Origin: an uncultured Hyphomicrobium sp.
Lineage (GTDB): Bacteria; Pseudomonadota; Alphaproteobacteria; Rhizobiales; Hyphomicrobiaceae
Direction of reading: 5' to 3'
Length of the DNA: 64,000 bases
Assembly (NCBI GenBank): GCA_964386545.1
Contig: CAYLSI010000014.1
Location: forward strand, 8,298-72,297
In this document: positions 1-64,000 of the stretch, piece by piece
How positions within the stretch are numbered: position 1 is the first letter of the stretch
How the letters are laid out: each line of letters opens with the position of its first letter
Translations under genes and position numbers: made by a program
The notes under the pieces: generated by a model
The model's input: only the letters and a program-made list of their open reading frames with translations
What the model was told of the DNA's origin: nothing
The model's database searches: none

Positions 1-1
1 A

Positions 2-88
2 GACGAGATCATGGCGCAGATGGCGGGCATCCGTGCCTGGGGCGGGAAGTTCATCGTGCCGCTGCCCGCGCCCGAGATCCTCCCATGA
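2..88 (+). CDS. 3' end of an upstream CDS running off the window (partial); stop overlaps the rfbC start (ATGA)
   Basis: The in-frame translation ...DEIMAQMAGIRAWGGKFIVPLPAPEILP* ends at a TGA overlapping the ATG at 85. Product not identifiable from 29 residues. Confidence 0.35.
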   Translation, partial: DEIMAQMAGIRAWGGKFIVPLPAPEILP

Positions 89-645
89 TCTTCACGCCGA
101 CGCCGCTCACCGGCGCGTTCGTGATCGAGCCTGAGCCGCATTCCGATGCCCGCGGATTTTTCGCCCGCCTGTTCTGCGCGACGGCGTTCGCGGAGCGCGG
201 GCTCAATCCTCATCTCGACCAGATCAGCATGTCGCAGAACATACAGGCCGGCACCGTGCGCGGGTTTCATCTGCAGCGGCCACCAGCCGCGGAATGCAAG
301 CTCATCCGCGTCACGGCAGGAGCCATCTTCGACGTGATCGTGGACGTGCGGGCGGGCTCGCCGACGTTCGGCCAGTGGTTCGGCCTCGAGCTTTCGGCCG
401 CGAACCGCAAGCAGCTCTATGTGCCGGAAGGGTTCGGACACGGTTTCCAGACGCTCGTGCCCGATACGGAGATCGCCTACCACATTTCCGCGCCGCTCTC
501 AGCGCCGCACGCGACCGGCTTCCCTTATGACGATCCTGATCTCGGCGTGACGTGGCCGATTTCCGAACCCATTGTCATTTCCGACAAGGACCGCGCCTGG
601 CCGCCGTTCCGCAACTTCGCCCCGATCGAGATCGGCCATGGCTGA
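85..645 (+). CDS. rfbC: dTDP-4-dehydrorhamnose 3,5-epimerase (RmlC-type cupin)
   Basis: 186 aa. RmlC-like motifs (GAFVIEP..D.RGFF, QxSxS...GTxRGxH, YVPxGFxHGF). ATG start, translationally coupled to neighbours. Confidence 0.85.
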   Translation: MIFTPTPLTGAFVIEPEPHSDARGFFARLFCATAFAERGLNPHLDQISMSQNIQAGTVRGFHLQRPPAAECKLIRVTAGAIFDVIVDVRAGSPTFGQWFGLELSAANRKQLYVPEGFGHGFQTLVPDTEIAYHISAPLSAPHATGFPYDDPDLGVTWPISEPIVISDKDRAWPPFRNFAPIEIGHG

Positions 646-1462
646 GCCCGGCGCCACCAAGATCGCCACCGTGTTCGGCGCCAACGGCTTCGTCGGGCGC
701 GCACTCACGGCTCACTTGGAGGCGCAGGGCTACGGCGTGCGCGCGATCACGCGCGGCGATGTCTCCTGGCAGGACGGCAATCTCGGCCACGCGTTCTACA
801 CGGTGGGCCTCACGGCGGATTTCCGCTCGCGGCCGTTCGATACGATCGACGCGCACGTGACACTGCTGGCGGACATCCTCAAGCGCGCGCGTTTCTCGTC
901 GCTCGTCTACACGTCCTCGACGCGCGTCTACATGACGACGCCGTCCACCGACGAAGACGCGAGCGTTCCGGTTGCGCCCGCGAACCCGGATCATCTCTAC
1001 AATCTCTCGAAGCTGATGGGCGAGTCGGTGTGCCTCGGCTCGGGCCGCGCCAACGTCCGTGTCGCGCGCCTGTCGAACGTGTTCGGACGCGATCTCGCGT
1101 CCGAGAACTTCCTGACGTCGGTGCTGCGCGAGGCCACGTCGACGGGGCGCGTCACGCTGCGGACGAGCCTCGCGTCGGAAAAGGATTATGTCTGGGTCGG
1201 CGACGTCGTGCGCGCGCTCGAAGCCATCGCCGTGCGCGGCCAGGCGCCGATCACGAACGTCGCCTATGGGCGGAACACCACGCACGGCGCGATCATGGAG
1301 GCGCTCGCGGCGCTGGTGGGCATCGAGGTGTCCGTGGCGCCCAGCGCGCCGATGATCGGGTTTCCCGAGATCGCAACCGCGCGGCTCGATGCCCTCGGCG
1401 CAGGCCCACGCACGCCCCTGCTCGCGATGCTCGGCGCGCTGGTCGCGGACTTCCGCGGCTGA
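638..1462 (+). CDS. NAD-dependent epimerase/dehydratase family protein (short-chain dehydrogenase fold; likely sugar-nucleotide reductase/epimerase partner of rfbC)
   Basis: N-terminal Rossmann motif TVFGANGFVGRAL. ATG at 638 overlaps the rfbC stop (ATGGCTGA). Confidence 0.7.
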   Translation: MAEPGATKIATVFGANGFVGRALTAHLEAQGYGVRAITRGDVSWQDGNLGHAFYTVGLTADFRSRPFDTIDAHVTLLADILKRARFSSLVYTSSTRVYMTTPSTDEDASVPVAPANPDHLYNLSKLMGESVCLGSGRANVRVARLSNVFGRDLASENFLTSVLREATSTGRVTLRTSLASEKDYVWVGDVVRALEAIAVRGQAPITNVAYGRNTTHGAIMEALAALVGIEVSVAPSAPMIGFPEIATARLDALGAGPRTPLLAMLGALVADFRG

Positions 1463-1481
1463 GCCGCAGACGCCGCTCCCG

Positions 1482-1910
1482 TCAGTTCATGTCTTCCGGC
1501 AGGCGCGGGATCGGCAGGAACGGGATGCCGTCCTCGGCGAGGCTCTTCACCTCTTCGCTCGAGGCTTCGCCGTAGATGCCGCGCGACGGGCTCTCGTTGA
1601 AATGGATCTTGCGCGCTTCCTCGGCAAAGCGGCCGCCGACGTACTCCGCCTTGGCGTGCACTTCGTCGCGGATGTGGCGCATCATGCGCGCGATCTCCTC
1701 GGGGGGCACCTTGGAGGCATAGCGGCCCGCGGGCTCGGTGGCGGCGCGACGCGCGACCGCCGGGGCCATGATCGCCTTGTCGACGATGGTGCTGCCGCAG
1801 TGAGGGCAGGAGATCTGATTGCCCGCGGACTGCGCGTCGTAGGCGGCGCCGCTGCGGAACCAGCCTTCGAACTCGTGCCCTTCGCCGCATACGAGACTGA
1901 ACTTGATCAT
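1482..1910 (-). CDS. DUF1178 family zinc-ribbon protein
   Basis: MIKFSLVCGEGHEFEGWF...CPHCGS signature. ATGA overlap with the upstream hydrolase stop. Confidence 0.7.
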   Translation of the reverse strand: MIKFSLVCGEGHEFEGWFRSGAAYDAQSAGNQISCPHCGSTIVDKAIMAPAVARRAATEPAGRYASKVPPEEIARMMRHIRDEVHAKAEYVGGRFAEEARKIHFNESPSRGIYGEASSEEVKSLAEDGIPFLPIPRLPEDMN

Positions 1911-2779
1911 TCCACGGCCTCCTCGGCGGTCGTCGCCACCGGAACCACGTCAAATGCTCTGTCATGCCGCAACGACGGCACGCGGGACCGAACACTCGCG
2001 ATCTCGTTCAAATCTACGTCCGCGAAGATGACTGACGGGTGAACGCCCCCCTCGGCCAAAATCTGCCCCCACGGCGAAACGATGAGACTGTGGCCGAACG
2101 TCTCACGGCCATGCTCGTGCAGGCCGCCCTGCGCCGCCGCGAAGACGAAGCACTGCGCTTCAATGGCTCGGGCGCGCAGCAGCGTCACCCAGTGAGCTTC
2201 GCCCGTCAGCCGCGTGAAGGCGGCCGGCACGGCCAGGAACGAGGCGCCGGCCTTGGCGAGCGCGCGATAGAGATGCGGGAAGCGCAGGTCGTAGCAGATG
2301 GAGAGGCCCAAGCCGCCCCACGGCAAGGGAGCGACGACGGCCCGCGTGCCGGGCTCGTAATTCGCGCTTTCGCGATAGACCTCGCCGTTCGGGAGGTCCA
2401 CGTCGAACATGTGGATCTTGTCGTAGCGGGCGACGATCTCGCCGGCAGGCGAGATCACGAAGGCGCGGTTGGCCAGCTTTGTCTCGCTCGCCTTCACCAC
2501 CAGCGATCCCAGGTGCAGCCAGACCTGGAGCTCCTGCGCCAGAGCGCGGAACTGGCGCAGACCCTCGTGCGACGCTTCCGGCTCGGCCACTGCGAACAGG
2601 CGCTCGCGGTCGAGCTCCATCAGGTCGGTGACCTCGGGCGTCTGGATGTAATGCGCGCCAGCGCTCGCGGCCTCGCGGATCAGCGCGGACGCGTCCCGGA
2701 CGTTGCGGGCGAGGTCTCGGCCCGAGCACATCTGGACGAGGCCGACGCGGAGCGTGGCCGGGTTCGCGGAGGCCGGCAT
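1907..2779 (-). CDS. carbon-nitrogen hydrolase (nitrilase superfamily amidohydrolase)
   Basis: RVGLVQM...E...K...CYDLRFP catalytic-triad context (E-K-C). 290 aa. Coupled to the grxC stop 3 nt upstream. Confidence 0.8.
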   Translation of the reverse strand: MPASANPATLRVGLVQMCSGRDLARNVRDASALIREAASAGAHYIQTPEVTDLMELDRERLFAVAEPEASHEGLRQFRALAQELQVWLHLGSLVVKASETKLANRAFVISPAGEIVARYDKIHMFDVDLPNGEVYRESANYEPGTRAVVAPLPWGGLGLSICYDLRFPHLYRALAKAGASFLAVPAAFTRLTGEAHWVTLLRARAIEAQCFVFAAAQGGLHEHGRETFGHSLIVSPWGQILAEGGVHPSVIFADVDLNEIASVRSRVPSLRHDRAFDVVPVATTAEEAVE

Positions 2780-2782
2780 CTG

Positions 2783-3046
2783 CTACTGACTCGTACTCAA
2801 AAGGGGATCGAGCTTGCCGCTGCGCTCGAGACACATCAGGTCGTCGCAGCCGCCGACGTGCTGATCGCCGATCCAGATTTGCGGAACGGTGTTCCGTCCG
2901 CCCGCCTTCTCGCGCATCCGCGCCCGCAGCTCCGCCTGTCCCGTCACATCAACTTCTTCAAACGCCACGCATTTCGCGCGCAGCAGCTCCTTTGCCATGT
3001 GGCAATAGGGACAGAGGCTCGAGGTGTAGATGGTGACTTTGGCCAT
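2783..3046 (-). CDS. grxC: glutaredoxin 3
   Basis: MAKVTIYTSSLCPYCHMAKELL... CPYC active site. Start chosen at the ATG (3046) with a GAGGAA RBS about 12 nt upstream. Confidence 0.85.
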   Translation of the reverse strand: MAKVTIYTSSLCPYCHMAKELLRAKCVAFEEVDVTGQAELRARMREKAGGRNTVPQIWIGDQHVGGCDDLMCLERSGKLDPLLSTSQ

Positions 3047-3176
3047 AGCCCTGGGCATTCCTCGCCGGGAAGCGCGATCCGTTCCCCAAAATCTAGCGTC
3101 TCACCGAGCGGACGCAAAGTGCAGGATCGCCTCATGTGACACCGATTTGCGGCCGTTTTCCAGTCCTTGCGCCCCG

Positions 3177-3974
3177 TTAGCCGGGGATGGCGCCGCGGTC
3201 GGTCACGATTGCGAGAGCGAGTACGTCGACGCGCACGGCGCCGGCCTTCCTGAGGGCGCGTGCACAGGCTCCGACGGTCGATCCCGTGGTGATGACGTCG
3301 TCGATCAGCAGCACTTTCCGCCCCCGGACCCGCGCATCCCGGTGGGGGCCTACGGCGAACGCGCCCGCGACGTTGCGCTGGCGTGCCGCCCGCGACAGGC
3401 CGATCTGGCTCGCCGTCGCCCGCGTGCGCTCGAGCGCCAGCGGCTCGTAGGCGAGGCCCGTCAGGCGCGCGACCTCGCGGGCGAGGATGGCGGCCTGGTT
3501 GAAGCGGCGTGTCAGCAGCCGGGAGCGGGCCAGCGGCACGGGAACGACCATCTCGGTCTCCGCGATCACGTCGCGCCCCGCCTCGACGAGCCAGCGCCCG
3601 AACAGGCGGCGGACGTCGTGGCGGTCCTGGAATTTCAGGGCGTGCACCAGGGTCTGCATGGCGCCGGTGTAGGCGGCGACGGCGCGGGCGCGGTCATAGG
3701 GCGGGGGATCGGCCGCCGCAGCCGCCGAAATCGACGGCGTGCCGACGTCGAACGGCAGGGGAATGCCGAGCCGGTCGCACAAGGGCGGGCGGATGAAATC
3801 GACCTCGCGCCAGCACCTGGCACAGAGCGCATCGTGCGCTTCGATGCGCTGGCGGCAGGCGAGGCAGACCGGCGGCATCACCACGTCGGAGAGCGCGGCC
3901 ACGGCCCGGCGAAAGAGGCCCGGCCGCGGCAGGGCGCCGTCCTCCGTCGCGTCCTCGCCTGCGCTGCCGGTCAC
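3177..3974 (-). CDS. comF: ComF-family phosphoribosyltransferase-domain protein
   Basis: N-terminal CxxC...CxxC zinc finger (PPVCLACRQR...CARCW) and C-terminal PRTase motif VLLIDDVITTGSTV. GTG start at 3974 preceded by GGGAGGAG. Confidence 0.7.
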   Translation of the reverse strand: MTGSAGEDATEDGALPRPGLFRRAVAALSDVVMPPVCLACRQRIEAHDALCARCWREVDFIRPPLCDRLGIPLPFDVGTPSISAAAAADPPPYDRARAVAAYTGAMQTLVHALKFQDRHDVRRLFGRWLVEAGRDVIAETEMVVPVPLARSRLLTRRFNQAAILAREVARLTGLAYEPLALERTRATASQIGLSRAARQRNVAGAFAVGPHRDARVRGRKVLLIDDVITTGSTVGACARALRKAGAVRVDVLALAIVTDRGAIPG

Positions 3975-4053
3975 GCTTGCTCCTCCCGCCCCGCCGTGCC
4001 ATGGGGCATTATATCCACCCAAGCCATAGCACACTCGATTGCATCTCGCGGGC

Positions 4054-4941
4054 ATGAGCGAACCGAAACCCATCTTCGACAGCGCGCTGCTCACGCAGCG
4101 CCGCAACCGCGCGGCGGCGGGTGCGGACGCGCACGACTTTCTGCTCGCGCGCGCGGCCGACGACATCGCCGAGCGGATCGGCATCGTGCAGCGCACGTTT
4201 CCGCTGGCGCTCGATTTCGGATCGCATCACGGCATCCTGGGCCGGCGGATCGCGGCGCTTCCGAGCGTCGGGCAGGTCGTGTCGTATGATGCGGCCGAGA
4301 CCCTCCTGGCGCGGGCCCAGCCACCCCGGGTGGCGGGCGCGCTCGATGCGCTCCCCTTCGGCGACGGCGCGTTCGATCTCATCGTCTCGGGGCTCATCCT
4401 GCACCTCATCGACGATCTGCCGGGGACCCTGATCCAGATCCGCCGCGCGCTCAAGCCGGACGGGCTCTTCATGGCGTCGCTTCTCGGCGGCCAGACGCTG
4501 CGCGAGCTGCGCGAGGCGTGGCTGCAGGCGGAGGTCGAGCTGACCGGCGGGGCCTCGCCGCGCGTCGCGCCGTTTGCCGACGTGCGCGATCTCGGCGGGC
4601 TCCTGCAGCGCGCCGGGTTCGCGCTTCCCGTCGCCGACTCCGACGTCGTCACCGTGACCTATCGCGATCCCTTGGCGCTCATGCGCGAGGTCAAGGGCAT
4701 GGGCGCCTCCAACATGCTCAGCGAGCGGCGGCGCGTGCCGGTGACGCGGGGCCTGCTGCTGCGCGCGGCCGCCATCTATGCCGAGCGTTACGGTGGCGCG
4801 GACGGCCGCGTGACCGCGACGTTCGAGATCCTGACGCTCACGGCCTGGGCGCCGCACGAGAGCCAGCAGCAGCCGCTCAAGCCCGGCTCGGCCAAGGCGC
4901 GGCTCGCCGACGTTCTCGGCGTGCCCGAACGCAAGCTCTAA
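4054..4941 (+). CDS. class I SAM-dependent methyltransferase (divergent from comF, conserved alphaproteobacterial neighbour)
   Basis: MSEPKPIFD... with LDFGSHHG / DLIVSGLILH methyltransferase motifs. Confidence 0.7.
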   Translation: MSEPKPIFDSALLTQRRNRAAAGADAHDFLLARAADDIAERIGIVQRTFPLALDFGSHHGILGRRIAALPSVGQVVSYDAAETLLARAQPPRVAGALDALPFGDGAFDLIVSGLILHLIDDLPGTLIQIRRALKPDGLFMASLLGGQTLRELREAWLQAEVELTGGASPRVAPFADVRDLGGLLQRAGFALPVADSDVVTVTYRDPLALMREVKGMGASNMLSERRRVPVTRGLLLRAAAIYAERYGGADGRVTATFEILTLTAWAPHESQQQPLKPGSAKARLADVLGVPERKL

Positions 4942-5447
4942 AGCTTGCGCACCATGAAGCGCGCATCGGCATCGTAGCTCAGGAGCTTCTCCGCGAGCTT
5001 CGGCTCGTGCACGACCTCGAAGCCGAAGCGGCTCCAGAACGGCCCCGAGTTGTTCACGGCCACCAGCGATACGTTCGGCACGCCCGTCGCCGCTGCATGC
5101 GCAATCACGGCCTCGACGATGGCCGCCCCCGCGCCGCTGCCACGCGTTTCCGGCAGCAGGGCGATGTCGTGAATGTAGTAGGTGGTGGGCTGCGCGGGGA
5201 TGGCGCCGAGCAGGACGTTGAGCGCGGGCGGCTCGCCGTAGCGCCAGGGATGCGTGATGGCGTAAGCGCCGGCGCGCCCGGCCTGCTCGAACATGGCGCA
5301 TCCTTCGGGATAGAGGCGCAGGCGCTCGAGAAAGACCGCGTCATCCTCCGGATAGCTCGCGTGCACGCGGTCGGCGATGGCGCTGACGGAGGCGGTGTCC
5401 GTCGTCGTCATCGGACGCCAGTGGCCGTTCTTAAGCTCGACGCGCAT
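4938..5447 (-). CDS. GNAT family N-acetyltransferase
   Basis: Acetyl-CoA binding motif RGSGAGAAIVEAVIAHA. Start ambiguous (5447 or 5411). 4-bp convergent overlap with the methyltransferase stop. Confidence 0.65.
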   Translation of the reverse strand: MRVELKNGHWRPMTTTDTASVSAIADRVHASYPEDDAVFLERLRLYPEGCAMFEQAGRAGAYAITHPWRYGEPPALNVLLGAIPAQPTTYYIHDIALLPETRGSGAGAAIVEAVIAHAAATGVPNVSLVAVNNSGPFWSRFGFEVVHEPKLAEKLLSYDADARFMVRKL

Positions 5448-5459
5448 GGCGCTCCTCCC

Positions 5460-5867
5460 TCAGCCCAGCAAATCGCGCAGCCACGGAACCAAGGGCGCGT
5501 CCGCCGGCGGCATCGGATAGTCGGCGAGCCGGCGCGCGCGCACCCAGGCGACCTCCTGGCCCTCCTGGGGCGCGATCTCGCCCTCCCAGTTGCGGCACAG
5601 GTACAGCGGCATCAGCAGATGGAACGCGTTGTAGGTGTGACTTGCGAAGGTAAACGGCGCGAGGCACGTCTCGCAGACCTCGATGTCCAGCTCCTCCTTC
5701 AGCTCACGGCGCAGCGCCTGCTCGGGCGTCTCGCCGGCGTCCACCTTGCCGCCGGGAAACTCCCAGAGACCGGCCAGGGTCTTGCCTTCGGGGCGCTTCG
5801 ACAGCAGCACGCGGTTGTCGGAATCGACCAACGCCGCGGCGGCCACGAGCAGGATCGGCTTCGTCAT
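5460..5867 (-). CDS. mutT: NUDIX hydrolase, 8-oxo-dGTP diphosphatase (MutT-like)
   Basis: 135 aa. Nudix box GGKVDAGETPEQALRRELKEELDIE. Start MTKPILLV at 5867. Confidence 0.8.
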   Translation of the reverse strand: MTKPILLVAAAALVDSDNRVLLSKRPEGKTLAGLWEFPGGKVDAGETPEQALRRELKEELDIEVCETCLAPFTFASHTYNAFHLLMPLYLCRNWEGEIAPQEGQEVAWVRARRLADYPMPPADAPLVPWLRDLLG

Positions 5868-5915
5868 CGGATGTTTTGACCTTGTGCAGGCAGAACGCCC
5901 GCTTATAGGAGAGGA

Positions 5916-6893
5916 ATGGGATCGGCACTTCTTGCGCTCGGACACTATGCGCCCGAGCGGCGCGTGACAAATGCGGAAATCGAGGCCCGGCTTGGCGTCG
6001 AGCCCGGCTGGAGCGCGCGGCGCACGGGAATTCTGGAGCGCCGTTTCGCCGCGCCGGACGAGGCGCTTTCCGACCTCGCCGTGGCGGCGGGCGAGATGGC
6101 GCTTTCCGCGAGCGGCCTCGCGCGCGACAGCCTCGGGCTCGTGGCTCTCGCGACCTCGACGCCCGATCATCTCTTGCCGCCGACGGGGCCGCTCGTCGCG
6201 CACCGGCTGGGCGCGCGCGGCGCGGGCGCCATCGATATGGCGGGCGCGTGCGGCGGGTTTCTCTATGCGCTCACCTTCGCCGACGGCTTCGTGCGCCAGC
6301 ACGGCAAGCCCGCGCTCGTGATCGCCGCCAACATTCTTTCGCGGCGGCTCAACCTCGACGATCCGAAGAGCGCTCTTCTGTTCGGGGATGGAGCGGGCGC
6401 GGCGCTGCTCGTGCCGTCGGACCGCGCGAGCGCCGGCGTGCGCGGGGTGCACCTTGCATCGGACGGCTCGGCCTACGACCTCATCCAGATCCCGGCGGGC
6501 GGCAGCCGGACGCCGTTCTCTCCGGCGCTGGATCCCGCGGCCGTGCTGATGCAGATCCGCGACGGCAAGGCCGTCTTCACGCGTGCGGTGAAGCTCATGG
6601 CGGATGCGGCGCAGAAGGCTCTGGCCGCGGCCCGGCTCTCGCTCGACGACATCGACTATTTCGTGCCGCACCAGGCGAACGGGCGCATCATCGGCGCGAC
6701 GCAAAAGCAGCTCGGCGTGCCGGACGCGAAGATGCTGTCGTCCGTCGCGCTCTATGCCAACAGCTCGGCCGCGACGATCCCGCTGACGCTGTCGCTCGCG
6801 CATGCGGAGCGACCGTTCAAGCCGGGCGAGCGGATGCTGCTCTGCGCGGCCGGCGCCGGCCTGACGGGTGGCGCCCTCGTGCTCGAAGCTTAG
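5916..6893 (+). CDS. 3-oxoacyl-ACP synthase III (FabH-like ketosynthase)
   Basis: 325 aa. Active-site Cys in DMAGACGGFLYAL, His/Asn in VPHQANGRI ... ANSSAATIP. Confidence 0.8.
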   Translation: MGSALLALGHYAPERRVTNAEIEARLGVEPGWSARRTGILERRFAAPDEALSDLAVAAGEMALSASGLARDSLGLVALATSTPDHLLPPTGPLVAHRLGARGAGAIDMAGACGGFLYALTFADGFVRQHGKPALVIAANILSRRLNLDDPKSALLFGDGAGAALLVPSDRASAGVRGVHLASDGSAYDLIQIPAGGSRTPFSPALDPAAVLMQIRDGKAVFTRAVKLMADAAQKALAAARLSLDDIDYFVPHQANGRIIGATQKQLGVPDAKMLSSVALYANSSAATIPLTLSLAHAERPFKPGERMLLCAAGAGLTGGALVLEA

Positions 6894-6976
6894 CCTGCTC
6901 GGCTACCTAGGTACGGAACGAACAGCGGCGCTCGCTACTTTCTTTCGGGGTTGTTTACGCCGATTTCGAAAAGGCG

Positions 6977-7531
6977 ATGGCGCAGATGCTCGTGCTCGTC
7001 AGTTTTGCATTCAATCTTCTTTTCGTTCTTTTCATCGCCTGGGCGTCGTTCCGGCATTTCCGGAGGAGCGAGCGCGAGCCGCTCGGCGCGCGGCTTCTGA
7101 CACTGGCGACGGCGGCCGGAACCGCATTCAACGGCTGGCTCGCGCTTCGCCATCCGCGACCCAGCGACCTCGAAGCGGCGATCGGGCTGCTGCTCACGCT
7201 CGCCGCGTTCACCATGTTCGTTGCGGCCGTCAAAGCCTCGCGCGACGGCGGCTTCGCGCTGGCCTTCAGCGATGCGACGCCGGGCGCGGTCGTGGATCAT
7301 GGCATCTACGCCGTGGTCCGCCATCCGTTCTACGCCTCCTACATCCTCTATTGGCTGAGCTGGCTGCCGCTGTCGTCGCTCGATCCGCTGTCCTGCCTCG
7401 TCGCGGGCGGCATGATTGCAGCCTACGGCGTTGCGGCGCGCCGCGAGGAGCGGCTGCTGTCGCAACGGCTGGGAGAGCCCTATGCGGCGCTGATGGGCCG
7501 CTCGTGGCGCTTCATGCCCGGGGTCTATTGA
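6977..7531 (+). CDS. isoprenylcysteine carboxyl methyltransferase (ICMT/PEMT-type) family membrane protein
   Basis: Multi-TM protein with the C-terminal VVDHGIYAVVRHPFYASY...EERLL motif characteristic of ICMT-family methyltransferases. Confidence 0.7.
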   Translation: MAQMLVLVSFAFNLLFVLFIAWASFRHFRRSEREPLGARLLTLATAAGTAFNGWLALRHPRPSDLEAAIGLLLTLAAFTMFVAAVKASRDGGFALAFSDATPGAVVDHGIYAVVRHPFYASYILYWLSWLPLSSLDPLSCLVAGGMIAAYGVAARREERLLSQRLGEPYAALMGRSWRFMPGVY

Positions 7532-7540
7532 GACAGATTA

Positions 7541-7599
7541 TTGGTTGGTCGCATTTTGTCGCGACGAACCGGCCTCCACGTCGTCGGAAAATTCTCTAG
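7541..7599. repeat. dispersed intergenic repeat, copy A (conserved nested hairpin GCATTTTg-tCGCGACGAAccggcctccacGTCGTCG-GAAAATtC)
   Basis: About 85% identical to the elements at 16659-16721, 44950-45050 and 56165-56256. Its terminal CTCTAG supplies the TAG stop of the minus-strand PBP gene. Confidence 0.8.
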
Positions 7600-10082
7600 C
7601 GGAGCTGCTGCAGGTTGAGCGCGCGGGTCAGCGCATCCGAGGCCGTGTCGCGCGTGTTGCTGGCGACGGGCTTCGGCGGGGCGGCTTTCGGCGGCAACAG
7701 GCCCGGCTTCGGGTTCTCGCGCGCGTGTCCGGCGAGATCCTCCAGCAGAACCTCCAGGAGAGGGGCTGCGACATCGGCTGCATGGATCTTGCGCGCCCAC
7801 GGCTGCTGCCCGGAGCCCGTTCCGACAAGCACGACATACGAGTAGGCCGCGCCGTTGGCGAACTGCAGGCCGCCCGTGGTCCATACGTCCACCGTGGCAT
7901 CCGGATCGGCCGTGACCTGCGTGCCCGTCTTGGCGAAATGTAGGCGCAGGCCGCCGCGGCGTGCCGGGCACCACTGGGCGAGCGACTTCAGCGTGCCCGT
8001 GGGCTTGCCGCCGGCGGTGTAGCAGAGCGGGGCCGAGAGCAGCGCGCGCAGGAGCGGGGCGGCGCGGCGTTTGATCAGCCGGTTCGGAATGATGGGATCG
8101 CGCACGTCGAAGCTGCCGTCGCGTTTTTCGTTCACGTCCGTGAAGTCGTAGCGCCGGATCAGCGTCGGCTCGCGCACCGGCGTCGCGCCGCGCCCGATCA
8201 GTGCGGCGAGGATCACGGCCGACATATGATGGACCTTGCGCGGCGAGCCCGAGATCTGCCCCAGCACGGCCGCCGTCGAGGGCGGCGTATCGCTCCCGGC
8301 GGCGTCGCGCGGCGGCATCGTGAACCCGAAGCCGTCGATCAGGCCCCGCATGCGCGCCTGCCCGGCGAGCGCCGTGCGGTTCAAGAGCGGCGCATTGAGC
8401 GAGCAGGCGAACGCCACGATGGCGCGGCGGCCATAGCGACCGTTGCCCTTGGCGCATGTTTCGAGCCCACGATCCGGGGCCGCCGTGTCGACGTAGAGGG
8501 ACGCCGCGCTGTCGCGGCCGCTGTTGGCGATGGCGATGGCCGCGAGCATCTTGCCGGTCGACGCGATCATGCGCGGATCGCGGGCGGGATCGTAAAGGCC
8601 GGTTTCGCCGCTGCGGGCGACGGTCGCGCCGAAGTAGGGGGCCGTCTCGCCGCTCTCGTAGTAGCGCACGATCTCACCCTTTTCGTTCGCTGCGACGACC
8701 GTCACGGTGGGCATGATGCGGCCATCGCCCGTGCGGGCGGGGTCGAGGGTGTAGCGGCTGTCGACCTTCGCACGCACCGCCGCGTCGATCTTCGCGAGTG
8801 CCACGTCGATCTTATTGTGGAAGGCGAGATTGGAGGCGGCTTCGAACGTGGTCGTCACGCCGCGCACGTGATCGCGCCAGGCGAAGCCGTACGCCTCCTT
8901 CATCTCCTCGCGCAGGCCGAAGCGGGCCGACGGCATCAACGCGTTGGCGCGCACGACCGGGTTGGCCACGGCGCGCCTGGCGACCTGCGGCGCGTGCCGG
9001 TCGAGCGCGTCCTGCAGGCGCGGCTTGACCTTGGGATCGGGCGGACCGCCGGCCATGGCGATCAGCTCGAACAGCACGTCCTTCTTCTGTCCCTCATCCG
9101 AGATCAGCGCCTCCGCGCAGACGCGGGCGCGCACCTCGACGATGAAGCGCCAGCGGTCGAGGCGGACCTCGTTCAGGCGCGCGTCGCCCTTGAGCAGGAT
9201 GATCGGCTTGTTGACGGCGGAGGCGAGCACGAACTGCTCGGCCATGGTCAGCTCGCTCGAGTCCTTGCCGAACACGACGCGGCTCGTGAGCTCGACGCCA
9301 TGCAACGGCGCGCCGCCCGTGCGCTGCGCGAGCCAGATGTGGTTCGCGGCCCACTGCTTCAGCATCGTGTCCGAGCCGTCACGCGTGAGCTCATGATAGA
9401 CGACCGGCGCCAGCCACCATTCCGACAGCTTGCGCGAGAGCTTCGTCATCGCGCCTTCGCCGGCGTGCGGGGGCGTATTGTAGATCACGCGCACGAGCTG
9501 CATCGGCAGTGTCGAACCGCCGACGCCGAGGCTCGGGCGCTTCAAGGCGACGGAGCGGGCGAGCGACGAATAGGGGATCTTGAGGACGCCCGGCAGGTCG
9601 ATGCCGAACGGATTGCGCCAGGTGCCGATATAACGGTCCTCGTGGTGCACGAGGCATTGCCAGTAGTAGGGCGGCACCTCGCGCACGGGGATCGACTTGT
9701 GGTCAGGGTTGGCCGTGTAGTCGCCGACGTCGATGGCGGCGTCCGTGTAGTTGACGTCACGCTGGCTGTCGAGGCGGGCATCGAACGTGCCGACGAAGCT
9801 GCCGGGCGCATCGTAGATCGCGGTCGCGAGCCAGCGCTCGGCGTCGTAGCGCAGCTTCTCGCCGAGCAGGTAATGGCCGGCATAGCCCCGCAAGGGCGCG
9901 ACGACATAGACGAGGAGGACGGCGAAGACGACATAGGCGACGGCCGCCACGGCCACATGGCGCAGCGGGCCCAGACGGGGATTGAACGCCACGCCTTCGC
10001 AAAACAGGCTCACGATCCGCATCGGGATGCCGATCGCAAGCTCGCGCAAACGGGCTAAGAGGCGAAAGAGGAACAGCATCAC
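7596..10082 (-). CDS. bifunctional class A penicillin-binding protein (GT51 transglycosylase + transpeptidase; PBP1C-like)
   Basis: 828 aa. GT51 motif GGSTLPMQLVRV, transpeptidase SxxK (ASTGK), N-terminal TM anchor. Confidence 0.8.
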   Translation of the reverse strand: MMLFLFRLLARLRELAIGIPMRIVSLFCEGVAFNPRLGPLRHVAVAAVAYVVFAVLLVYVVAPLRGYAGHYLLGEKLRYDAERWLATAIYDAPGSFVGTFDARLDSQRDVNYTDAAIDVGDYTANPDHKSIPVREVPPYYWQCLVHHEDRYIGTWRNPFGIDLPGVLKIPYSSLARSVALKRPSLGVGGSTLPMQLVRVIYNTPPHAGEGAMTKLSRKLSEWWLAPVVYHELTRDGSDTMLKQWAANHIWLAQRTGGAPLHGVELTSRVVFGKDSSELTMAEQFVLASAVNKPIILLKGDARLNEVRLDRWRFIVEVRARVCAEALISDEGQKKDVLFELIAMAGGPPDPKVKPRLQDALDRHAPQVARRAVANPVVRANALMPSARFGLREEMKEAYGFAWRDHVRGVTTTFEAASNLAFHNKIDVALAKIDAAVRAKVDSRYTLDPARTGDGRIMPTVTVVAANEKGEIVRYYESGETAPYFGATVARSGETGLYDPARDPRMIASTGKMLAAIAIANSGRDSAASLYVDTAAPDRGLETCAKGNGRYGRRAIVAFACSLNAPLLNRTALAGQARMRGLIDGFGFTMPPRDAAGSDTPPSTAAVLGQISGSPRKVHHMSAVILAALIGRGATPVREPTLIRRYDFTDVNEKRDGSFDVRDPIIPNRLIKRRAAPLLRALLSAPLCYTAGGKPTGTLKSLAQWCPARRGGLRLHFAKTGTQVTADPDATVDVWTTGGLQFANGAAYSYVVLVGTGSGQQPWARKIHAADVAAPLLEVLLEDLAGHARENPKPGLLPPKAAPPKPVASNTRDTASDALTRALNLQQLR

Positions 10083-10720
10083 GCGACGAACAATCGAGAT
10101 TCCAGCGGTCGACCCCGGCGCTGGTCCTCCCCGGTCGTTAGCGGATGTTTGTGGCGGAAGGTCGGAGAAAGCGGGGCGCGGCCGGCCCGGCCGGCCGGTC
10201 GCGAGCCCGTTGCCGGATCACAGGAATTGGCATCACCGACGTCGGATCTGGGGCGTCGGAGCCTGGGATGCAGATCACGGGGGAGCTCGATCGCGGGAGA
10301 TCGGATCACGGGACGATCAGATGGCCCAATTGGCAGATCGCAGAGCCGGGGGCATCAGAGCCGGGCATGGGAAATGATTGCGGAAATGACTGCGCCTCTT
10401 TCGTCCGGGTCGCACGAGAGCCCGGCGCGAAATGCAAACGCGTTTGGCCGTTCCGGCCGCTCGTCACATCGTGTTGAGCAGAACGAAAAGTCCTACCCCA
10501 ACCGCAGGCCCCAAAAGCGTGGCCACAACGAGCATCAAAAAGGATCTACCAAGCATAACACGACATACCCCGCACAAACGCGCCCACTGGCTTTGCCGCC
10601 CACGCAACGCCGGTGTCTTCCACCTGTTCCACGGAGACCCCTCACCCGCGAAACATGAGGATTATACAACGGGGAAAAAATTCCCTCATCCGATTTTCTA
10701 ATTTCGGCCACAATGTTGGT

Positions 10721-10754
10721 TTGCAGCGCAGAGCATCCTTTTGCTGCGTTGCAA
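10721..10754. promoter_or_regulatory. 34-bp palindrome TTGCAGCGCAG-N12-CTGCGTTGCAA in the long AT-rich intergenic region. A further TTGCAGCGCA half-site lies about 100 bp away, and TATAAT boxes on the minus strand lie at 10820-10825 and 10661-10666.
   Basis: Inverted repeat read directly (11-bp arms, 1 mismatch). Located between the 3' end of the dual-ATPase operon and the PBP gene start. Confidence 0.3.
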
Positions 10755-10908
10755 ATGAAGTTTACGGAAGACCCGTTTTTCTTCCGCTTTTCAAATTCTT
10801 CTTATCAATCCGCTCACAGATTATAGCGGCCAGCGTTTTGCAGCGCATCACGGCGGCGCGAAACGATTGCCTGTTTTTGTTGTATTTTTGCTACATCCAG
10901 ACGCGCCG

Positions 10909-13900
10909 TTAAGGCCGACGAGCCGTGGATAACCTCAGCGCGTCGAACAGCCGGAGCTGGCGCTCGTCCTGGCCCTTCGTCTCGTGGGCGAGCTGCTCGA
11001 TCCGGTCGAACGGCACCTGCTCGGCTTCGATCAGCGAGCGCTGCGCCTTCATCGAGCGGACGAGACCCTCCTGCACGAGGTGGAACTCGCCCACCGTCTG
11101 ACCGGGAAGCACGGCAGCCGGATCGAGGCCGCTCTCGCTCTGGAACGCCGCCTTGAGCTTGCGCAACGCGGTATCCTCTCGCACGCGGCCGATGAACCAG
11201 CTCGTGATCTGGTCGCGGCTCTTGTAGTCGAGGTCGCCCGGCGACTGGGTGGCGAGCATGATGCCGAGGCCGGCCGAGCGGGCGCGCTTCAGAAGGCTCT
11301 GCAGCGGCTCGGCCGTCGCGGGCTTGGCGTTGGCCGGGATGTAGAGATCCGCCTCGTCGAACATGACGACGGCCTGCAGCTCCTCGTTCGGGTTCCTCTG
11401 GCAGAAGCGCAACGCTTCCGACAGGAACTGGGCGACCCAGAACAGGATGTTCTCGTTGTCGCCGAGGAAGCCCGTGTAGATGATCGAGAGGCGCGTGCGG
11501 CCGTCGCGAGCGTAAGGTCCGAGGCCGAGCAGGCTTTCCATCTGCAGGCTTTCGCCGCCGCCCTCGAAGAGCGCCGAGTTGCGGTGACGCAAGCTGTCGA
11601 GCTGGGCGACGAGGTCGCGGCGGATGCGGCCCGAGGGGTCCATGCGCTGCGTCAGGTCCGTCAGCTCGGGATCCTCGTCCTCGAGCAGGTTGATGAGATC
11701 GCCCAGCGTCACCTCGCGGCTGTGGCGCGATCCCAGGATGCGGAGCGCGACCGACAGCGTGCCCGACTGCTTCTGGTGCGTGGCCGAGTTCTTCAAGTGC
11801 AGCATGTCGCCGAGGGCGGCCGCCGACAGGTTCGCGAGCAGTTGCTGCTCGTGGTCGGGCAGCTCGTTGATGCCGTTCGGCAGAAGCGTGATCGAGATCG
11901 GGCGCCCCGAGGAGCGGCCCGGCGTATAGACCGCGACGTCGATGGCGTCGGCCAGGCGCTCGCGCTCGCCGCGGCGCTCGCCGAACTCGTCGTCGTTGGC
12001 GCGCCAGACGTCGGGATTGGCGTAGCTGCAGAGGTCGCCCTTGCGGTCGATCAGGACGGCGGGAATGCCCTTGAGCAGCAGTTGCTCGATCAGACACAAG
12101 GCGAGTGTCGTCTTACCGGAGCCGGAGCCACCGAGCACCGCCGCGTGGCGCTTCAACACGTTCATGTTGAGCGAGATCGGCTTGCTGCGGGTGCCGGTCT
12201 CGCGGCCCGCCAGGATGCTCGTGCCGTTGGCGCCGGTCTCATCGAGGATGACGGAGAGCGGCAGCTCGTCGTCGTTGGCCGGAAGCGGCTCCTCGCCGCC
12301 GGCGCCGAGCGACCAGGGCGGCGGCAGCAGCGCATTGCCATTGCCCTCGCCGCGTGCGGCAGCCGGAGTCGCAGCAGGAGCGGACAGCGCCGGCGCGGAA
12401 TCGGCGGCAACGGCCGTGGCATCGGTCTCGCGCGTCGTGCGGGGCAACGCGCGGCCGAGGAGATCGAGGCGCAGGATGTTGATGATCGGGATGATGTTCG
12501 AGAGCAGCTTGGCGTCCTCGAACCACGCCTGGAAGCCGGGATCGTTCTTATAGTGGGCGTGGAACTCGCGCACGGTCATCATGCGTTCCCACTCGGGGAT
12601 CGGGATGGTGAACAGGCGGCCGCCGCCCTCGCGGAATTTGCGGAAGGCCTGCGCCGTCTGGTTCTTCTTGTTCGGCGGATAGTCGCTCGCGCGCAGCATC
12701 ATGCAGCTCTTGCCGGCGATCATCGGCATGACCTTGTCGAGCTGGCGCTTGAGGCCGCCACCCTGCGTCGGGCGGTTGCACAGGAACACGCGCAGGTCGC
12801 TCATGTGGCCGGACTTGTGGTTGATGCGCACGTCGATGGCGGGCACCTCGTCCGAGATCTCGACGCGGTTGACGCCGAGCTTGATCGCGCCGCCCCATTC
12901 GTCACGCGCGAGCGCGAGCGCGGAGGTCAGCACGTCCATCAGCTCGTTCTCGTCGGACGGGATCTCCGCCTCGGACGCGTTCTGGAAGCGGTCCCAGGCG
13001 TCGCGGTAGTCGACCGACGGGGCGAGCGGGCGCGCGGACTCGCTCGGCTCGGCATTGCCGAAAATGCCGCCGAGCACGGACGCCAGCGTCGACGTCCAGT
13101 TGCCCTGGTCGGCGGGCTCGTCCTCGGGCTCGTCGGGCGCCGTCTTGGCGCGCAGGCGGCTTTGCGCGTGCTCGAGCAGGCGGCGCGTCGAGAGACCGCC
13201 GAACTCCTCGAAGAAATCCGGGCCGAAGTACTGCGCGGGATCGGGGAAGCCGAGGCCGCCCGTCTGCTCCGCCAGATGCTCGAGCCGCTTGGCGATGATC
13301 AGGCGCGCCTCCGCCGGCGTGCGGCTTTCGAGCAGCGGCACCGGGCCCGACTTCTCGATGCGATCGACATAGGACTGCGCGAGCACGCCGCGGACCTGGC
13401 CGTAGAAGTCCTCCAGCACCGAGATGATGATGATGGCGTTGGGCAGGCGGTTGGCAATCTGGATCAGGTCGCGCGTGGCCTTCTGGAACCGCTCCTCGGC
13501 GTCGTCGAAGAAACGCAGGTCCTCCACCTGGTCGATGGAGAACACGAAGGCGGCCCGCTCGACCGTCCACATCAGCGTGCCGAGCGCGGTGATGATCTCG
13601 AATGCGCGGTCCTCGCCCGTGTTCGGATCGAGCGCGGCGACGGCCTGATGGGCGAGCGGCGTCAACTGGCGGCCGAACAGGTATTGGCGCACGCGCTGGT
13701 CGATGCGCGGGTCCTTGCGCTCGAGGTAGAGCAGCGCGCGCACGATGTTGATGTCGAGCTCCAGCTCGCGGAATTTCGCGCTGGCGACGATCTCGTCGGC
13801 GAGCTTCAGCACGAGGCTCGCCAGCGCCTCGTCCGACAGCGAGCCTTCGCGCAGCTCGTCGATCCGGCGGGCAGAGAGAACCTCGGAATCGCCCACGAGC

Positions 13901-14325
13901 CGCGCGGTCAGGCGGGCGAGGCCGGTCTCGCCCTCCTCGTCCGGGTGATAGGGCTTCTCGAGCGAGTGGACGATGCGGCGCAGGTAGTAGTCGGCATAGT
14001 TCGAGACGTCGGGCGTCATCTGGGCGTAGCCGAAATAGGCCTTGCCTTCGCGGTGGGCCGTCGTGCGCAGGGCGCGCAGGAGATGCGTCTTGCCGGCGCC
14101 CGACTGGCCGTGGAACAGCAGAATGCGCGAGGCCGTCGCCGCGCCGCCGGTGCGCGCGCTGGTGATCTCCGCCAGGAGGTCCTCGAACTTGCGGCGCGCC
14201 TTGACGTGCACGGCCGGGACATCCACGGGATCGGCCCGCCAGATGTCATCCTCCCACGTGATGCTGTGCTCAAAAGCCTGGTACAGCTTGTCGGTCGCAC
14301 CGGCTTCGACGACGTCGTCATGCAT
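10909..14325 (-). CDS. large dual P-loop NTPase: N-terminal DnaA/IstB-like (GKTHLL) ATPase module fused to a C-terminal HerA/FtsK-superfamily (DUF853/YjgR-like) ATPase module
   Basis: 1138 aa. Walker A #1 is LFHGQSGAGKTHLLRAL, with Walker B FVFSIDQVEDL. A low-complexity Ala/Pro linker separates the modules. Walker A #2 is VLGGSGSGKTTLALCL followed by DRKGDL (the HerA/YjgR signature), Walker B is VVMFDEADLY, and there is a LATQSP motif. RBS GGAGA sits 10 nt upstream. The opposite-strand 1148-aa ORF is R/A-rich antisense noise. Confidence 0.7.
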   Translation of the reverse strand: MHDDVVEAGATDKLYQAFEHSITWEDDIWRADPVDVPAVHVKARRKFEDLLAEITSARTGGAATASRILLFHGQSGAGKTHLLRALRTTAHREGKAYFGYAQMTPDVSNYADYYLRRIVHSLEKPYHPDEEGETGLARLTARLVGDSEVLSARRIDELREGSLSDEALASLVLKLADEIVASAKFRELELDINIVRALLYLERKDPRIDQRVRQYLFGRQLTPLAHQAVAALDPNTGEDRAFEIITALGTLMWTVERAAFVFSIDQVEDLRFFDDAEERFQKATRDLIQIANRLPNAIIIISVLEDFYGQVRGVLAQSYVDRIEKSGPVPLLESRTPAEARLIIAKRLEHLAEQTGGLGFPDPAQYFGPDFFEEFGGLSTRRLLEHAQSRLRAKTAPDEPEDEPADQGNWTSTLASVLGGIFGNAEPSESARPLAPSVDYRDAWDRFQNASEAEIPSDENELMDVLTSALALARDEWGGAIKLGVNRVEISDEVPAIDVRINHKSGHMSDLRVFLCNRPTQGGGLKRQLDKVMPMIAGKSCMMLRASDYPPNKKNQTAQAFRKFREGGGRLFTIPIPEWERMMTVREFHAHYKNDPGFQAWFEDAKLLSNIIPIINILRLDLLGRALPRTTRETDATAVAADSAPALSAPAATPAAARGEGNGNALLPPPWSLGAGGEEPLPANDDELPLSVILDETGANGTSILAGRETGTRSKPISLNMNVLKRHAAVLGGSGSGKTTLALCLIEQLLLKGIPAVLIDRKGDLCSYANPDVWRANDDEFGERRGERERLADAIDVAVYTPGRSSGRPISITLLPNGINELPDHEQQLLANLSAAALGDMLHLKNSATHQKQSGTLSVALRILGSRHSREVTLGDLINLLEDEDPELTDLTQRMDPSGRIRRDLVAQLDSLRHRNSALFEGGGESLQMESLLGLGPYARDGRTRLSIIYTGFLGDNENILFWVAQFLSEALRFCQRNPNEELQAVVMFDEADLYIPANAKPATAEPLQSLLKRARSAGLGIMLATQSPGDLDYKSRDQITSWFIGRVREDTALRKLKAAFQSESGLDPAAVLPGQTVGEFHLVQEGLVRSMKAQRSLIEAEQVPFDRIEQLAHETKGQDERQLRLFDALRLSTARRP

Positions 14326-14359
14326 GCGTCAACGGTCTCCAACGCAATCGTTACGGGCG

Positions 14360-15538
14360 CTACTCTTCGACCCGAACGAAGTGCCAAACGGTATTCTTGT
14401 AGGGAACGGCCGAGCTCTCGAGGTCCTTGATGGCCTTCTTGTCCTTGAGGTCGGCATTGGCGAGAACAAGCGCGCCCAGGCGATGCGCCTCGGCCAGCAT
14501 GCATTTGAACTCGATCTCGGAGACGTCCCACGTCGGCTCGGACACGCGAATCGCGTCCCAGACGTGCGAGATAAAGGCCTTGCGGCTGCCTGGCCAGCCC
14601 TCGGCCCGCGCGGCCGCCGCCGTCTTCACAGCAGCCGCGAACTCGGCGAGGTCGGGGCGCGACGCCTTCGGCGGCACCTTGGCGGGGGCGGCATCGTTGG
14701 CGGGCGCCGGCAGCTCGGGCGCGGGCGCTGCGACGCGCACCGGCATCGCCATGCGCTCGGCGTCCGGCGTCGCGATCTCCGCCTCTCCGGCTTCGAGGCA
14801 CTTCGCACCGAGGCGGCGCAGGAGGCCCGTGCGCAGTCCTTCGAGCGTCGCCTCGCGCGCGCCGGCCTGCTCGGCCGCAAGCTCGGCGATGAGCTTGGCG
14901 TCGGTCGTGAACGCGCGCGGGTTCTGCGAGAGCTGGCCGGCCAGAAGCCGCCCGGCCTTGGCCGAGAGCGCCGAGCCTTTGCCGATGCCGGCCTTGATGC
15001 GGTTGCCGAAGGCGCGCTCCAGCGCCAGCACGGCGAGCTGGGCGCGCAGCTTGGTGGGCGGTGCGTTCTTCTTCACCGAGAGGCCGAACGCGTTCTGCAC
15101 GATCATCGTGCGCAGGCCGTCGATGCGTGCGAGCTGCTTCAGGCGGGCGGGCGTCTCGCGCTCGACGCCGAGCCCCTTGGCGATCAACGCGACGTCGCGC
15201 AGCTCGCTCCAGGAGGCCGATCCGATCTCCTTCATGCCGAGGTAGCGGGCGGCCGCGGCCGCGCCAGCGTCCGTCGCCTTGAGTTTGCCCTTGGTTTCGG
15301 AGGCCAGGCCGCTCGCGACGAGCTGGCCGATCTCCTTCTCGGCCAGACGCCGCCAGTCCGCGGGCGAGATCTTGTGCGTGAACAGCGGGGCGAGATCGGC
15401 AGTCGCCTCGGCGCGCGCCGCACCCCCGTCCGCACTCAAGCGAACCAGGATCACGTGGCCGATGGCCGTCGCACCGCCGCGTCGCGACGCGGTCAGGGTG
15501 GCACCGCTCATGAGCGCCGACATGTCGTACGCCTCCAT
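14360..15538 (-). CDS. hypothetical Ala-rich protein with no recognisable domain; first gene of the operon with the dual ATPase (34-bp gap)
   Basis: Same strand, 34-bp spacing to the downstream gene, genome-typical codon usage. Start ambiguous (15538, 15523 or 15514; 15523 has the best GAGG RBS). Confidence 0.55.
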   Translation of the reverse strand: MEAYDMSALMSGATLTASRRGGATAIGHVILVRLSADGGAARAEATADLAPLFTHKISPADWRRLAEKEIGQLVASGLASETKGKLKATDAGAAAAARYLGMKEIGSASWSELRDVALIAKGLGVERETPARLKQLARIDGLRTMIVQNAFGLSVKKNAPPTKLRAQLAVLALERAFGNRIKAGIGKGSALSAKAGRLLAGQLSQNPRAFTTDAKLIAELAAEQAGAREATLEGLRTGLLRRLGAKCLEAGEAEIATPDAERMAMPVRVAAPAPELPAPANDAAPAKVPPKASRPDLAEFAAAVKTAAAARAEGWPGSRKAFISHVWDAIRVSEPTWDVSEIEFKCMLAEAHRLGALVLANADLKDKKAIKDLESSAVPYKNTVWHFVRVEE

Positions 15539-15971
15539 CTCGTTGGGCGTTGAGAAGGGGGAAAAGCCAGACGCACGAATCACCGGCTCGATTCGGTGAG
15601 TTTGGGCGAGAGCGCTTTGACTTCCAAGGGAGTCTCGGGCACGCCGCAGTTATTTTTGGCGAGTTGTAGAGACTCGTGCGCCCGGCCGGCCACCGCGCCC
15701 TGCTTTACCCTACAACCGTCCGAATTCACCGGCGTATTGCCGCATTCGCGTCACCTTCATCGGCAACATTCGGTGCAGGGTTGTGGGGTTTTTGCAAAGC
15801 CAGAGGCAGGCTCGACAATGGCGGCTCCCGTCAGACACGCCATCGCGGGACGCCTCCCGGCCGCTGGTCTCTTCCCGCACAGGGGTTCACCGCCTCTTAG
15901 CCTTAACGCCGAGTTAACTGGTAGCTGCGATGGTCAATCTCAGTACCGCGCGTCCACTTGCGGGAGTTATG

Positions 15972-16658
15972 GGAATGTATCGCGTCGCCCTTAGTTTTCT
16001 TGCCGCCGTCCTCACTCTGGGATTGGGGGCTTGCAGCCTCAACACGAGCAGCGTCTCGTCCGGGTTCAACGACCTCGGCACGACCGCCTCGATCGATCCG
16101 CTCAGCGGATCGCGCCAATCCACCACCACCGGCTCCATCGACCGCCGGCAGCGCTCGGGTCTGACCGGCGCGCAGGTCGCCGCCTATTCGCCCGACAAGG
16201 CCCCTTCAGGGTCCTATGAGAAAGCGCCGGCCGGCTCGCTCGCCGACCGCGATTACTCGTCGACCAACCTCGACCCCGACATGGCGCGGGACCTGATCAA
16301 CCAGTACCGCCAGGAAAACGGCCTCAAGCCGCTCAAGCTCAACGCCTCGCTCACCGAGGCCGCGAAGGGCCACAGCCGCGACCTCGCCAAGTGGGACCGC
16401 ATCTCGCACTACGGCAGCGACGGCTCGAACCCGTGGGACCGCGTGAAGCGCACGGGCTACAAGCCGCGCCTCGCCGCCGAGAACGTCGGCACGGGCCAGG
16501 TTTCGTTCAAGGAAGTGCTGCGGGGATGGAAGGACAGCCCCGGTCACAACAAGAACCTGCTGCTGGCGGACGCCCGCGAGATGGGCCTCGCCCTGGTGCA
16601 GGACCCCAAGACCGAGTTCAAATCGTTCTGGACGCTGGTGATCGGCGCACCGATGTAG
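15972..16658 (+). CDS. CAP/SCP/PR-1 domain lipoprotein (YkwD-like)
   Basis: Lipobox LTLGLGAC. C-terminal CAP motifs HSRDLAKWDRISHYG...GHNKNLL. Confidence 0.7.
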   Translation, partial: GMYRVALSFLAAVLTLGLGACSLNTSSVSSGFNDLGTTASIDPLSGSRQSTTTGSIDRRQRSGLTGAQVAAYSPDKAPSGSYEKAPAGSLADRDYSSTNLDPDMARDLINQYRQENGLKPLKLNASLTEAAKGHSRDLAKWDRISHYGSDGSNPWDRVKRTGYKPRLAAENVGTGQVSFKEVLRGWKDSPGHNKNLLLADAREMGLALVQDPKTEFKSFWTLVIGAPM

Positions 16659-16721
16659 GTTTTTTGATTGGTCGCATTTTCTTACGACGAACCGGCCTCC
16701 ACTTCGTCGGACAATGCTCCG
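16659..16721. repeat. dispersed intergenic repeat, copy B (exactly fills the gap between convergent stop codons)
   Basis: TTGATTGGTCGCATTTTCTTACGACGAACCGGCCTCCACTTCGTCGGACAATGCTCC. Same hairpin core as copies A, C and D. Confidence 0.8.
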
Positions 16722-17828
16722 TCACTTCTTCTTCTGGATCTCTTCCTGCGGCGCGGCGCCTTCTGTGGCCCGCGCCGTTTGCGTTTCCTTGAGCGTGAAC
16801 TGCACCAGCAGCGTGCGCTGGAGGAAGCGGTTGAAGTTGTCGTCCGACATCATCGTGACGACGGTCTCGCCGTCGCGGCCCCGGCTCACGGCGAGGGCTT
16901 CGAGATTGTCGATCTCTTGGGCCGTGTCGGCTTCGAGCAGGACCTCGCCCGTCACATCCGCGCCGGGCTTCACGTCGGCCGCCGCGATGTGGCGCAGGCG
17001 AATGCGCAGCCCCTCGAGCCAGCGGAAGCGCCGCTCCAGCACGAGCAGGCCGCCGTCCGGCAGGCTCGCGGCGTCCGTCACGCCGAAGCCGCTCGCCCCG
17101 CTCAGCGTGACGCCGCGCGGCGTGCCGCCGATCCAGATCCATCCGCGATGGCGCTTCTCGCCGCGCAGCGGATGCTCGGCGAAGGCCACGAGCGCGCCCT
17201 TGTTCGGCCCGCCGGCGAGCACCGTCAGCCCCTCGATGCCGTCCATGCGCATGCGGGCGGCTTCCTTCGGCATCGTCAAGTAGGACGAGGGCTTGCCCAG
17301 CACGCCCTTCGCGATCGGAAAGACGCCGATGCGGTCGTGCTGCTCGAAGGCGACGTAGGCCGTGCCCTTCTCCGGCGTGCCGGCCGCGAGCGCCACCGCC
17401 TCGGCGTCGCGGTCGCGCGCGCGATCGAGCGGCTTGCCCTTCAAGGTCTGGAACGCGCCGATGCGCGCGCCGCGGATGGACTGCGGCCGGTCCTGATCGT
17501 CATAGGCCAGCTCGCCCGTCATCCAGACGCCGGAATCCGAGACGCTGACGAAGCGGCGGCCGTCCCCATCGAAGGCGAGACCCGACCATCCGCCGAAGTA
17601 TTTCGACGGCGACGTCAGGACCAGGCCGCCACGCCAGGCGAGACGGCTGTTGGCGAAGGGCGTGCCGGCTTTCGAAAAGCTCCTGATCGGCTTTGCCTGG
17701 ATCTCGATGGCATGCGGGGCGAAGCCGGCCGCATCCGGCTTCCATTGCGCCACGGCTTCTTGCGGGGATGCGAGCGCGAGCGTGATCCCGATCGCGACGG
17801 CCAGACCGCACATCCCCAACCGCTTCAT
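16722..17828 (-). CDS. esterase-like activity of phytase family protein (secreted)
   Basis: Signal peptide MKRLGMCGLAVAIGITLALA. Conserved phytase-like esterase architecture of about 370 aa. Start taken at MKRLGM (17828) rather than the ORF-track start. Confidence 0.65.
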   Translation of the reverse strand: MKRLGMCGLAVAIGITLALASPQEAVAQWKPDAAGFAPHAIEIQAKPIRSFSKAGTPFANSRLAWRGGLVLTSPSKYFGGWSGLAFDGDGRRFVSVSDSGVWMTGELAYDDQDRPQSIRGARIGAFQTLKGKPLDRARDRDAEAVALAAGTPEKGTAYVAFEQHDRIGVFPIAKGVLGKPSSYLTMPKEAARMRMDGIEGLTVLAGGPNKGALVAFAEHPLRGEKRHRGWIWIGGTPRGVTLSGASGFGVTDAASLPDGGLLVLERRFRWLEGLRIRLRHIAAADVKPGADVTGEVLLEADTAQEIDNLEALAVSRGRDGETVVTMMSDDNFNRFLQRTLLVQFTLKETQTARATEGAAPQEEIQKKK

Positions 17829-18050
17829 TGCTGCTCCCTGCGCCGAACGCCTTGTCGAGACTGACATGAAGCGCATGTCGGAAATGTGAGCCTTGCACGG
17901 GCAGCGCACGAAAATACGCGGGCGTACGGCGCTACGGTTCATGAGGTGACGCCGCGGTGATCCAGATTGCGTCGATCGCAGCGATCCCGGGCTTGGCGTT
18001 CCGCTTGAAGGCCATGCGGACCTCGTTTCGGGACCACCGAGGGGTCTGCC

Positions 18051-19937
18051 TCAGTGGAATTTGCGGCGCGGGCCGCGACCTGACGGCTCGCCCTTGGGCG
18101 GCGTTTCCTCGAACAGCTCGACCAGCTTGTCCGTCATGGCGCCGGCAAGCTCGCTCGGATCGGAGATCGTCACCGCGCGGGCATAGTAGCGCGTCACGTC
18201 GTGGCCGATGCCGATGGCGATCAGCTCCACGGGCGAGCGCGTCTCGATCTCCTCGATCACCTTGCGCAGATGCTGCTCGAGGTAGCTGCCGGAGTTGACC
18301 GAGAGCGTCGAGTCGTCGACCGGGGCGCCGTCGGAGATCATCATCAGGATGCGGCGCTGCTCGGGCCGCGCCATCAGACGCGCGTGCGCCCAGGCGAGCG
18401 CCTCGCCGTCGATGTTCTCCTTGAGCAGGCCTTCGCGCATCATCAGCGCGAGCGAGCGCTTGGCGCGCCGCCACGGGGCGTCCGCCGTCTTGTAGATGAT
18501 ATGGCGCAGGTCGTTGAGCCGGCCCGGCGTCGCCGGCTTGCCGGCCGCCAGCCAATCCTCGCGGGACTGGCCGCCCTTCCAGGCGCGCGTCGTGAAGCCG
18601 AGGATCTCGACCTTGACACCGCAGCGCTCGAGCGTGCGCGCCAGAATGTCGGCGCAGCAGGCGGCGACCATGATCGGGCGGCCGCGCATGGAACCCGAGT
18701 TGTCGAGCAGCAGCGTCACGACGGTGTCGCGGAAGTCGGTGTCGCGCTCGCGCTTGAAGGAGAGCGCGTGCATCGGGTCGGTGATGATACGCGTCAGGCG
18801 CGCCGCATCGAGCGTGCCCTCCTCGAGATCGAAATCCCAGGCGCGGTTCTGCTGCGCCAGCAAGCGGCGCTGCAGGCGGTTGGCGAGACGCGCGACGACG
18901 CTCGCGAGCGCCTTCAGCTCCTTGTCGAGGAACGTGCGCAGGCGCTCCAGCTCCTCGGCCGACGAGATGTCCTCGGCGTTGACCTCCTCGTCGTAGGCGC
19001 GCGTGTAGACCTTGTAGCCGAAGTATTCCGGGTCCTCGAGCACCGACACGTTGGGGCGCCAGGGCTCGTCCGCCTCCATGGGCTCCGGCTGCTCGGCGTC
19101 GCCGTCGAAGTCGTCCTGGTCCGGCATCTCGGCCGCCTGGCTCGCTTCGCCCGCCTCGCCCTCGGACTGCTCCTGCTCGTGCTCGTCCTCGCCGCCTTCG
19201 CCGCCGTCGTCCTCGCTTTCGGACTCGGCTTCGCCGCCGAGCGGCTCTTCCTCCGTCTCCTGCTCGATGTCCTCGGACTGGCCCTCGGAGAGGTTGTCGG
19301 CGAGGTCGAGCGACTTCAGGAGATCGCGGACGAGGCGTCCGAACGCCTCCTGATCCTCGGCCAGATCCTTCATGCGGCGAAACACCTGCTCGCCGCATTG
19401 CTCGAGGTGCGGGCGCCAGAGGTCGACGAGCGCGCGCGCGGCCTCGGGCGGGGCGCGCCCCGTCAGGCGCTCGCGCACCATCAGCGCCAGCGCGTTGCCG
19501 ATCGGCGCGTCGGCGCGATCGGACACGCGCTCGAACCGGCCGTGGCCGTACTCGTCCTCGCACTTGGCATTGAGGTTCTCGGCCATGCCGTGCATGCGGT
19601 TCGCGCCGAGGGATTCGACGCGCGCGCGCTCCATGGCTTCGAACACCTCGCGCGCGGGGCCCGAGGGCGGCGCCAGCTTGCGATGAACAGTTTCGTCGTG
19701 GCAGGCCGCCGTCAGGGCGAGGCTGTCGGCCCAGCCGCGCAGCACGGCGATCTCGCCGGCGGAGGGCGCGCGCGCGGGCTCGGCGAGGCGCACGACCTTG
19801 CCTTCGAGCTGCGGCTTGCCGGCGCCGTAGATCACTTCGATCTCCGGATCGCCCGCGATCGCGCGCACGGCCAGACCCAGCACGCGCTTCAGCGGCTCGG
19901 ACGGAGCTTCCTTGCGTTTCGGAGTCCCGCTGCTCAT
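18051..19937 (-). CDS. cobT: cobaltochelatase subunit CobT (aerobic pathway)
   Basis: 628 aa. Central poly-acidic tract ([35 protein letters not shown]) and C-terminal vWA/MIDAS domain DNSGSM, typical of CobT. Confidence 0.85.
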
Positions 19938-19979
19938 GGTGCGCTTCGCCTCCGGCTCATGGTGCGCTTTGCCTCCGGC

Positions 19980-20296
19980 TCATGGCGCCCTGCCCAGCTC
20001 ACGGCGCATCTGGCGCTTCCATTCGCGATCCTCGACGATCTCGACCGCCTCCATGTTGCCGCGGCGGATCTTCACAACCGCAATGGCGAGCGCCAGCAGC
20101 GCGCCCGTTGCCGACCCCACAACGGTGGCTGCGGTTTCCGGCAACCCGGGGATCAGCATCAGCGCCAGGATGGCGAACAGCACGGAGCCCGTGACCGCGC
20201 CCACGACGACGAGGAGGACACAGAACAGCACGGCACCGCGCGGCTCCGTGTAGCCCGCGGCCGCCAATGCCTCGCGATCCGGTCCGTTTGCGTCCA
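19980..20296 (-). CDS. small two-TM membrane protein between cobT and cobS
   Basis: MDANGPDREALAAAGYTEPRGAVLFCVLLVVVGAVTG... Start taken at MDANG; the N-terminal extension in the ORF track is S/R-rich and unlikely to be translated. Confidence 0.5.
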
Positions 20297-20322
20297 TGCG
20301 TTTCGCCGCGAGCCCCGATGCC

Positions 20323-21324
20323 TCAGCCGAGCGCGACATTGGCCGCGCTCTCGGGCAGCTCCTCGCCGAACGCGCGCTGGTAGAACTCCGCCACGAGCGG
20401 ACGCTCGAGCTCGTCGCACTTGTTGAGGAACGTGAGGCGGAAAGCAAAGCCCACGTCGTTGAAGATCTCGGCGTTCTCGGCCCACGTCATCACGGTGCGC
20501 GGGCTCATCACGGTCGAGAGGTCGCCGTTGATGAAGGCTTGCCGCGTGAGATCGGCGACGCGCACCATGTTGGACACGGCCTTGCGCTTCGCCTCCGTCT
20601 TGTTCCAGGACTTCACCTTCGAGAGGACGATGCGCGCCTCGTCGTCGTGCGGCAGGTAGTTCAGCGTCGCGACGATCGACCAGCGGTCCATCTGGCCCTG
20701 GTTGATCTGCTGCGTGCCGTGATAGAGGCCGGACGTGTCGCCGAGGCCGATCGTGTTCGTGGTCGAGAACAGGCGGAAGGCGGGATGCGGGCGGATGACC
20801 TTCGACTGGTCGAGCAGCGTCAGGCGGCCCGAGACTTCGAGCACGCGCTGGATCACGAACATCACGTCCGGGCGGCCGGCGTCGTACTCGTCGAAGACGA
20901 GCGCGGTGTTCGACTGCAGCGCGTACGGCAGGATGCCCTCGCGGAACTCGGTGACCTGCTTGCCGTCCTTGAGCACGATGGCGTCCTTGCCGACGAGGTC
21001 GATGCGCGAGACGTGGCTGTCGAGGTTGACGCGGATGCACGGCCAGTTGAGCCGCGCGGCAACCTGCTCGATGTGCGTGGATTTGCCGGTGCCGTGATAG
21101 CCCTGCACCATGACGCGGCGGTTGTATTTGAAGCCGGCCAGGATCGCGAGCGTGACCTCGCGGTTGAACAGGTAATCCGGATCCACGTCCGGCACGTGGT
21201 CGTCCGCCTGCGAATAGGCCGGGACTTCGAGATCGGACTCGATCCCGAACACCTGGCGGACGGAGAGCTTCATGTCGGGCATGCCGGGAGAGGCGGCCGG
21301 AGCGGTGTTGTTTTGCGCGCGCAT
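20323..21324 (-). CDS. cobS: cobaltochelatase subunit CobS (AAA+ MoxR-type ATPase)
   Basis: Walker [17 protein letters not shown], Walker B ALVFDEYD. About 333 aa from MRAQNN. Confidence 0.85.
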
Positions 21325-21485
21325 TGAAACCTTAAGTTCGGCGATTGATGCATCCGAGGCCGGGCTCGAACGGGCTGCTTCGGCCAAATGATCCGCGCCG
21401 ACGGACAAAATGGCTAATCGGGGGTGTTGCCGGTCTCGCCTGATCTCGCGCAAGCCCGCATACGCGCGGGCCCAAGAGACCGGAG

Positions 21486-22121
21486 TCAGACGAGACCCGC
21501 CTTCTTCAGATAGTTATAGGCTTGGATAATTTCGCGCAACGTGTCCGCGGACCGCGTATCGCCGCCGTTGGCATCCGGGTGGTGGCGTTTAACCAACTCC
21601 TTGAAGCGCGCCTTGATTTCGTCCTTGGACGCCGTCTCCGGAAGATGCAGCGCATCCAGGGACTTTCGCTCGATCGGCTTCAGCGTGCGCCGGCTCGATA
21701 CCGGCTCCTCCCGCACCTTCCGGGCCCGCTCCGCGAACAGGCCGTGCGGATCGTTGCTGCTGAAACCGCCCGTTCCGGCGCGGCCCCCGCTGGCCTTGCC
21801 TTCGCGCGTGCCGTGGCCCCAGGAATTGGCGCCCACCTTCCACGTGGGGCGGTGGCCGGTCAGCGCGTCCTTCTGGAAGTCGCTCACCTCGGCGTCGCTC
21901 ATGCCGTCGAAGTAGTTGTACGAGGCGTTATACTCGCGCACGTGATCGGCGCAGAAGGAGAAGTACTCGCCGTCGCGCCCGCGGCCTTTCGGCGCGCGAT
22001 AGGGCGCGGGGCGGCCGCACCCCTTCCACTGGCAGGGCGGATGCTGCTCGCTCGCTTTCTCCTCGGCCGCGCGCTTGGGAGCAACACGGATCGAATCGAA
22101 ATATTTGGAATTGAGCTTCAT
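21486..22121 (-). CDS. J-domain-containing protein (DnaJ-like co-chaperone, conserved cobS neighbour)
   Basis: C-terminal J domain with HPD motif ([15 protein letters not shown]). Zinc-finger-like CQWKGC...C..H N-terminus. Confidence 0.75.
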
Positions 22122-22223
22122 GGCCTAGATTATGATGCTCCGATCTCAAGCACACAAGACGAACTCGGCGGCGGGATTGCCACAGGTGCTTCCCCGCGCC
22201 CCTCAACAAGGAACGCAAACGGC

Positions 22224-22499
22224 ATGTCAGCGGAAACGCGCCTGCGCGAAAAGCTCATGATCGCGCTCGAGCCCACGCGGCTCGACATCGTCAACGAAAG
22301 CGAATTGCACGCAGGCCACCGATCCTCGCCCGGCACGGGCGAAAGCCATTTTCGCATCCTCATCGTTTCTCCGAAGTTTACGGGCGTCTCCCGGGTCGGC
22401 CGCCATCGGATGGTCAACGACGCGATCGCGGACGAGCTCGCGGGCCGCATTCACGCGCTGGCGCTCTCCACCTACGCGCCCGGCGAGGCCTTGGGATAG
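22224..22499 (+). CDS. BolA family transcriptional regulator
   Basis: 91 aa. LDIVNESELHAGH...SHFRILIVSPKF BolA signature. Confidence 0.8.
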   Translation: MSAETRLREKLMIALEPTRLDIVNESELHAGHRSSPGTGESHFRILIVSPKFTGVSRVGRHRMVNDAIADELAGRIHALALSTYAPGEALG

Positions 22500-23632
22500 C
22501 GCTCGATCGTGCCGCTCCTGAGCCTCGCCTCGAACTCGGCGAAGCTCACGCCCTTCGCGCCGCGCCGGTGGAAGTAGACGTGCTGGGCGATCCAGCGCAT
22601 CGGCGGCAGGGCGAGCGCGACGTCGATCAGCGGATTGGGCACGGCGAGATCGAGGGCGGCCCGCATCAGCTTCTTCGACGCGAACGACGGCAGCTCGGCC
22701 GCGAGCGCGCTGGCCGGAGGCGGCCCCAGGTTCTGCAGGTGGTCGGCGATGACCTGGGCGGAGCGCCGTCCGAGCTCGAAGGCGAGCTTGATGCCGCCGC
22801 CCGTCGCCGGAGACACCTGTCCCGCGGCGTCGCCGACGAGCATGACGCCCTCGCACGACCACGGATGAACGAGGCCGCCTGCGGGAATGCGGCCCGAGCG
22901 GCGCTCGACCACGCGGGCGCGGGAATAGCCGAAGATCGGCTCGGTCGCGGCGAGGAAGCGCTTGAGATCGGGCCTGCGGCCGGGGCCGACGGCGAGGCCG
23001 GCCTGCGTCACGGTCGGTCCGGCGGCGACCCAGCCGAGGTAGCCCGGCGCCAGCGTGGAATCGAGGAAGCAGTGCAGGAAGCGCGGGTCGGCGTCGGCGA
23101 GGCCTTCGTATTCGACCTCGATGCCGGTCAGGAATTTCGCGTTGGTGCCGAGCCTGAACGCGCGCGCGACCGACGAGCGTGCGCCGTCCGCGCCCAGGAT
23201 GTAACGGGCGGCGATGTTGATGCCGTGGAACCGGAAGAGGCCGCCGTCGCGCGTCGTGCCTTCGAAGCGTGCGCGGTAGAGGATCCTGGCGCCGGCGCGC
23301 ATCGCCTCCGCCGCGAGCCAGCGCAGCACGTTGGCGGTGTCGGTCGTCAGGAAGAAGTATCCCGGCGCGAAAAGGTCGATCGAGCGGCGGCTCGGCGCGT
23401 AGAGCCGCACCCCGTGCACGCGGCGCGTCAGTGTATGGGGAATGTCGATCTCGTCGGCGGCTTCCTTGACGAGGATGCCCGTCGTCGCCACGCGATGGCC
23501 AGCTTCGGGCTTGCCGTCGAGCACGGCGACCTTGAGGCCGCGCATGGCGGCCGTGCGCGCGGCAACGAGACCGGCGAACGAGGCGCCGACAATCACGAGG
23601 TCATAGGGGCGGACCGCTTCGTCCATGGCCAA
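22472..23632 (-). CDS. FAD-dependent oxidoreductase (geranylgeranyl reductase / NAD(P)/FAD monooxygenase family)
   Basis: N-terminal GxGxxG dinucleotide fold YDLVIVGASFAGLVAARTAAMRG. Internal GDAAG motif. Confidence 0.7.
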   Translation of the reverse strand: MAMDEAVRPYDLVIVGASFAGLVAARTAAMRGLKVAVLDGKPEAGHRVATTGILVKEAADEIDIPHTLTRRVHGVRLYAPSRRSIDLFAPGYFFLTTDTANVLRWLAAEAMRAGARILYRARFEGTTRDGGLFRFHGINIAARYILGADGARSSVARAFRLGTNAKFLTGIEVEYEGLADADPRFLHCFLDSTLAPGYLGWVAAGPTVTQAGLAVGPGRRPDLKRFLAATEPIFGYSRARVVERRSGRIPAGGLVHPWSCEGVMLVGDAAGQVSPATGGGIKLAFELGRRSAQVIADHLQNLGPPPASALAAELPSFASKKLMRAALDLAVPNPLIDVALALPPMRWIAQHVYFHRRGAKGVSFAEFEARLRSGTIERYPKASPGA

Positions 23633-23770
23633 GGCTCCAACGGGGTTCGGCCAGGAGAGTGACGCGGGATTGTGGCGGTCTCACGCTTGGGTCTTTCGGC
23701 TTGTCGTGGAACCGCTGAAAGACCCTCGATCTTTAGTTTTGTCGTGCTTCTTATCGGGCTCTATGGGCGG

Positions 23771-25096
23771 TCATTTCGCCGGCGCGCGCTCGCCCGTGCG
23801 CTCGGCGGGGCGGCCGGCCGTCATTTCCGCAGGCGCCAGGCGCTTGATGCGGACGGCGGCGATCTTGTTGCGGCTGCGGCGCAGGATCTCCATCCGGTAG
23901 CCGTGGAACGTGAACACCTGACCGGGCTCCGGGATCATCTGCGCCTCGTGCACGACGAGGCCGGCGATGGTCGTCGCCTCGACCTCGGGCAGGTTCCAGT
24001 CCATGGCGCGGTTCAGATCGCGGATCGGCACGGCGCCGTCCACGTTGATCGTGCCGTCGGCCTGCGGGCGGATCTGCAGCTCGGCGGTGTCGTGCTCGTC
24101 GGAAATCTGGCCGACGATCTCCTCCAGGATGTCCTCGAGCGTGATGAGGCCCTGCACCTCGCCGTATTCGTCCACGACCATGGCCATCTGCGCGTTGCGC
24201 TTCAGGAACTGCTGGAGCTGGTCCTTCAGCGTCGTCGTATCGGGCACGAACCAGGGCGCGGCGGCGATGCTCATGATGTCGAGCTTCGCGACGTCCCAGT
24301 TGGCGCGCTGCAACGCGCCGAGCAGGTCCTTCGTGTTGAGAAGCCCGACGATGTTCTCCGGCTCGTCCTTCCAGATCGGTACGCGCGTGTAGTGCGAGCG
24401 CAGCACCTGGTCGATGATGACCTGCGGGCTCTCCGCCACATCGAACGTCTCCATCTTGGTGCGATGGATCATGATGTCGGAGACCTCGAGCTTGCCGAGA
24501 TCGAGCACGCCGCCCAGCATGTGTGCATCGTGGCGGGCGACGGCGCCCTCCTTGTGGGAGAGGTCGATGGCGCCGCGGATCTCCTCGTGGGCGGCCAGGA
24601 TGTTGGCTTCGTCGTCCTTGGTCGAGGGCGTGAACGAGAGCAGCCAGCGCACGATCAGCTCGATGGCGCGCGTCGCGGGCCCCAGCACGACGATCAGGAC
24701 CCGCATGATCGGCGCCACGAACAGCGCCACGCGCTCCGAGTAGGCGAGCGCGTAGGTCTTCGGCAGGACGGCGGCGAAGATCACGATCAGGAGCGTGACG
24801 ATGGCCGTCGCGTAGATCACGCCCACCTCGCCGACGAGGCGGACGGCGAGCGTGGACGCTAAGCCCGCGGCCAGCACGTCCACCAGCGTGTTGCCGATGA
24901 GCACGGCGCCGATGAGCTTCTCGGGCGAGGCGAGCAGCCGGTTGACGAGCTTCGCCTTGACGTTGCCGTCGCTTTCGAGGGCGTGGATGCGGGCCCGCGA
25001 CGCGGCCGTGAGGCCGGTTTCGCTCATATTGAAAAAGGCGCTCATGGCGATCAGGACGACGATCGCGCCAATCAGAAGACCGATTTCGAGAGACAT
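23771..25096 (-). CDS. HlyC/CorC family transporter (DUF21-CBS pair-CorC_HlyC)
   Basis: 441 aa. N-terminal DUF21 TM domain, tandem CBS, C-terminal transporter-associated domain. Confidence 0.85.
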   Translation of the reverse strand: MSLEIGLLIGAIVVLIAMSAFFNMSETGLTAASRARIHALESDGNVKAKLVNRLLASPEKLIGAVLIGNTLVDVLAAGLASTLAVRLVGEVGVIYATAIVTLLIVIFAAVLPKTYALAYSERVALFVAPIMRVLIVVLGPATRAIELIVRWLLSFTPSTKDDEANILAAHEEIRGAIDLSHKEGAVARHDAHMLGGVLDLGKLEVSDIMIHRTKMETFDVAESPQVIIDQVLRSHYTRVPIWKDEPENIVGLLNTKDLLGALQRANWDVAKLDIMSIAAAPWFVPDTTTLKDQLQQFLKRNAQMAMVVDEYGEVQGLITLEDILEEIVGQISDEHDTAELQIRPQADGTINVDGAVPIRDLNRAMDWNLPEVEATTIAGLVVHEAQMIPEPGQVFTFHGYRMEILRRSRNKIAAVRIKRLAPAEMTAGRPAERTGERAPAK

Positions 25097-25216
25097 GGAG
25101 CTACCGCAACGAGGTGGCCAACAGCAGGGATGGATAGGTTGCTACTAAGCACGATCGGCCCGGCCCGTTGCAATGCCCGCCTGCGCCGCATCCGCGGGTC
25201 GGGCGGCCGCTCCGGG

Positions 25217-26368
25217 TCAGCCCGCGGCGATTTCGCCTTCGAGGAAGCCGCGCACGGTCGCCTCGTCGACGTCGCGCGAGACGAACGCCTGACCGATGTC
25301 ACGCACAAGAATGAAGGTCAGGCGGCCGTCCTTGACCTTCTTGTCCTGGCCCATCAGGCGGACCAGCTCGGCCGCATCGGCCGCGCCGCCCGGAATATCG
25401 CCGATCTTCGTCGGCAGGCCGACGGCGGCGATGTGCGCGGCGACCCGCGCCGCCGTGCCCTCGGGGCAAAGACCGAGGCGCTCGGAGAAGCGGAACGCGA
25501 GGCACATGCCGATGGCGACGCCCTCGCCGTGCAGCAGGCGGTCGGAATAGCCGGTCCAGGCCTCCAGCGCGTGGCCGAAGGTGTGGCCCAGGTTCAGAAG
25601 CGCGCGGTCGCCCGTCTCGTGCTCGTCGCGCGCGACGATGGCGGCCTTGGCCTTGACGCTCGTCTCGATGGCCGTGACCAGCGTTTCGAGATCGAAGCCG
25701 AACACGCCGTCATGGGCGGCTTCGAGCCAGCGGAAGAAATTGGCATCGCCCAGGAGGCCGTATTTGACGACCTCGGCATATCCGGCGCGCATCTCGCGCG
25801 GCGGCAGCGTCTTCAAGACGTCGGTGTCGGCGATGACCAGCGACGGCTGGTGAAACACGCCGATGAGGTTCTTTCCCTGCGGGGTGTTGATGCCCGTCTT
25901 GCCGCCGACGGAGCTGTCGACCTGGGCCAGCAGCGTCGTCGGGATCTGCACGAAGCGGACGCCGCGGCGCAGGATGCCGGCCGCGAAGCCCGCGAGATCG
26001 CCGATGACGCCGCCGCCGAAGGCAACGACGAGGTCGCCGCGCTCGAGGCCCAGCTCGAGCAGGCGCTCGCACAGCGGGCCGAGCTGGCGGAAGCTCTTGG
26101 TCGGCTCGCCCGCCGGCAGCACGATCGAGCCTTTGTGACGGCCTTCGGCGCGCAGGCTCGCTTCCAGAGACGCCAGGTGATGCTTGGCGACGTTCTCGTC
26201 CGTGACGATGCCGCAGCGCGCCTTGCCGAGACGGCCGGCGATCAGGCGCCCAGCTTCGGCCAGAAGATCCGGACCGATCAGCACGTCATAGGCGCGGTCG
26301 CCGAGCGGCACGTTGACCGTGCGGCTTGCGCGGGTCGTCGCGGCCAGGGAATGTGCGAGGGTCGGCAT
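25217..26368 (-). CDS. aroB: 3-dehydroquinate synthase
   Basis: 383 aa. GGGVIGDLAGFAA, metal-binding HG..H motifs. Operon with aroK. Confidence 0.9.
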   Translation of the reverse strand: MPTLAHSLAATTRASRTVNVPLGDRAYDVLIGPDLLAEAGRLIAGRLGKARCGIVTDENVAKHHLASLEASLRAEGRHKGSIVLPAGEPTKSFRQLGPLCERLLELGLERGDLVVAFGGGVIGDLAGFAAGILRRGVRFVQIPTTLLAQVDSSVGGKTGINTPQGKNLIGVFHQPSLVIADTDVLKTLPPREMRAGYAEVVKYGLLGDANFFRWLEAAHDGVFGFDLETLVTAIETSVKAKAAIVARDEHETGDRALLNLGHTFGHALEAWTGYSDRLLHGEGVAIGMCLAFRFSERLGLCPEGTAARVAAHIAAVGLPTKIGDIPGGAADAAELVRLMGQDKKVKDGRLTFILVRDIGQAFVSRDVDEATVRGFLEGEIAAG

Positions 26369-26416
26369 CTGAAAATCTTCTTCCCGGATCGGCGTTGGTG
26401 TTGGCGTTGACTGCTA

Positions 26417-26998
26417 TCAGATCGGCGCGGGCTGCGCCAACGCGAGGTGCCTGGCCACGGCCGCGATGATCTCGGCCACGATCGCCTCGTGCGGCACGTC
26501 GCGGCTTTCGACGGTGATGTCGGCCTCGGCGTAGACCGGGTAGCGCGCGTCCATCAGGCTGCGCATGACCGCCTCGGCGTCACCGCCCTTGAGCAAGGGC
26601 CGCGTATCGCGCTTGCTCACCCGGCGCATGAGCACCGGAAGCTCCGCCCGCAGCCAGATCGAAAGGCCGGTGCTGCGGATCCTGTCGCGCGTTTCGGCCA
26701 TCATAAACGCGCCTCCCCCCGTCGCCAAGACCTGGGGGCCGGCGGCGAGCAGGCGCGTGATCACCTTGCACTCGCGATCGCGAAAGAATGCCTCGCCATG
26801 GTCCTGGAAGATCTCGGTGATGGATTTCTGCGCGACGCGCTCGATCTCCTCGTCCGCATCGACGAAGGGCAGGCCGAGCTTGACCGCGAGCCGCTTGCCG
26901 ATCGACGATTTTCCGCAGCCCATGAGCCCGACGAGAACGAGGGAGCGCGGGCCGAGGGCCTGGCGCACGCTTTCGATCGTTGCCTTGTCCTGCTCCAT
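26417..26998 (-). CDS. aroK: shikimate kinase
   Basis: Walker A LVLVGLMGCGKSSIGKRLA. Start taken at MEQDKATIE (26998), not the upstream ORF-track start. Confidence 0.85.
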   Translation of the reverse strand: MEQDKATIESVRQALGPRSLVLVGLMGCGKSSIGKRLAVKLGLPFVDADEEIERVAQKSITEIFQDHGEAFFRDRECKVITRLLAAGPQVLATGGGAFMMAETRDRIRSTGLSIWLRAELPVLMRRVSKRDTRPLLKGGDAEAVMRSLMDARYPVYAEADITVESRDVPHEAIVAEIIAAVARHLALAQPAPI

Positions 26999-27225
26999 CG
27001 CTCCAGCTCGCGTCGTTTCGTCTCGATCTCGTGTGCCGGCGCCGGGTCGGCTGCCGGCCAGCGCAGTCTGGTGTCGCTCGGGGGCTTCATACTCAGTTTC
27101 GTTGCCGGATGCGAGACAGTTGCCCAAAATGTGGCGCAATGTTTTTCCTTGTTCAGGAAAAATCAGCGCTTTGAGCATCATCCTCCGGCGAAGTGCACAC
27201 CTGACGGATCGGGGTCCGCCGTTCC

Positions 27226-27372
27226 ATGCCCAGTCTTTTCCGCTTTCTCATCTCCACCGGGTCGCTGGTGGCAGTGGTGTCCGCGGGATTGTACATCCTC
27301 GCCCACCAGTTCGAGCCCGAGCGGCACGAGGTGGTTAAGGCCGTGCCCGGCGTCAAGATCCGAAAACAGTGA
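27226..27372 (+). CDS. candidate 48-aa single-TM small protein (absent from the ORF track because it is <60 aa)
   Basis: ATG at 27226. MPSLFRFLISTGSLVAVVSAGLYILAHQFEPERHEVVKAVPGVKIRKQ*. One hydrophobic helix, GC3-rich codons consistent with the genome. Lies in the gap between aroK and the next gene. Confidence 0.35.
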   Translation: MPSLFRFLISTGSLVAVVSAGLYILAHQFEPERHEVVKAVPGVKIRKQ

Positions 27373-27396
27373 GCTGACCTCGGAGACGGCCGGCCG

Positions 27397-29133
27397 ATGC
27401 GCATCGAGGCTCTGATTCTTTTCCCTCCCCGGCGTTGCCGCCCAGCCGGTCTCGCGCTCGCGGGCATGGTCTTCGCCAGCGCGATCCCATTCTTTATGGA
27501 CGCGGCGCCATCGGCGCACGCCGGAAGCACGTTCTCGCGCGAGGACCTCGACGCGCCGGCCCCCCTTCACGAGAAAGAGCGCGGCGTTCTTCGCGAATCG
27601 CTCGATCCCGTGCTGTCGCCGGACGGCACGGGCATGCCCTACGAGCTTTGGAGCGGGCTCACCCCGGAAGCGCTCGCGCAAAGCATCGCGCAGCTCGAGC
27701 TGCCGCCGCGCTCGCGCACCCTCAACGCGCTCTGGCGCAAGCTGATCGCCTCCGACGGCGCGGCCGCGGGCGGGAGCCCGGCGCATTTCACGGCGCTCCG
27801 CGTCGAGGCGCTCGACCAGTCCGGCCTGATCGATGACGCGGCCGCGGTGCTCGCGAAGAACCCGGCGTCCGAGCGCGATCCGCTGCTCTCCGCGCTGACG
27901 GCGCGCAGCGAGATCGGCCTCGGCAACGCCGAGCGCGGCTGCGAGATCGGCAAGGGCCTCGTCGGAGCACGCGCGAGCCTGCCGAAGCCGATCCAGGCGG
28001 ATGCGCTCGTGATCAGCGGCTATTGCGCGCTGGCGCGCGGCGATACGGCGGCGGCGGCCCTGCAGGCGAGCCTGATCCGCGATCTCGATCTGTCGAGCAG
28101 CACCGGCGCCGATCTCCTCGACGCGGTGGCGGCGGGTCTCTCTCCGCAAATCCCGCAAGGCGCCAAGCTCACGCTCGTCGACTATCGCATCGCCTCCCTC
28201 AATGGCGGTTTCTCGCCGGGCAATCTCCTCGGCTCCGCGACGCCGGGGCTGATCGCCGGCCTCGCGCACGATCCGCGCACGCCGCCGGATCTGCGCCTCG
28301 CTGCCGGCGAAGCTGCCACCGCGCTCAACATTCTCCCCGCGAGCGATCTCGCGCCGCTTTACCGCGCGGCCGGCGCGGGGGGTGATGCCGGCACGATCGA
28401 ACGAGCGGGTCTTTTCAAATCGGCGGAAGCCGAGCGCACGCCCCTCAAGAAAGCGCGCCTCATCCGCACGTTTCTCGACGAGGCACGGCGCGGCGGCTTC
28501 TATTGGACGGCGCTGCAGCTCATGGCGGACCCGGCGCAGGCGCTGGAGCCCGTGCCCGAGATCGGCTGGTTCGCGGAGACCGCCATCGAGGTCAACCTGG
28601 CGTCCGGCAACTTCGATGCGGCGCGCCGGTGGGCCGTGTTCGGCGGCTCGGCGGACAGCCTCAACCCCGCCGCGGCGCAGCCTCTCGCGCACTGGATCGC
28701 GCTCATCGACCTGGCGGACCCGGCCGCCGGCCAGGACCGGGGGCGCGGCCTCGGCGCGGTGGAAACCATGATCCATTCGGGCCGCTTCAATGCGGACCTG
28801 CTGCATCGCTTCACCACCGCGCTCGACGCGCTGGACCTCGCCGTGCCGATGTCGCTGTGGGATGTCGCCAGCCGGACGCCGCAGCCGGCGGGCGGGCATC
28901 TGCCCGACACGGGCGTCCTGTCGGAGCTTGCAGACGCGTCGCGCAAGAAGGAGTTCGGGCGCACGGTGCTGCTCGTGATGCGCACGCTGGGTCCCTCGGG
29001 CGCCGAGGGCGCGCACATGATCGCGCTCGGCGATACGCTTCGCGCGCTCAAGCGCGCCGGCCTCGAACCGGACGCGCGCCAGCTTGCCGTCGAAGGACTG
29101 TTCGCCGTCTGGCCGCGCGCGGTCAGCCAATGA
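27397..29133 (+). CDS. conserved hypothetical secreted/periplasmic Ala-rich protein, translationally coupled (ATGA) to xerD
   Basis: 578 aa. N-terminal hydrophobic signal-like segment. Stop overlaps the xerD ATG at 29130. Confidence 0.55.
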   Translation: MRIEALILFPPRRCRPAGLALAGMVFASAIPFFMDAAPSAHAGSTFSREDLDAPAPLHEKERGVLRESLDPVLSPDGTGMPYELWSGLTPEALAQSIAQLELPPRSRTLNALWRKLIASDGAAAGGSPAHFTALRVEALDQSGLIDDAAAVLAKNPASERDPLLSALTARSEIGLGNAERGCEIGKGLVGARASLPKPIQADALVISGYCALARGDTAAAALQASLIRDLDLSSSTGADLLDAVAAGLSPQIPQGAKLTLVDYRIASLNGGFSPGNLLGSATPGLIAGLAHDPRTPPDLRLAAGEAATALNILPASDLAPLYRAAGAGGDAGTIERAGLFKSAEAERTPLKKARLIRTFLDEARRGGFYWTALQLMADPAQALEPVPEIGWFAETAIEVNLASGNFDAARRWAVFGGSADSLNPAAAQPLAHWIALIDLADPAAGQDRGRGLGAVETMIHSGRFNADLLHRFTTALDALDLAVPMSLWDVASRTPQPAGGHLPDTGVLSELADASRKKEFGRTVLLVMRTLGPSGAEGAHMIALGDTLRALKRAGLEPDARQLAVEGLFAVWPRAVSQ

Positions 29134-30080
29134 CCGCCCCCGACGACGTCCAGCACATCGCATCGTTCCTCGAAATGATGACGGCCGAAAAGGGCGCGGC
29201 CGCCAACACGCTCGATGCCTACCGCCGCGATCTCGCGGACTTCACGGCGTTCCTCGAACGGGACGGCATTCCCCTCATCGAAACGGATCGCGCCGACATT
29301 TCACGCTACCTCACCGCGCTGTCGCACGCCGGGCTCAAGCCCGCCTCGCGCGCGCGGCGGCTCTCAGCGGTGCGCCAGCTCTACAAGTTCCTCGAAGCGG
29401 ACGGCGTCGTCGACGACAACCCGGCCGCGGGCATCGAAGGGCCGGGCAAAGCCCGCGCGCTGCCGAAGACGCTCTCCGTCGACGAGGTGGACCGGCTCAT
29501 CGACGCGGCAGGGCGCGCCATCGAAGGCGAGAGCGGGCGGGATCTCGTTCGCGCCGTCCGCCACCACTGCCTCCTCGAAATCCTCTACGCGACCGGCATG
29601 CGCGTCTCCGAGCTCGTGTCGCTGCCGCGCAGCGTGCTCAAGGGCGATCCGCGCCTGCTGACCATCCGCGGCAAGGGCGGACGCGAGCGGCTGGTGCCGC
29701 TCAACGGCAAGGCGCGTGCGGCGCTCGACCGGTATCTCGCGCTCGGCTCGGCGCCGGCCGACCGCGTCGCACCGATGGTCGCCACGCGGTTCCTGTTTCC
29801 CTCGCGGGCCGAGGAAGGCCACCTGACGCGCCAGCGCTTCGCCCAGGACCTCAAGCAAACGGCGCTCGCGGCCGGCATCGACCCCGAGCGGGTCTCGCCG
29901 CACGTGCTGCGGCATGCCTTCGCGAGCCACCTCTTGGACCGCGGTGCGGACCTGCGCTCCGTGCAAAGCCTGCTCGGGCATGCCGACATCTCGACCACGG
30001 AAATCTACACGCACGTGCTCGAAGAGCGCCTCAAGCGGCTGGTGGCGGAGCATCATCCCTTGGCCGAGGACGACCGCTAG
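29130..30080 (+). CDS. xerD: site-specific tyrosine recombinase XerD
   Basis: 316 aa. R...HxxR...Y catalytic residues (LRHAFASHLL, GHADISTTEIYTHV). Conserved xerD-accA arrangement. Confidence 0.9.
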   Translation: MTAPDDVQHIASFLEMMTAEKGAAANTLDAYRRDLADFTAFLERDGIPLIETDRADISRYLTALSHAGLKPASRARRLSAVRQLYKFLEADGVVDDNPAAGIEGPGKARALPKTLSVDEVDRLIDAAGRAIEGESGRDLVRAVRHHCLLEILYATGMRVSELVSLPRSVLKGDPRLLTIRGKGGRERLVPLNGKARAALDRYLALGSAPADRVAPMVATRFLFPSRAEEGHLTRQRFAQDLKQTALAAGIDPERVSPHVLRHAFASHLLDRGADLRSVQSLLGHADISTTEIYTHVLEERLKRLVAEHHPLAEDDR

Positions 30081-30287
30081 GCGCACGGGCGCAACCGTCC
30101 GGAAACCGGCTTCCGGGTTGAAACTGGCGGCTTTTCATCGCGGGCCGCCCGCTGCGGCCGGGCGCGCCCGCGTTTACGAACTTTCGGGCGGGGGTTGACA
30201 GAAAATCGGCGGGAAGGTCAACGTGCCCCGACTTTCCCCGATACCCGACCCCACGCATTCGTTTCCGCGGCAGGAAGAGGCCTTTCC

Positions 30288-31271
30288 TTGGAACCACCGA
30301 AGTCTGATCGACCGATCGCCGTCAAAACCTATCTCGACTTCGAGAAGCCGATCGCCGAGCTGGAAAGCAAGGTGTCCGAGCTGAAAACGCTCGAAGGCGA
30401 CGAAGGCGTGTCGATCTCCGAGGAAATCAAGAAGCTCGAGCAGAAGGCCAAGGCCGCACTCGTCGACACTTACGGCAAGCTCACGCCGTGGCAGAAGACG
30501 CAGGTCGCGCGCCATCCGGACCGCCCGCACTGCCTCGACTACGTCAACGCGCTGATCGAGGACTTCACGCCGCTCGCCGGCGACCGCTATTACGCAGAGG
30601 ACGAAGCCGTCATGGGCGGCCTCGGCCGGTTCCGCGGCCGTCCCGTGGTCATCATCGGCCACGAGAAGGGCTCGGATACGGAAGGACGCATCCGCCACAA
30701 CTTCGGCATGGCGCGGCCGGAAGGCTATCGTAAGGCCGTGCGCCTCATGGAGATGGCCGACAAGTTCGGTCTGCCCGTGCTCACGCTGGTCGACACCGCC
30801 GGCGCCTACCCCGGCATCGGCGCCGAGGAGCGCGGCCAGGCCGAGGCCATCGCGCGCTCGACCGACAAGTGCCTCGAAATCGGCGTGCCGATCATCGCCG
30901 TCATCATCGGCGAGGGCGGATCGGGCGGCGCGGTCGCCATCGCCACGGCCAACCGTATCCTGATGCTGGAGCACTCGATCTACACCGTCGCCTCGCCCGA
31001 AGCCGCCGCCTCGATCCTGTGGCGCGATTCGGCCAAGGCCATCGACGCCGCCACCAACATGAAGATCACCGCCCAGGACCTCGATACGCTCGGCGTCATC
31101 GACGTCATCATCCGCGAGCCGGTGGGCGGCGCGCACCGCGACCGGGCGCTGGCGATCCAGACGGCGGGCGACGCCATCGCCAAGGCGCTGGCCGAGTTCG
31201 ACGGCAAGAGCCCGGCCGACATCAGGCGGTTGCGGCACGACCGCTTCCTCGACATCGGCCGCCAGTTGTAA
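30288..31271 (+). CDS. accA: acetyl-CoA carboxylase carboxyltransferase subunit alpha
   Basis: [12 protein letters not shown]...GGSGGA motif. Likely TTG start at 30288 with a GGAAGAGG RBS; the ORF-track ATG at 30195 would add an atypical N-terminal extension. Confidence 0.85.
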
Positions 31272-31346
31272 CAGCCGCCGCCGCGACGCTGTACCCCGCT
31301 CTCCACAGCTAACCGGCCGTACCGGCGCCGCATTCGGCTGGCACCC

Positions 31347-32462
31347 TTGCTTTCCAACGCCCGGACTGAGATTATTGGGAAATCCGTAACGTTAATGGAA
31401 TCTTTACGGTTTCAGACGGATGGTCGTTCGTATGCGCCAGGGGGAAAGCGTGTGCGTTTAAACATCCTCACTGCCAGGTCTGTCTCTCGCTTGAAGCTCG
31501 CGCTCTGCGCCGGGCTCGTGGGTCTCATGATGGCTGCCTGCAGCTCCGCGCCGGGGCTGCTTCCCCCGTCCGAACAGCCGTTGGCCGCCGAAACCGTGTC
31601 GCTGCTCGGCAAGAAGGGCATGACCTCGAGCGCGCCGATCTTCGTGCGCATCTTCAAGGAAGAATCCGAGCTCGAAGTCTGGAAGATGCGCGACGACGGG
31701 CGCTTCTATCACTTCAAGACCTACCCGATCTGCAACTGGTCGGGCGAGCTGGGTCCGAAGCTCAAGCAGGGCGACAAGCAGGCGCCCGAAGGCTTCTACA
31801 CGATTTCCGAAAACCAGATGAACCCGAACTCGAAGTTCTATCTGGCCTTCAACCTCGGCTATCCGAACGCCTACGACCGCGCGCACGGCCGCACGGGCGA
31901 AGCGCTGATGGTGCACGGCAAGTGCAAGTCCGCCGGCTGCTACGCCATGACGGACGCGCTGGCCGAGGAGATCTATGCGCTCGCGCGCGACGCCTTCCGC
32001 AGCGGGCAGACGAGCTTCCAGGTCCATGCCTTCCCCTTCCGCATGACGCAGGAGAAGCTCGACCGCTTCAAGAAGCACAAGTGGTACACGTTCTGGTCCA
32101 CGCTGAAGCAGGGCTACGACTTCTTCGAGACCAACCGCGTGCCGCCGGCCGTGGCCGTGTGCGAGCGGCGCTACGTCGTCAACGCCGTCATGACGGCCGC
32201 CCAGCGCATCGACCCCGAAGGCCGGTGCCCGACGTTCATGCGTCCGCAGCTTCAGCCGTTCGCGCCGCGTCAGTCGGAATGGCAGCTCGCCTCCGAGCGC
32301 GTGACCGTGCCAGGCCCCAAGACGCGCGACGCGATGGAAGTCGCCGCCTCGACGCGGCAGTCGCAGGACGATGCGTTCGCCGCAGTCGCGGGCGCAACGG
32401 GAGCGATCCCGGATTCGCGCGCCATGCTGCCGGGCGCGTCGGCCCTCGGCTTCAATCCGTAG
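31347..32462 (+). CDS. YafK/LdtF (DpaA)-family L,D-transpeptidase-fold lipoprotein, paralog 1
   Basis: Block-wise similarity to E. coli YafK: IFKEESELEVW, YPICNWSGELGPKLKQGDKQAPEGFY, NLGYPNAYDRAHGRTGEALMVHGKCKSAGCYAMT (catalytic Cys), FPFRMT. Lipobox LMMAAC. True start may be internal (GTG 31452). Confidence 0.75.
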   Translation: MLSNARTEIIGKSVTLMESLRFQTDGRSYAPGGKRVRLNILTARSVSRLKLALCAGLVGLMMAACSSAPGLLPPSEQPLAAETVSLLGKKGMTSSAPIFVRIFKEESELEVWKMRDDGRFYHFKTYPICNWSGELGPKLKQGDKQAPEGFYTISENQMNPNSKFYLAFNLGYPNAYDRAHGRTGEALMVHGKCKSAGCYAMTDALAEEIYALARDAFRSGQTSFQVHAFPFRMTQEKLDRFKKHKWYTFWSTLKQGYDFFETNRVPPAVAVCERRYVVNAVMTAAQRIDPEGRCPTFMRPQLQPFAPRQSEWQLASERVTVPGPKTRDAMEVAASTRQSQDDAFAAVAGATGAIPDSRAMLPGASALGFNP

Positions 32463-32466
32463 ACCT

Positions 32467-33366
32467 GTGAGCAAAAACCCGCCCGCGAGCAAGCCGCGAC
32501 GCGCCTTCGGCGCGCGGGCTTTCTCCACGCTCTTGCGCCTGCTGCTCGTGCTGTTCGTCGTCGTGCCCGCCATCGTCGGGCTCTACGCCATCGCGCGCCC
32601 CGTCGAAGCGGAGCGCGACTGGATCGGCATCCAGCGCTACTGGCGCGTGACGCTCGCGAGCTTCGGCATCCCGCTGCCCGGCACGCCGGCGCTCTACGAC
32701 GTGGAGCGCCGCCTCCAGGCGCACGGCGTAGCGGTCGGCGATCCGATCCTCATGCGCATCTTCAAGCGCGAGTTCGAGCTCGAGCTTTGGATGATGCGCG
32801 ACGGCCGGTTCCTCAAGTTCGCAACCTATCCGATCTGCAAATGGTCGGGCGAGCTGGGGCCCAAGCTCAAGACTGGCGATCGCCAGGCGCCGGAGGGCTT
32901 CTATACGGTCGACAAGCAGGCGCTCAATCCCAACAGCGCCTGGCACCGCTCGTTCAACCTCGGCTTCCCCAACACGTTCGATCGCGCCCATGGCCGCACC
33001 GGCTCGTTCCTGATGGTGCACGGCGGCTGCGGCTCGATCGGCTGCTACGCCATGACGAACCCGGTGATCGACGAGATCTGGCGGCTGGTGACGGCGGCCC
33101 TGGACGGGCGGCAGCCGCGCTTTCAGGTCCAGGTGTACCCGTTCCGGATGACGGAAAAGAACCTCGGCCGCCACGCGGGCTCGCCGCAGGAGGCGTTCTG
33201 GGCCAACCTCAAGGAGGGCTACGACCTCTTCGAGGCGGACCACGTGCCGCCCAAGGTCGGCGTCTGCGGCAAGCGCTACGCCTTCACTCCGGGGACGGAT
33301 GGGTTCGACGGCAGCGCGCCGATCGCGGCCGAATGTCCTGCCGGCGCCGCCGCGCCGAAGACCTGA
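32467..33366 (+). CDS. YafK/LdtF (DpaA)-family protein, paralog 2 (signal-anchor N-terminus)
   Basis: Same conserved blocks (MVHGGCGSIGCYAMT). GTG start at 32467 immediately after the paralog 1 stop. Confidence 0.7.
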   Translation: MSKNPPASKPRRAFGARAFSTLLRLLLVLFVVVPAIVGLYAIARPVEAERDWIGIQRYWRVTLASFGIPLPGTPALYDVERRLQAHGVAVGDPILMRIFKREFELELWMMRDGRFLKFATYPICKWSGELGPKLKTGDRQAPEGFYTVDKQALNPNSAWHRSFNLGFPNTFDRAHGRTGSFLMVHGGCGSIGCYAMTNPVIDEIWRLVTAALDGRQPRFQVQVYPFRMTEKNLGRHAGSPQEAFWANLKEGYDLFEADHVPPKVGVCGKRYAFTPGTDGFDGSAPIAAECPAGAAAPKT

Positions 33367-33514
33367 GGCGCGGGCAAGTTATCCACACGGAGCGAAACCG
33401 CGCACGCGCCCTCGACCGCAACGGCGAATTATCGCTAAGATAACGCTACCATTTTCGGATTCGCGCTCGCATGCTCTGCATCGTCTGCGTGGTCTTCCGA
33501 CAAGGCGGTGCAGG

Positions 33515-34504
33515 ATGTTTCGCGGCGAAAGCCTTCAGCGGCGATGGTTTGCGGCCGGGCGCATGTCCCGCGCCGGGCTCGTCGTGTCGGCGGTGCTGGC
33601 CTTCACGCCGCAGGCGCAAGCCATCTCCATCGAGCTCAAGGACGTCGCGGCCGACCGCATCGAGCGCCAGCGCGCCTACGTGGACGGGCGCACGCCCCTT
33701 CCCCGCACGCCGGACATGGGCCGCTTCAAGGAGCGGCTCGAGGCGGCCGGGCTCAAGTCCGGCTCGCCGGTGCTCCTCCGCGTCTTCAAGGAGACGAGCG
33801 AGCTCGAGCTCTGGATCGAGAAGGGCGAGCGCTTCGAGCTGTTCGCGACCTACCCGATCTGCCATTGGTCCGGCTCGCTCGGTCCCAAGCTCAAGGAAGG
33901 CGACAAGCAGACGCCCGAGGGCTTCTATGCCGTGGGCCAGCGTCAGCTCCGCCAGCTCGGCCGCTGGCCGCGGGCGATCAACCTCGGCTTTCCGAACGCC
34001 TACGACCGCGCCCATGACCGGGACGGCTCCTACATCCTCATGCACGGCGGCTGCTCGTCGGTCGGCTGCTTCGCGATGACCAATCCCGTGATGAGCGAAA
34101 TCCACGGGCTCGCGAAGGCCGCCATCCAGGGCGGCCAGCGCTACGTGCCCGTGCACGTCTTCCCATTCCGGATGACGGACGCGGCGCTCGCGGCGCACGC
34201 GTCGAGCCCGTGGCACCGCTTCTGGACCAGCCTGCAAGCCGGCTACACCTCGTTCGAGCGGACCAAGCGGCCGCCGCGCGTCAGCGTCTGCGAGGGGGAG
34301 TACCGCGTCGAGGACGGGCGGCCGAAGTCCGCCGGTCAGGCCGAGGCGGAGCCCGACGACCGCAAGCGCGGGCGGAAGAAGTCGCGCAGCGGCATGATGG
34401 TGGGCGCGCTGCATGTGGGCTGCCCCGAGCCGGCTCCCGTGACGACGGCCGAGAAGGCCAACGCCGCCACGGCGGATGGCGCGCCTTCCGCGCAACCGCG
34501 CTGA
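33515..34504 (+). CDS. YafK/LdtF (DpaA)-family protein, paralog 3 (cleavable signal peptide ...TPQAQA)
   Basis: Same conserved blocks (LMHGGCSSVGCFAMT). Basic C-terminal tail. Confidence 0.75.
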   Translation: MFRGESLQRRWFAAGRMSRAGLVVSAVLAFTPQAQAISIELKDVAADRIERQRAYVDGRTPLPRTPDMGRFKERLEAAGLKSGSPVLLRVFKETSELELWIEKGERFELFATYPICHWSGSLGPKLKEGDKQTPEGFYAVGQRQLRQLGRWPRAINLGFPNAYDRAHDRDGSYILMHGGCSSVGCFAMTNPVMSEIHGLAKAAIQGGQRYVPVHVFPFRMTDAALAAHASSPWHRFWTSLQAGYTSFERTKRPPRVSVCEGEYRVEDGRPKSAGQAEAEPDDRKRGRKKSRSGMMVGALHVGCPEPAPVTTAEKANAATADGAPSAQPR

Positions 34505-34621
34505 CCGCCCATTTTTTGGGGGACCCAGGCTGTCCGATCGCGGCGCCGCGCCGTCTTGCCGGCCCGGCTCCGGCCGTGCCATACAGCCCGCGTTTCCAGC
34601 AGCAGACAGCGAGCCTTTCCC

Positions 34622-35173
34622 ATGAGCGAAGACGCGACCAACAAAGTCGAGAAGATCTTTGAGACGCTGATCTTCGCGAGCCGGTGGCTGCTCGCTCCGT
34701 TCTATCTGGGCCTCGCCGTCTCGCTCGTCGTCCTGCTCATCAAGTTCGCGGGAGAGCTCTTCCACATCGCCTCGCACGCGTTCACGTCGACCGAGAGCGA
34801 GGTGATCCTCGGCGTGCTGGCGCTGGTGGACCTCACGCTGACGGGCTCGCTGCTCATCATCGTCATCTTCTCGGGCTACGAGAACTTCGTGTCGAAGATC
34901 GACCACAGCGGCCATCGCGACTGGCCGGAGTGGATGGGCACCATCGACTTCTCGGGCCTCAAGCTGAAGCTGCTCTCCTCGATCGTCGCGATCTCGGCGA
35001 TCCAGCTCCTCAAGCAGTTCATGTCGCTCAAGACCGTGTCGGACCGCGACATCTTCTGGCTGGTCATCATCCACGTGGTGTTCGTCGTGTCGGGCGTGCT
35101 GCTCGCGCTATCGGACCGCATCGCCGGCCACGGCCACAAGGAGCCGGCGACGCCCGGCAAGGCGGAGCACTGA
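34622..35173 (+). CDS. YqhA/UPF0114 family membrane protein
   Basis: ASRWLLAPFYLGL...FSGYENFVSK signature of UPF0114. Confidence 0.8.
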   Translation: MSEDATNKVEKIFETLIFASRWLLAPFYLGLAVSLVVLLIKFAGELFHIASHAFTSTESEVILGVLALVDLTLTGSLLIIVIFSGYENFVSKIDHSGHRDWPEWMGTIDFSGLKLKLLSSIVAISAIQLLKQFMSLKTVSDRDIFWLVIIHVVFVVSGVLLALSDRIAGHGHKEPATPGKAEH

Positions 35174-35306
35174 GGCTCTTTCCACGGTGCTCGGACGTGG
35201 GTGCTCGGACGTGTCTGGATCCCGGCCGTCCCTGCGGAGCGTGGCTTCGCCATGACGCCGGGATGACGTCAGTGGGTGTGGGCGCCGGTCGTACCCCAAC
35301 ACCGTC

Positions 35307-35326
35307 ACCCCGACGGAGGTCGGGGT
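35307..35326. terminator. GC-rich hairpin (CCCCGAC-gga-GTCGGGG) between convergent genes; possible bidirectional terminator
   Basis: 8-bp stem read directly. No clear U-tract. Confidence 0.25.
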
Positions 35327-35369
35327 CCAGATCCGTCACCGGATGGATAGCCGGCGGCCAACGACGTCC

Positions 35370-37580
35370 TCACGCGACGCGCTTCGTCTCGATCTGGCGC
35401 TTGGCCAGGAACTCCAGCATCGCGGGCTGCGGGACGGCTTTGCTGAACAGGTAGCCCTGCCCCTGCTCGCATCCGATGTGGCGCAGGCAGGCCAGCTCGC
35501 TCTCCGTCTCGATGCCCTCGGCCGTGATCGTCTTGCCGAGCGTGACCCCGAGGCCGACGATGGCGCGGACGACGGCCTGCTTCTCGACGTTGCCGGCGAT
35601 GCCGCTCACGAACGACCGGTCGATCTTGATCTTGTCGAACGGGAACGAGCACAGGTAGCCGAGCGACGAATAGCCCGTGCCGAAGTCGTCCATCGCGATG
35701 CGCGTGCCCAGGTGGCGCAAGGCGTCCAGGGTTTCGAGCACGGCGCTCGACCGGTCGAGGAACAGGGATTCCGTGATTTCCAGCTCCAGCCGTTGCGGCT
35801 CGAGACCGCTGGCGGCGAGCGCGGCGCGCACCGTTTCGCAGACATCGAGGCTCTGGAACTGGATCGGCGAAATGTTGACCGCGACGCGCATGTGCGGCGG
35901 CCAGGCCATGGCGTCCTTGCAGGCGCGGCGCAGCACGAACTCGCCCAGCGCGCCGATCAGGCCCGCCTCCTCGGCGATGGGAATGAAGTCCACCGGCGAG
36001 ACGAAGCCGCGCTCGGGATGGATCCAGCGCACGAGAGCTTCGGCGCCGACGGTCGCGCCGGCTTCGAGCGCCACGAGCGGCTGATAATGCACATCGAGCG
36101 TGCCGGTCTGCAGCGCCACGCGCAGGTCCGCTTCGAGGCGGCGGCGGGCCTGGGCGCGCGCGTTCATGTCCGGCTCGAAATAGCGGTAGGAACCCTTGCC
36201 GCGCTGCTTCACCTGCGACAGGGCGAGGTTGGCGTTCTTGAGAAGCTTCTCGGCTTCATCGCCGTCGCTGGGCGCGACCGCGATGCCGATGCTCGCGCCG
36301 ATGGCGATCTGCTGATCGTGGATACCGTAAGGGCGACTGATCGTCTCGATCAGGCGCTTGGCCAGCGTGCTGATCTCCTCTGCGTTCGCGACGTTCGACA
36401 GCACGATGCCGAACTCGTCGCCGCCGAGGCGCGCGGCCTTGGCGTCCTGGCGCAGCGTCTTGTTGATCCGGCGCGCGACCGCTTGCAGCAGCAGGTCTCC
36501 GGCCGCCTGTCCCAGCGTTTCGTTGACGACCTTGAAGTTGTCGAGGCCGATGCACAGCGCAGCACCCAGGCCACCTTGCGCTTGCACAAGCGCGAGCATC
36601 TCCTGGGTATGCTCCAGGTGCCTGGCGCGGTTCGAGAGCCCGGTCAGCGCATCGTGGTGCGCGAGATAGGCCACCTGCGCCTCGGCCCGGCGGCGCTCGG
36701 TGATGTCGACGGCCGCGACGAGCACGGCGGGGGCGCGCTCGTGCACGATCATCTGCGAGAAGATTGCCACTTCGATGCGCGTGCCGTCGCGCTTCAAGTG
36801 CGTCCACGACTGGTCGGCCAGCAGGCCCGGCGCGGGGCTGTAGAGATCGTCGATCCGGTCATGACTGTCGGCGGCATGCAGGCATTGCACGGAGCGGCCG
36901 ATCAGCTCGTCGCCGAGGTAGCCGTAGTGGCTGCGCGCGGCGGCGTTGGCCGACAGGATGGTGCGGGCCGGCTGGGACACGACGAACATCGGCACGGGGT
37001 TGGCTTCGAACAGCAGCCGGAACGACGCCTCGCGCTCCTTGAGGTCGGTGATGTCGACGCGCAGGCCGATCATGCCGCCGTCCGCAGTGCGGCGCTCGTC
37101 GATCAGGATGCAGCGGCCGTCCGAGAGCCACTGCTCGTGGCGCTCCGCGGGGGCCTCAAGCTTCGCCAGGCGCTCCGCGATCCATTCCTCCTCGCGGCCG
37201 ATGGCGGAGGGGTAGTCGCCCCGGTTCACGCCGACGCGCAGCGTGTCCTCGAGGCGCACGCCGACTTTGAAGAGGTCCGCGGAGCGGTGATAGATTTGCG
37301 CGTACTGCTCGTTCCAGAGCACATAGCGGCCCTCGGAATCGAGGAAGACGATGCCCTGGGGGAGGATCTCGATGGCGTCGCGCAGGCGCGCGTTGGCCGT
37401 GCGCGCCGCGTCCACCGCGTTGCGCGCCGTTGCGAGGGCGGCTTCCACCGCCGCATCGTGGGGCGCGGTCTCCGCGCCATGGCGCGTGGCGACATCGCCC
37501 TGCAAAACCTTGAGCGCCGACCGGAGAGGACGACGCCCCGCGCCCTTCACCCGACTATCGAATTTCCGTCTCGCCATCAC
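35370..37580 (-). CDS. PAS/PAS-GGDEF-EAL bifunctional diguanylate cyclase/phosphodiesterase
   Basis: GGDEFGIV (GGDEF), EAL domain motifs (EALVRW, DDFGTGYSSL). Confidence 0.85.
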   Translation of the reverse strand: MMARRKFDSRVKGAGRRPLRSALKVLQGDVATRHGAETAPHDAAVEAALATARNAVDAARTANARLRDAIEILPQGIVFLDSEGRYVLWNEQYAQIYHRSADLFKVGVRLEDTLRVGVNRGDYPSAIGREEEWIAERLAKLEAPAERHEQWLSDGRCILIDERRTADGGMIGLRVDITDLKEREASFRLLFEANPVPMFVVSQPARTILSANAAARSHYGYLGDELIGRSVQCLHAADSHDRIDDLYSPAPGLLADQSWTHLKRDGTRIEVAIFSQMIVHERAPAVLVAAVDITERRRAEAQVAYLAHHDALTGLSNRARHLEHTQEMLALVQAQGGLGAALCIGLDNFKVVNETLGQAAGDLLLQAVARRINKTLRQDAKAARLGGDEFGIVLSNVANAEEISTLAKRLIETISRPYGIHDQQIAIGASIGIAVAPSDGDEAEKLLKNANLALSQVKQRGKGSYRYFEPDMNARAQARRRLEADLRVALQTGTLDVHYQPLVALEAGATVGAEALVRWIHPERGFVSPVDFIPIAEEAGLIGALGEFVLRRACKDAMAWPPHMRVAVNISPIQFQSLDVCETVRAALAASGLEPQRLELEITESLFLDRSSAVLETLDALRHLGTRIAMDDFGTGYSSLGYLCSFPFDKIKIDRSFVSGIAGNVEKQAVVRAIVGLGVTLGKTITAEGIETESELACLRHIGCEQGQGYLFSKAVPQPAMLEFLAKRQIETKRVA

Positions 37581-37900
37581 ACCCGCCCGCGTGGATCGTT
37601 CGGGCTCGACTATCCGGGCCGCTGCTTAAGAAGATCTTGTTTTTCCTCTGGGGAAAAGCGGCGAAACCCTTCAAAACAAAGGCGAAATGCCTGCATTTTT
37701 GGCACCCTGGACGTTGTTCTTCGAGCCGGTCGCAAACACCGCGTTAACCTCTGCCGTGCGGGCAGGCGCTTTCGGACGTTCAAATCGAAATTTGCGAGGC
37801 CGCTTGCCGATGCCGCCTGAAAATTGCCAAGACGCTGCCCAATTCCGCTGCAGTTGCTTCATTTCGACAAACCTTTGTTCATGGTTAGCGGACCGTTAAC

Positions 37901-39031
37901 GTGCAGCCCTACCCTGTTCTCATCGTCGGCGGCACGGGCGCGTTCGGATCTCGCATTGCCGAGCTTCTGCGCCGGAGCGACGCGTTTGCGCTCGTTCTCG
38001 GCGGCCGGAATCGCGCCGCGCTCGATGCTCTGGCCGATGCCATGGCGCAAGACGGAAAGGCCCGTCCTCGCGTGCTCGCCATCAACGCCACAACGGCGAC
38101 CGGCGCGGAGATCGCCGCATCCGGCGCGGCGCTCGTCATCAATGCGTCGGGGCCGTTCCAGGGCGCCGGCTATGCGCTCGCCCGCGCCGCCATCGCCGCG
38201 CGGTGTCACTACGTGGACCTCGCGGACGGCCGGGCGTTCGTGAAGGATTTTCCGGCGCTCGACGCAGCGGCTCAAGCGGCCGGCGTGCTCGCGATCTCGG
38301 GGGCAAGCTCCGTACCCGGCCTCTCGTCGGCGGTCGTCGCCCACGTGCAGGATCGCTTCGCCGCGGTGCGGACGATCGACATCGCGATCTCCCCGGGCAA
38401 CGCGTTCGATCCCGGCGTCGCGACCGTGCAAGCGGTTCTCGGCGGCGTCGGCCAGCCGCTCAGAGTCTTCCACGACGGGGACTGGCAGACCGTCTACGGC
38501 TGGCAGGGGCTGCGGCGCGGAGACTTCGGCGCGGCGGGCCGGCGCTGGCTCGGCTATGTGGCGGTGCCGGATCTCGACCTCTTCCCGGCGCATGTGACCG
38601 GGATCAGCACCGTCCGCTTCCAGGCGGGGCTCGAAGTCTCGCTCTTTCATCTGGGCCTTTGGGCCGCGTCGTGGCTCGTGCGCTGCGGGGCGGTTCGCAG
38701 CCTCGCGCCGCTGGCGTCCTTCCTGCTCGCCGTCAAGCGGCGGCTCAATCGGCTGGGCAGCGATGCCGGCGGCATGACGGTCGAGATCGGCGGCCTCTCG
38801 CGCACCGGAGAGCCCCAACTCGTACGGTGGGAGCTCGTCGCCAAGAATGGCCACGGCCCCTATGTGCCCGCGCTCGCCTCGGTCGCGATCGCACGGCGGC
38901 TGGCGTCGGGCGCGGAGACGCGCACGGGCGCCCGCGCCTGCTACAGGGCCGCCGCGCTTTCCGACATTCTCGCGGAGGCGGAGGGGCTGGCCATTACGGC
39001 ATCGTTCCAAGAAAAACCCCTCCCGCGGTAG
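37901..39031 (+). CDS. saccharopine dehydrogenase NADP-binding domain-containing protein
   Basis: N-terminal Rossmann VLIVGGTGAFGSRIA. GTG start. Confidence 0.7.
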   Translation: MQPYPVLIVGGTGAFGSRIAELLRRSDAFALVLGGRNRAALDALADAMAQDGKARPRVLAINATTATGAEIAASGAALVINASGPFQGAGYALARAAIAARCHYVDLADGRAFVKDFPALDAAAQAAGVLAISGASSVPGLSSAVVAHVQDRFAAVRTIDIAISPGNAFDPGVATVQAVLGGVGQPLRVFHDGDWQTVYGWQGLRRGDFGAAGRRWLGYVAVPDLDLFPAHVTGISTVRFQAGLEVSLFHLGLWAASWLVRCGAVRSLAPLASFLLAVKRRLNRLGSDAGGMTVEIGGLSRTGEPQLVRWELVAKNGHGPYVPALASVAIARRLASGAETRTGARACYRAAALSDILAEAEGLAITASFQEKPLPR

Positions 39032-39071
39032 GCGGGAGGGGCTGTGTCGCGTTTCTCTGGTGTCGCGCCGA

Positions 39072-39506
39072 TCAGGTGCGCCAGGGGTGCTCCGGCAGGT
39101 CGGAGACGCCGCAGACCTTCACGCCGGCGGCTGCGACCTTGTGGTCGTTCTCGACGGAGCTTCCCGACACGCCGATGGCGCCCACGAGCACGCCTTCCTT
39201 GTCGACGATCGGAAGACCGCCCGGGAAGGTGATCAGGCCGTCGTTCGAATGCTCGATGCCGAACAGCGGGCCGCCCGGCTGCGAGAGCTGGCCGATCGCG
39301 CCCGTCGGCATGCCGAAGAAGACCGCCGTCTTCGCTTTCTTGATGGCGATGTCGATGGAGCCGACCCAGGCGTCGTCCATGCGGTGGAAGGCCTTCAGGT
39401 TGGCGCCGCTGTCGACGACGGCGATACACATCTTGGTTTTGGTCTTCTCGGCCTCCTTGCGGGCGGCTTCGATGATTTTCTTGGCGTCGTCGATCGTCAC
39501 GTGCAT
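39072..39506 (-). CDS. GlcG/HbpS-like heme-binding protein (DUF336)
   Basis: 144 aa from [27 protein letters not shown] motif typical of DUF336. Confidence 0.7.
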
Positions 39507-39618
39507 GGTCTTTTTTCCTCCGGTGCGCGCGCAATTTCGCGCGGAAGTGCATATCGCGGCCGTAGCCCGGTTTTTCAATGCCGTGCGTCGGTTTCACGCG
39601 TTAACCCTGCCGCCGCGC

Positions 39619-40779
39619 TCAGGTGCCCGGCTTCTCGTCCGCGCTCAACTTGTAGAGGCTCGACAGCAGGGCATCGAGGCCGCCCGCACCCGCTCCCGTG
39701 TGCAGGTCGATGCGGCCGACCTTCTCGACCAGCTTCTCGAGCGCTTCGAGCTCCTTGAGCCGCAGCAGAAGCGGGTTGTTTTCCATGAGCTTCGAAGTGT
39801 TGAGCAGCGAGCGCGTCGCGGCCGTCTCCTCCTGGCGGCGGATGATGTTGGCCTTGGCGATGCGCTCGGCCTCCACGACCTTGTTCAGAAGCTCGCGCAC
39901 GTCGCCCGGCAGGATGATGTCCTTGACGCCGATCTCGCCCACCTCGGCGCCGAGCGCGGCGGCCCGCTCGGTCACGTAGGCGCGGACCTCGCGGTCGATC
40001 GTGTCGCGGGCAGCCAGGATCTCGTCCAGCGTGCGGGCGGCCACGGCCTCGCGGATCGCGAACTGGATCAGGCGGTAGAGCGTGGCGTTGACGTCGCCCG
40101 CCGCCATTGCCGCCTTCTCGGGATCGACGATGCGCGCGAAGGCGGTCAGCGTCACGCGGATGCCGACGCGATCCTTGGTCAGGATCTCCTGGGCGGTGAC
40201 CTCGAGCGGCTGGGGCCGCATGTCCATCTTGGCAATGCGTACCTGCCGGCCGACCGCCCAAAAGGCATGGCGGCCCGGGCCGAGGCGCTCGGTCAGGATG
40301 CCGTCCACGTAGAGGAGGCCCGCCTCGTGGGCGTCCACCACGGCCGAGACGACGGTGTTGCCCGAGCGGGCCGCGTCGAGCTTGTCCAGGTGGCGCTTCT
40401 CGACGCGAAGCTGGTCCGCCGTGTCGATCGTCTCGACCGTGACGGCCGTCAGCGTCTTCCAGAAGACGCGCGTCGTGTTCGGCAGCACGAGATGCTTCGG
40501 GTCGCCGTCGAGCGACACGATGGCGACCTGCGTCGGCCCCGGCTGCACGATGGCGAAGTGCTCCTCGGCGAGATCCGGCTCGGTCCTGGCGAGCAGCAGC
40601 GCCTGCTCCGGCAACAGCTCGGCCCGCAGCACCTTCACGATCTCGACCGTGAGCTGACCCATGACGTCGAACTCCGCGAAACGGCCCGGCGCCAGCAGCT
40701 TCTCGAAGCGGCCATCGCGCCGCAGGATGCCGCGCTCGTCGTCCTTGATGATGGCCGTCGTCCAAAACTTGAGCGGCAT
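39619..40779 (-). CDS. SPFH/Band-7 (stomatin/flotillin-like) domain protein
   Basis: 386 aa. SPFH core followed by an extended coiled-coil-like region rich in E/A/R. Confidence 0.75.
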   Translation of the reverse strand: MPLKFWTTAIIKDDERGILRRDGRFEKLLAPGRFAEFDVMGQLTVEIVKVLRAELLPEQALLLARTEPDLAEEHFAIVQPGPTQVAIVSLDGDPKHLVLPNTTRVFWKTLTAVTVETIDTADQLRVEKRHLDKLDAARSGNTVVSAVVDAHEAGLLYVDGILTERLGPGRHAFWAVGRQVRIAKMDMRPQPLEVTAQEILTKDRVGIRVTLTAFARIVDPEKAAMAAGDVNATLYRLIQFAIREAVAARTLDEILAARDTIDREVRAYVTERAAALGAEVGEIGVKDIILPGDVRELLNKVVEAERIAKANIIRRQEETAATRSLLNTSKLMENNPLLLRLKELEALEKLVEKVGRIDLHTGAGAGGLDALLSSLYKLSADEKPGT

Positions 40780-41171
40780 GCAAAACTCCCAAACTCAAAC
40801 GCGGTGCGCCGGAGCGCTTTCTTTAACCGACCCGGCCGAAATCGGGCACGGGCCTTCGGTGACCTTCGTTACCGGCCAGCGCCGCCGGGGGACGTGCACC
40901 CTGGCAGCAGGTCGCCGGCCGCAACCCCACAGCTCGGCGCGGGCCCGGGCTTGAGCCTTGCGGCGCCGCCTTCCGCCGCCCGCCCGCTCACGGCTCCCGA
41001 AGGAGACGCAAGACGAGACCGGACGGCTCCGGCTTGGCCGCGAGGCGGTATCCGCACGGGCGCGGAGCGCTTCACCGCTTGCCGCCGCTCCCCCTCTCGG
41101 CCGAAGCCTCGAAGGCGAGCATTGGCCGGAGCAACGGCCGGCTTCCCAGAAGTCGAGATCGCTTGGAAGGC

Positions 41172-41243
41172 GATTGGCATGGGAGTCGAACCCACGACAG
41201 CGAGAGTAACAGTCTCGTGCTCTACCCACTGAGCTAGCCACTG
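41172..41243 (-). tRNA. tRNA-like sequence with anticodon GTT (Asn), apparently degenerate
   Basis: Canonical D-arm (GCTCAGTGGGTAGAGC), anticodon arm CGAGA-CTGTTAC-TCTCG and T-arm (GTGGG-TTCGACT-CCCAT). The 8-9 linker is missing relative to the tRNA-His-like 5' GTGGCTA, and acceptor 1:72 and 3:70 are mismatched. Could still be annotated as tRNA-Asn by covariance tools. Confidence 0.4.
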
Positions 41244-41315
41244 GAGAAGCCAAAGGGACTCGAACCCCCGACCGCCCGGAGATGTCCGGGTGCTCTGCCG
41301 CTGAGCTATGGCCTC
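41242..41315 (-). tRNA. tRNA-like sequence with CAT in a non-canonical 6-nt anticodon loop (Met/Ile2-like), with 3' CCA that abuts or overlaps the 5' end of the neighbouring tRNA-like sequence
   Basis: Good acceptor stem (GAGGCCA/TGGCTTC), D-arm, T-arm (GGGGG-TTCGAGT-CCCTT) and encoded CCA. The anticodon arm is CCCGG-ACATCT-CCGGG, a 6-nt loop. Confidence 0.4.
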
Positions 41316-41618
41316 ATTTTTTTACCCGAGGTCGTGCGGAACACGCCGCCGCAAAGCGGTGCGCGCCAGCCGGGTCTCAGCGAGACCGGACACGTGGCAC
41401 TTGTCAGGTGCCTCCGAGTAAGCAGCCAATTCCGGCGAAATTCCACTCCGAACATGGTGAACGGCGCCCTGTCCGTGACCGCTCGGCAACCCTTCCCCAG
41501 CGCCGGCGCCGTTTTGCCCTGTCGCGCGTTGCACTCGTGCCGGCGGGGGAGTAACGACGGAAGACAGACGATCCTCTGTCGCCTGCGGAACAGCGGTCCG
41601 CGCGGGCCGGCGTCAGGG

Positions 41619-41636
41619 TGGCTGCAATTTTGCAGC
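41619..41636. promoter_or_regulatory. perfect 18-bp palindrome GGCTGCAA-TT-TTGCAGCC immediately upstream of the GMC oxidoreductase RBS
   Basis: Read directly. Resembles the TTGCAGCG half-sites at 10721-10754. Confidence 0.3.
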
Positions 41637-41652
41637 CATTTGGGAAATTGCG

Positions 41653-43356
41653 ATGTCGAGATTGAGCTTGCCGCTCAGCGTCCTCAAGGCGCGGTACGAT
41701 GTGGTCGTCGTGGGCTCGGGCTACGGCGGCGGCGTCACGGCCTCGCGGCTCTCGCGCGCCGGCAAGCGCGTCGCGGTGCTCGAGCGCGGCCGGGAAATTC
41801 CGACAGGGCAATTCCCGCAGAAATTCTCCGAGCTCAAGAACGAGTTCCAGGTCACGGGCGCGAGCTTCCGCACGGGCTCCGAGCAGGCCCTCTACGACGT
41901 TCGCCTCGGCCGCGACATGCACGTGCTCGTCGCCTGCGGCCTCGGCGGCGGCTCGCTCGTCAATGCGGGTGTCTCGCTCGTTCCCGACCGGCGCGTCTTC
42001 ACGGACGAGGCCTGGCCGGGACAGCTCGCGCAGGACGGCACCATCGAGGAAGGCTATCGGCGCGCCGAGCAATGGCTGCGCCCGGCGTCCGACCCGCGGG
42101 CGCGCGAGATGACGAAATACAAGGTGCTCGACACGGCCGGCGCGGGCCTCGGCGGAACGGTGGTCGCGCCGCGCATCGCGGTGAGCTTCGAGGACAACGT
42201 CAATCCGGCCGGCGTCCATCAGAGCGCCTGCACGCGGTGCGGCGACTGCTGCGCGGGCTGCAACGTGGGCGCCAAGAATACCGTCGCGCTCACCTATCTG
42301 CCGGACGCGGTGCGCCACGGCGCCGAGCTGTTCACGGGCCTCAAGGTCGAGACCGTGCGCAAGGCGGCCGGCGGCGCGTCGCAAGGTGTCTGGCAGGTCA
42401 AGGCGCGCGTGATCGCACCGGAGCGGGGCGCGGCCACCGAAGTGCTCATCGAAGCGCCCGTCGTCGTGCTGGCCGCGGGCACGCTGGGCTCGACCGAGAT
42501 CATGCTGCGCTCGCGCGAGGCGGGTCTTGCCGTCTCCGACCGGCTCGGCCATCGCTTCTCGGCGAACGGCGACATCATCGCGTTCGGCTACGGCGCGAAA
42601 TCGACCGTGAACGCCGTCGGCGTCGGCTATCCGCCCAAGGTGGCCGATCTCGAAATCGGCGCGGCGGTTTCCGGCCAGATGGAGTTTCGCGACGCGGACG
42701 TGCTCGCCAACGAGCTCCACGTGCAGGAAGGCGCGCTGCCGTCGGCATTCGCCTCCGTGCTGCCCGTGCTGTTCGTGCCGAACGGCCGCCTGCTCGGCGC
42801 GCTCTCGAGCCTCGTCAACGGCGTCTACAAGGGCCCGTTCGCGAGCCTGCAGACCTTCTTCGCCGTGTCGCACGACAGCGCCTCGGGCCGCTTCTCGCTC
42901 GACGGCAATCAGCTCGCGCTGTCGTGGGCCAACGCCAAGGACGAGCCCGTCTACGCGCGGCTCGACGCCATCCTGTCGCGGCTCGTGACGGCGAGCGGCG
43001 GCTCCTACGTCAAGAACCCGCTCGCGGGCACCGTGATGGGCCATCAGCCGGCGACCGCGCATCCGCTCGGCGGCTGCGGCATGGGCCGCGACCGCAGCGA
43101 CGGCGTGGTGGACCACAAGTGCCGCGTGTTCAACGGCGCGGCGGGCGCGGGCGAAACGGCCGTGCACGAGGGGCTCTACGTCATCGACGGCGCGGTCGTG
43201 CCGCGCTCGCTCGGCGTCAACCCGCTGCTCACGATCACGGCGCTCGCCGAGCGCGCGATGATCCACTTTGCGCACGACCGCGGCCTGCGCTACACCACGG
43301 CGCCGGCTACGGCCGAAGCCGCCGCGCCGGCGAGCTACGCCGCCGCTTCGCCCTAA
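41653..43356 (+). CDS. GMC-family FAD-dependent oxidoreductase (cholesterol/choline oxidase-like)
   Basis: N-terminal FAD fold YDVVVVGSGYGGGVTASRL. C-terminal GMC catalytic region HPLGGCGMG. Confidence 0.8.
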   Translation: MSRLSLPLSVLKARYDVVVVGSGYGGGVTASRLSRAGKRVAVLERGREIPTGQFPQKFSELKNEFQVTGASFRTGSEQALYDVRLGRDMHVLVACGLGGGSLVNAGVSLVPDRRVFTDEAWPGQLAQDGTIEEGYRRAEQWLRPASDPRAREMTKYKVLDTAGAGLGGTVVAPRIAVSFEDNVNPAGVHQSACTRCGDCCAGCNVGAKNTVALTYLPDAVRHGAELFTGLKVETVRKAAGGASQGVWQVKARVIAPERGAATEVLIEAPVVVLAAGTLGSTEIMLRSREAGLAVSDRLGHRFSANGDIIAFGYGAKSTVNAVGVGYPPKVADLEIGAAVSGQMEFRDADVLANELHVQEGALPSAFASVLPVLFVPNGRLLGALSSLVNGVYKGPFASLQTFFAVSHDSASGRFSLDGNQLALSWANAKDEPVYARLDAILSRLVTASGGSYVKNPLAGTVMGHQPATAHPLGGCGMGRDRSDGVVDHKCRVFNGAAGAGETAVHEGLYVIDGAVVPRSLGVNPLLTITALAERAMIHFAHDRGLRYTTAPATAEAAAPASYAAASP

Positions 43357-43382
43357 CAGCCGAGATCCACAGCCGAGATCCG

Positions 43383-44321
43383 ATGCGTATCGAATACCAC
43401 CGCACGCTCATCGCCGACGGCGTGCGCAACACAGCCTTTCACGATGCGCTCGCGGCCGTCATCCTGCGCGGCAAGACCGTGGTCGCCGACATCGGCGCGG
43501 GAACCGGGCTTATCGGCCTCATGGCGTCCAAGCTCGGCGCGCGCGAGGTCTATCTCTACGAGGCGGCCGAAGTGGCGGGTGTTGCGGCCGCGGTTCTCAA
43601 AGCGAACAAGGCCAAGGGCTGCCAGCTCATTCCCGGCCATTCGACCGAAATGGACGACCCTCCGCTCGCCGACGTCGTGGTGTCGGAAACGCTCGGCAAC
43701 TACGCGCTCGAGGAGAACATCATCGACACGCTCGCCGACGCGCAGCGCCGGCACCTCAAGTCCGGGGGCGTGATGATCCCGCAGCGTATCCGCCAGTTCG
43801 TCTGTCCCGTCGTCTCGGATCGCTTTCACAACGAGCTCACGGTGTGGGACGGCGTCGGCTTCGGCATCGACCTTGCGGTTGCGCGCACGATGAGCCTCAA
43901 CAACGTCTATGTGCGCTCCTTCACGGCCGACGATCTCTTCGACGGCGGCGAGGCGGCCAAGCTCTGGGATACGGTGACGCTCGGCGCCGAGACGCGCGCC
44001 AACCGCAAGGGCGAGGCGACCTGGAAGATCGACAGGCCCGTGACCGTGCACGGGTTCGCCTATTGGTGGGAAGCGGATCTCTCCGACACGATCACGCTCT
44101 CGACGTCTCCCGCCGCGCCGCGCACGCACTGGGAGCAGCTTTTCTTCCCGCTGCTCTCGCCTATCTCGCTCGAACCGGGCGAGAGCCTGCTCGTGACGCT
44201 GCGCTCGCGCTCGAGCGAGGACGAGGGCACACACCTCGCGTGGACCGCAGTGCATTTCCGACGCGACGGCGGATCCAAGGGGCGCCAGGCCATGGATCTC
44301 GACAAGGGCTGGATTCCCTAG
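43383..44321 (+). CDS. protein arginine N-methyltransferase (PRMT)-like class I SAM methyltransferase
   Basis: Motif I VADIGAGTGLIG. Post-I acidic YLYEAAE. Double-E loop VVSETLGNYALEE. Motif III LKSGGVMIPQ. THW loop RTHWEQLFFPL. C-terminal beta-barrel-like region. Confidence 0.7.
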   Translation: MRIEYHRTLIADGVRNTAFHDALAAVILRGKTVVADIGAGTGLIGLMASKLGAREVYLYEAAEVAGVAAAVLKANKAKGCQLIPGHSTEMDDPPLADVVVSETLGNYALEENIIDTLADAQRRHLKSGGVMIPQRIRQFVCPVVSDRFHNELTVWDGVGFGIDLAVARTMSLNNVYVRSFTADDLFDGGEAAKLWDTVTLGAETRANRKGEATWKIDRPVTVHGFAYWWEADLSDTITLSTSPAAPRTHWEQLFFPLLSPISLEPGESLLVTLRSRSSEDEGTHLAWTAVHFRRDGGSKGRQAMDLDKGWIP

Positions 44322-44369
44322 AGCGCGTTCACTTTCATCAGACTCGGATTTCGCGCATGAACGCGCTCT
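44320..44369 (+). terminator. 12-bp perfect-stem hairpin (AGAGCGCGTTCA...TGAACGCGCTCT) starting in the PRMT-like stop codon; followed by a T-containing tract
   Basis: Read directly. Confidence 0.45.
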
Positions 44370-44417
44370 AAAGTCTTTGTTCGAGAGCCTGCGTCACGCC
44401 CTCGCTGCACGCTCTCT

Positions 44418-44489
44418 CCTCTTGCCCGCCTTCGGCAGGATACTCTTGCCTGCCTTCGGCCCTCTATCTTTGCCTGCCTTCGGCAGGAC
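44418..44489. repeat. three imperfect tandem copies of a ~24-bp unit (CTCTTGCC[C/T]GCCTTCGGCAGGA); copy 3 forms a perfect CCUGCC-UUCG-GGCAGG tetraloop hairpin
   Basis: Read directly. Confidence 0.6.
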
Positions 44490-44661
44490 GCCGCCCGCAT
44501 CTCGGACGATCAGGCTCTCATCGCGCGCGCAATTTTGCGTACGTATACCGGCCGGAACAGCACGATCATTCGCGCGCGGCCATGATGCGTTTCAACGGCG
44601 ACGATCAACGACCAAGATCGCCGTGATCCTGTGCAACCGTCCGCATCATGGAGATCCCGAT

Positions 44662-44943
44662 ATGCGCACACTGCTCGCCCTCACGCTCATCGCGACCTCG
44701 TCCGCTCTCATCTCGGCTGCGCCCGCCATGGCCGAGAAGATGGGCTCGACGACGCACGTCTACAAAGACGGCCGCCCGAAGATCAAGCATCTCCCGCTGC
44801 CCAACGACGATGCCTTCAAGGGCTGGAACGCCAAGTCCGTCGCGAAGCTGAAGCTCTGCTATAAGGGCGGCGGCATGTTCAAGTCCGGCGGCAAGTGGGT
44901 CAATGGCCGTTGCCGCTATCCGGACGGCACGTCCTGGAACTAG
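44662..44943 (+). CDS. small secreted protein (93 aa, signal peptide MRTLLALTLIATSSALISAAPAMA, 2 Cys)
   Basis: ATG at 44662. Cleavable signal peptide. Followed by a 10-bp-stem hairpin (CCGATCCGAT-aga-ATCGGATCGG) at 44951-44973. Confidence 0.5.
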   Translation: MRTLLALTLIATSSALISAAPAMAEKMGSTTHVYKDGRPKIKHLPLPNDDAFKGWNAKSVAKLKLCYKGGGMFKSGGKWVNGRCRYPDGTSWN

Positions 44944-44949
44944 ACCGTT

Positions 44950-45050
44950 TTCCGATCCGATAGAATCGGATCGGCCCGCTCTAGATTCTTGCTTTGTCGC
45001 ATTTTCTTACGACGAACCGGCATCCACTTCGTCGGAAAATGCTCCAATGC
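44950..45050. repeat. dispersed intergenic repeat, copy C (extended form: upstream hairpin + CGCTCTAGATTCTTG + core hairpin)
   Basis: Near-identical to copy D (56165-56256) over about 90 bp. Core shared with copies A and B. Confidence 0.8.
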
Positions 45051-45135
45051 CCCGCATCGTCATCGCGCCGGAATGGACAACGGCCAGGTGGATCGCTCCG
45101 CCTGGCCGCTTTGCTTTCCACGAGCGACGATCGCC

Positions 45136-46548
45136 TCACACGGACGAGGCGCTGGACGGCTTCGGCGCGCGATCGTTGGCGGGCTCGAACGTGAACGCCA
45201 CCGCGGCCGGGTCGTAGCCGGACACCGACTGCGCCACGGGCTTGCGCAGCGCCGGCCCGCTCACGGGGATGAGCTCGGCGCGCGGATCGAACGTGCGCAT
45301 GAACTGCGCGATGCGCGGGGCGATCTCGGCGCGGAAGCGCGAGCCATTGAAAATGCCGTAGTGGCCGACGCCCGTGCATTCGACGTGCAGGCGCTTGTCC
45401 TCGGCGAGGCCGCTCACGAGATCATGCGCGGCGCGGCACTGGCCGACGCCCGTGATGTCGTCCCGCTCGCCCTCGATCGTCATCAGCGCGACGCGGCGGA
45501 TCTGGGACGGGTCGACGCGGCGTCCGCGATGCGTGAACTCGCCCCGCGGCAGCGTATGGCGCACGAAGACGCGGTCGATGGTGTCGAGGTAGAACTCGGA
45601 CGTCAGGTCCATGACGGCCAGGTACTCGTCGTAGAACTCGCGATGCTTCTCGGCCGAGTCGCCGTCGCCCTCGACGAGGTCGCGGAACAACTGCTTGTGG
45701 GCGTTGGCGTGACGCTCGAGGTTCATGGCCATGAAGCCCGAAAGCTGCATGAAGCCCGGATAGACGTTGCGGCCGGCGCCGGCGTGCGACCAGGGCACCG
45801 ACGTGATGACATGGCGCGCGAACCACGCGGTGCCGCGGTCGACGGCGACGCGATTGACCGCGGTCGGGCTCACGCGCGTGTCGATGGGGCCGCCGGCCAG
45901 AACCATGCTGAGCGGCACGTTCGGATCGTGATCCTGCTCCATCAGCGAGACGGCGGCCATCACCGGCACGGCCGGCTGGCATACGGCATAGACGTGCACG
46001 TCGCCTTTGAAGAGCGTGATCATCTCGCGGATGTAGTCGACGTAGTCGTCGAGACCGAACTCGCCAGCCGACAGCGGCACGCCGGCCGCGTCCTGCCAGT
46101 CGGTAATGTAGACCTCGTGATCGGGCAGCAGCGCCTCAACGGTGCCGCGCAGCAGCGTCGCGTAGTGGCCGGACATCGGCGCGACGAGCAGGACGCGCGG
46201 ATGGGCGGCGCGCTCGGCCGGCGTCATGTTGCGATGGAAGTGCACGAGGCGGCAAAAAGGGCGGTCCCAAACGACCTCCTCTCCGACGTCGACCACGCGG
46301 TTGGCGATGCGCGTCGTCTTCAGTCCGAATGCGGGCTTCTCGTAGCGGCGCGTCGTGCGCTCGAAGACCTCACAGGCGGCGGCGGCGTGACGGCCGGCCA
46401 GCGTGAGCGACATGGGATTGAAGGGGCTTTCCACCAGAAAGCGAACTGATTCGGCTACTGCACGTGCTGGCTTCAATGCCGCATGGCTCATCTCGTACCA
46501 GTGATAGAGCAATCTTGAAGCTCCCGCGAATTGGAGCGGAGCCCGCAC
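45136..46548 (-). CDS. phaZ: intracellular polyhydroxyalkanoate (PHB) depolymerase PhaZ
   Basis: 470 aa. Family-typical N-terminus LLYHWYEMSHAAL and conserved core. Start ambiguous. Confidence 0.75.
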   Translation of the reverse strand: MRAPLQFAGASRLLYHWYEMSHAALKPARAVAESVRFLVESPFNPMSLTLAGRHAAAACEVFERTTRRYEKPAFGLKTTRIANRVVDVGEEVVWDRPFCRLVHFHRNMTPAERAAHPRVLLVAPMSGHYATLLRGTVEALLPDHEVYITDWQDAAGVPLSAGEFGLDDYVDYIREMITLFKGDVHVYAVCQPAVPVMAAVSLMEQDHDPNVPLSMVLAGGPIDTRVSPTAVNRVAVDRGTAWFARHVITSVPWSHAGAGRNVYPGFMQLSGFMAMNLERHANAHKQLFRDLVEGDGDSAEKHREFYDEYLAVMDLTSEFYLDTIDRVFVRHTLPRGEFTHRGRRVDPSQIRRVALMTIEGERDDITGVGQCRAAHDLVSGLAEDKRLHVECTGVGHYGIFNGSRFRAEIAPRIAQFMRTFDPRAELIPVSGPALRKPVAQSVSGYDPAAVAFTFEPANDRAPKPSSASSV

Positions 46549-46698
46549 TTTGCGGACCGCGCGTTATCTGCTGTTCCGTGATAACGCACGAGACAGCGGA
46601 ATCGTCACGCTGGGAGCGCGGCTAAAGGCCGCCGAAACCAAATTTTTATCGCTTTTTGATCATCCCCCGGCGGGAGGATGCACTGATTCGAGCGTTCC

Positions 46699-47388
46699 CT
46701 AAAGCGATGCCGCGGTCTGTCCCGCATCGATCACGCGGGCGATTTCCGCTGCGATCACCTTGGCGTCGGCGCCATGCGAGAAGTGCCTCACGAACTCGCC
46801 GCGGGCATCCATCAGATAAATAAAGGGACTGTGGTCGACGCTGTATTCGCCGGGATTGGCTTCATCCGGCACCTTTTTGGCGTAGACGCGGTAGGCCTTG
46901 ATCGCGGCGGCGACCTCCTCCGGCGTGCCGGAGAGCCCCACGATCGTCTTGTGGAAGCTCTTCGCGTACTTGTCGACGACCTCGGGCGTGTCGCGCTCGG
47001 GGTCGACGGTGATGAACAGCGGCGTCATGCGGCTCGCCTTGTCGCCCAGTTCGTCGAGCGCGGCCGCGATCACCTGCAGCCCCGCCGGGCAGACGTCCGG
47101 ACAGTGGGTGAAGCCGAAGAACACCAGCATCGGCTTGCCGGCGAAGTCCTTCTCCGTGACCGCCTTGCCGGCGCCGTCCTTCAGGGCAAAGGGCCCGCCG
47201 ATGGCCGCCTTGCCGATCGTCTGCTGTTGCGGCGCAGACTGAGGAATAATGGCCAGGAGCGCCGCCGTCATGACGCCCGCGGCCAAGCCCACCAACAGCG
47301 CGAGCAGCACGAGCTTCCGGGACGAGGCCGCGGTCTCCGGATTCTTCTTGCCTGCTTTCGCCGCCATCGCCGATCCGTTCTTTCGCAA
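46699..47388 (-). CDS. senC: SCO1/SenC family copper chaperone (thioredoxin fold, CxxxC)
   Basis: MLVFFGFTHCPDVCP motif. N-terminal TM anchor. Confidence 0.85.
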   Translation of the reverse strand: MRKNGSAMAAKAGKKNPETAASSRKLVLLALLVGLAAGVMTAALLAIIPQSAPQQQTIGKAAIGGPFALKDGAGKAVTEKDFAGKPMLVFFGFTHCPDVCPAGLQVIAAALDELGDKASRMTPLFITVDPERDTPEVVDKYAKSFHKTIVGLSGTPEEVAAAIKAYRVYAKKVPDEANPGEYSVDHSPFIYLMDARGEFVRHFSHGADAKVIAAEIARVIDAGQTAASL

Positions 47389-47542
47389 TTCGCGCCCGGG
47401 GCCACGCCCGGCCGATCCGAAAATTATGCTGCTTCCGACCTTCGTCGGCCTCTATTTGGATCACGCCTTGCCAGCTTGCAAGCTATGCTAGTATTTCCCG
47501 TCTCCAGAGCCCCTACGGCCCTCGTCAAAGAAGTAGTTTCCG

Positions 47543-48967
47543 GTGCAAGAAAGACTGACCAAGCGCTTTTCTTCCAACTTCGCCCTCGATGGCGACAGCC
47601 AGCTCCGCCTTTCGACCATTGTCCGCCTCCGCTGGGTCGGCGTCATCGGCCAGATCGTGGCGCTCAGCATCGTCTACTACTGGTTCGGGTTCGATCTGCC
47701 GGCCGGCCCCTGCCTCATCATCATCGCGGTGTCGGCCTGGGTGAACGTGTTCCTGGCGATCCGCTATCCGGCGCGCCATCGCCTGACGGTGAACTTCGCG
47801 ACCGCGCTGCTCGCCTACGACATCCTGCAGCTCGCCTCGCTCCTTTATCTCACCGGCGGCATCGACAATCCCTTCACGATGCTGCTGATGGCGCCCGTCA
47901 CGGTCTCGGCGGCGACGCTGCCGCTGACGCGGACGATCGGGCTCGGCATCCTCGCGCTCGGCTGCACGCTGCTGCTCGTCTTCCACGCCATGCCGCTGCC
48001 CTGGTATGTGGATCCGGCGCTGACGCTCCCGGTGCTCTACAAGCTCGGCATTTTCGCCGCCGTTGGCGCCTCGATGCCGTTCCTCGCGCTCTACGTCTGG
48101 CGCTTGACGAACGAAGGCAAGCAGATGTCGGCCGCACTGGCCGCGACCGAGCTCGTGCTCGCACGCGAGCAGAAGCTGCACGCGCTCGACGGTCTGGCGG
48201 CAGCGGCCGCGCACGAGCTCGGCACGCCGCTCTCCACGATCACGCTGGTCACCAACGAGCTGGACCGCCAGTTCGACAAGAACAGCCCGTTCCGCGAGGA
48301 TATTCTGCTCTTGCGCAGCCAGGCGCAGCGGTGCCGCGAGATCCTGCAGAAGCTCACGCGCCAGCCGCCGGACGAGGATCCGCTGCACGCGAGCCTCACC
48401 ATCAAGGAGATGCTGCACGAGGCCGCCCAGCCCTATTTCGGCGGGCGGGCCATGGTCCATATCACGACGGCGCCGTCGTCGGGCGTCGCGGGCGCGGATG
48501 CACGCGTGCCGGTCGCGATGCGCCGGCCCGGCGTCATCTACGGCCTCGAAAACATCATCGAGAATGCCGCCGACTTCTGCTCCAGCCGCGTCGACGTGAA
48601 AGGCGAATGGGATTCCCAAACCGTCTCGGTCACGATCCTGGACGACGGCCCCGGCTTCAAGCCGGAGGTCATCGACAATCTGGGCGAGCCTTACGTCACC
48701 ACGCGCGGGAGTGGACGAAAGGACAAGAGAGGGCACAAGGTCTCCGGCATGGGCCTCGGCTTCTTCATCGCCAAGACGCTGCTCGAACGGTCGGGAGCGC
48801 GCCTGCAGCTCGAAAACAGGCTCGAGCCGGAGCGGGGCGCGGTCGTACGCGTCACCTGGCCGAGAGCCGCATTCGAAGCCGCCGTCGAGCGCGAGACCAC
48901 CGTTCCGCCGCCGGCCCGCCGCCGCGAGCCGCCGGGCCCCGGCGACCCGATCACGGATGCGATCTAG
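47543..48967 (+). CDS. regB: redox-responsive sensor histidine kinase RegB/PrrB/ActS
   Basis: Six-TM N-terminus, H-box AAAAHELGTPLSTI, HATPase_c (GMGLGFFIAKTLL). Classic senC/regB/regA neighbourhood. Confidence 0.85.
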   Translation: MQERLTKRFSSNFALDGDSQLRLSTIVRLRWVGVIGQIVALSIVYYWFGFDLPAGPCLIIIAVSAWVNVFLAIRYPARHRLTVNFATALLAYDILQLASLLYLTGGIDNPFTMLLMAPVTVSAATLPLTRTIGLGILALGCTLLLVFHAMPLPWYVDPALTLPVLYKLGIFAAVGASMPFLALYVWRLTNEGKQMSAALAATELVLAREQKLHALDGLAAAAAHELGTPLSTITLVTNELDRQFDKNSPFREDILLLRSQAQRCREILQKLTRQPPDEDPLHASLTIKEMLHEAAQPYFGGRAMVHITTAPSSGVAGADARVPVAMRRPGVIYGLENIIENAADFCSSRVDVKGEWDSQTVSVTILDDGPGFKPEVIDNLGEPYVTTRGSGRKDKRGHKVSGMGLGFFIAKTLLERSGARLQLENRLEPERGAVVRVTWPRAAFEAAVERETTVPPPARRREPPGPGDPITDAI

Positions 48968-49124
48968 TTCGACGCCGCACCGGAACAGGAGTGAAATTTA
49001 TTAACGGCGAAACCCTGCCGTACACCAAGATTCCGCTTTCAGAGAGTACGGTTATGCTAAACGATGTTCTAGTATTGGAGTCGGATCCAAGGCTAATATA
49101 AGTCCCAAAAAGTGGGAGGACGCG

Positions 49125-49691
49125 GTGGAAACAGAAGACCTATCATTTCGGCAAGACGAGCTGCCCGAGGACCGCTCTCTCATCATCGTCGATGACGATC
49201 GTCCTTTCCTGCAGCGTCTCGCCCGCGCCATGGAGCTGCGTGGCTTCGAAGTGCGCAGCGCCCATTCCATCGCGGAAGGCATCGAGCTCATTCGTGCGCA
49301 GGCCCCGGCCTTCGCCGTCGTCGACATGCGGCTGGAGGACGGCAACGGCCTCGACGTGATCGCGGAGCTGACCAAGGTTCGTCCCGATACGCGCATCATC
49401 GTGCTGACCGGCTACGGCAACATCGCCACCGCCGTCTCCGCCGTGAAGCTCGGCGCGGTGGACTATCTGGCCAAGCCCGCCGATGCCGACGACGTGACGG
49501 ACGCTCTGCTCGCGCCTCACAACGCGAAGGCCGCGCCTCCGGAAAACCCCATGTCGGCCGACCGCGTCCGCTGGGAGCACATCCAGCGCGTCTACGAGCT
49601 CTGCAACCGCAACGTCTCCGAGACAGCCCGCCGCCTCAACATGCACCGCCGCACGCTGCAACGCATTCTCGCCAAGCGCGCCCCGAAGTAA
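49125..49691 (+). CDS. regA: response regulator RegA/PrrA/ActR
   Basis: Receiver domain (IIVDDD...D), C-terminal Fis-type HTH (ETARRLNMHRRTLQRIL). GTG start with GGGAGGA RBS. Confidence 0.9.
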   Translation: METEDLSFRQDELPEDRSLIIVDDDRPFLQRLARAMELRGFEVRSAHSIAEGIELIRAQAPAFAVVDMRLEDGNGLDVIAELTKVRPDTRIIVLTGYGNIATAVSAVKLGAVDYLAKPADADDVTDALLAPHNAKAAPPENPMSADRVRWEHIQRVYELCNRNVSETARRLNMHRRTLQRILAKRAPK

Positions 49692-49694
49692 GGC

Positions 49695-50225
49695 TCACAC
49701 GTCCCCCACACCGAGGCCGATCGCCGCCTGAAGCGTAGGGTCGAGCGTCAGGCACAGCCGCGACGCGGCCGCACGCGCGATCTTCAACGTCATCGTCTTG
49801 CGGACATGGGCCGGCAAGCGCGCAAGCGGTGCCGGCCTTAGAATTTCTCCGGCATACCGATCCGCCGCAATCAGCCCCGTTTCGTCCGGCAGGATCTCGA
49901 ACGGGAAATCGGGACGCACGGCGAAAAACAGCCGGTCGCAATAGTCGCGATACTCCGGCCACTTCAGATCGCATCTGAAATCCTCGATCGAAGACTTGAT
50001 CTCCACGATCCAAATCGCCCCGTCCGGACCGATGCCGACGACATCCGCGCGCCGGCCGTTCGGCAGCGGAAGCTCCGAGATCGCGGCCATGCCGTGCGCG
50101 GCGAGCAGCCGCACGACGCCGCGGCAGATCTCGCGCGCCGTCTCCGACTGCGGGCCGCCGTAGGACGTGCGGGGAATATCCGCACCCTCTAATCCGTTTT
50201 CCACATTGTCCTCGATGCTGGTCAT
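49695..50225 (-). CDS. MmcB-like DNA repair protein family
   Basis: Conserved core WIVEIKSSIEDFRCDLKWPEYRDYCDRLFFAV, typical of the MmcB/PDDEXK-like family. Confidence 0.6.
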   Translation of the reverse strand: MTSIEDNVENGLEGADIPRTSYGGPQSETAREICRGVVRLLAAHGMAAISELPLPNGRRADVVGIGPDGAIWIVEIKSSIEDFRCDLKWPEYRDYCDRLFFAVRPDFPFEILPDETGLIAADRYAGEILRPAPLARLPAHVRKTMTLKIARAAASRLCLTLDPTLQAAIGLGVGDV

Positions 50226-50353
50226 GGATCTGCCATTTCGGGCTGTCACCAACGCCACAGCCTGATGCGTCAGGCCATCGCATTCGGATCGATAACGCGG
50301 CTCCGCATCGAACGGAGACCTCCCGATGTTGTCCTCAAGAAGGTGCGGACCTC

Positions 50354-52876
50354 ATGTTCTTCAAGCGGCTCAGCAGAGAAAAGCGGCCTCCGGCTGCGGC
50401 GCCCGAAGCGGTGTCGAAGGTCGAGAGCGCCGGCTCGTCCGGCATTATTCCCGCCCTTCTCAGCCGAACGGAAGCGCAAACGCTGTCCGCCGCCGACCTG
50501 CGCCGGACCGTGGACGCTTCTTCGCTCGGATTCAAGACCACCGACGACCTGACGCCCGCGGACGGCCTGATCGGCCAGGAGCGCGCGCTCGAGGCGATCA
50601 AATTCGGCCTCGAGATGAAAGCGGACGGCTTCAACATCTTCGTGCTCGGGCCGCAGGCCAGCGGCAAGCACACGGCCGTCCGGGCGCTCGTCTCCACCCT
50701 CGCGGCGGCGGCCGAGACGCCAGCCGATTGGGTCTACGCGCCGAACTTCGACGATCCCCTGCGCCCGCGCGCGCTGTCGCTTCCGGCGGGGCGGGGCCCG
50801 CGCTTCGCGCGCGGCGTGCGTGAGGCGTTGACCGAGCTTTCGGTCGCGCTGCCCGCGGCGTTCCGCAGCGAGGACTACCGCGCGCGCCGGCGCGTGCTCG
50901 ACGAGGAGCTGCGCGCGGCCAACGACGATGCGCTCGCCCACATCTTCGCCAAGGCCGCGCAGCAGAACATCGCGGTGCTTCGCACGCCGCTCGGCTTCGG
51001 CGTCGCCCCCATGCACGACGGCAAGGTCGTGAAGAGCGAGGTCTTCAACCAGCTTCCGGCCACCATGCGGCGCGACGTGGAAACGCGCGTCGCGGCGCTC
51101 GAAAAAGAGCTGCAGGCCGTGCTCGCCAACGCCCCCGAGGCCGAGCGCGCGCGCCGCACGCAACTGGCCGCGCTCAACGCCGATACGGCGCGGCACGCGG
51201 TGGAAGACTGCCTCGATGCGCTGTCGGCCGAATTCGCCAAGGTTCCCGAGGTGGCCGCCCATGTGGCGGACATGGAGACGGACATCATCGCCAACTGCGA
51301 GCGCTTCGCCGAGATCCCGTCGCGGGACGCTGCGCTCGACGCGTTCGAGGACGGCTTCTTCGGGCGCTATCTCGTCACCGTCATGGCGTCGTCCGCGCCC
51401 GATGCGGGGAGCCCCGTGCTGGAGCTCGCCCCGGTGTCGGCGCCGGCGCTCACGGGCTTCATCGAGGCGGCCCCTTCCGGCCGCACCGTCTCGCATCCCA
51501 CGCTGCGGCTCCGTCCCGGCGCGCTGCATCGCGCGAACGGCGGCCTGCTGCTGATCGAGGCGCGCGATCTCCTCGCATCGCCCGAGAGCTGGCAGGCGCT
51601 GAAGCGCGCGCTCAAGACGGGTGAGATCGCCGTTGCGGCGTCGCCCGAGGCGGCCGGCGCATCCGCCGCGGCGATCGTGCCTCAGCCCGTGCCGCTCGCG
51701 GTCAAGATCGTGCTGTTCGGCGATGGCGAAAGCTATCAGCAGCTCGAAGCGGCAGATGCCGAGTTCGCGCGCTATTGCAAGGTGCAGGCGGATTTCGACG
51801 ACACCATCGCGCGGTCGAGCGAGAACGAGCGCAGCCTGGCGCGCCTCATCGCCTCCATCGTGGCGCGGCACGCGCTGACGCCGGTCGACGCGGCGGGCGT
51901 CGCGCGCCTTCTCGACGAGGCGTCCCGCATCGCCGAGAACCGCGAGCGCCTGACGCTCGAGGTCGGCCGGCTGACCGACATCCTGCAGGAGGCCGACCAC
52001 TGGGCGCGGGCGGAGACGCGCAAGACGATCTCGGCGGACGACATCCGCAAGGCGATCGAGCAGCGGGCGCGGCGCACGGACCGGGCGCGCACGCAGGCGC
52101 ATGACGCGATCGAGCGCGGCGTCGTGCTCGTCGACACGTCGGGCGCCAAGGCCGGCCAGGTGAACGGCCTGTCGTTCGCGGCGAAGTCCGGACCCGGTTT
52201 CGCGCGGCCCGTCCGCATCACGGCGCGCGTGCATCTCGGCGGCGGCCGCGTCACCGACATCGAGCGCGAGGTCTCGCTCGGCGGGCCGCTGCATTCCAAG
52301 GGCGTCATGATCCTCTGGGGCTACCTCGCCGGCCGCTATGCCGACGACGTTCCGCTGGCGCTCGCCGCCTCGCTCGTGTTCGAGCAGTCGTACGAGCCGG
52401 TGGACGGCGACAGCGCGTCCGCGGCCGAGCTCTTCGCGCTGCTCTCGGCGCTGGCCGATGCGCCGCTGCGCCAGGACCTGGCCGTCACCGGATCGGTCAA
52501 TCAGTGGGGCGAGATCCAGGCCGTCGGCGGCGTCAACGAGAAGATCGAAGGCTTCTTCGACCTCTGCGCCGCGCGCGGGCTCACCGGCACGCAGGGCGTC
52601 CTGATCCCGGAAGCCAACCGCCAGCACCTCATGCTGCGCGAGGACGTCGTCGCCGCCGTCAAGGAGGGCCGCTTCAGCGTTTCGACAATCAAGACCGCCG
52701 ACGAAGGCCTCGCGCTCTTGACGGGCCTCGAAGCGGGCCAGAAGACGGCCGAGGGCTTCGGCGCGGCGACGCTCAACGGGCGCGTCGCGGCGCGGCTGCG
52801 CAGCTTCGCCGAAAAGGCGCGGCTCTACGAGGCCGACGGCAGCCGTCGCGGCGCCGCAGCCGGGAAGGCCGCATGA
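50354..52876 (+). CDS. Lon-like protease family protein (AAA-like N-domain + S16 Lon proteolytic domain; LonB/YcbZ-type)
   Basis: 840 aa. Degenerate P-loop VLGPQASGKHTAV. C-terminal Lon protease domain with Ser (DGDSASAA) and Lys (VNEKIEG) dyad context. Confidence 0.75.
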   Translation: MFFKRLSREKRPPAAAPEAVSKVESAGSSGIIPALLSRTEAQTLSAADLRRTVDASSLGFKTTDDLTPADGLIGQERALEAIKFGLEMKADGFNIFVLGPQASGKHTAVRALVSTLAAAAETPADWVYAPNFDDPLRPRALSLPAGRGPRFARGVREALTELSVALPAAFRSEDYRARRRVLDEELRAANDDALAHIFAKAAQQNIAVLRTPLGFGVAPMHDGKVVKSEVFNQLPATMRRDVETRVAALEKELQAVLANAPEAERARRTQLAALNADTARHAVEDCLDALSAEFAKVPEVAAHVADMETDIIANCERFAEIPSRDAALDAFEDGFFGRYLVTVMASSAPDAGSPVLELAPVSAPALTGFIEAAPSGRTVSHPTLRLRPGALHRANGGLLLIEARDLLASPESWQALKRALKTGEIAVAASPEAAGASAAAIVPQPVPLAVKIVLFGDGESYQQLEAADAEFARYCKVQADFDDTIARSSENERSLARLIASIVARHALTPVDAAGVARLLDEASRIAENRERLTLEVGRLTDILQEADHWARAETRKTISADDIRKAIEQRARRTDRARTQAHDAIERGVVLVDTSGAKAGQVNGLSFAAKSGPGFARPVRITARVHLGGGRVTDIEREVSLGGPLHSKGVMILWGYLAGRYADDVPLALAASLVFEQSYEPVDGDSASAAELFALLSALADAPLRQDLAVTGSVNQWGEIQAVGGVNEKIEGFFDLCAARGLTGTQGVLIPEANRQHLMLREDVVAAVKEGRFSVSTIKTADEGLALLTGLEAGQKTAEGFGAATLNGRVAARLRSFAEKARLYEADGSRRGAAAGKAA

Positions 52877-53754
52877 TCGCGCACGTCGCCGAGGCTGACG
52901 AGCAGAGGGGACGCGTCGTGCTGTGGCTCGGCGGCCCGGGCGATCCGCACGACACGGCCGTCGAGGCGGCCGTGAGGCTGGCGCAGGCGTTCCGCGCCGA
53001 GATCGACAGCCTGTTCATCGCCGACGACCAGCTCTTCGACCTCGCGGATCTGCCGTTCGCGCGCGAGGTCTCGATGTCCGGGCGGCAGATGCGCTCGTTC
53101 TCGACGGAAGCGCTCGCGCGCGAGATCCAGGCCAACGCCTCGGCGCAGCAGCGTCTCGTGCAGGCGCGCGCGGCGGCGGCGGCGATCGTCGCGCACGCCC
53201 GCCACATGCGCGCCGATCCCTTGGGCGCGCTCGCCCGGGCCTGCACGGAGAACGGCCCGTGGAATGTCGTGACGGTGGGCTCTCCGGTTCGCAGCACCGA
53301 TGGCGCGACGCTCGCGGGCGCGGGTTTTGCCGGCGTGTTCGATGCGGTCCAGGCGACGACCGGGATCGTCGTCACCGGCCCCAAGGCGACGCGGACGGGC
53401 GGACCGGTGATCGCGGTGGTGGAGGAGATCGAGCGGCTCGCGCCGATGATGCGCGCGGCCGAGCGCATCGGAAAGACCACCGGCGGCGACGCGCGGCTCT
53501 GGCTTCTCGACCACGACCAGGGGCGCCTCGAATGGATCGAGGGGCAGATCCGCCTGGCGCTCGGCGCGACGCCGGCGATCAAGCTCGAGATCGTGGACAT
53601 GAGCCGCCACACGGCCCTCGACGTAGCCGCCATGATGCGGCGCGAGCGGGCAGGCTTCGTCATCACGCGCTTCGGCGGCGTGCTGGCCCCGACCGACGAC
53701 GACGCGGCGCTGTTTGCCGAAATGCTCGAAGGCCCGCTGTTTCTCGTGCGCTAA
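52872..53754 (+). CDS. hypothetical tandem universal-stress-protein(USP)-like alpha/beta protein, translationally coupled (ATGA) to the Lon-like protease
   Basis: 293 aa. Two repeated halves each beginning V(V/I)LWLGGPGD... / PVIAVVEEIERL..., resembling Usp-fold segments. Assignment tentative. Confidence 0.5.
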
Positions 53755-53838
53755 TTCTGGTGCGCTGACCTTGCGCGCCGCGCGCGGCCGTCCTAGAGCG
53801 TTCGGCGATCCCAATCACGACAGCCAGAACGGACGCCA

Positions 53839-54726
53839 ATGCCGGAGCTTCCCGAGGTCGAGACGGTGCGCATGGGGCTCGAGCCCGTGCTCGCGGGCCG
53901 CGTGCTCAGCAAGGTGCTGCTGCGGCGCGCCGACCTGCGCTTTCCGTTCGCGCCGAAGTTTGCCGAGCGCCTCACGGGCGCGCGCATCCTCGCGCTCACG
54001 CGGCGCGCCAAGTATCTCGTCGCGGAGCTCTCGACGGGCGACACGCTCGTCATGCACCTCGGCATGACGGGACGGTTTCACGTGCAGGCGCGCGGAGAGG
54101 CGGCCGCGCACCTCATCGGCGACTACGAGTACGCGACGCCGGGCGGCGACAAGCACGCGCACGTCGTCTTCGACACGGACGACGGGACGCGCGTCATCTA
54201 CTCGGACCCGCGCCGCTTCGGCTACATGCTGCTGATCTCACCCGACGAGATCGCGATGCACCCCGCCCTGCACGGGCTCGGCGTCGAGCCGCTGTCGGAT
54301 GCGCTCGATGCGGCCTACCTCGCGCGGCGCGCGGCGGGGCGCAAGACTGACCTCAAAGCGTTCCTGATGGACCAGCGTACCATCGCCGGGCTCGGCAACA
54401 TCTACGTGCTCGAAGCCCTGCATGCGGCCGGGGTCAAGCCGTCGCGGGGCGCCTCCACGCTCGCGACGCGATCGGGCAAGCCGACGCCCGCGGCCGAGCG
54501 GCTCGTCGCGGCGATCAAGGACGTTCTCAAGGCAGCCGTGCTGGCGGGCGGGTCCACGCTGCGGGACTACCGGCAGGCGGACGGCAGCACGGGGTCGTTC
54601 CAGAACACGTTTCGCGTCTACGGGCGCGCGGGCGAGCCTTGCCTCACGCCCGGTTGCCGGGGCATCGTGCGTCGCAGCGTCCAAGGCGGGCGGTCGAGCT
54701 TCTTCTGTCCCGTCTGCCAGCACTGA
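53839..54726 (+). CDS. mutM: formamidopyrimidine-DNA glycosylase
   Basis: N-terminal MPELPEVE catalytic Pro. C-terminal zinc finger CxxC...CxxC. Confidence 0.9.
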
Positions 54727-54739
54727 AAGGCGGCCCCCG

Positions 54740-55513
54740 ATGGCTTTCGAGACGATCCTGACTGAAACGCGCGGCCGGGTGGGGCTGATTACGCTCAACC
54801 GGCCGCAGGCTCTGAACGCACTCAACGACCAGTTGATCGGCGAATTGAACGCAGCGCTCGACGCCTTCGAGGCGGACGAGGGCGTCGGCGCGATCGTGGT
54901 GACGGGCTCCGAGAAAGCCTTCGCGGCCGGGGCCGACATCAAGGAGATGCAGGCCAAGACCTACATGGAGGCGTTCAAGGGCGACTTCATCGCGAGCTGG
55001 GAGCGGATTGCCCGCTGCCGCAAGCCGGTGATCGCGGCGGTGGCCGGGTTCGCGCTCGGCGGGGGCTGCGAGCTGGCGATGAGCTGCGACCTCATCCTCG
55101 CGGCCGACACGGCGAAATTCGGCCAGCCGGAGATCAAGCTCGGCATCATGCCGGGGGCCGGCGGTACCCAGCGCCTCGTGCGCGCCATCGGCAAATCGAA
55201 AGCGATGGAGCTATGCCTCACGGGGCGCATGATGGATGCGGAGGAAGCGGAGCGGTCCGGGCTCGTCGCGCGCGTCGTCCCGGCGGCGGCTCTGCTGGAG
55301 GATGCGATCAAGACGGCGGAGACCATCGCGGCACAGTCGATGACGGCGTCGATGATGACGAAGGACTGCGTCAACCGCGCGTTCGAGACGACGCTGGCGG
55401 AAGGCATCCGCTACGAGCGGCGCACGTTCCACGCGATGTTCGCCACGCACGACCAGAAGGAAGGCATGGCCGCCTTTACGGAGAAGCGCCGCCCGCAGTT
55501 CCGGAACGAATGA
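54740..55513 (+). CDS. enoyl-CoA hydratase (crotonase family)
   Basis: 257 aa. Oxyanion-hole motifs [19 protein letters not shown]. Confidence 0.9.
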
Positions 55514-56138
55514 TGCGCGTCTGCGTGACGGCCGACATCATGCAGAGCGCGAAGATCGCGATGCCGCCCCACAGGAACACCTCGTTGGCGGCCCAGTCGC
55601 CCTTGAGCGTCGCGAGCTTGCCGGTTCCCACCATGTAGACGAGGCCCGCCGCCACGGCGAAGCCGTGCAGGTACGTCAGATAGATCGGCGGGACGGGAAG
55701 GCTGCGGATGCGGCCGAGCCGCATGCCGTAGAGCGCGAGGCAGGCGGCGAAGACCGCCGCGCCGGTGCCGTACTGGAACGCGTGGCGCCAGGTGAGGTCC
55801 GACAGCGAATAGACCGCATAGAGCGCGGACGCGCCCCACGCATAGACGAGCGCGGCGAGCCAGATGTTGCAGCGGACGGCCTCGCGCACCGCCTCCAGCC
55901 CCGCATAGCGCGACGAGAACGTGCCGTTGCGCGCCCACACTGGCGCGTTGATGCCGAGGCCCGTGCCGACGACGAGCGCGACCAGGAGCCCGGCCGCGAT
56001 GGCGGGCAGAAAGCGGTCGCCGCGTCCCGCGCCCAGCACCATCATCGTGATGCTCAAGGCAGCGGCCAGCAGCAGCCATGGAAGCAGCGGCCGAAGCGAG
56101 ATCCCCGGCGTGTAGGAACTTTGCGAATGTGTGCTCAT
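55476..56138 (-). CDS. integral membrane protein, paralog 1 of a tandem pair (unknown function)
   Basis: About 6 TM helices. C-terminal [19 protein letters not shown] matches the paralog's DVDWAGNGIFLFGALALAIV. 38-nt convergent overlap with the enoyl-CoA hydratase 3' end. Confidence 0.55.
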
Positions 56139-56164
56139 ACGAGCTTTTGACTGGAGCGTTTTGC

Positions 56165-56256
56165 GATCCGACAGAACCGGATCGCGCGCTCTAGATTCTT
56201 GATTGGTCGCATTTTCTTACGCCGAACTGGCCTCCACTTCGTCGGAAAATGCTCTA
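56165..56256. repeat. dispersed intergenic repeat, copy D (extended form); its terminal CTCTAG supplies the stop codon of the membrane paralog 2 gene
   Basis: GCGATCCG-acagaac-CGGATCGC hairpin + CGCTCTAGATTCTTGATTGGTCGCATTTTCTTACGCCGAACTGGCCTCCACTTCGTCGGAAAATGCTCTAG. Confidence 0.8.
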
Positions 56257-56847
56257 GGAGGAATTCTTCTTACCGTCAATCAACGCGTGTGCCGAGACGA
56301 TCGCCAAAGCCAAGGCTCCAAAGAGAAAAATTCCGTTGCCGGCCCAATCGACGTCCGTCGTCACGAGAAACTCCTTGTCGGGGTCGACAGCGAGCCCGAT
56401 CATCGTCGCGATCATGCCCGCGAGCTGGCCGATGGCCATATAACGGCCGAGCCGCAGCAGCGTCGGGTCCTCCTTGCCCTTGGCCGCATCCGCGCCCAGC
56501 ATGGCCGAGAAGCCGAGGCAGAGAAGGCCGGCGACGGCGAACGCGGCCGAGAAGTGCGGCCACTCGCGCCACTGCAGCACGAGATTGTAGACGAGGATCA
56601 GCGCGGCCGCGCCCCACAGCCAGATCAGGCCCATGTAGCGGGCCGTCGTGGCTTCGACGCGGCTGCGCGAGGCGGACACGGCCGAAAGGGCACGCCGCTG
56701 CGCCAGGGCGACGGCCACCAGCATCAGATTGACGAAGCCGGCCGCGCCCAGCAGGGCCAGCGGCTCGCGCGCATCGGCGGCATAGACGACGGCAGCCAGG
56801 CCGACGCCGAGGACCAGCGTCCAGGCGATCACGGAATGAATGGACAT
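56254..56847 (-). CDS. integral membrane protein, paralog 2 of the tandem pair
   Basis: 197 aa. Same topology and C-terminal motif as paralog 1. Confidence 0.55.
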   Translation of the reverse strand: MSIHSVIAWTLVLGVGLAAVVYAADAREPLALLGAAGFVNLMLVAVALAQRRALSAVSASRSRVEATTARYMGLIWLWGAAALILVYNLVLQWREWPHFSAAFAVAGLLCLGFSAMLGADAAKGKEDPTLLRLGRYMAIGQLAGMIATMIGLAVDPDKEFLVTTDVDWAGNGIFLFGALALAIVSAHALIDGKKNSS

Positions 56848-57031
56848 TTCAGCGTGTTCCTCCGTCTCGCCCCGCCGTCCCGGTCTTACACCACGACTTC
56901 AGGGCACGGGCAATCCATTGCGCACCCCTCGGGTCGAGCGGAGGCACGGAGGATCTCCACGCGTCAGGCGGCGCCGAGGCACACCTCAGACGGCGCCGAG
57001 GGCACCATGTCAGACGGCGCCAAGGCACATG

Positions 57032-57967
57032 TCAGACGGCGCCGAGGCACCAGGCGAGAATGCCCTTCTGCGCATGCAGGCGGTTTTCCGCCTCGTCGAA
57101 GACCACGGACTGCGGGCCTTCGAGCACGCTCTCCGAGACCTCGTGGCCGCGATAGGCCGGCAGGCAGTGCATGAAGATCGCGCCCTTCGCGGCCTTGCTC
57201 ATGAGCGCGTCGTCGACGGCATAGGGCTTCAGGAGCTGCTTGCGGCGCGCCGCGTCGGTCTGGCCCATCGAGACCCAGGTGTCGGTCACGATGCAGTCCA
57301 CGCCGCGCACGGCCTTCACGGGATCCGTCATCACGGTGACGTCCGCCTTCTCGCGACGGACCCACTCGATCACGTCGTCGCTCGGGCGGAGCTGCTCGGG
57401 GCAGGCGACGCGCAGCTCGAAGCCGAACTTCGCGGCCGCGTGCATCCAGGAGACGGCGACGTTGTTGCCGTCGCCGACCCAGGCGACCGTGCGGCCCTTG
57501 ATGGGGCCCATGTGCTCCTCGAACGTCATCACGTCCGCCATGATCTGGCAGGGGTGCGAGACGTCCGTCAGGCCGTTGATCACGGGCACGGTGGCGTGCT
57601 TGGCGAGATCGAGCAGCGTGTCGTGCGCGTTGGCGCGGATCATGATCGCATCGCCATAGCGCGACAGCACGCGCGCCGTGTCGGCGATGCTCTCGCCGCG
57701 GCCGAGCTGCAGGTCGTTCTGGTTCAGCGTGATCGTCTGGCCGCCGAGCTGGCGCATGGCGACGTCGAACGAGACGCGCGTGCGCGTCGACGGCTTCTCG
57801 AAGATCAGGAGCAGGACGTCGTCCTCGATGCCCTTCGGCTTGAGCTTGGCCGGCACGCGCTTTCCGGCAGCCTTCATCGCATGGGCCGCATCGATGATCT
57901 TGCGCAGCGTCTTGGCGTCGATCTCGTCGAGATCCAGGAAATGTCGAATGGCGTTTGCTTTGGCCAT
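57032..57967 (-). CDS. argF: ornithine carbamoyltransferase
   Basis: STRTR carbamoyl-phosphate motif, HCLP motif. 311 aa. Confidence 0.9.
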
Positions 57968-58001
57968 GGCGATCCGGCCAGCTCCGAGTTGAGGTTGATG
58001 C

Positions 58002-59183
58002 TCAGGTTTTGGATTGCGCGATCTTGGATTGCGCGACGCGGCCCAGCGCGCGGGACAGGCGCTCGACGCCTTCGGCGATCTCGTCGTCCGACACGGTCAG
58101 CGGCGGCAGCACGCGCACGACGTTGTCGCCCGCGCCGACGAGCAACAGCTTTTCGGCCAGCGCCGCGGAGACGACCTCCGGAGGCGGCACCGAGACCTTG
58201 ATGCCCGCCAGCAGGCCCTGGCCGCGGACTTCCGTCACGAGGCCGGGGAACTGATCCACCACGCTCGCGAGGCTCTGGCGCAGCCGCAGCGCACGCTGCT
58301 GGACGCTCTCGAGGAAACCGGGCTCGAGCACGATGTCCAGAACCGCGTTGCCGGCCGCCGTCGCCAGCGGATTGCCGCCGAACGTCGAGCCGTGCATGCC
58401 GGCCGAGAGGCCAGCCGCGGCCTTCTCCGTCGCCAGCACGGCGCCGAGCGGAAAGCCCCCGCCGATGCCCTTGGCGACTGCCATGATGTCGGGGGTGATG
58501 CCCGCCCATTCGTGCGAGAAGAAGCGCCCCGAGCGGCCGACGCCGGTCTGCACCTCGTCGAGCACGAGGAGGATGCCGGCCTCGTCGCACAGCGCGCGCA
58601 GGCCGCGCAGGAACTCGGCCGAGCCGACGTTCACGCCGCCCTCGCCCTGGACCGGCTCGATCATCACGGCCGCCGTGTCGGGGCCGATGGCGTCGTGGAC
58701 CGCCTCCAGGTCGTTGTAGGGCACGTGGTCGAAGCCCGGCATCTCGGGGCCGAAGCCTTCGAGGTATTTGGCGTTGCCGGCGGCGGCCAGCGTCGCCAGC
58801 GTGCGGCCGTGGAACGCGCCGTAGCACGTCACGATGCGGCACCGCTCCGGCTCGCCGTTGACGGCGTGATAGCGGCGGGCCGCCTTGATGGCGCCTTCGC
58901 AGGCTTCCGCGCCGGAATTGCAGAAGAAGACCTTGTCGGCAAACGTCGTCGCGACCAGGCGCTCGGCCAGGGATTCCTGGCCCGCCACGCGATAGAGGTT
59001 CGAGGTGTGCCAGAGCTTCTCGGCCTGCGCCTTCAAGGCGGCGACGAGATGGGGATGGGCGTGTCCCAGCGCGTTGACGGCGACGCCGGACCCGAAATCC
59101 AGGTAGCGCTCGCCCGTTTCCGTCTCCAGCCACACCCCCTCGCCGCGGGCGAACACGATGTCCTGTCGCGCGTAGGTGCTCAT
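58002..59183 (-). CDS. argD: acetylornithine aminotransferase (class III PLP aminotransferase)
   Basis: PLP-lysine context [15 protein letters not shown]. Start at [11 protein letters not shown] (59183); the ORF-track N-extension is unlikely. Confidence 0.9.
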
Positions 59184-59848
59184 GACCGCGGGAGACGGGC
59201 CTTTCGAGTTGCCTGTCTGACCTGCGGCCGAGGCCGTGAGGGGTTTGGACACGGTGCCCATACCACTCCCCCAAAATGACGAAAGCCGCCCTCCCGGCGG
59301 CTACGCGAAAGCAGGCGTGATACGCAAACACTCGTCTAAAGTCAACGGAAGCGCTCGGATGTCCCTAATTCCGGGAAGTCCAGGAACTTCATCTGACACC
59401 GGATCTTTTTTGCCCGGACACGCCGCAAGTTTTCGAATTAAATGCGGGGACAAATGCACGGAGCCCCTGCGTGCTGGGAGGCGCGACTCATTCTGTGGCG
59501 ATAGCGCCACTCGCCCCCTGTCAACACCCCAGGCGCGAAAGCGGCGGCTTGTACAAGAAAATCAAGTTATTGTAGGTTAACGAAATCCAGACACGACATG
59601 TCGCGCTTTCCGGCGGCATCTCCTGTATCCGCTGTCTGGCCTGCGTTCGGACCTTGTATATCAACGGCTTAGGTCGTCGGTCCGCCTCTAGTTCCTGCGT
59701 CATCTTTTGTTTGCGTTGCGGGTAGCAGCAGCTTGGCTCGCGCTTGGCGTTTTCGTGCGCCGCGCTGGAGTTTTGCCGCCGCTTTCCCGTGCGCCTGCCT
59801 TGTCTGGGTCGTCGGCCCGGACGGATCAAGTTTGGGGAGCGCAGAGAT

Positions 59849-60415
59849 ATGGCCTGGAACGACGAGCGGGTGGAGCTTCTGAAGAAGCTCTGGTCGGAGG
59901 GACTTTCCGCCAGTCAGATTGCCGGACGCCTCGGCGGCGTCACGCGCAACGCCGTCATCGGTAAAGTGCATCGCCTTGGCCTCTCGGGCCGCGCGACGAC
60001 CTCGCGCATGAAATCGCATCGGCCGCGCACACGAGCCGCGACGGCGGCCGGGGCACGCCGCATGCAGCAGCAGAAGACCCGCTTTCCGCAGCAGGGCAAC
60101 CCTGCCCTGCGCGCCCTTTATCAGCCGGAAGCCGAGCCGTTCACGCCGTCGGTCGAAGAGCTGGTGATCCCGCTCAAGGAGCGCCGGACGATCCAGACGC
60201 TGACCGAGTGCAGCTGCCGCTGGCCGATCGGCGACCCGCAGGCCGCGGATTTCCACTTCTGCGGCAAGACCAAGGTCACCGGCTTGCCCTATTGCGAATT
60301 CCACGCGCGCCGCGCGTTCCAGCCGCCGCAGCCGCGCCGTCGCGAACGCGACATCACCGAGCCGCGCATGCCGGCGCTGGCGTCGGTTTCCGGCAAGGAG
60401 CCGGCAGACGTCTGA
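59849..60415 (+). CDS. gcrA: GcrA cell-cycle regulator
   Basis: MAWNDERVELLKKLWSEGLSASQIAGRLGGVTRNAVIGKVHRLGL N-terminal domain and conserved C-terminal CxWP...C..H region. GGGGAG RBS. Confidence 0.85.
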   Translation: MAWNDERVELLKKLWSEGLSASQIAGRLGGVTRNAVIGKVHRLGLSGRATTSRMKSHRPRTRAATAAGARRMQQQKTRFPQQGNPALRALYQPEAEPFTPSVEELVIPLKERRTIQTLTECSCRWPIGDPQAADFHFCGKTKVTGLPYCEFHARRAFQPPQPRRRERDITEPRMPALASVSGKEPADV

Positions 60416-60577
60416 TCGTCTGGTCGAGGCAGAGTCAGTTTGACGGGGGTCAAGTTGACGGGGGGACGGGTCGGGCATGCCGGGGGGCTTGCCCGGCCCA
60501 TTCTTTTTGCAGGGGGCCGATTTGCACGCGGCCGATGCGGCGCGCCGTTCCGGCGGCCGGGATCGGATGGGCGCGTA

Positions 60578-61078
60578 TCAGACCGGCGCGTGCCGGCGGC
60601 GGGTCATGTCGAGGGCGTTTCTCAGGGCCGTCGCGAAATCCCGGCGCTCGTCGTCGTTCAGGAGGCGGCCGAACTCCAGCTCGCGGCCGTGCGAGGCCAG
60701 GAACATGTGGTTGCCGCCGTCCGGCCGCTCGCTGACGAGCAGGCGGACCCAATAGGGGTTGAACTCGAAGCTCTCGCTCTTGCCCGAGGCCGACACCTGC
60801 GTGAGCTTCAGCATCTCGGGCGTCAGCTCCACGAGCTCGTAGGCCCGGGCGGCGCGGTAGTTCAGCTTGAACGCGACATAGACCAGGAGTACGTCGAGGC
60901 CGAAGAACCCCATCACCGGCCAGGCGCCCAGCATCAGGAACACCAGCCCCGTCACGAAGCTGGCGCCGCCGATCGCCAGCATCAGGATCAGAAATCCTTG
61001 CGGCGTGAGGGATCGGTGCGGATGCAGGACGGCACGAAACACGCTCGCGTCCGGGGGCCCAGGTTCGGTAGTATCCAT
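60578..61078 (-). CDS. DUF2244 domain-containing integral membrane protein
   Basis: N-terminal PHRSLTPQGF motif typical of DUF2244. Two TM helices. Confidence 0.6.
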   Translation of the reverse strand: MDTTEPGPPDASVFRAVLHPHRSLTPQGFLILMLAIGGASFVTGLVFLMLGAWPVMGFFGLDVLLVYVAFKLNYRAARAYELVELTPEMLKLTQVSASGKSESFEFNPYWVRLLVSERPDGGNHMFLASHGRELEFGRLLNDDERRDFATALRNALDMTRRRHAPV

Positions 61079-61105
61079 GGCGTGAGCCTACCTTCGGGAT
61101 TTCTC

Positions 61106-61840
61106 TTGTCAAAGACCCCTGCAGCCCCGGTTCGTTCCCGATTACCGGCAAAATCTCGCGCCGCCCCCGGCCGTCCGGCGCCCAGGGCGGGGCGCGCAGG
61201 CCTGCTCACGCGGGCCGAAATTGCCGAGGTTTTCCGGCGGTTTGCGGCCGCCAATCCGGAGCCCAAGGGCGAGCTCGAGCATACGAACCCGTTCACGCTG
61301 CTGGTGGCGGTGGTGCTCTCCGCGCAGGCCACCGACGCGGGCGTCAACAAGGCGACGCGGGCGCTGTTCCAGAAGGCCGACATGCCGGAAAAGATGCTCG
61401 CCCTCGGCGAGGACGCCGTGCGTGCGCATGTCAAAACCATCGGGCTCTACCGGGCCAAGGCCAAGAACGTCATCTTACTCAGCGAGAAGCTGATCCGCGA
61501 GTTCGGCAGCGTGGTGCCGCAGGACCGCGATGCGCTCGAAACGCTGCCTGGCGTCGGGCGCAAGACGGCCAATGTGGTCATGAACGTGGCGTTCGGCGCG
61601 GCCACGATGGCCGTCGATACGCACGTCCTCCGGGTGTCGAACCGGATCGGGCTGTCGAACGGCAAGACGCCGCTCGCGGTCGAAGCCGATCTGCTCGCCC
61701 GCATTCCGCCGGAGTACGGCGTGCCCGCCCACCACTGGCTCATCCTGCACGGACGCTACGTGTGCAAGGCGCGCAAGCCCGCGTGCCCGGCGTGCCTCAT
61801 CCGCGACATCTGCCGGTTCCCCGACAAGACGCCGGCGTGA
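61106..61840 (+). CDS. nth: endonuclease III
   Basis: NPFTLLVAVVLSAQATD, HhH-GPD (LPGVGRKTANVV) and C-terminal 4Fe-4S cluster CX6CX2CX5C. Start uncertain (TTG 61106 or GTG 61082); no in-frame ATG precedes the conserved core. Confidence 0.75.
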   Translation: MSKTPAAPVRSRLPAKSRAAPGRPAPRAGRAGLLTRAEIAEVFRRFAAANPEPKGELEHTNPFTLLVAVVLSAQATDAGVNKATRALFQKADMPEKMLALGEDAVRAHVKTIGLYRAKAKNVILLSEKLIREFGSVVPQDRDALETLPGVGRKTANVVMNVAFGAATMAVDTHVLRVSNRIGLSNGKTPLAVEADLLARIPPEYGVPAHHWLILHGRYVCKARKPACPACLIRDICRFPDKTPA

Positions 61841-62018
61841 GGGGCGGCGCAAAGGCGGGTGATCCAAGAGCGGACGCGCGCTAACCGGTTCTCAACCACG
61901 CTTCTCAACATCACCGAGGGAGAGCCCGGGCTTTGCGGCGCCGTTAATCAAAGCGGTTGCACGATGCAAGCTGTTGCACGGCGCTGAAATTCACGCGGCG
62001 CCCGGAGAAAGTTTCGCC

Positions 62019-63818
62019 ATGACCGAGATTTCCAAAGAGGACGCGACAGCCGCTCCTCTGGCTGCGCATTCGGACCAGGACGACGTGCAGCGCCTGCTGG
62101 ACGAGGCGCGCAAGCTCACCGAGCTCAACAGCTCGTTCGAGGTCGCGCTCAACAACATGGCGCGCGGGCTCTCGATGTTCGATGCCGAGCAGCGCCTGAC
62201 CGTCAGCAACTCCATCTACCGCCAGATCTACGATCTGCCGGACGACGTGTCGGCGCCCGGCACGCCCTTCTCCAAGATCATCGCCTACCACACGGCGAGC
62301 ACGGGCACGCCGGATACCGCCGAGGAGCTGATGAAGCAGCGGCTCTGGCTCGACCGGCACGTGCTGGAGCTGCGCCACGGCAAGACATTCACGCATACCC
62401 AGCACCTGCCGAACGGGCGCGTCATCCTCGTCACCTGCCAGCCGCTGGCCGACGGCGGCTGGGTCGACATCCACGAGGACATCACCGAGCGGACGATGGC
62501 GGAGGAACGCGTCGCCTGGCTCGCCCGGCATTGCCCGCTCACCGAGATCCCGAACCGGCTCAGCATCCGCGAGCGGCTGGAAGCGGAGATCAAGCGGCTG
62601 CGCCCGAACGAGCGCATCGCCCTTCACTTCGTCGATCTCGATCATTTCACGCGGGTCAACGAAACGCTCGGCCACGCGACGGGCGATGCCGTGCTCAAGG
62701 CGGTTGCCAAGCGCATGCTCTCCACCATCCGCGATTCCGATTTCGTCGGCCGCATCGGCGGCGACGAGTTCGCGATCATCCAGAAAGAGGTCGTCGACCC
62801 GCAGCAGGCCACGCGCCTCGGCGAGCGGTTGCTCAAGATCCTCAATGCGCCGTACCGCATCCTGGGCTCGGACGCCGGCGTCGGCGCGAGCATCGGCATC
62901 GCGCTCTGCCCCGATCACGGCGAGGACGCCGACACGCTGATGCAGCGAGCCGATACCGCGCTCTACCGCGTCAAGACGTGCGGGCGCGCCAGCCTGGCCA
63001 TCTATCAGCCGTCCGACGACAAGATCGCGCGCGACCGCATCGAGCTTCAGTCCGATCTGCGCAGCGCGCTGAAGCGCAGCCAGCTCCTGCTCCACTATCA
63101 GCCGGTCGTGGACATCAAGTCGGGCACGGTGACGGGTTGCGAGGCGCTGATGCGCTGGCGCCATCCGAAGCTCGGCATGCTGCCGCCCGCGACCTTCATC
63201 CCGATCGCCGAGAAGACCGGCATGATCGCGAGCATGGGCGAATGGGCAATCCGGCAGGCGTGCCAGGACGCCGCGCGCTGGCGGCTGGACGTCAACGTGG
63301 CCGTCAACGTGTCGCCGCTGCAGTTCGAGCAGGGCGACCTTGCGAACGCCGTCGAAGAGGCCCTCAAGAGAACCGGCCTCGATCCGGGGCGGCTGGAGCT
63401 CGAGATCACGGAAGCCGCGCTCGTGAAGCGCGAGGCGAAAACGCTCGAAACCCTGCAGCGGCTGCGCGCACTCGGCGTGCGGATCGTGCTCGACGATTTC
63501 GGCAACAGCTTCTCGTCGCTGAGCTTCCTCAGGAGCTTCTCGTTCGACAAGATCAAGATCGACCGCGCGTTCGTCGACGATGTCTCGGGCCGACCCGACC
63601 GGATGGCCGTCGTCGGCGCGGTGACCGGGCTTGCGCTGGCGCTCGGGATCGGCCCCGTGGCCGAAGGCATCGAGGCGATCGAGCAGATCGAGGGCGTGTC
63701 CGGCGCGGGATGCCAGGAGATGCAGGGCTTCTACTTCAGCCACCCGGTGCCCGCGTCCGACGTGGACGCGGCCATCGCGCACTGCCTCGACAAGCTGATC
63801 CGGCAGTCGGCCGCTTAG
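62019..63818 (+). CDS. PAS-GGDEF-EAL domain signalling protein
   Basis: GGDEFAII, EALMRW / DDFGNSFSSL EAL motifs. ATG at 62019 with GGAGAAA RBS. Confidence 0.85.
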   Translation: MTEISKEDATAAPLAAHSDQDDVQRLLDEARKLTELNSSFEVALNNMARGLSMFDAEQRLTVSNSIYRQIYDLPDDVSAPGTPFSKIIAYHTASTGTPDTAEELMKQRLWLDRHVLELRHGKTFTHTQHLPNGRVILVTCQPLADGGWVDIHEDITERTMAEERVAWLARHCPLTEIPNRLSIRERLEAEIKRLRPNERIALHFVDLDHFTRVNETLGHATGDAVLKAVAKRMLSTIRDSDFVGRIGGDEFAIIQKEVVDPQQATRLGERLLKILNAPYRILGSDAGVGASIGIALCPDHGEDADTLMQRADTALYRVKTCGRASLAIYQPSDDKIARDRIELQSDLRSALKRSQLLLHYQPVVDIKSGTVTGCEALMRWRHPKLGMLPPATFIPIAEKTGMIASMGEWAIRQACQDAARWRLDVNVAVNVSPLQFEQGDLANAVEEALKRTGLDPGRLELEITEAALVKREAKTLETLQRLRALGVRIVLDDFGNSFSSLSFLRSFSFDKIKIDRAFVDDVSGRPDRMAVVGAVTGLALALGIGPVAEGIEAIEQIEGVSGAGCQEMQGFYFSHPVPASDVDAAIAHCLDKLIRQSAA

Positions 63819-63861
63819 AGCCTTCCGACTGAGGTGGACCCAACGTCCGCTCGCGTCTAAC

Positions 63862-64000
63862 CCCTCACCCGCGCAGCGTCATGGCGAAGCCATGCTTCGC
63901 ATGGACCGCTGCGCGACCTCTCCCTCTGGGAGAGGTAAAAAGCGAGTTGTCTTCACCTCTCCCCGGTGGGGAGAGGTCGGGCCGCAGGCCCGGGTGAGGG
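63862..64000. repeat. REP/RIME-like composite palindromic element (10-bp terminal inverted repeats CCCTCACCCG...CGGGTGAGGG enclosing three hairpins), possibly truncated by the window end
   Basis: Inner hairpins GCGAAGC-cat-GCTTCGC (63884-63900), CCTCTCCC-tctg-GGAGAGG (63917-63935) and CCTCTCCCC-ggt-GGGGAGAGG (63956-63976). Confidence 0.6.

Follow-up and report, generated by a model that had tools for sequence, protein, structure and literature searches.

Four copies of a short repeat lie on the plus strand of the 64,000-nucleotide stretch of DNA from an uncultured Hyphomicrobium sp. analyzed here (the window). A degenerate pattern for the repeat core, run over the whole window, matched at 7551-7596, 16674-16719, 44999-45044 and 56209-56254. 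The pattern had no matches in 100 shuffles, so no copies are expected by chance, and a profile built from 77 relatives recovered the identical four copies and nothing further in the window, in agreement with the number of dispersed copies in the initial annotation. The complete element, ~102 nt long, has two hairpins joined by a T-rich linker: module 1, which is variable, and module 2, which is conserved. Its ends are GAGC...GCTC, with a TA on either side. The full-length copies are C and D; A and B consist of module 2 alone. The additional upstream hairpin plus GCTCTAGATTCTTG described earlier for C and D is present, with true starts of these copies ~10 nt further left than first placed (Table 1).

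Several copies share nucleotides with the stop codons of adjoining genes. Next to copies A and D, minus-strand genes (a PBP gene at 7596-10082, with CTA at 7596-7598, and a gene at 56254-56847) take their TAG stop from the CTA of the terminal CTAG, and the left CTAG of copy C forms the TAG stop of a small plus-strand gene (44662-44943). Copy B lies in a 63-nt gap between convergent stops at 16656-16658 and 16722-16724; its placement, like the stop donation by A and D, is as the initial annotation had it. Look-up of the 184-aa protein adjoining copy A found no record. Two open reading frames, LIGRIFLRRTGLHFVGKCS and LVAFSY...STSSENA, have their starts within the repeat and lie antisense to real genes; they are artefacts, as had been suspected.

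A related solo palindrome at 44318-44371 has the termini and flanks of the element. It contains GACTC, is itself followed by a linker-like AGTCTTTG, is kept in orthologous loci L199-L203, had no further copies among the fetched loci, and is probably a module-1-type relative or remnant. An apparent extra copy of the repeat in L204 was rejected, since this chimeric contig repeats site C. Contigs L194-L196 terminate within the repeat.

Table 1. Positions of the repeat copies, their parts and a related palindrome in the window.
Feature	Position	Strand	Description
Copy A	7533-7597	+	Solo module 2: linker ACAGATTATTGGTTGGTC and hairpin 7551-7596; 65-nt lineage-specific segment
Copy B	16660-16718	+	Solo module 2; 59-nt clean insertion
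Copy C	44943-45044	+	Full element, 102 nt
Copy C, module 1	44943-44981	+	Hairpin, GAATC at 44963-44967 beside loop
Copy C, junction and linker	44982-44988		Internal TA 44982-44983; linker GATTC 44984-44988
Copy C, module 2 hairpin	44999-45042	+	
Copy C, flanks	44941-44942; 45045-45046		TA 44941-44942; CA 45045-45046 (mutated TA)
Copy D	56154-56254	+	Full element, 101 nt
Copy D, module 1 hairpin	56154-56191	+	GANTC decayed to GAACC
Copy D, junction and linker	56192-56198		Internal TA 56192-56193; linker GATTC 56194-56198
Copy D, module 2 hairpin	56209-56252	+	
Copy D, flanks	56152-56153; 56255-56256		TG 56152-56153 (mutated TA); TA 56255-56256
Related fifth palindrome, solo	44318-44371	+	C-TA-GAGCGCGTTCA...TGAACGCGCTC-TA-A; termini and flanks as in element

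The fold drawn in the initial annotation, with nested stems GCATTTTC/GAAAATGC and CGACGAA/TTCGTCG around an 11-nt loop, is predicted for copies B, C and D; the predicted fold of copy A differs because of substitutions. The module 2 loop, AACCGGnnTCCACTT, is conserved from Hyphomicrobiales to Caulobacterales, and sister subfamilies have exchanged both module 2 stems while keeping the loop. RNAalifold on a MAFFT alignment missed module 1 because stem geometry differs among subfamilies, so per-sequence folds were used instead, giving module 1 medians of 17 bp and z = -6.1 across 18 sequence clusters. Pairing holds for 89.9% of cells in the stem alignment, compared to ~40% when the partners are slid, and double changes are many, showing that the hairpins are maintained by covariation. 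Among copies selected by the core pattern, the module 1 hairpin is better and richer in G-T wobbles on the minus strand of the window (49 versus 18 copies, 14 versus 3 clusters). This strand bias in hairpin quality, along with the conserved loop, is not expected of a plain substrate for double-strand cut-and-paste.

Empty sites were found for all four copies, each in at least one relative (93-98% identical for A-C, more distant for D). In L199, site C is empty and reads ...GAT-TA-GTTCC, compared to ...CAT-TG-[GAGC...GGTC]-TA-GTTCC for the window; on the strand of the window the empty site is GGAAC-TA-ATCTCCC, and the copy inserted within a TAA stop codon, which became TAG. Site D is empty in L197 and L198 (...CCTCC-TA-GTCAAA, compared to ...CCTCC-TA-[GAGC...GCTC]-CA-GTCAAA in the window), has no room for an element in L212-L216, where the gene gap is at most 12 nt, and is filled in L199 and L202 with CTAG...CTAG intact. 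Both C and D are clean insertions that duplicated the TA of a YTAR site, and they are the only two clean events from which the duplication is read; their targets also fit insertion 3' of YTAG. Both targets were within a stop codon and the terminal G of the element restores TAG, which accounts for the apparent "stop-codon donation".

Copies A and B show different patterns. Copy A is missing in L157, whose PBP is 98% identical at the amino acid level, and in L206 and L207; it has no TA duplication, and 4-13 nt of ancestral spacer were replaced. L157 was set aside as the empty reference for this site owing to an 11-nt deletion of its own, and with the better reference, L206, the event is still replacement-like. 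Copy B lies between ...ATGTAGG and CCGTCA..., a target without a TA, and has no duplication. Its site is empty in L206 and L207, filled in L209 (99% amino acid identity) and occupied at the identical spot in L211 by a decayed 45-nt look-alike. The filled and empty pairs are direct evidence of continuing mobility in this old repeat class.

Flanking sequences across the family point to the same target. The base 5' of the left TA is C in 60 copies, T in 8, G in 2 and A in 2, and the base 3' of the right TA is G in 77, A in 19, C in 1 and T in 1. A TA follows GCTC in 96 of 145 copies, and tandem copies have one TA in common. The outer flanking bases vary independently of each other and GAGC and GCTC are fixed, which fits a duplication of 2 bp rather than 3 or 4 bp. 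Such targets are scarce: at a genome G+C of 68%, the window has 645 TA dinucleotides where 1651 are expected, and only 64 YTAR sites. Of the window's harmless YTAR sites, ~16% are stop codons, and the observed share of element ends at stops needs no special targeting. The terminal inverted repeat, GAGCATTTTCSG, is short (~11-13 nt) and itself lies within the hairpins.

We consider it somewhat probable that the repeats belong to the two-hairpin intergenic repeats of Alphaproteobacteria as a non-autonomous, MITE-like element, presumably moved in trans by a TA-duplicating transposase; we infer the enzyme type, how the solo copies arose and that the enzyme acts in trans. The transposase would insert the full GAGC...GCTC unit at the TA of YTAR, with CTAG preferred, and duplicate the target TA as IS630-family elements and the IS5-family IS711 do. 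IS711, which has an association with Bru-RS elements, produces a TA duplication at YTAR (PMC2266754, PMC3163539), and IS630-family elements duplicate TA, with IS630 itself preferring CTAG (PMC2170065). At this G+C content, TAA and TAG stops preceded by a pyrimidine would form a large share of the harmless targets, and since the element begins with G, insertion would yield TAG again and leave the neighboring genes on both sides intact. Copies would thus seem to donate stops and to accumulate between convergent genes because TA is scarce and TA plus G rebuilds TAG. Solo copies A and B may be derivatives that arose or inserted by a variant route; against the model stand copy B, with neither TA target nor duplication, the replaced nucleotides at copy A and the shortness of the terminal inverted repeat. 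The ~1.3 Mb of fetched flanks contained no autonomous element or insertion sequence with such ends, and no transposase was found between inverted copies, where the open reading frames (L045, L102, L107) are ordinary genes.

Copy B also bears on a different mode of movement, in which a tyrosine HUH enzyme (RAYT or IS200/IS605-type) would move the repeat as single-stranded DNA, in the manner of REP/BIME elements, an explanation we regard as unlikely. The two differing subterminal hairpins would mark the left and right ends for recognition on one strand, and insertion 3' of a short target, preferably YTAG, would leave no duplication, with the terminal CTAG mimicking one. A clean copy B is consistent with this, as is the finding that the inserted DNA in B, C and D begins at one element position (AGCATT...) on the minus strand, the same strand that carries the better module 1 hairpins. 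Retention of the loop while every stem covaries is what hairpin recognition would predict, and the module mosaic and arrays with a common CTAG are BIME-like. Against it, the YTAR flanks of the two ends are symmetric, unlike the prediction for a one-sided target, and element orientation is unlinked to local GC skew (70 versus 58), although skew reflects replication direction only noisily. REP elements typically carry a GTAG head, which is missing here, and no RAYT or IS200-type gene was noticed in an unsystematic look. A broader version, also rather unlikely in our estimate, is that this is a strand-specific, hairpin-recognized element and not a classical double-strand MITE, mobilized or processed by an enzyme that could be HUH/RAYT-like or a host factor reading the invariant loop; it would explain the clean copy B, the wobble strand bias and the loop conservation across orders.

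The core occurs in Hyphomicrobiales and Caulobacterales, in at least 118 genome stretches and 5 viral contigs, including Caulobacter loci L010, L022, L049 and L084, and relatives are found on plasmids of Methylobacterium, Bradyrhizobium, Sinorhizobium, Microvirga and Chelatococcus. Genomes rich in near-identical copies include Hyphomicrobiaceae MAG HK-STAS-PROT-34, Methylobacterium aquaticum MA-22A and Nitrobacter sp. TKz-YC01. Among 145 copies, 52 lie between convergent genes, 52 between tandem genes and 7 between divergent genes, and ~43 element ends double as a stop codon. This location directly 3' of stop codons could fit copies retained mainly as RNA, as a 3'-UTR stabilizer, terminator or sRNA module of the upstream gene, with mobility secondary. 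The covarying hairpins and a wobble-pair bias pointing to a single-stranded form agree with an RNA role, as does a weak full-length minus-strand alignment of copy C, of the same architecture, with the Brucella sRNA family RF02600 BASRCI27 (20.3 bits, E 0.014), which is far below the threshold of 59.8 bits. No Rfam family reached the gathering threshold in the window or 18 loci, and a Sinorhizobium copy had no Rfam match in E-value mode. A scan of 44000-57000 for intrinsic terminators (G+C-rich hairpin plus T run) flagged a separate hairpin beside copy C (45081-45108) and neither C nor D, and the copies show no significant preference for one orientation with respect to the upstream gene (31 versus 21). 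Three of the four copies are also missing, with nothing in their place, from relatives 93-98% identical. An RNA role as the main reason for retention is very unlikely. Of the functions first proposed, the terminator is not upheld; for the sRNA module, a possible reading, there is the weak RF02600 resemblance. The MITE-type mobile interpretation gained support from the empty sites, the two TA duplications, the many genomes with copies and the covarying hairpins.

The architecture of the element matches a described class. As summarized in passages of later articles, the CIR repeats of Caulobacter (Chen and Shapiro 2003) are ~110 bp long and have a linker between two inverted-repeat arms, one of them carrying GANTC at or close to its loop, and 5'-TA-3' termini; they are intergenic and Alphaproteobacteria-wide (PMC2229807, PMC10969869). 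Compared by this published description, our element matches CIR in architecture (two hairpins with a T-rich linker), size (C 102 nt and D 101 nt, plus flanking TA), TA ends, intergenic position and host range, with occurrence in Caulobacter and other Alphaproteobacteria, and in part in its GANTC sites. GANTC lies near the module 1 loop of copy C and has become GAACC in D; across the family, 40 of the 77 full copies have it in module 1, ~8 times the background rate of 1.67 per kb, and it is frequent in the linker too. The presence of GANTC in only about half of the copies is a difference from CIR, as are the two TA duplications, since the same passages give target duplication and means of movement as unknown. 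A literature search with the sequence of the repeat itself gave no relevant match.

The GANTC enrichment could mean that a host protein or epigenetic control uses the copies as DNA sites, either exposed GANTC for CcrM methylation or a binding site within the loop, which were spread by the element and later co-opted. A CcrM link has been proposed in the CIR literature. Copy C carries GAATC and GATTC, copy D carries GATTC, and the loop motif is conserved across orders, all in line with a DNA-site role. We consider such a role highly improbable, as half of the full copies, D among them, lack a module 1 GANTC, A and B lack module 1, and entire subfamilies, the Methylobacterium and Chelatococcus stems for example, are devoid of GANTC. 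Presence and absence among near-identical strains further argues against an essential function.

Other repeat families share parts of this design. RIME1/RIME2 of Rhizobium and Bru-RS1/Bru-RS2 of Brucella are intergenic repeats from Hyphomicrobiales, palindromic or mosaic and 103-109 bp long, and both RIME and Bru-RS appear to be of the same kind as the CIR class. IS711, whose target is YTAR, has insertion hot spots in Bru-RS, and our element has YTAR at its ends and internal junction. The weak RF02600 alignment is a further resemblance to Brucella sequences; the link to Bru-RS and RIME, compared by description, is a lead. TA-duplicating MITEs (Correia/NEMIS, ERIC, RUP; relatives of IS630/Tc1-mariner and IS5/IS711) resemble the element in being small, non-coding and multi-copy, with TA ends, insertion polymorphism, strongly folded transcripts and gene-end locations. 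They form one long end-to-end hairpin, whereas our element has two separate hairpins with a conserved loop, inverted repeats of just ~11-13 nt, and solo copies without duplication. REP/BIME elements share palindromic-unit mosaics, a conserved tetranucleotide head, arrays, convergent-gene sites, covariation and strand bias, but the head here is CTAG instead of GTAG, the units are longer (40-60 nt), and the YTAR flanks are symmetric with apparent TA duplication. The initial annotation had named a match to a catalogued family with a known role as counting against it; this applies in part, as the class is a described one (CIR, possibly RIME and Bru-RS) but no role is established for it.

The repeats in the window are thus an added member of a long-known kind of small non-coding mobile DNA in Alphaproteobacteria, and their copies land on gene ends, even inside stop codons, without damage to the genes. 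For annotation and assembly, this means that copies generate false open reading frames, alter stop codons while leaving proteins unchanged, and break short-read assemblies. The filled and empty pairs reveal the manner of insertion, at the TA of YTAR and often in stop codons where G restores TAG, and the copy B exception, the conserved loop and the strand bias provide handles for finding the enzyme.

The four-copy repeat described in the initial annotation is real. A pattern search of the window with the degenerate core GCATTTTnnnnCGnCGAACnGGCnTCCACnTCGTCGGAnAATnCTC gave four matches (copies A to D), all on the + strand, shuffled sequence gave none, and a profile built from 77 relatives of the repeat recovered the identical four copies and none extra. 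The proposed nested stems with an 11-nt loop are predicted for B, C and D; in copy A substitutions weaken them. The claimed additional upstream hairpin (module 1), followed by GCTCTAGATTCTTG, is present in both C and D, which are full units, and A and B are units with the downstream hairpin (module 2) only. Flanking genes were recognised by codon-position G+C and named by Pfam. The description was also correct in stating that A and D provide the TAG stop of the adjacent minus-strand gene and that B fills the gap between two convergent stops, and the ORFs it dismissed as artefacts do start within the repeat, as antisense shadows of real genes. It was, in sum, a good description.

Positions of repeat copies and other features (window coordinates unless an L-number names a stretch from a relative's genome)
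Feature	Position	Strand	Neighbouring genes
Copy A, core match	7551-7596	+	PEMT-like gene (+) / penicillin-binding protein (-)
Copy B, core match	16674-16719	+	CAP-domain gene (+) / phytase-like gene (-)
Copy C, core match	44999-45044	+	small gene (+) / PHB depolymerase (-)
Copy C, full unit	44943-45044	+	
Copy D, core match	56209-56254	+	two small genes, both minus-strand
Copy D, full unit	56154-56254	+	
Terminator-like hairpin	45081-45108		
Palindrome, 54 nt	44318-44371		
YkuD gene trio	31347-34504		
Two tRNA-like genes	41169-41315	-	
Repeat arrays	L045 4954-5171; L025 1361-1672 and 6478-6570		
Chimeric junction	L204 ~2390-2522		
Module-2 look-alike	L211 ~1483-1527		

The window's largest direct-repeat families have another source, three paralogous L,D-transpeptidase (YkuD) domain genes in tandem, spaced 1105 and 1024 nt apart. 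Two tRNA-like genes abut each other; one is tRNA-Asn (GTT), and Rfam recognises the second as a tRNA at 49 bits, but ARAGORN assigns it no anticodon and a shortened anticodon loop.

Lining up 145 copies gave the canonical unit C-TA-GAGC[variable stem, loop, stem]GCTC-TA-G, then nTTCTTTGTTTTGnC-GCATTTTC-nnn, then CGnCGAA-CCGGnnTCCAC-TTCGnCG-GAAAATGCTC-TA-G. A 22-base degenerate core pattern matched at least 118 genome stretches as well as five viral contigs; the matches listed belong to Hyphomicrobiales, to Caulobacterales and to a small number of further alphaproteobacterial MAGs. Relatives of the repeat were also found on Methylobacterium, Bradyrhizobium, Sinorhizobium, Microvirga and Chelatococcus plasmids. 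Full units, and also module-2 units, form tandem arrays in some genomes, with one CTAG shared by neighbours. The arrays in one Hyphomicrobiaceae MAG include four module-2 units at a 62-nt period and full elements back to back, each adjoining pair having one CTAG in common. Short-read contigs of near-identical strains (L194-L196) end inside the repeat, and in a chimeric metagenome contig (L204) two regions are fused through a short stretch that they have in common, beside copy C. The 54-nt palindrome, C-TA-GAGCGCGTTCA...TGAACGCGCTC-TA-A, has ends and flanks as in the repeat, contains GACTC and is followed by the linker-like AGTCTTTG; it is kept in a 93% relative, with no further copies among the relatives' loci compared.

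The element's hairpins are under selection. Folding of 77 full copies gave module 1 a median of 17 bp and, relative to shuffled sequence, a median z of -6.1; its stem sequences form 18 clusters. The structural covariation that the initial annotation had looked to is present: within the aligned stems 89.9% of cells are paired, versus ~40% with partners slid, and all of 500 shuffles scored lower for covariation than the alignment itself. Column pair 17/50, for example, has GC 30, AU 26, CG 5 and UA 4, and pair 88/108 has GC 46, AU 22 and CG 2. Part of module 2 was set by the search pattern itself. The profile, however, found 32 further copies outside that pattern, sister subfamilies that have exchanged both stems of module 2 (GCATGATC/GATCATGC, GCATCGGA/TCCGATGC, GCATGTTC/GAACATGC, GCAGATTT/AAATCTGC) yet retain the loop AACCGGnnnCCACTT and GAGC/GCTC ends.

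Orthologous loci, reached through the proteins adjoining each copy, showed that the window copies are insertions, with empty sites for B, C and D and absence of A from relatives. Among named organisms these proteins matched Hyphomicrobium best, at ~70-76% identity, and the window's source is a Hyphomicrobium-like bacterium. Site D is empty in L197/L198 (neighbouring protein 87% identical; ...CCTCC-TA-GTCAAA) and filled on the window minus strand (...CCTCC-TA-[GAGCATTTTC...AACGCTC]-CA-GTCAAA); more distant relatives also lack the element, with a gene gap of at most 12 nt, and a 93%-identical relative (L199/L202) carries it with CTAG intact at each end. At site C, the empty ...GAT-TA-GTTCC of L199 compares with ...CAT-TG-[GAGC...GGTC]-TA-GTTCC in the window, and the insertion fell within the TAA stop of the small gene on the + strand, now remade as TAG from TA and the element's G. 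Both insertions duplicated TA and struck a stop codon. Copy B adds exactly 59 nt at the bar in ...TGACGG|CCTACAT... (L206/L207), with no TA in the target and no duplication, and is present in a 99% relative. In L211 (neighbouring protein 82% identical) a 45-nt spacer exactly at this site is a decayed look-alike of the module 2 inner hairpin; as the closer L206 is precisely empty, either insertion was repeated at one spot or loss was precise. Neither a 98% relative nor L206 has copy A, but the event there looks like replacement of 4-13 nt. The proposal of a mobile element is supported, with TA duplication at C and D, and without it at B and the replacement-like A. Since the 93% relative has only D filled, three of the four copies postdate that split.

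Counted without bias, the base preceding the left TA was C 60, T 8, G 2 and A 2, and that following the right TA was G 77, A 19, C 1 and T 1; the two vary independently of each other, with GAGC and GCTC constant. This pattern fits a YTAR target and a 2-bp TA duplication. TA is scarce in the window (645 dinucleotides versus 1651 expected), with only 64 YTAR sites. About one-sixth of its non-coding YTAR sites lie within a stop codon, which would suffice to explain why ~43 element ends in the 145 copies double as stops, and because the element begins with G, insertion into TAA or TAG always remakes TAG. Copies lie between convergent pairs far more than divergent ones (52 versus 7), as expected for surviving insertions.

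IS630-family elements duplicate TA, with a CTAG preference for IS630 itself (PMC2170065). The IS5-family element IS711 likewise generates TA duplications, at YTAR, and Bru-RS repeats are associated with it (PMC2266754, PMC3163539). Given these targets and the ~11-13 nt that the two element ends have in common (GAGCATTTTCSG), we favour mobilisation in trans by a transposase of IS630 or IS711 type. No parent element was found in ~1.3 Mb of relatives' flanking sequence, including between inverted copies. Three observations better fit a single-strand mechanism that recognises hairpins: copy B inserted without duplication, the module-2 loop is conserved, and it is the strand reading CTAGAGCATTTTCCG... 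that forms the more stable module 1 hairpins, with more G-T wobbles (in copies, 49 versus 18; in clusters, 14 versus 3). The window's own copies show both strands evenly matched, and element orientation has no link to GC skew.

The suggestion of a structured terminator is not supported: a hairpin-plus-T-run scan of 44000-57000 called neither C nor D, and the copies show no preferred orientation with respect to the gene upstream. What the scan did call is a hairpin (CGGCCAGGTGGATCGCTCCGCCTGGCCG, then CTTTGCTTTC) in the gap separating copy C from the PHB depolymerase stop; it is terminator-like, has a counterpart at the same place in L199 and L205 and probably serves the convergent gene pair. 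The Rfam search proposed earlier gave no family at or above its threshold; copy C aligned over its whole length to RF02600, a Brucella sRNA model with the same two-hairpin layout, yet the score was only 20.3 bits.

According to reviews, the CIR repeats found in Caulobacter and further Alphaproteobacteria are ~110 bp and strictly intergenic, with two arms, a joining linker, GANTC in a terminal loop and TA at the termini, and their target duplication and means of mobility are given as unknown (PMC2229807, PMC10969869). Set against these descriptions, our repeat shares every tested feature except universal GANTC, which is ~8-fold enriched in module 1 yet occurs in only 40 of 77 copies. By description, the 103-106 bp palindromic Bru-RS repeats and RIME also seem to be of the same kind. 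The possibility of an already catalogued family is borne out in part, for the class as described. The window repeat is a new subfamily of small mobile repeats whose class has been described before, and its analysis adds an insertion rule, an explanation of stop-codon donation and evidence for recent activity.

Follow-up and report, generated by a model that had tools for sequence, protein, structure and literature searches.

The operon formed by a 1138-amino acid ATPase and a winged-helix protein on the minus strand of the 64-kb window, which is the whole stretch of Hyphomicrobium DNA that was analyzed, appears to be the Hyphomicrobiaceae form, without the nuclease gene and inherited vertically, of the three-gene 'HerA/FtsK capture' cassette that has already been predicted. 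The best explanation overall, to which we would assign a probability of roughly 0.6, is that of an adaptor-motor DNA machine which was kept after the loss of its nuclease and would now serve a host role or act with a trans factor.

The large gene (10909..14325, minus strand, stop codon included) was delimited by its ORF and translation and is separated by a gap of 34 bp from the partner gene, which is placed at 14360..15523 of the same strand with an ATG start. In the sequence-only reading, the partner had been given 407 amino acids; the corresponding ORF does exist (14360..15583, from a GTG), with 387 amino acids being the more likely true length. More than 100 partner homologues are approximately 387 amino acids long and span 95% of the 407-amino acid ORF (in H. 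nitrativorans NL23 the partner is W911_00575), and the spacing between the GTG and the ATG, counted on the upstream alignment, is not divisible by three in a close relative. For these two reasons the ATG at 15523, which has a GGAGG 8 nt on its 5' side, is almost certainly the true start; the GTG at 15583 was rejected, since its frame is not conserved in that relative. Both ORFs and every motif quoted previously were found in the translation, including, for the large protein, GQSGAGKTHLL (residues 73-83), FVFSIDQVED (259-268), GGSGSGKTT (732-740), DRKGDL (760-765), MFDEADLY (988-995), and LATQSP (1024-1029). The two complete Walker A/B sets that had been noticed in this protein are invariant across 37 homologues, down to 29% identity, as are the arginine residues named below.

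The N-terminal part of the large protein (residues 1-397; 13135..14325, minus strand, as for all regions of this protein) is an AAA+ module of the Orc/Cdc6/BrxC type with the Walker A motif GQSGAGKTHLL, the Walker B motif IDQVED, and the invariant residues R322 and R381. The C-terminal part (residues 701-1138; 10909..12225) is a HerA/FtsK-clade ATPase with GGSGSGKTT, DRKGDL, FDEAD, LATQSPGDLDY, and R1014/R1016, into which a helical bundle is predicted to be inserted at about residues 824-921. Pfam profiles back both assignments that had been made by eye, with AAA_22/AAA_16 matching at 50-289 in the N-terminal half and DUF87/HerA_C at 711-1036 in the C-terminal half; the search of PDB sequences with the N-terminal module returned nothing significant. 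The Ala/Pro-rich linker that had been described between the ATPase modules is present at residues 624-700 (12226..12456) and is predicted to be disordered, with pLDDT values below 50. It is preceded by a middle domain (residues 437-623; 12457..13017) with pLDDT values of 82-94, a predicted alpha-beta-beta-beta-alpha-beta(-alpha-beta-alpha) topology, and conserved C, G, L, Q, R, and W residues. Its conserved columns contain no D...(D/E)xK motif, and neither PDB nor Pfam gave a significant sequence match. Because of the predicted topology, and because PMC10853773 puts an inactive restriction endonuclease-like domain (iREase) at the same position, the middle domain is considered a candidate iREase-like insert.

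The HerA/FtsK module is nearest to HerA and to the C-terminal domain of DndH. The best PADLOC match of the large protein is mad8 (PDLC04140; 7e-22), with residues 711-1087 aligned to positions 14-290 of the 314-position model and with the HerA models behind it, while a DndH match is confined to residues 981-1065 and a mad3 match is marginal. NCBIfam scores lie far below the respective cut-offs, at 33 versus 800 bits for HerA_antiphage and 19.7 versus 350 bits for BrxD. A membrane segment was not predicted, and the FtsK alpha and gamma (KOPS-reading) domains are absent from the protein, as is a membrane anchor; it thus does not show the combination of membrane anchor, alpha/beta motor, and gamma domain by which FtsK/SpoIIIE proteins are recognized.

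The 387-amino acid partner, which had been taken to be devoid of recognizable domains, contains a confidently predicted N-terminal winged helix (residues ~20-95), followed by a helical middle region, a disordered Pro/Ala linker (~250-280), and a highly conserved C-terminal domain of three helices plus a strand. Searches of Pfam, NCBIfam, and PADLOC with the partner gave no match, and that of PDB sequences nothing significant; across its homologues and those of the middle domain of the large protein, Pfam returned only weak matches to HemN_C, which is winged-helix-like. Neither a SIR2 nor a DUF4297 domain was found in it. The description of the operon as a large ATPase paired with an uncharacterized partner is supported.

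Beyond the Hyphomicrobiaceae, homologues are found in Myxococcota, Planctomycetota, and Cyanobacteria at 32-40% identity. Seven of the distant loci have their upstream DNA intact (L083, L084, L085/L086, L088, L089, L090, and L091), and in every one of them the gene order is DUF559/Vsr-type endonuclease, partner homologue, motor; in an eighth locus (L087), which is cut by the contig end, the 3' end of the nuclease gene is still present. Stop and start codons often overlap in these three-gene loci, carriers of which include Myxococcus and Nodosilinea. The DUF559 proteins are mutually homologous end to end, with the E..D, ExDG..H, and RRDRRKD residues kept and the catalytic positions intact, and their partner proteins are homologous to that of the Hyphomicrobiaceae with an hhalign probability of 99.2%. 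The contexts of the distant loci are variable, some of them adjoining integrases, transposases, or toxin-antitoxin genes. PADLOC called no system from all three proteins of a distant cassette. The wider family comprises 3288 clusters at 50% identity, 611 of them at E <= 1e-30; relatives were absent from the IMG/VR viral contigs, and 72,556 plasmids yielded partial HerA-domain matches only. The literature searched yielded no experimental data on any family member.

The situation in the Hyphomicrobiaceae is different with regard to the nuclease. A DUF559 homologue, and with it an active REase effector, is found neither within the 64-kb window nor within 10 kb on either side of the 82 related loci that make up the Hyphomicrobiaceae set; the best 80 loci of the contig scan were all from this family. 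Among the best-matching Hyphomicrobiaceae loci, the partner adjoins the large gene in 70 of 72, a divergent CAP gene lies upstream in 56 of 66, and a PBP gene follows downstream in 39 of 64. Sequence identity of the large protein correlates with that of each neighbor (Spearman ~0.8), which indicates co-divergence, and its mean of 72% is to be compared with 65% for PBP, 63% for CAP, and 47.5% for the partner, whose evolution is faster than that of the motor. In about 80 species neither reading frame is interrupted. The dN/dS is 0.11-0.24, with dN below that of PBP and CAP in every comparison, and 0.11-0.33 for the pair. The 'island-like setting' that had been suggested is not borne out, because the GC content of the operon equals that of its flanks, the neighbors are housekeeping genes (CAP, PBP, CobST, and similar), and the 82 loci occupy one syntenic site with co-divergence. 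Fixed synteny and vertical descent, which the sequence-only reading had itself set against a defense island, are what the Hyphomicrobiaceae loci display, and a variable neighborhood is seen in the distant three-gene loci only. Within the sampled Hyphomicrobiaceae, the pair is a fixed, vertically inherited locus and not a new defense island.

In a midpoint-rooted NJ tree, in which the three-gene form is confirmed for four tips only, the Hyphomicrobiaceae clade nests inside the wider family, which would be consistent with loss of the nuclease gene. Since such a tree is actually unrooted and its root arbitrary, the polarity may also be the reverse, a two-gene ancestor having later recruited the nuclease.

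The spacer downstream of the operon (10083-10908) is AT-rich, as had been stated, with a GC content of 0.54 versus ~0.68 for the window. By sequence comparison its features are a conserved small membrane-peptide gene and a non-conserved GATC patch. The gene in question, which had escaped mention so that the spacer had seemed empty, encodes the 30-amino acid hydrophobic peptide MLGRSFLMLVVATLLGPAVGVGLFVLLNTM (10464..10556, minus strand) and has a GCGGGGT ribosome-binding site and an ATG that are both conserved, and a TGTATAAT box upstream at 10660-10667. Matches to its HMM, on the same strand and just 3' of the large gene, were obtained in 62 of the 82 loci listed at E <= 3e-4 and in 65 at E < 0.05. 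Its conservation is codon-like, and the peptide gene persists in L001, a locus in which another gene has taken the place of PBP downstream. Gene callers at times label the ORF 'hypothetical protein'; the peptide matched no known family, and the small-ORF leader gave no consensus RNA structure over 25 loci. As to the GATC array, the cluster is real, with 8 sites in 10216-10339 where 0.54 are expected (one per ~229 bp in the window; Poisson P ~1e-7), but it is specific to the window, and over the window as a whole the decamer GGATCACGGG shows no enrichment (11 seen versus 7.4 expected). The reported palindromes and repeats of the spacer are short matches, 10-25 nt long and present in two copies, and are unconvincing.

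On the other side of the operon, the divergent region put at 350 bp was confirmed, the distance to the divergent CAP gene being 346-406 bp. It contains a conserved block, AGCCGG-TGATTCGYGCGT-CYGGCT (15565..15588, minus strand), an inverted repeat around GANTC located ~40-60 nt before the ATG; its columns are invariant in six species, and a strict GGTGATTCGYGCG match occurs in 31 of 69 loci. A TTAA-N7-TTAA motif, resembling a CtrA box, is also conserved in this intergenic region; it was considered as a regulator of the operon and rejected, as it tracks the divergent CAP gene. Rfam, applied to the whole window at gathering thresholds and to the spacer at E <= 1, detected only two tRNAs, both far off, and a scan for terminators and promoters remained at chance level.

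Taken together, the operon would supply two components of a DNA machine of the Orc/Cdc6-HerA/FtsK 'capture' type, which has three in all. One would be the 387-amino acid multi-winged-helix DNA-binding adaptor, and the other the 1138-amino acid motor, composed of an AAA+ switch (Orc/Cdc6/BrxC-like), an REase-like domain that is probably inactive, and a HerA/FtsK translocase that would assemble into an oligomeric ring. In other phyla, adaptor and Orc/Cdc6 module would find the target DNA and load onto it, presumably in mutual contact; the HerA/FtsK ring would then pump the loaded DNA, and the DUF559/Vsr-type nuclease would cut it. In the Hyphomicrobiaceae, the nuclease gene would have been lost, and the adaptor-motor pair would have become a fixed chromosomal locus under strong purifying selection. 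The pair would most likely still perform ATP-dependent binding and translocation of double-stranded DNA; HerA, FtsK, and DndH are the models from which its translocation and its assembly into a complex are extrapolated. Its output, no longer cleavage by an enzyme of the cassette, would probably be a host DNA-handling role or would depend on a factor encoded elsewhere.

The foremost alternative is that the pair remains active in defense against phages or plasmids, intercepting invading DNA and either recruiting a distant nuclease or blocking the invader by translocation. The wider family carries hallmarks of biological conflict, namely the nuclease operon, the patchy distribution across phyla, and the vicinity of integrases, transposases, or toxin-antitoxin genes at some loci; the architecture has been predicted to act against invaders (PMC10853773), mad8 and the HerA models lead the PADLOC matches, and the partner changes faster than the motor. 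A conserved chromosomal position is by itself compatible with defense. What had been proposed in this respect from the sequence is supported at family level, as a link to conflict systems; the DUF559 effector that defines the wider family is absent here. The effector gene is not in cis, the pair shows fixed synteny and co-divergence with housekeeping neighbors across at least 80 genomes at species level, conservation of the motor exceeds that of class-A PBP and CobT, defense genes are not found nearby, and a complete PADLOC system was not matched. We regard present-day defense as unlikely.

It would be more doubtful still to see in the pair a cell-cycle DNA translocase of budding, hypha-forming Hyphomicrobiaceae which, for instance, moves or clears chromosomal DNA along the narrow hypha toward the bud, the partner serving as site-specific loader. 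We know of no motor for the passage of the chromosome through the stalk of Hyphomonas. Such passage is described for budding Hyphomonas in PMC6650430, and the idea is further in line with the family-wide conservation, the housekeeping-level constraint, the known action of FtsK/HerA motors as DNA pumps, and the conserved upstream TTAA-N7-TTAA motif and GANTC block. It is, however, purely circumstantial: the CtrA-like box goes with the CAP gene and not with the operon, the motor is devoid of a membrane anchor and of the FtsK alpha and gamma domains, and non-budding relatives from Myxococcota and Cyanobacteria possess the nuclease. Equally improbable, in our estimate, is that a former capture machine whose nuclease was lost in the Hyphomicrobiaceae ancestor now acts as a core, possibly cell-cycle-linked DNA pump, for instance in moving or clearing the chromosome along the hypha as the cell buds, with the partner as loader and the 30-amino acid membrane peptide perhaps as accessory.

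A coupling ATPase of conjugation or secretion (VirB4/TrwB/EccC-like) with an accessory protein is very improbable, because genes for secretion of type IV or VII were not found within 10 kb of any locus, the large protein has no predicted membrane segment, the family is absent from plasmids except for the partial HerA-domain matches, and NCBIfam scores for such ATPases are far under the cut-offs (e.g., 30 versus 366 bits), and HerA and the DndH C-terminal domain score above the secretion ATPases. That the pair is a decaying, functionless remnant of a defense cassette, as loss of the effector gene could imply, is hardly credible with frames intact in ~80 species, all catalytic motifs invariant, dN/dS at 0.11-0.33, and a large protein more conserved than its housekeeping neighbors.

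Returning to the adaptor-motor machine retained after nuclease loss, the sampled members of this large, uncharacterized family constantly combine a nuclease, a winged-helix adaptor, and an Orc/Cdc6-HerA double motor, a three-gene layout well suited to experimental work, since it is a computational prediction only and is absent from PADLOC v2.0.0. The Hyphomicrobiaceae pair is apparently its natural 'effector-deleted' version, retained by an entire bacterial family under strong constraint. If this version had a host function, it would clearly exemplify the co-option of a defense-type DNA motor for a cellular role, and it would offer a natural system in which motor and adaptor could be studied without the toxic nuclease. 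The annotation is corrected with respect to the partner's start codon, its winged helix, and the unannotated small gene in the spacer.

Several known systems share elements with the operon. With MADS the likeness is limited to the ATPase core of mad8, the other mad genes being absent here. The archaeal and bacterial HerA-NurA end-resection machine differs in having NurA, which is missing here, where the relatives' nuclease is of the DUF559 type and an Orc/Cdc6 module and an adaptor are added. In contrast to SIR2-HerA and DUF4297-HerA (Nezha/Gao_Her), the partner is a winged-helix protein and HerA is fused to a second ATPase. BREX shares Orc/Cdc6-clade AAA+ proteins (BrxC/PglY and BrxD), but PglX, PglZ, BrxA, BrxB, and BrxL are not found nearby; DndFGH shares the C-terminal domain of DndH/DptH (PDB 7es4), but here DndF, DndG, the N-terminal domains of DndH, and phosphorothioation genes are lacking. 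The earlier statement that this architecture is without a described counterpart is contradicted by PMC10853773 (NAR 2024) and PMC12839542. The former predicts, by comparative genomics, anti-invader 'HerA/FtsK capture' neighborhoods consisting of Orc/CDC6, iREase, HerA/FtsK, wHTH, and active REase, including a '4-helical bundle' variant of HerA/FtsK and a fast-evolving wHTH protein, and the latter restates this. The window and the sampled Hyphomicrobiaceae differ from these neighborhoods in that an active REase is absent and the locus is fixed instead of mobile; the nuclease of the relatives is DUF559/Vsr-like and may be one of the 'two distinct families' named in PMC10853773. Point by point, the published description agrees with the features of the operon, among them the position of the candidate iREase, the helical insert in HerA, and the rapid evolution of the wHTH protein. 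The Orc/CDC6-family AAA+ ATPase, the HerA/FtsK ATPase, and the winged-helix component were all found. Shared with the capture systems are the AAA+ module, the HerA/FtsK ATPase, which lacks an FtsK-alpha domain and whose predicted helical insert fits the '4-helical bundle' variant, and a separate, faster-evolving winged-helix protein, to which the relatives outside the Hyphomicrobiaceae add an active REase in the same operon; the candidate REase-like domain after the AAA+ module, without catalytic residues, may be a further point of likeness.

The locus comprises two minus-strand genes. The downstream one (10909..14325) encodes a protein of 1138 amino acids, here called the motor; the frame 34 bp upstream of it had been read as 407 amino acids from a GTG at 15583, and both frames are present as described in the sequence-only reading. 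The partner gene was taken as 14360..15523 (387 amino acids, ATG at 15523), since its homologues, which cover 95% of the 407-amino acid query, are about 387 amino acids long, a GGAGG precedes this ATG, and the spacing from GTG to ATG, counted on the upstream alignment, is 60 nt in the window versus 55 nt in a close relative. All motifs quoted earlier for the motor were found in it, and the domain calls made for it are correct, with Pfam placing AAA_22/AAA_16 at residues 50-289 and DUF87/HerA_C at residues 711-1036. Neither Walker A/B set varies among 37 aligned homologues with identities down to 29%. In the AlphaFold model (mean pLDDT 82.5), the motor folds into three parts, with residues 624-700 as a disordered linker, and its HerA module carries a helical insertion at approximately residues 824-921. 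The middle part (residues 437-623), for which sequence searches returned no match, is modelled as helix, three strands, helix, strand, helix, strand, helix, the topology of a restriction-endonuclease core. The residues invariant in this part (Trp, Pro, Cys, Gly, Leu, Gln, Arg, and Phe) do not make up an acidic/lysine catalytic set. Read from this topology, it is probably an inactive REase-like domain. The partner, which has zero matches in Pfam, NCBIfam, and PADLOC, had been labelled domain-less; it is a winged-helix protein.

Motor relatives were sought exhaustively in 1.84 billion representative proteins. This yielded 3288 relatives, of which 611 reached E <= 1e-30 and many are full-length with 32-40% identity; those with names belong to Myxococcota (Myxococcus, Archangium, Hyalangium, Chondromyces, Paraliomyxa), Planctomycetota (Singulisphaera, Tautonia, Isosphaeraceae), and Cyanobacteria (Nodosilinea, Leptolyngbya). 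Eight distinct loci outside Hyphomicrobiaceae were sampled, seven with intact upstream DNA. All seven encode, in this order, a 370-480-amino acid protein with a C-terminal DUF559 domain, a 333-388-amino acid protein, and the motor, frequently with overlapping stop and start codons; the eighth (L087), truncated at a contig end, retains the 3' end of the DUF559 gene. The second gene encodes a homologue of the partner (hhalign probability 99.2%, E 7e-20). The DUF559 proteins form a single family, homologous over the whole length, in which the residues E..D, ExDG..H, and RRDRRKD of this nuclease fold are retained. The cassette is not among the systems of PADLOC v2.0.0; no relative was detected in IMG/VR viral contigs, and plasmids gave only partial HerA-domain matches. 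The surroundings of the distant cassettes differ and contain ordinary metabolic genes in most cases. An integrase and transposases, found at one locus, toxin-antitoxin-like genes (UPF0175/DUF3368, PemK), found at some, or an AAA_15/AAA_21 ATPase pair adjoin a few of them (L084, 14960-21045; L091, 3548-4269 and 14399-16396; L087, 7435-7761). The three-gene-type motors P0270, P0284, P0339, and P0503 are extended at the N-terminus by about 200-250 amino acids, and precomputed FHA-domain matches exist for P0503, which suggests sensory inputs added in some lineages.

With one genome scanned per species, at least 392 relatives were obtained, the best 80 of which all belong to Hyphomicrobiaceae or close kin; these loci and two more made up the synteny sample of 82. 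The partner gene is located directly upstream of the motor gene in 70 of the 72 loci that extend far enough. A divergent gene for a CAP-family lipoprotein lies upstream in 56 of 66, and in 39 of 64 a transglycosylase-domain PBP gene lies downstream in the same orientation. The sequences show a winged-helix protein and an Orc/Cdc6-HerA/FtsK double ATPase with intact catalytic residues that are inherited together in one operon. Loci whose motor is closer to that of the window also have closer partner, CAP, and PBP proteins (Spearman about 0.8 between identities), the motor having the highest mean identity of the four (72% versus 47.5%, 63%, and 65%, resp.). Pairwise dN/dS ranges from 0.11 to 0.24 for the motor and from 0.16 to 0.33 for the partner, and dN of the motor is below that of PBP and CAP in all comparisons, all values being rough as dS is close to saturation. 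The GC content of the two genes equals that of their flanks, and the neighbours are housekeeping genes; together with the fixed synteny this leaves the island setting previously assumed unsupported, and the vertical descent and fixed synteny observed across the related loci argue against a defence island.

In the window, the product of the PBP gene (7596-10082, minus strand, 828 amino acids) matches in Pfam the transglycosylase domain alone (residues 125-296), with no transpeptidase domain at E <= 0.1. Two tRNA-like genes lie side by side at 41169-41315 (minus strand), one being tRNA-Asn(GTT) and the other scoring 49 bits in Rfam, with a two-base, undetermined anticodon call by ARAGORN.

The 826-bp spacer downstream of the motor gene is AT-rich, as had been stated (GC 0.54 versus about 0.68 in the window); "repeat-laden" does not describe it. 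It contains a conserved peptide gene. In an alignment with five relatives, a block of the spacer shows codon-like conservation, and an unannotated gene at 10464..10556 (minus strand) encodes a conserved hydrophobic peptide of 30 amino acids, MLGRSFLMLVVATLLGPAVGVGLFVLLNTM. A near-invariant GCGGGGT before its ATG constitutes a conserved ribosome-binding site; about 100 nt upstream (10660-10667) lies a promoter-like box, TGTATAAT. An HMM of the peptide detects it on the same strand just past the motor gene in 62 of the 82 loci at E <= 3e-4 (65 at E < 0.05) and has no match in the distant cassettes. At loci with a replaced (L001) or displaced PBP gene, the peptide gene remains linked to that of the motor. 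Family searches assigned the peptide to no known family; gene callers occasionally annotate it as a hypothetical protein. The GATC array noticed in the spacer is dense: 124 bp (10216-10339) contain eight sites, with three GGATCACGGG-like decamers among them, compared with a window-wide average of one site in about 229 bp. GATC is over-represented throughout the window (558 observed versus 445 expected). The stretch is window-specific, having no alignment with an 88%-identical relative, and was given no weight.

On the upstream side, a TTAA-N7-TTAA motif at 15903-15917, invariant in six species, occurs in 48 of 69 loci versus a background of 0.037 per kb. It probably belongs to the CAP promoter, since the loci devoid of it are mostly those devoid of the CAP gene. 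The motif resembles a CtrA box, and its tracking of the CAP gene suggests cell-cycle control of the latter. In the CAP/SCP-family ORF (15930-16658, plus strand), the codons before an ATG near 15972 are unconserved in relatives; from this ATG, probably the true start instead of 15930, the product reads MYRVALSF...LGLGAC, a lipoprotein-type signal. A conserved inverted repeat around TGATTCGYGCGT, with a GANTC site inside (15565-15588), is situated about 40-60 nt before the partner ATG and may act as an operator, as a 5'-UTR hairpin, or as a methylation-sensitive element.

A DUF559-family homologue was found neither in the 64-kb window nor in any of the 82 related loci. In a midpoint-rooted NJ tree, which is crude, has no outgroup, and includes just four tips with confirmed three-gene layout, the Hyphomicrobiaceae clade falls inside the range spanned by the wider family: it is on average 1.38 away from the other sequences, whose distances from one another average 1.19 and reach 1.70. 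The tree thus points to nuclease loss, as opposed to an ancestral two-gene state.

By analogy with the biology of HerA, FtsK, DndH, ORC, and BrxC, the HerA module would form a ring pumping double-stranded DNA, and the Orc/Cdc6 module would be an ATP-dependent DNA-binding switch or loader. The partner would provide DNA recognition and dock via its invariant C-terminal domain. The output of the three-gene relatives would be the DUF559 nuclease, which is missing from the Hyphomicrobiaceae loci. This, together with housekeeping-level constraint on the motor, favours over classical defence a nuclease-less pair taken over for host DNA handling, or reliant on a factor encoded elsewhere. The overall picture has a probability of about 0.6. 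The same absence of the cassette nuclease and the same constraint make it unlikely that the pair is still active in defence. A specific link to chromosome transfer in budding, attractive as an idea, is highly improbable.

Summarizing, the window locus appears to be the effector-less form, domesticated family-wide, of a computationally predicted cassette, and the findings conflict with nothing in current understanding. The literature search found no experimental study of this large family, for which a naturally nuclease-free form is a useful handle. The architecture, previously said to be undescribed, has a predicted counterpart in the "HerA/FtsK capture" gene neighbourhoods reported computationally in NAR 2024 (PMC10853773), a theme taken up again in PMC12839542. 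Their core domains are an Orc/CDC6 ATPase, an inactive REase "invariably inserted" behind the AAA+ core, an active REase, and a wHTH, to which some systems add a fast-evolving multi-wHTH protein (PMC10853773). According to the authors' proposal, the Orc/CDC6 part would position the machine on DNA, while the HerA/FtsK part would intercept invader DNA and pump it toward the nuclease (PMC10853773). Compared by description, the cassette found here agrees with these systems (PMC10853773) feature by feature, its middle domain being the candidate inactive REase; unlike them, the Hyphomicrobiaceae version in the window sits at a fixed locus and is devoid of an effector nuclease.

Follow-up and report, generated by a model that had tools for sequence, protein, structure and literature searches.

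A PRMT-like methyltransferase of Hyphomicrobium belongs to a large bacterial family and lies in the core chromosome next to a GMC oxidoreductase gene

The 312-aa protein encoded at 43383-44321 on the plus strand of a 64,000-nucleotide stretch from an uncultured Hyphomicrobium sp. (hereafter the window, i.e., the whole stretch of DNA that was analyzed) is, by sequence comparison and predicted fold alike, a genuine full-length bacterial relative of the eukaryotic protein arginine methyltransferases (PRMTs). Its predicted activity is protein arginine methylation (MMA, ADMA or SDMA). The protein probably represents a minimal type-I-like arginine (guanidino) N-methyltransferase whose substrate is likely a protein component of the translation apparatus and whose gene has been relocated behind that of a GMC-family flavoenzyme. 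The locus itself is part of the core chromosome and not an acquired module, and the adjacency of the GMC and PRMT-like genes is a recent local rearrangement confined to one Hyphomicrobium subclade.

The original prediction of a PRMT-like enzyme, made on the basis of motifs, is supported by sequence, profile and predicted fold, as seen in the open reading frame and its translation, Pfam, phmmer searches of the PDB, AF2 modeling and Foldseek. A phmmer search recovers PRMT6 with an E-value of 2.8e-29 over residues 3-268; the Pfam PRMT_C model gives 46.5 bits (E 5e-12), its cut-off being 27; and a profile of the family searched against the PDB retrieves PRMT1, PRMT8 and PRMT6 at E-values of about 1e-41 (best 6e-42). 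In these full-length matches (Pfam, phmmer and family profile), the type I PRMTs outscore PRMT7, PRMT9 and PRMT5. The AF2 model, for which the input was a 63-sequence alignment, reaches a pLDDT of 95.2 and a pTM of 0.91 (a single-sequence run gave a pLDDT of 30). It presents a Rossmann domain followed by a C-terminal β-barrel, with the helices of a predicted dimerization arm (147-172) inserted in the barrel. The proposed check against PRMT structures with Foldseek yielded TM scores of 0.80-0.86 to PRMT6, CARM1 and PRMT1 over the full length. Placement in a generic small-molecule class I methyltransferase family is not borne out by sequence, profile and predicted fold, both the THW and the double-E loops being present.

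All the motifs quoted for the protein are found in its translation, and in the order claimed: motif I, VADIGAGTG, the SAM-binding glycine loop (residues 34-42; 43482-43508, plus strand); the post-I acidic residue, E60; the double-E loop, SETLGNYALEE (residues 101-111; 43683-43715, plus strand), aligned by phmmer to SEWMGYGLLHE of PRMT6; motif III, LKSGGVMIPQ (residues 125-134); and the THW loop, RTHWEQLFFPL (residues 247-257; 44121-44153, plus strand). Across 31 diverse homologues G38, G40, G42 and E102 are invariant and E111 is retained in at least 90%, both glutamates being invariant in our alignment A4; likewise, E60 is kept in at least 90% of the family sequences. The nine-residue offset between E102 and E111 is identical to that of the two aligned glutamates of PRMT6, and we take their counterparts in PRMT1 to be E144 and E153. 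T248-H249-W250 align with the THW of PRMT6, with W250 invariant and T248 and H249 present in at least 90% of the sequences. The dimerization arm is predicted at about residues 144-175 (43812-43907, plus strand) from the secondary structure of the AF2 model and the alignment to the arm region of PRMT6; the high-confidence model places short helices at 147-152, 154-157 and 165-172. Taken together, the catalytic and SAM-binding residues, including the substrate glutamates for which a conservation check had been suggested, show no or almost no variation among sequences of 27-80% identity.

In the eukaryotic type I PRMTs, the αX helix with its YFxxY segment covers the SAM pocket. Based on the PRMT6 alignment, the upstream frame and the starts of homologues, this helix is absent from the 312-aa protein, because its start lies just two residues before the YHRTLIAD helix (equivalent to HEEMLKD). 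The N-terminus reads MRIEYHRTLIAD, with residue 3 aligned to the residue directly preceding HEEMIAD of PRMT6. The stretch from the stop of the GMC gene to the ATG of the PRMT-like gene lacks an in-frame start codon, and the homologues share the start position. Further, at the positions of M48 and M155 of PRMT1, which we take to be the methionines that tune product type, the protein has L9 and I113.

Bacterial PRMT homologues had been held to be rare, a claim that our searches contradict: a word-indexed search for PRMT-like homologues returned 1784 matches, 380 cluster representatives were obtained at E<=1e-30, and at least 586 matches were confirmed in GTDB species-representative genomes. Members occur in Hyphomicrobiaceae, Patescibacteria and Planctomycetota (e.g., the cluster P0143, from Planctomycetota), and the family is also found in reduced candidate-phyla genomes. 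The relatives at or below 56% identity span several bacterial phyla and all of them outscore any solved eukaryotic PRMT. Judged from these sequences, this is a large prokaryotic family of proteins of about 310 aa, vertically inherited in Hyphomicrobiaceae. The other half of the earlier claim, that the family is functionally uncharacterized, agrees with our finding no experimentally characterized bacterial PRMT in the searchable literature, where the pertinent items were limited to the comparative-genomics statement in PMC3417536 and the reports on SznE. At NCBI the homologues go under the name "50S ribosomal protein L11 methyltransferase", which is a systematic misannotation.

The genomic neighborhoods are of several kinds. 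In the window, the gene order is that of a core syntenic block, namely Sacchrp_dh, HbpS-like, Band_7, a tRNA-like pair, GMC, PRMT, PHB depolymerase and SCO1, and the synteny of the GMC-PRMT pair is kept in about 20 related Hyphomicrobium genomes. Our locus search retained 80 loci, all from Hyphomicrobiaceae, and the distant contexts came from four candidate-phyla contigs. A SpoU gene is the immediate upstream neighbor, on the same strand, in 57 of 84 loci (57 Hyphomicrobiaceae species) and an RlmI-like gene is present in 51 of the 84; linkage to GMC is seen in 19 of the 84 (23 tips in a later tree). The usual Hyphomicrobiaceae arrangement is thus [RlmI/K-like methyltransferase]-[RlmB-like SpoU 2'-O-methyltransferase]-[PRMT], with the PRMT gene third; according to Pfam these upstream neighbors are RNA methyltransferases, with RlmB and RlmK/L/RlmI as their best NCBIfam matches. 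At the one junction read directly (locus L052), the stop of the SpoU gene and the start of the PRMT gene overlap as TGATG, and alignment offsets suggest near-zero SpoU-PRMT gaps in many other loci. On the four candidate-phyla contigs, the PRMT gene stands alone in housekeeping contexts.

In a neighbor-joining tree, computed without support values, the GMC-linked genes come together in a single derived group inside the SpoU-linked genes, with four SpoU-linked tips falling in that group. The GMC-PRMT pairing is not a trait of the family as a whole: it is restricted to one subclade, elsewhere the PRMT gene is found behind RNA methyltransferases or alone, and some GMC orthologues have no PRMT gene beside them (loci L089 and L194). 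However, in two loci of the subclade of the window (L082 and L084) the pair stays together though the flanks differ, and there is therefore room for functional coupling. The linkage to RNA methyltransferases is for its part seen in one family and absent in the candidate-phyla bacteria; therefore, it may be inherited gene order rather than a sign of function.

The gene upstream, at 41653-43356 on the plus strand, encodes a 567-aa FAD-dependent oxidoreductase, the GMC membership of which follows from its scores of 54.9 bits to GMC_oxred_N and 50.3 bits to GMC_oxred_C, both exceeding the cut-offs. We predict it to be distantly cholesterol-oxidase-like: a cholesterol oxidase in the PDB matches at E 2e-24, the alignment taking in the HPLGG and GVNP segments and with them the alcohol-oxidizing His/Asn site of the GMC/cholesterol-oxidase class, and the NCBIfam cholesterol oxidase equivalog scores 177 bits, below its threshold of 850. 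The protein also has a Cys-rich insert, CTRCGDCCAGC. Among the matches listed in a search for GMC homologues, all belong to the same clade, at identities of at least 69%. As described originally, the PRMT-like frame begins 26 bp behind this flavoprotein gene on the same strand; the spacer (43356-43381, plus strand) is a perfect 13-bp tandem duplication, ACAGCCGAGATCC x2. The two genes are probably co-transcribed, given this 26-bp spacer and the lack of a detected terminator between them; a sigma-70 promoter scan found nothing. There is nothing to indicate that the two enzymes share a substrate.

On the far side of the GMC gene lies a conserved tandem tRNA-like RNA (41139-41319, minus strand), recognized by the Rfam tRNA model, conservation and covariation; it shares its strand with the Band_7 gene, and its transcription points away from the GMC gene. 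It combines a tRNA-Ala-like unit A that has G3:U70 and whose "anticodon" loop is short and variable (41245-41315, minus strand), a unit B whose loop is Asn-like and whose acceptor stem is weak (41171-41243, minus strand), and a 3' hairpin following the tandem units; the two units score 53 and 49 bits against the Rfam model. The description of these as degenerate tRNA-like sequences stands insofar as both units are non-canonical, one with a 6-nt anticodon loop and the other with two acceptor-stem mismatches. It fails insofar as it implied decaying remnants: the tandem pair is kept in at least 15 species, 98.6% of the cells are paired, and compensatory changes occur at 11 pairs. The Rfam YrlA model was considered for the pair and set aside, since its 24.7 bits fall below the gathering score of 69 and are a by-product of the tRNA-like arms. 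A scan of metagenomes for the junction pattern gave at least 120 stretches that were mostly unrelated tRNA junctions, with eight holding the tRNA-like element.

The repeats around the pair have a more local character. What had been described as a perfect 18-bp palindrome is an imperfect inverted repeat (41620-41637, strand-neutral), GGCTGCAA-TT-TTGCAGCC, lying 16 nt ahead of the start codon of the GMC gene, with 8-bp arms around a non-palindromic TT and 2 mismatches to its own reverse complement. It is missing from 15 orthologous upstream regions and is lineage-specific; a role as an operator is rejected because it is not conserved. Downstream of the pair, the reported hairpin and tandem-repeat DNA is indeed present (44319-44490, plus strand): a 13-bp perfect inverted repeat (44319-44331/44358-44370), the arms of which begin at the PRMT stop codon, and three copies of a 24-bp unit (44419-44490), each containing a GCC-TTCG-GGC-type hairpin. 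The intergenic stretch that holds them measures about 815 bp, far more than in relatives, where the gap between the PRMT and PHB depolymerase genes is usually about 40-200 bp and longer at a few loci. A 96-aa frame at 44653-44943 in this stretch has no match at the loci of the relatives.

Briefly, we envisage the following mode of action. SAM would be bound through motif I, E60 and R15; the guanidinium group of the substrate would be clamped between E102/E111 and the THW loop; and the methyl group would then be passed to a guanidino nitrogen. We infer these chemical roles from residue conservation and the established structural knowledge of PRMTs. The methylated residue would most likely be an arginine of some ribosomal or RNA-associated protein, as the orthologous gene is third in a cluster with those of RlmI/K-like and RlmB-like methyltransferases. 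In the subclade of the window, the PRMT gene would have moved to a position just downstream of that of a resident GMC flavoenzyme.

Other explanations fit these observations less well. The names given to homologues by NCBI and UniRef would make the protein PrmA, the ribosomal protein L11 methyltransferase, and the Pfam PrmA model does score 30.4 bits on the Rossmann region. However, this match is limited to profile positions 155-257 of 296, and the N-terminal part of the model, which in PrmA is the L11-binding domain, is therefore unmatched; moreover, the NCBIfam PrmA equivalogs reach 12-21 bits against cut-offs of 183-327, and the C-terminal half is a PRMT β-barrel. On these grounds we reject the PrmA assignment and regard it as having a negligible chance of being correct. 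A small-molecule pathway, wherein the enzyme, like SznE/StzE, would N-methylate free L-arginine or some other guanidino metabolite and the GMC enzyme would oxidize the same or a related metabolite, strikes us as unlikely, though less far-fetched. GMC enzymes oxidize alcohols and not guanidines; genes for NRPS, a peptide dioxygenase, an LSD1-like amine oxidase or other biosynthetic functions are absent among the neighbors (Sacchrp_dh, HbpS-like, Band_7, GMC, PHB depolymerase and SCO1); most of the family has no GMC linkage and the GMC orthologue can be solitary; and even reduced candidate-phyla genomes carry the family. Against this, the GMC-PRMT adjacency has been kept in those roughly 20 genomes, also where the flanks differ, bacterial arginine guanidino N-methyltransferases acting on free arginine are characterized (PMC11705231, PMC12637814), and Aravind and colleagues (PMC3417536) place the bacterial proteins nearest to eukaryotic PRMTs in secondary-metabolite operons with flavin amine oxidases. 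The same source, through the LSD1-like oxidases near bacterial PRMT genes, joins the bare adjacency of PRMT and FAD oxidase genes as all that would recommend a writer-eraser pair, in which the PRMT-like enzyme would methylate arginines and the FAD enzyme would, by analogy with LSD1, demethylate them oxidatively. As the flavoenzyme is of the GMC/cholesterol-oxidase class with an aligned His/Asn site and not an amine oxidase, and as the pairing is not conserved beyond one subclade, we hold such a pair to be exceedingly improbable.

As to the origin of the locus, the original prediction viewed it as an acquired module, and one could envision a horizontally acquired island, with the pair inserted beside tRNA genes and a PRMT that was possibly eukaryote-derived. 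The adjoining tRNA-like sequences, and the lineage-specific repeat DNA and small orphan frame downstream, are features expected of such an island. However, the G+C content of the pair (0.68-0.70) equals that of the rest of the window, including the flanks; related species of Hyphomicrobium retain the synteny; the conserved tRNA-like pair accompanies the Band_7 gene, with or without the GMC and PRMT genes; and the identities of the PRMT gene parallel those of its neighbors, with the tree nesting the clade of the window within Hyphomicrobiaceae. To these may be added the bacterial relatives that score above every solved eukaryotic PRMT. An island is thus largely refuted already, and we rate its probability as very low.

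Several consequences follow from this analysis. The gene in the window is a typical representative of a bacterial family that is large and conserved, and not a rare acquisition, the misleading context of a GMC partner and an island is removed, and the L11-methyltransferase names at NCBI are flagged as misannotation. The ancestral operon linkage to RlmB-like and RlmI/K-like RNA methyltransferases offers a testable lead, the gene being present in cultured strains. PRMT-type arginine methylation is usually regarded as a eukaryotic regulatory system, and the searchable literature yielded no PRMT-fold enzyme from bacteria whose protein substrate is defined. Hence, we tentatively raise the bolder possibility, which we would not put above a minority chance, that the family might be the long-missing bacterial housekeeping protein arginine methyltransferase: a minimal, αX-less core related to the ancestor of the eukaryotic type I PRMTs that methylates an arginine of a ribosomal or RNA-binding protein, as suggested by the ancestral operon with its two rRNA-methyltransferase-like genes. 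Were this true, Hyphomicrobium (e.g., H. zavarzinii ATCC 27496) would be a tractable bacterial system for PRMT-type arginine methylation and for the origin of PRMTs.

Finally, the locus may be set beside the known systems. Aravind et al. (2011), as summarized in PMC3417536, described bacterial PRMT-like peptide methylases in secondary-metabolite operons; these share with our locus a bacterial PRMT domain that can adjoin the gene of a flavin-dependent oxidase, whereas the window has a partner of the GMC alcohol-oxidase type in place of NRPS, dioxygenase and LSD1-type amine oxidase genes, and its pairing is derived in one subclade of a family with a housekeeping context. SznE/StzE, the arginine guanidino N-methyltransferase of streptozotocin biosynthesis (PMC11705231), is comparable by its described activity, i.e., the bacterial SAM-dependent methylation of an arginine guanidino nitrogen that is predicted here; unlike the locus in the window, it acts on free L-arginine and is encoded inside a biosynthetic gene cluster. 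Like the type I (GMC) cholesterol oxidase ChoA, the upstream protein has both GMC domains, N- and C-terminal, and the active-site segments HPLGG and GVNP align between the two; it differs from ChoA by its sub-threshold equivalog score and its Cys-rich insert. With PrmA, the 312-aa protein has in common that it is a class I Rossmann protein methyltransferase, residues 23-132 being matched by the Pfam PrmA model; however, it misses the equivalog cut-offs by an order of magnitude and has a PRMT barrel as its C-terminal domain. In contrast to the eukaryotic type I PRMTs (PRMT6, PRMT1/8, CARM1 and PRMT2/3), it is bacterial, comprises only 312 aa, is 22-25% identical to them, and is devoid of the αX/YFxxY segment and an N-terminal accessory domain, with Leu and Ile replacing the two methionines of PRMT1; yet it shares with them the architecture of Rossmann domain, dimerization arm and β-barrel, along with motifs I and III, the post-I Glu, the THW loop and an identically spaced double-E loop.

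The 312-aa product of the ORF at 43383-44321 (plus strand) can be assigned with confidence to the protein arginine methyltransferases (PRMTs), as Pfam, phmmer and profile searches of the PDB and superposition of an AlphaFold model all agree. The original prediction is largely right as an observation, and the PRMT signatures it cites are all present in the translation, in the order stated. At the domain level, Pfam recognizes PRMT_C (46.5 bits; cut-off 27) and also PRMT5_C, while a phmmer search against all PDB chains recovered PRMTs only, with PRMT6 as the best match (E = 2.8e-29, residues 3-268) and the double-E and THW loops in register in the alignment. A profile of 63 family members reached a best E-value of about 6e-42 against the PDB and ranked the type I enzymes (PRMT1/8/6, CARM1 and PRMT2/3) ahead of PRMT7, PRMT9 and PRMT5; among the structures searched with this profile, we found no solved bacterial member of the PRMT-like family. 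The AlphaFold model built from the alignment (pLDDT 95.2, pTM 0.91) superposes on PRMT1, PRMT6 and CARM1 over its full length with TM-scores of 0.80-0.86. Across 31 homologues (27-78% identity), D12, R15, G38/G40/G42, E102 and W250 are invariant, and E60, E111, T248 and H249 are kept in at least 90%. Among these conserved residues, we take the equivalents of PRMT1 R54, motif I and E100 to be SAM contacts; the guanidinium clamp presumably consists of both glutamates together with the histidine of the THW loop, going by structural knowledge of PRMTs.

The gene is a further member of a known, uncharacterised bacterial PRMT-like family, which, contrary to what had been supposed, is by no means rare. 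A word-indexed search yielded 1784 relatives, the closest of which all have a length of 312 aa and belong to Hyphomicrobium; an exhaustive search of cluster representatives gave 8128 matches at E<=1e-3 and 380 at E<=1e-30; and a one-genome-per-species set contains at least 586 confirmed stretches encoding such relatives. Patescibacteria, Peregrinibacteria, Peribacteraceae and Planctomycetota contribute farther members, at 40-57% identity. Our literature search turned up no experimental characterisation of any bacterial member of the family. Its homologues go under discordant names: many are labelled ‘protein arginine N-methyltransferase 1’ by JGI, and NCBI and UniRef call them ‘50S ribosomal protein L11 methyltransferase’. 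The latter name would make the protein PrmA, a reading that we consider extremely improbable: the NCBIfam PrmA equivalog models score it at 12-21 bits against cut-offs of 183-327, and the name is unsupported because these scores lie roughly ten-fold or more under the cut-offs.

As originally described, the PRMT gene lies 26 bp downstream of a same-strand ORF, the GMC flavoprotein gene (41653-43356, plus strand). The spacer (43356-43381) consists entirely of two perfect tandem copies of a 13-bp unit (ACAGCCGAGATCC x2), the first starting at the final nucleotide of the GMC stop; among relatives, the ends of the GMC and PRMT alignments are offset by about 17 to 220 bp. No terminator-like site was detected in the 26-bp spacer, and co-transcription of the two genes is plausible. 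The 567-aa GMC protein has both GMC domains and is distantly akin to the type I cholesterol oxidases (E = 2e-24), with its HPLGG and GVNP segments aligned at what we take to be the catalytic His and Asn positions of cholesterol oxidase; its score with the cholesterol oxidase equivalog is 177 bits against a cut-off of 850. It differs from the solved cholesterol oxidases in a Cys-rich insert, CTRCGDCCAGC (window 42220-42260, CTRCGDCCAGCNVGAKN; residues about 192-205), which aligns poorly with them and may be metal-binding or disulfide-forming.

The comparative genomics of this pair bears on the order of events. The conserved neighborhood comprises Sacchrp_dh, HbpS-like, Band_7 (SPFH-type), a tRNA-like pair, GMC, PRMT, PHB depolymerase and SCO1; besides Hyphomicrobium sp. 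LHD-15 and H. zavarzinii ATCC 27496, about 17 more genomes keep it whole. The pair also stays intact where its flanks have changed, for example by insertion of an Nramp gene (L082) or, at a locus without the PHB depolymerase, with ZnuABC upstream (L084). Only loci with a PRMT that shares at least 70% identity with the window's own show the GMC linkage (19 of 84). In 57 other Hyphomicrobiaceae loci, the gene immediately 5' of PRMT, in the same orientation, belongs to the SpoU family and is itself preceded by a PF10672 methyltransferase gene in 51 of the 57. NCBIfam matches the SpoU gene best to RlmB and the PF10672 gene best to RlmK/L or RlmI, in both cases below the equivalog cut-offs. This RlmI/K-like-SpoU-PRMT cluster, with PRMT last, recurs in 57 Hyphomicrobiaceae species (L014-L081), as at 4191-6936 of L052, where the SpoU stop and PRMT start codons overlap as TGATG. 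One typical Hyphomicrobiaceae cluster of this kind (L061, JBNOAI010000009.1; 61% identity) is filed under Leptospira interrogans strain LS0056, probably through contamination or mislabelling.

In a neighbor-joining tree of 92 sequences, computed without support values and rooted with the candidate-phyla members, the 23 GMC-linked tips make up a single derived group nested within the SpoU-linked genes, their last common ancestor also spanning four SpoU-linked tips. Hence, the SpoU linkage is ancestral and the GMC position a later relocation. On four candidate-phyla contigs the PRMT gene is solitary amid housekeeping genes. Conversely, the GMC orthologue occurs without PRMT at L089, where a peptidase S11 gene comes next, and at L194, where Band_7, the tRNA-like pair and GMC precede a convergently oriented gene for a 2-hydroxyacid dehydrogenase. 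Taken together, the synteny, the other contexts, the tree and the separate occurrences indicate that the GMC-PRMT adjacency is derived and restricted to a single subclade.

The two units upstream of the GMC gene, earlier read as degenerate tRNA remnants, in fact make up a tandem tRNA-like RNA with a 3' hairpin, conserved over about 180 nt (41139-41319, minus strand); we found no published description of it in the literature. Its abutting units score 53 and 49 bits with the Rfam tRNA model, and the element matches only this generic model. It is kept in 15 related genomes (79% column identity), and a model of a double cloverleaf plus 3' hairpin leaves 98.6% of cells paired, with compensatory changes at 11 pairs; none of 500 shuffles attained such values, and slid-partner controls gave 36-55% pairing. 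Unit A is tRNA-Ala-like; its G3:U70 pair, the alanine identity element, is invariant, as is its 3' CCA end, GCUUCUCCA. The loop on its ‘anticodon’ stem measures 4-8 nt, is different in almost all species and takes the form of a GNRA tetraloop in farther copies. In unit B the loop is 7 nt long, with an ‘anticodon’ that changes from species to species (GUU, GGU, UUU, AGG, UCC, GGG, UUG), and the acceptor stem is weak, of only 3 bp in the window's clade. Besides the window, loci L002-L013, L016, L030, L082, L104, L117, L118, L170, L176, L182 and L194 have copies, and every copy with checkable flanks adjoins Band_7 in the strand arrangement seen in the window, with or without the GMC and PRMT genes. 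The element is not evidence for island insertion.

The remaining flanking features are a mixed lot. The supposed perfect 18-bp palindrome (41620-41637) is a lineage-specific inverted repeat with 8-bp arms around TT, and none of 15 orthologous upstream regions contains it. By eye, GMC upstream regions (window 41500-41600 and loci L002-L019) have two motifs in common: GTTGCA-N17-GTAACG, which resembles a promoter, and CGTCACGnGCGGAACAGC, some 90-110 nt ahead of the GMC start codon. The hairpin and tandem-repeat DNA downstream is real: a hairpin with 13-bp arms sits at the PRMT stop codon, and three 24-bp units with UUCG-type hairpins lie downstream of the gene; neither has copies elsewhere in the window. 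The downstream gap, roughly 40-200 bp in most relatives, is here a lineage-specific stretch of about 815 bp (44322-45135) that takes in the hairpin and the repeats. It also holds an orphan ORF of 96 aa (44653-44943) that has neither a Pfam match nor a counterpart at related loci; its N-terminus looks like a signal peptide.

The protein combines a PRMT fold with intact SAM and guanidinium pockets, and its gene, passed on vertically, was ancestrally linked in an operon with RNA methyltransferase genes. The enzyme would N-methylate a guanidino group, most probably that of an arginine residue in either a ribosomal protein or an RNA-associated one, with the GMC gene being just a transcriptional neighbor. 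The useful new lead is this ancestral linkage to rRNA-methyltransferase-like genes. The acquired module of the original prediction is not supported, as the pair belongs to the core synteny, the very finding that the prediction had itself named as counting against it; G+C in the window runs at 0.64-0.72 without a compositional break at the locus, and we regard an acquired island as very unlikely. The adjacency might also be read as a writer-eraser pair, which we hold to be scarcely credible: a meaningful GMC partnership is not supported by a linkage found in 19 of 84 loci between genes that each occur alone, and a shared substrate of the two enzymes is likewise unsupported. The same distribution tells against a methyltransferase for free arginine or another small molecule coupled to the GMC enzyme, an unlikely alternative that nonetheless merits more weight than the others, the nearest characterised bacterial activity being that of SznE/StzE, which methylates free L-arginine (PMC11705231, PMC12637814).

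Set against the eukaryotic type I PRMTs, the 312-aa protein is without an accessory domain and, because it begins two residues before the YHRTLIAD helix, without the alphaX/YFxxY segment; further, PRMT1 M48 and M155 are replaced in it by Leu and Ile, respectively.
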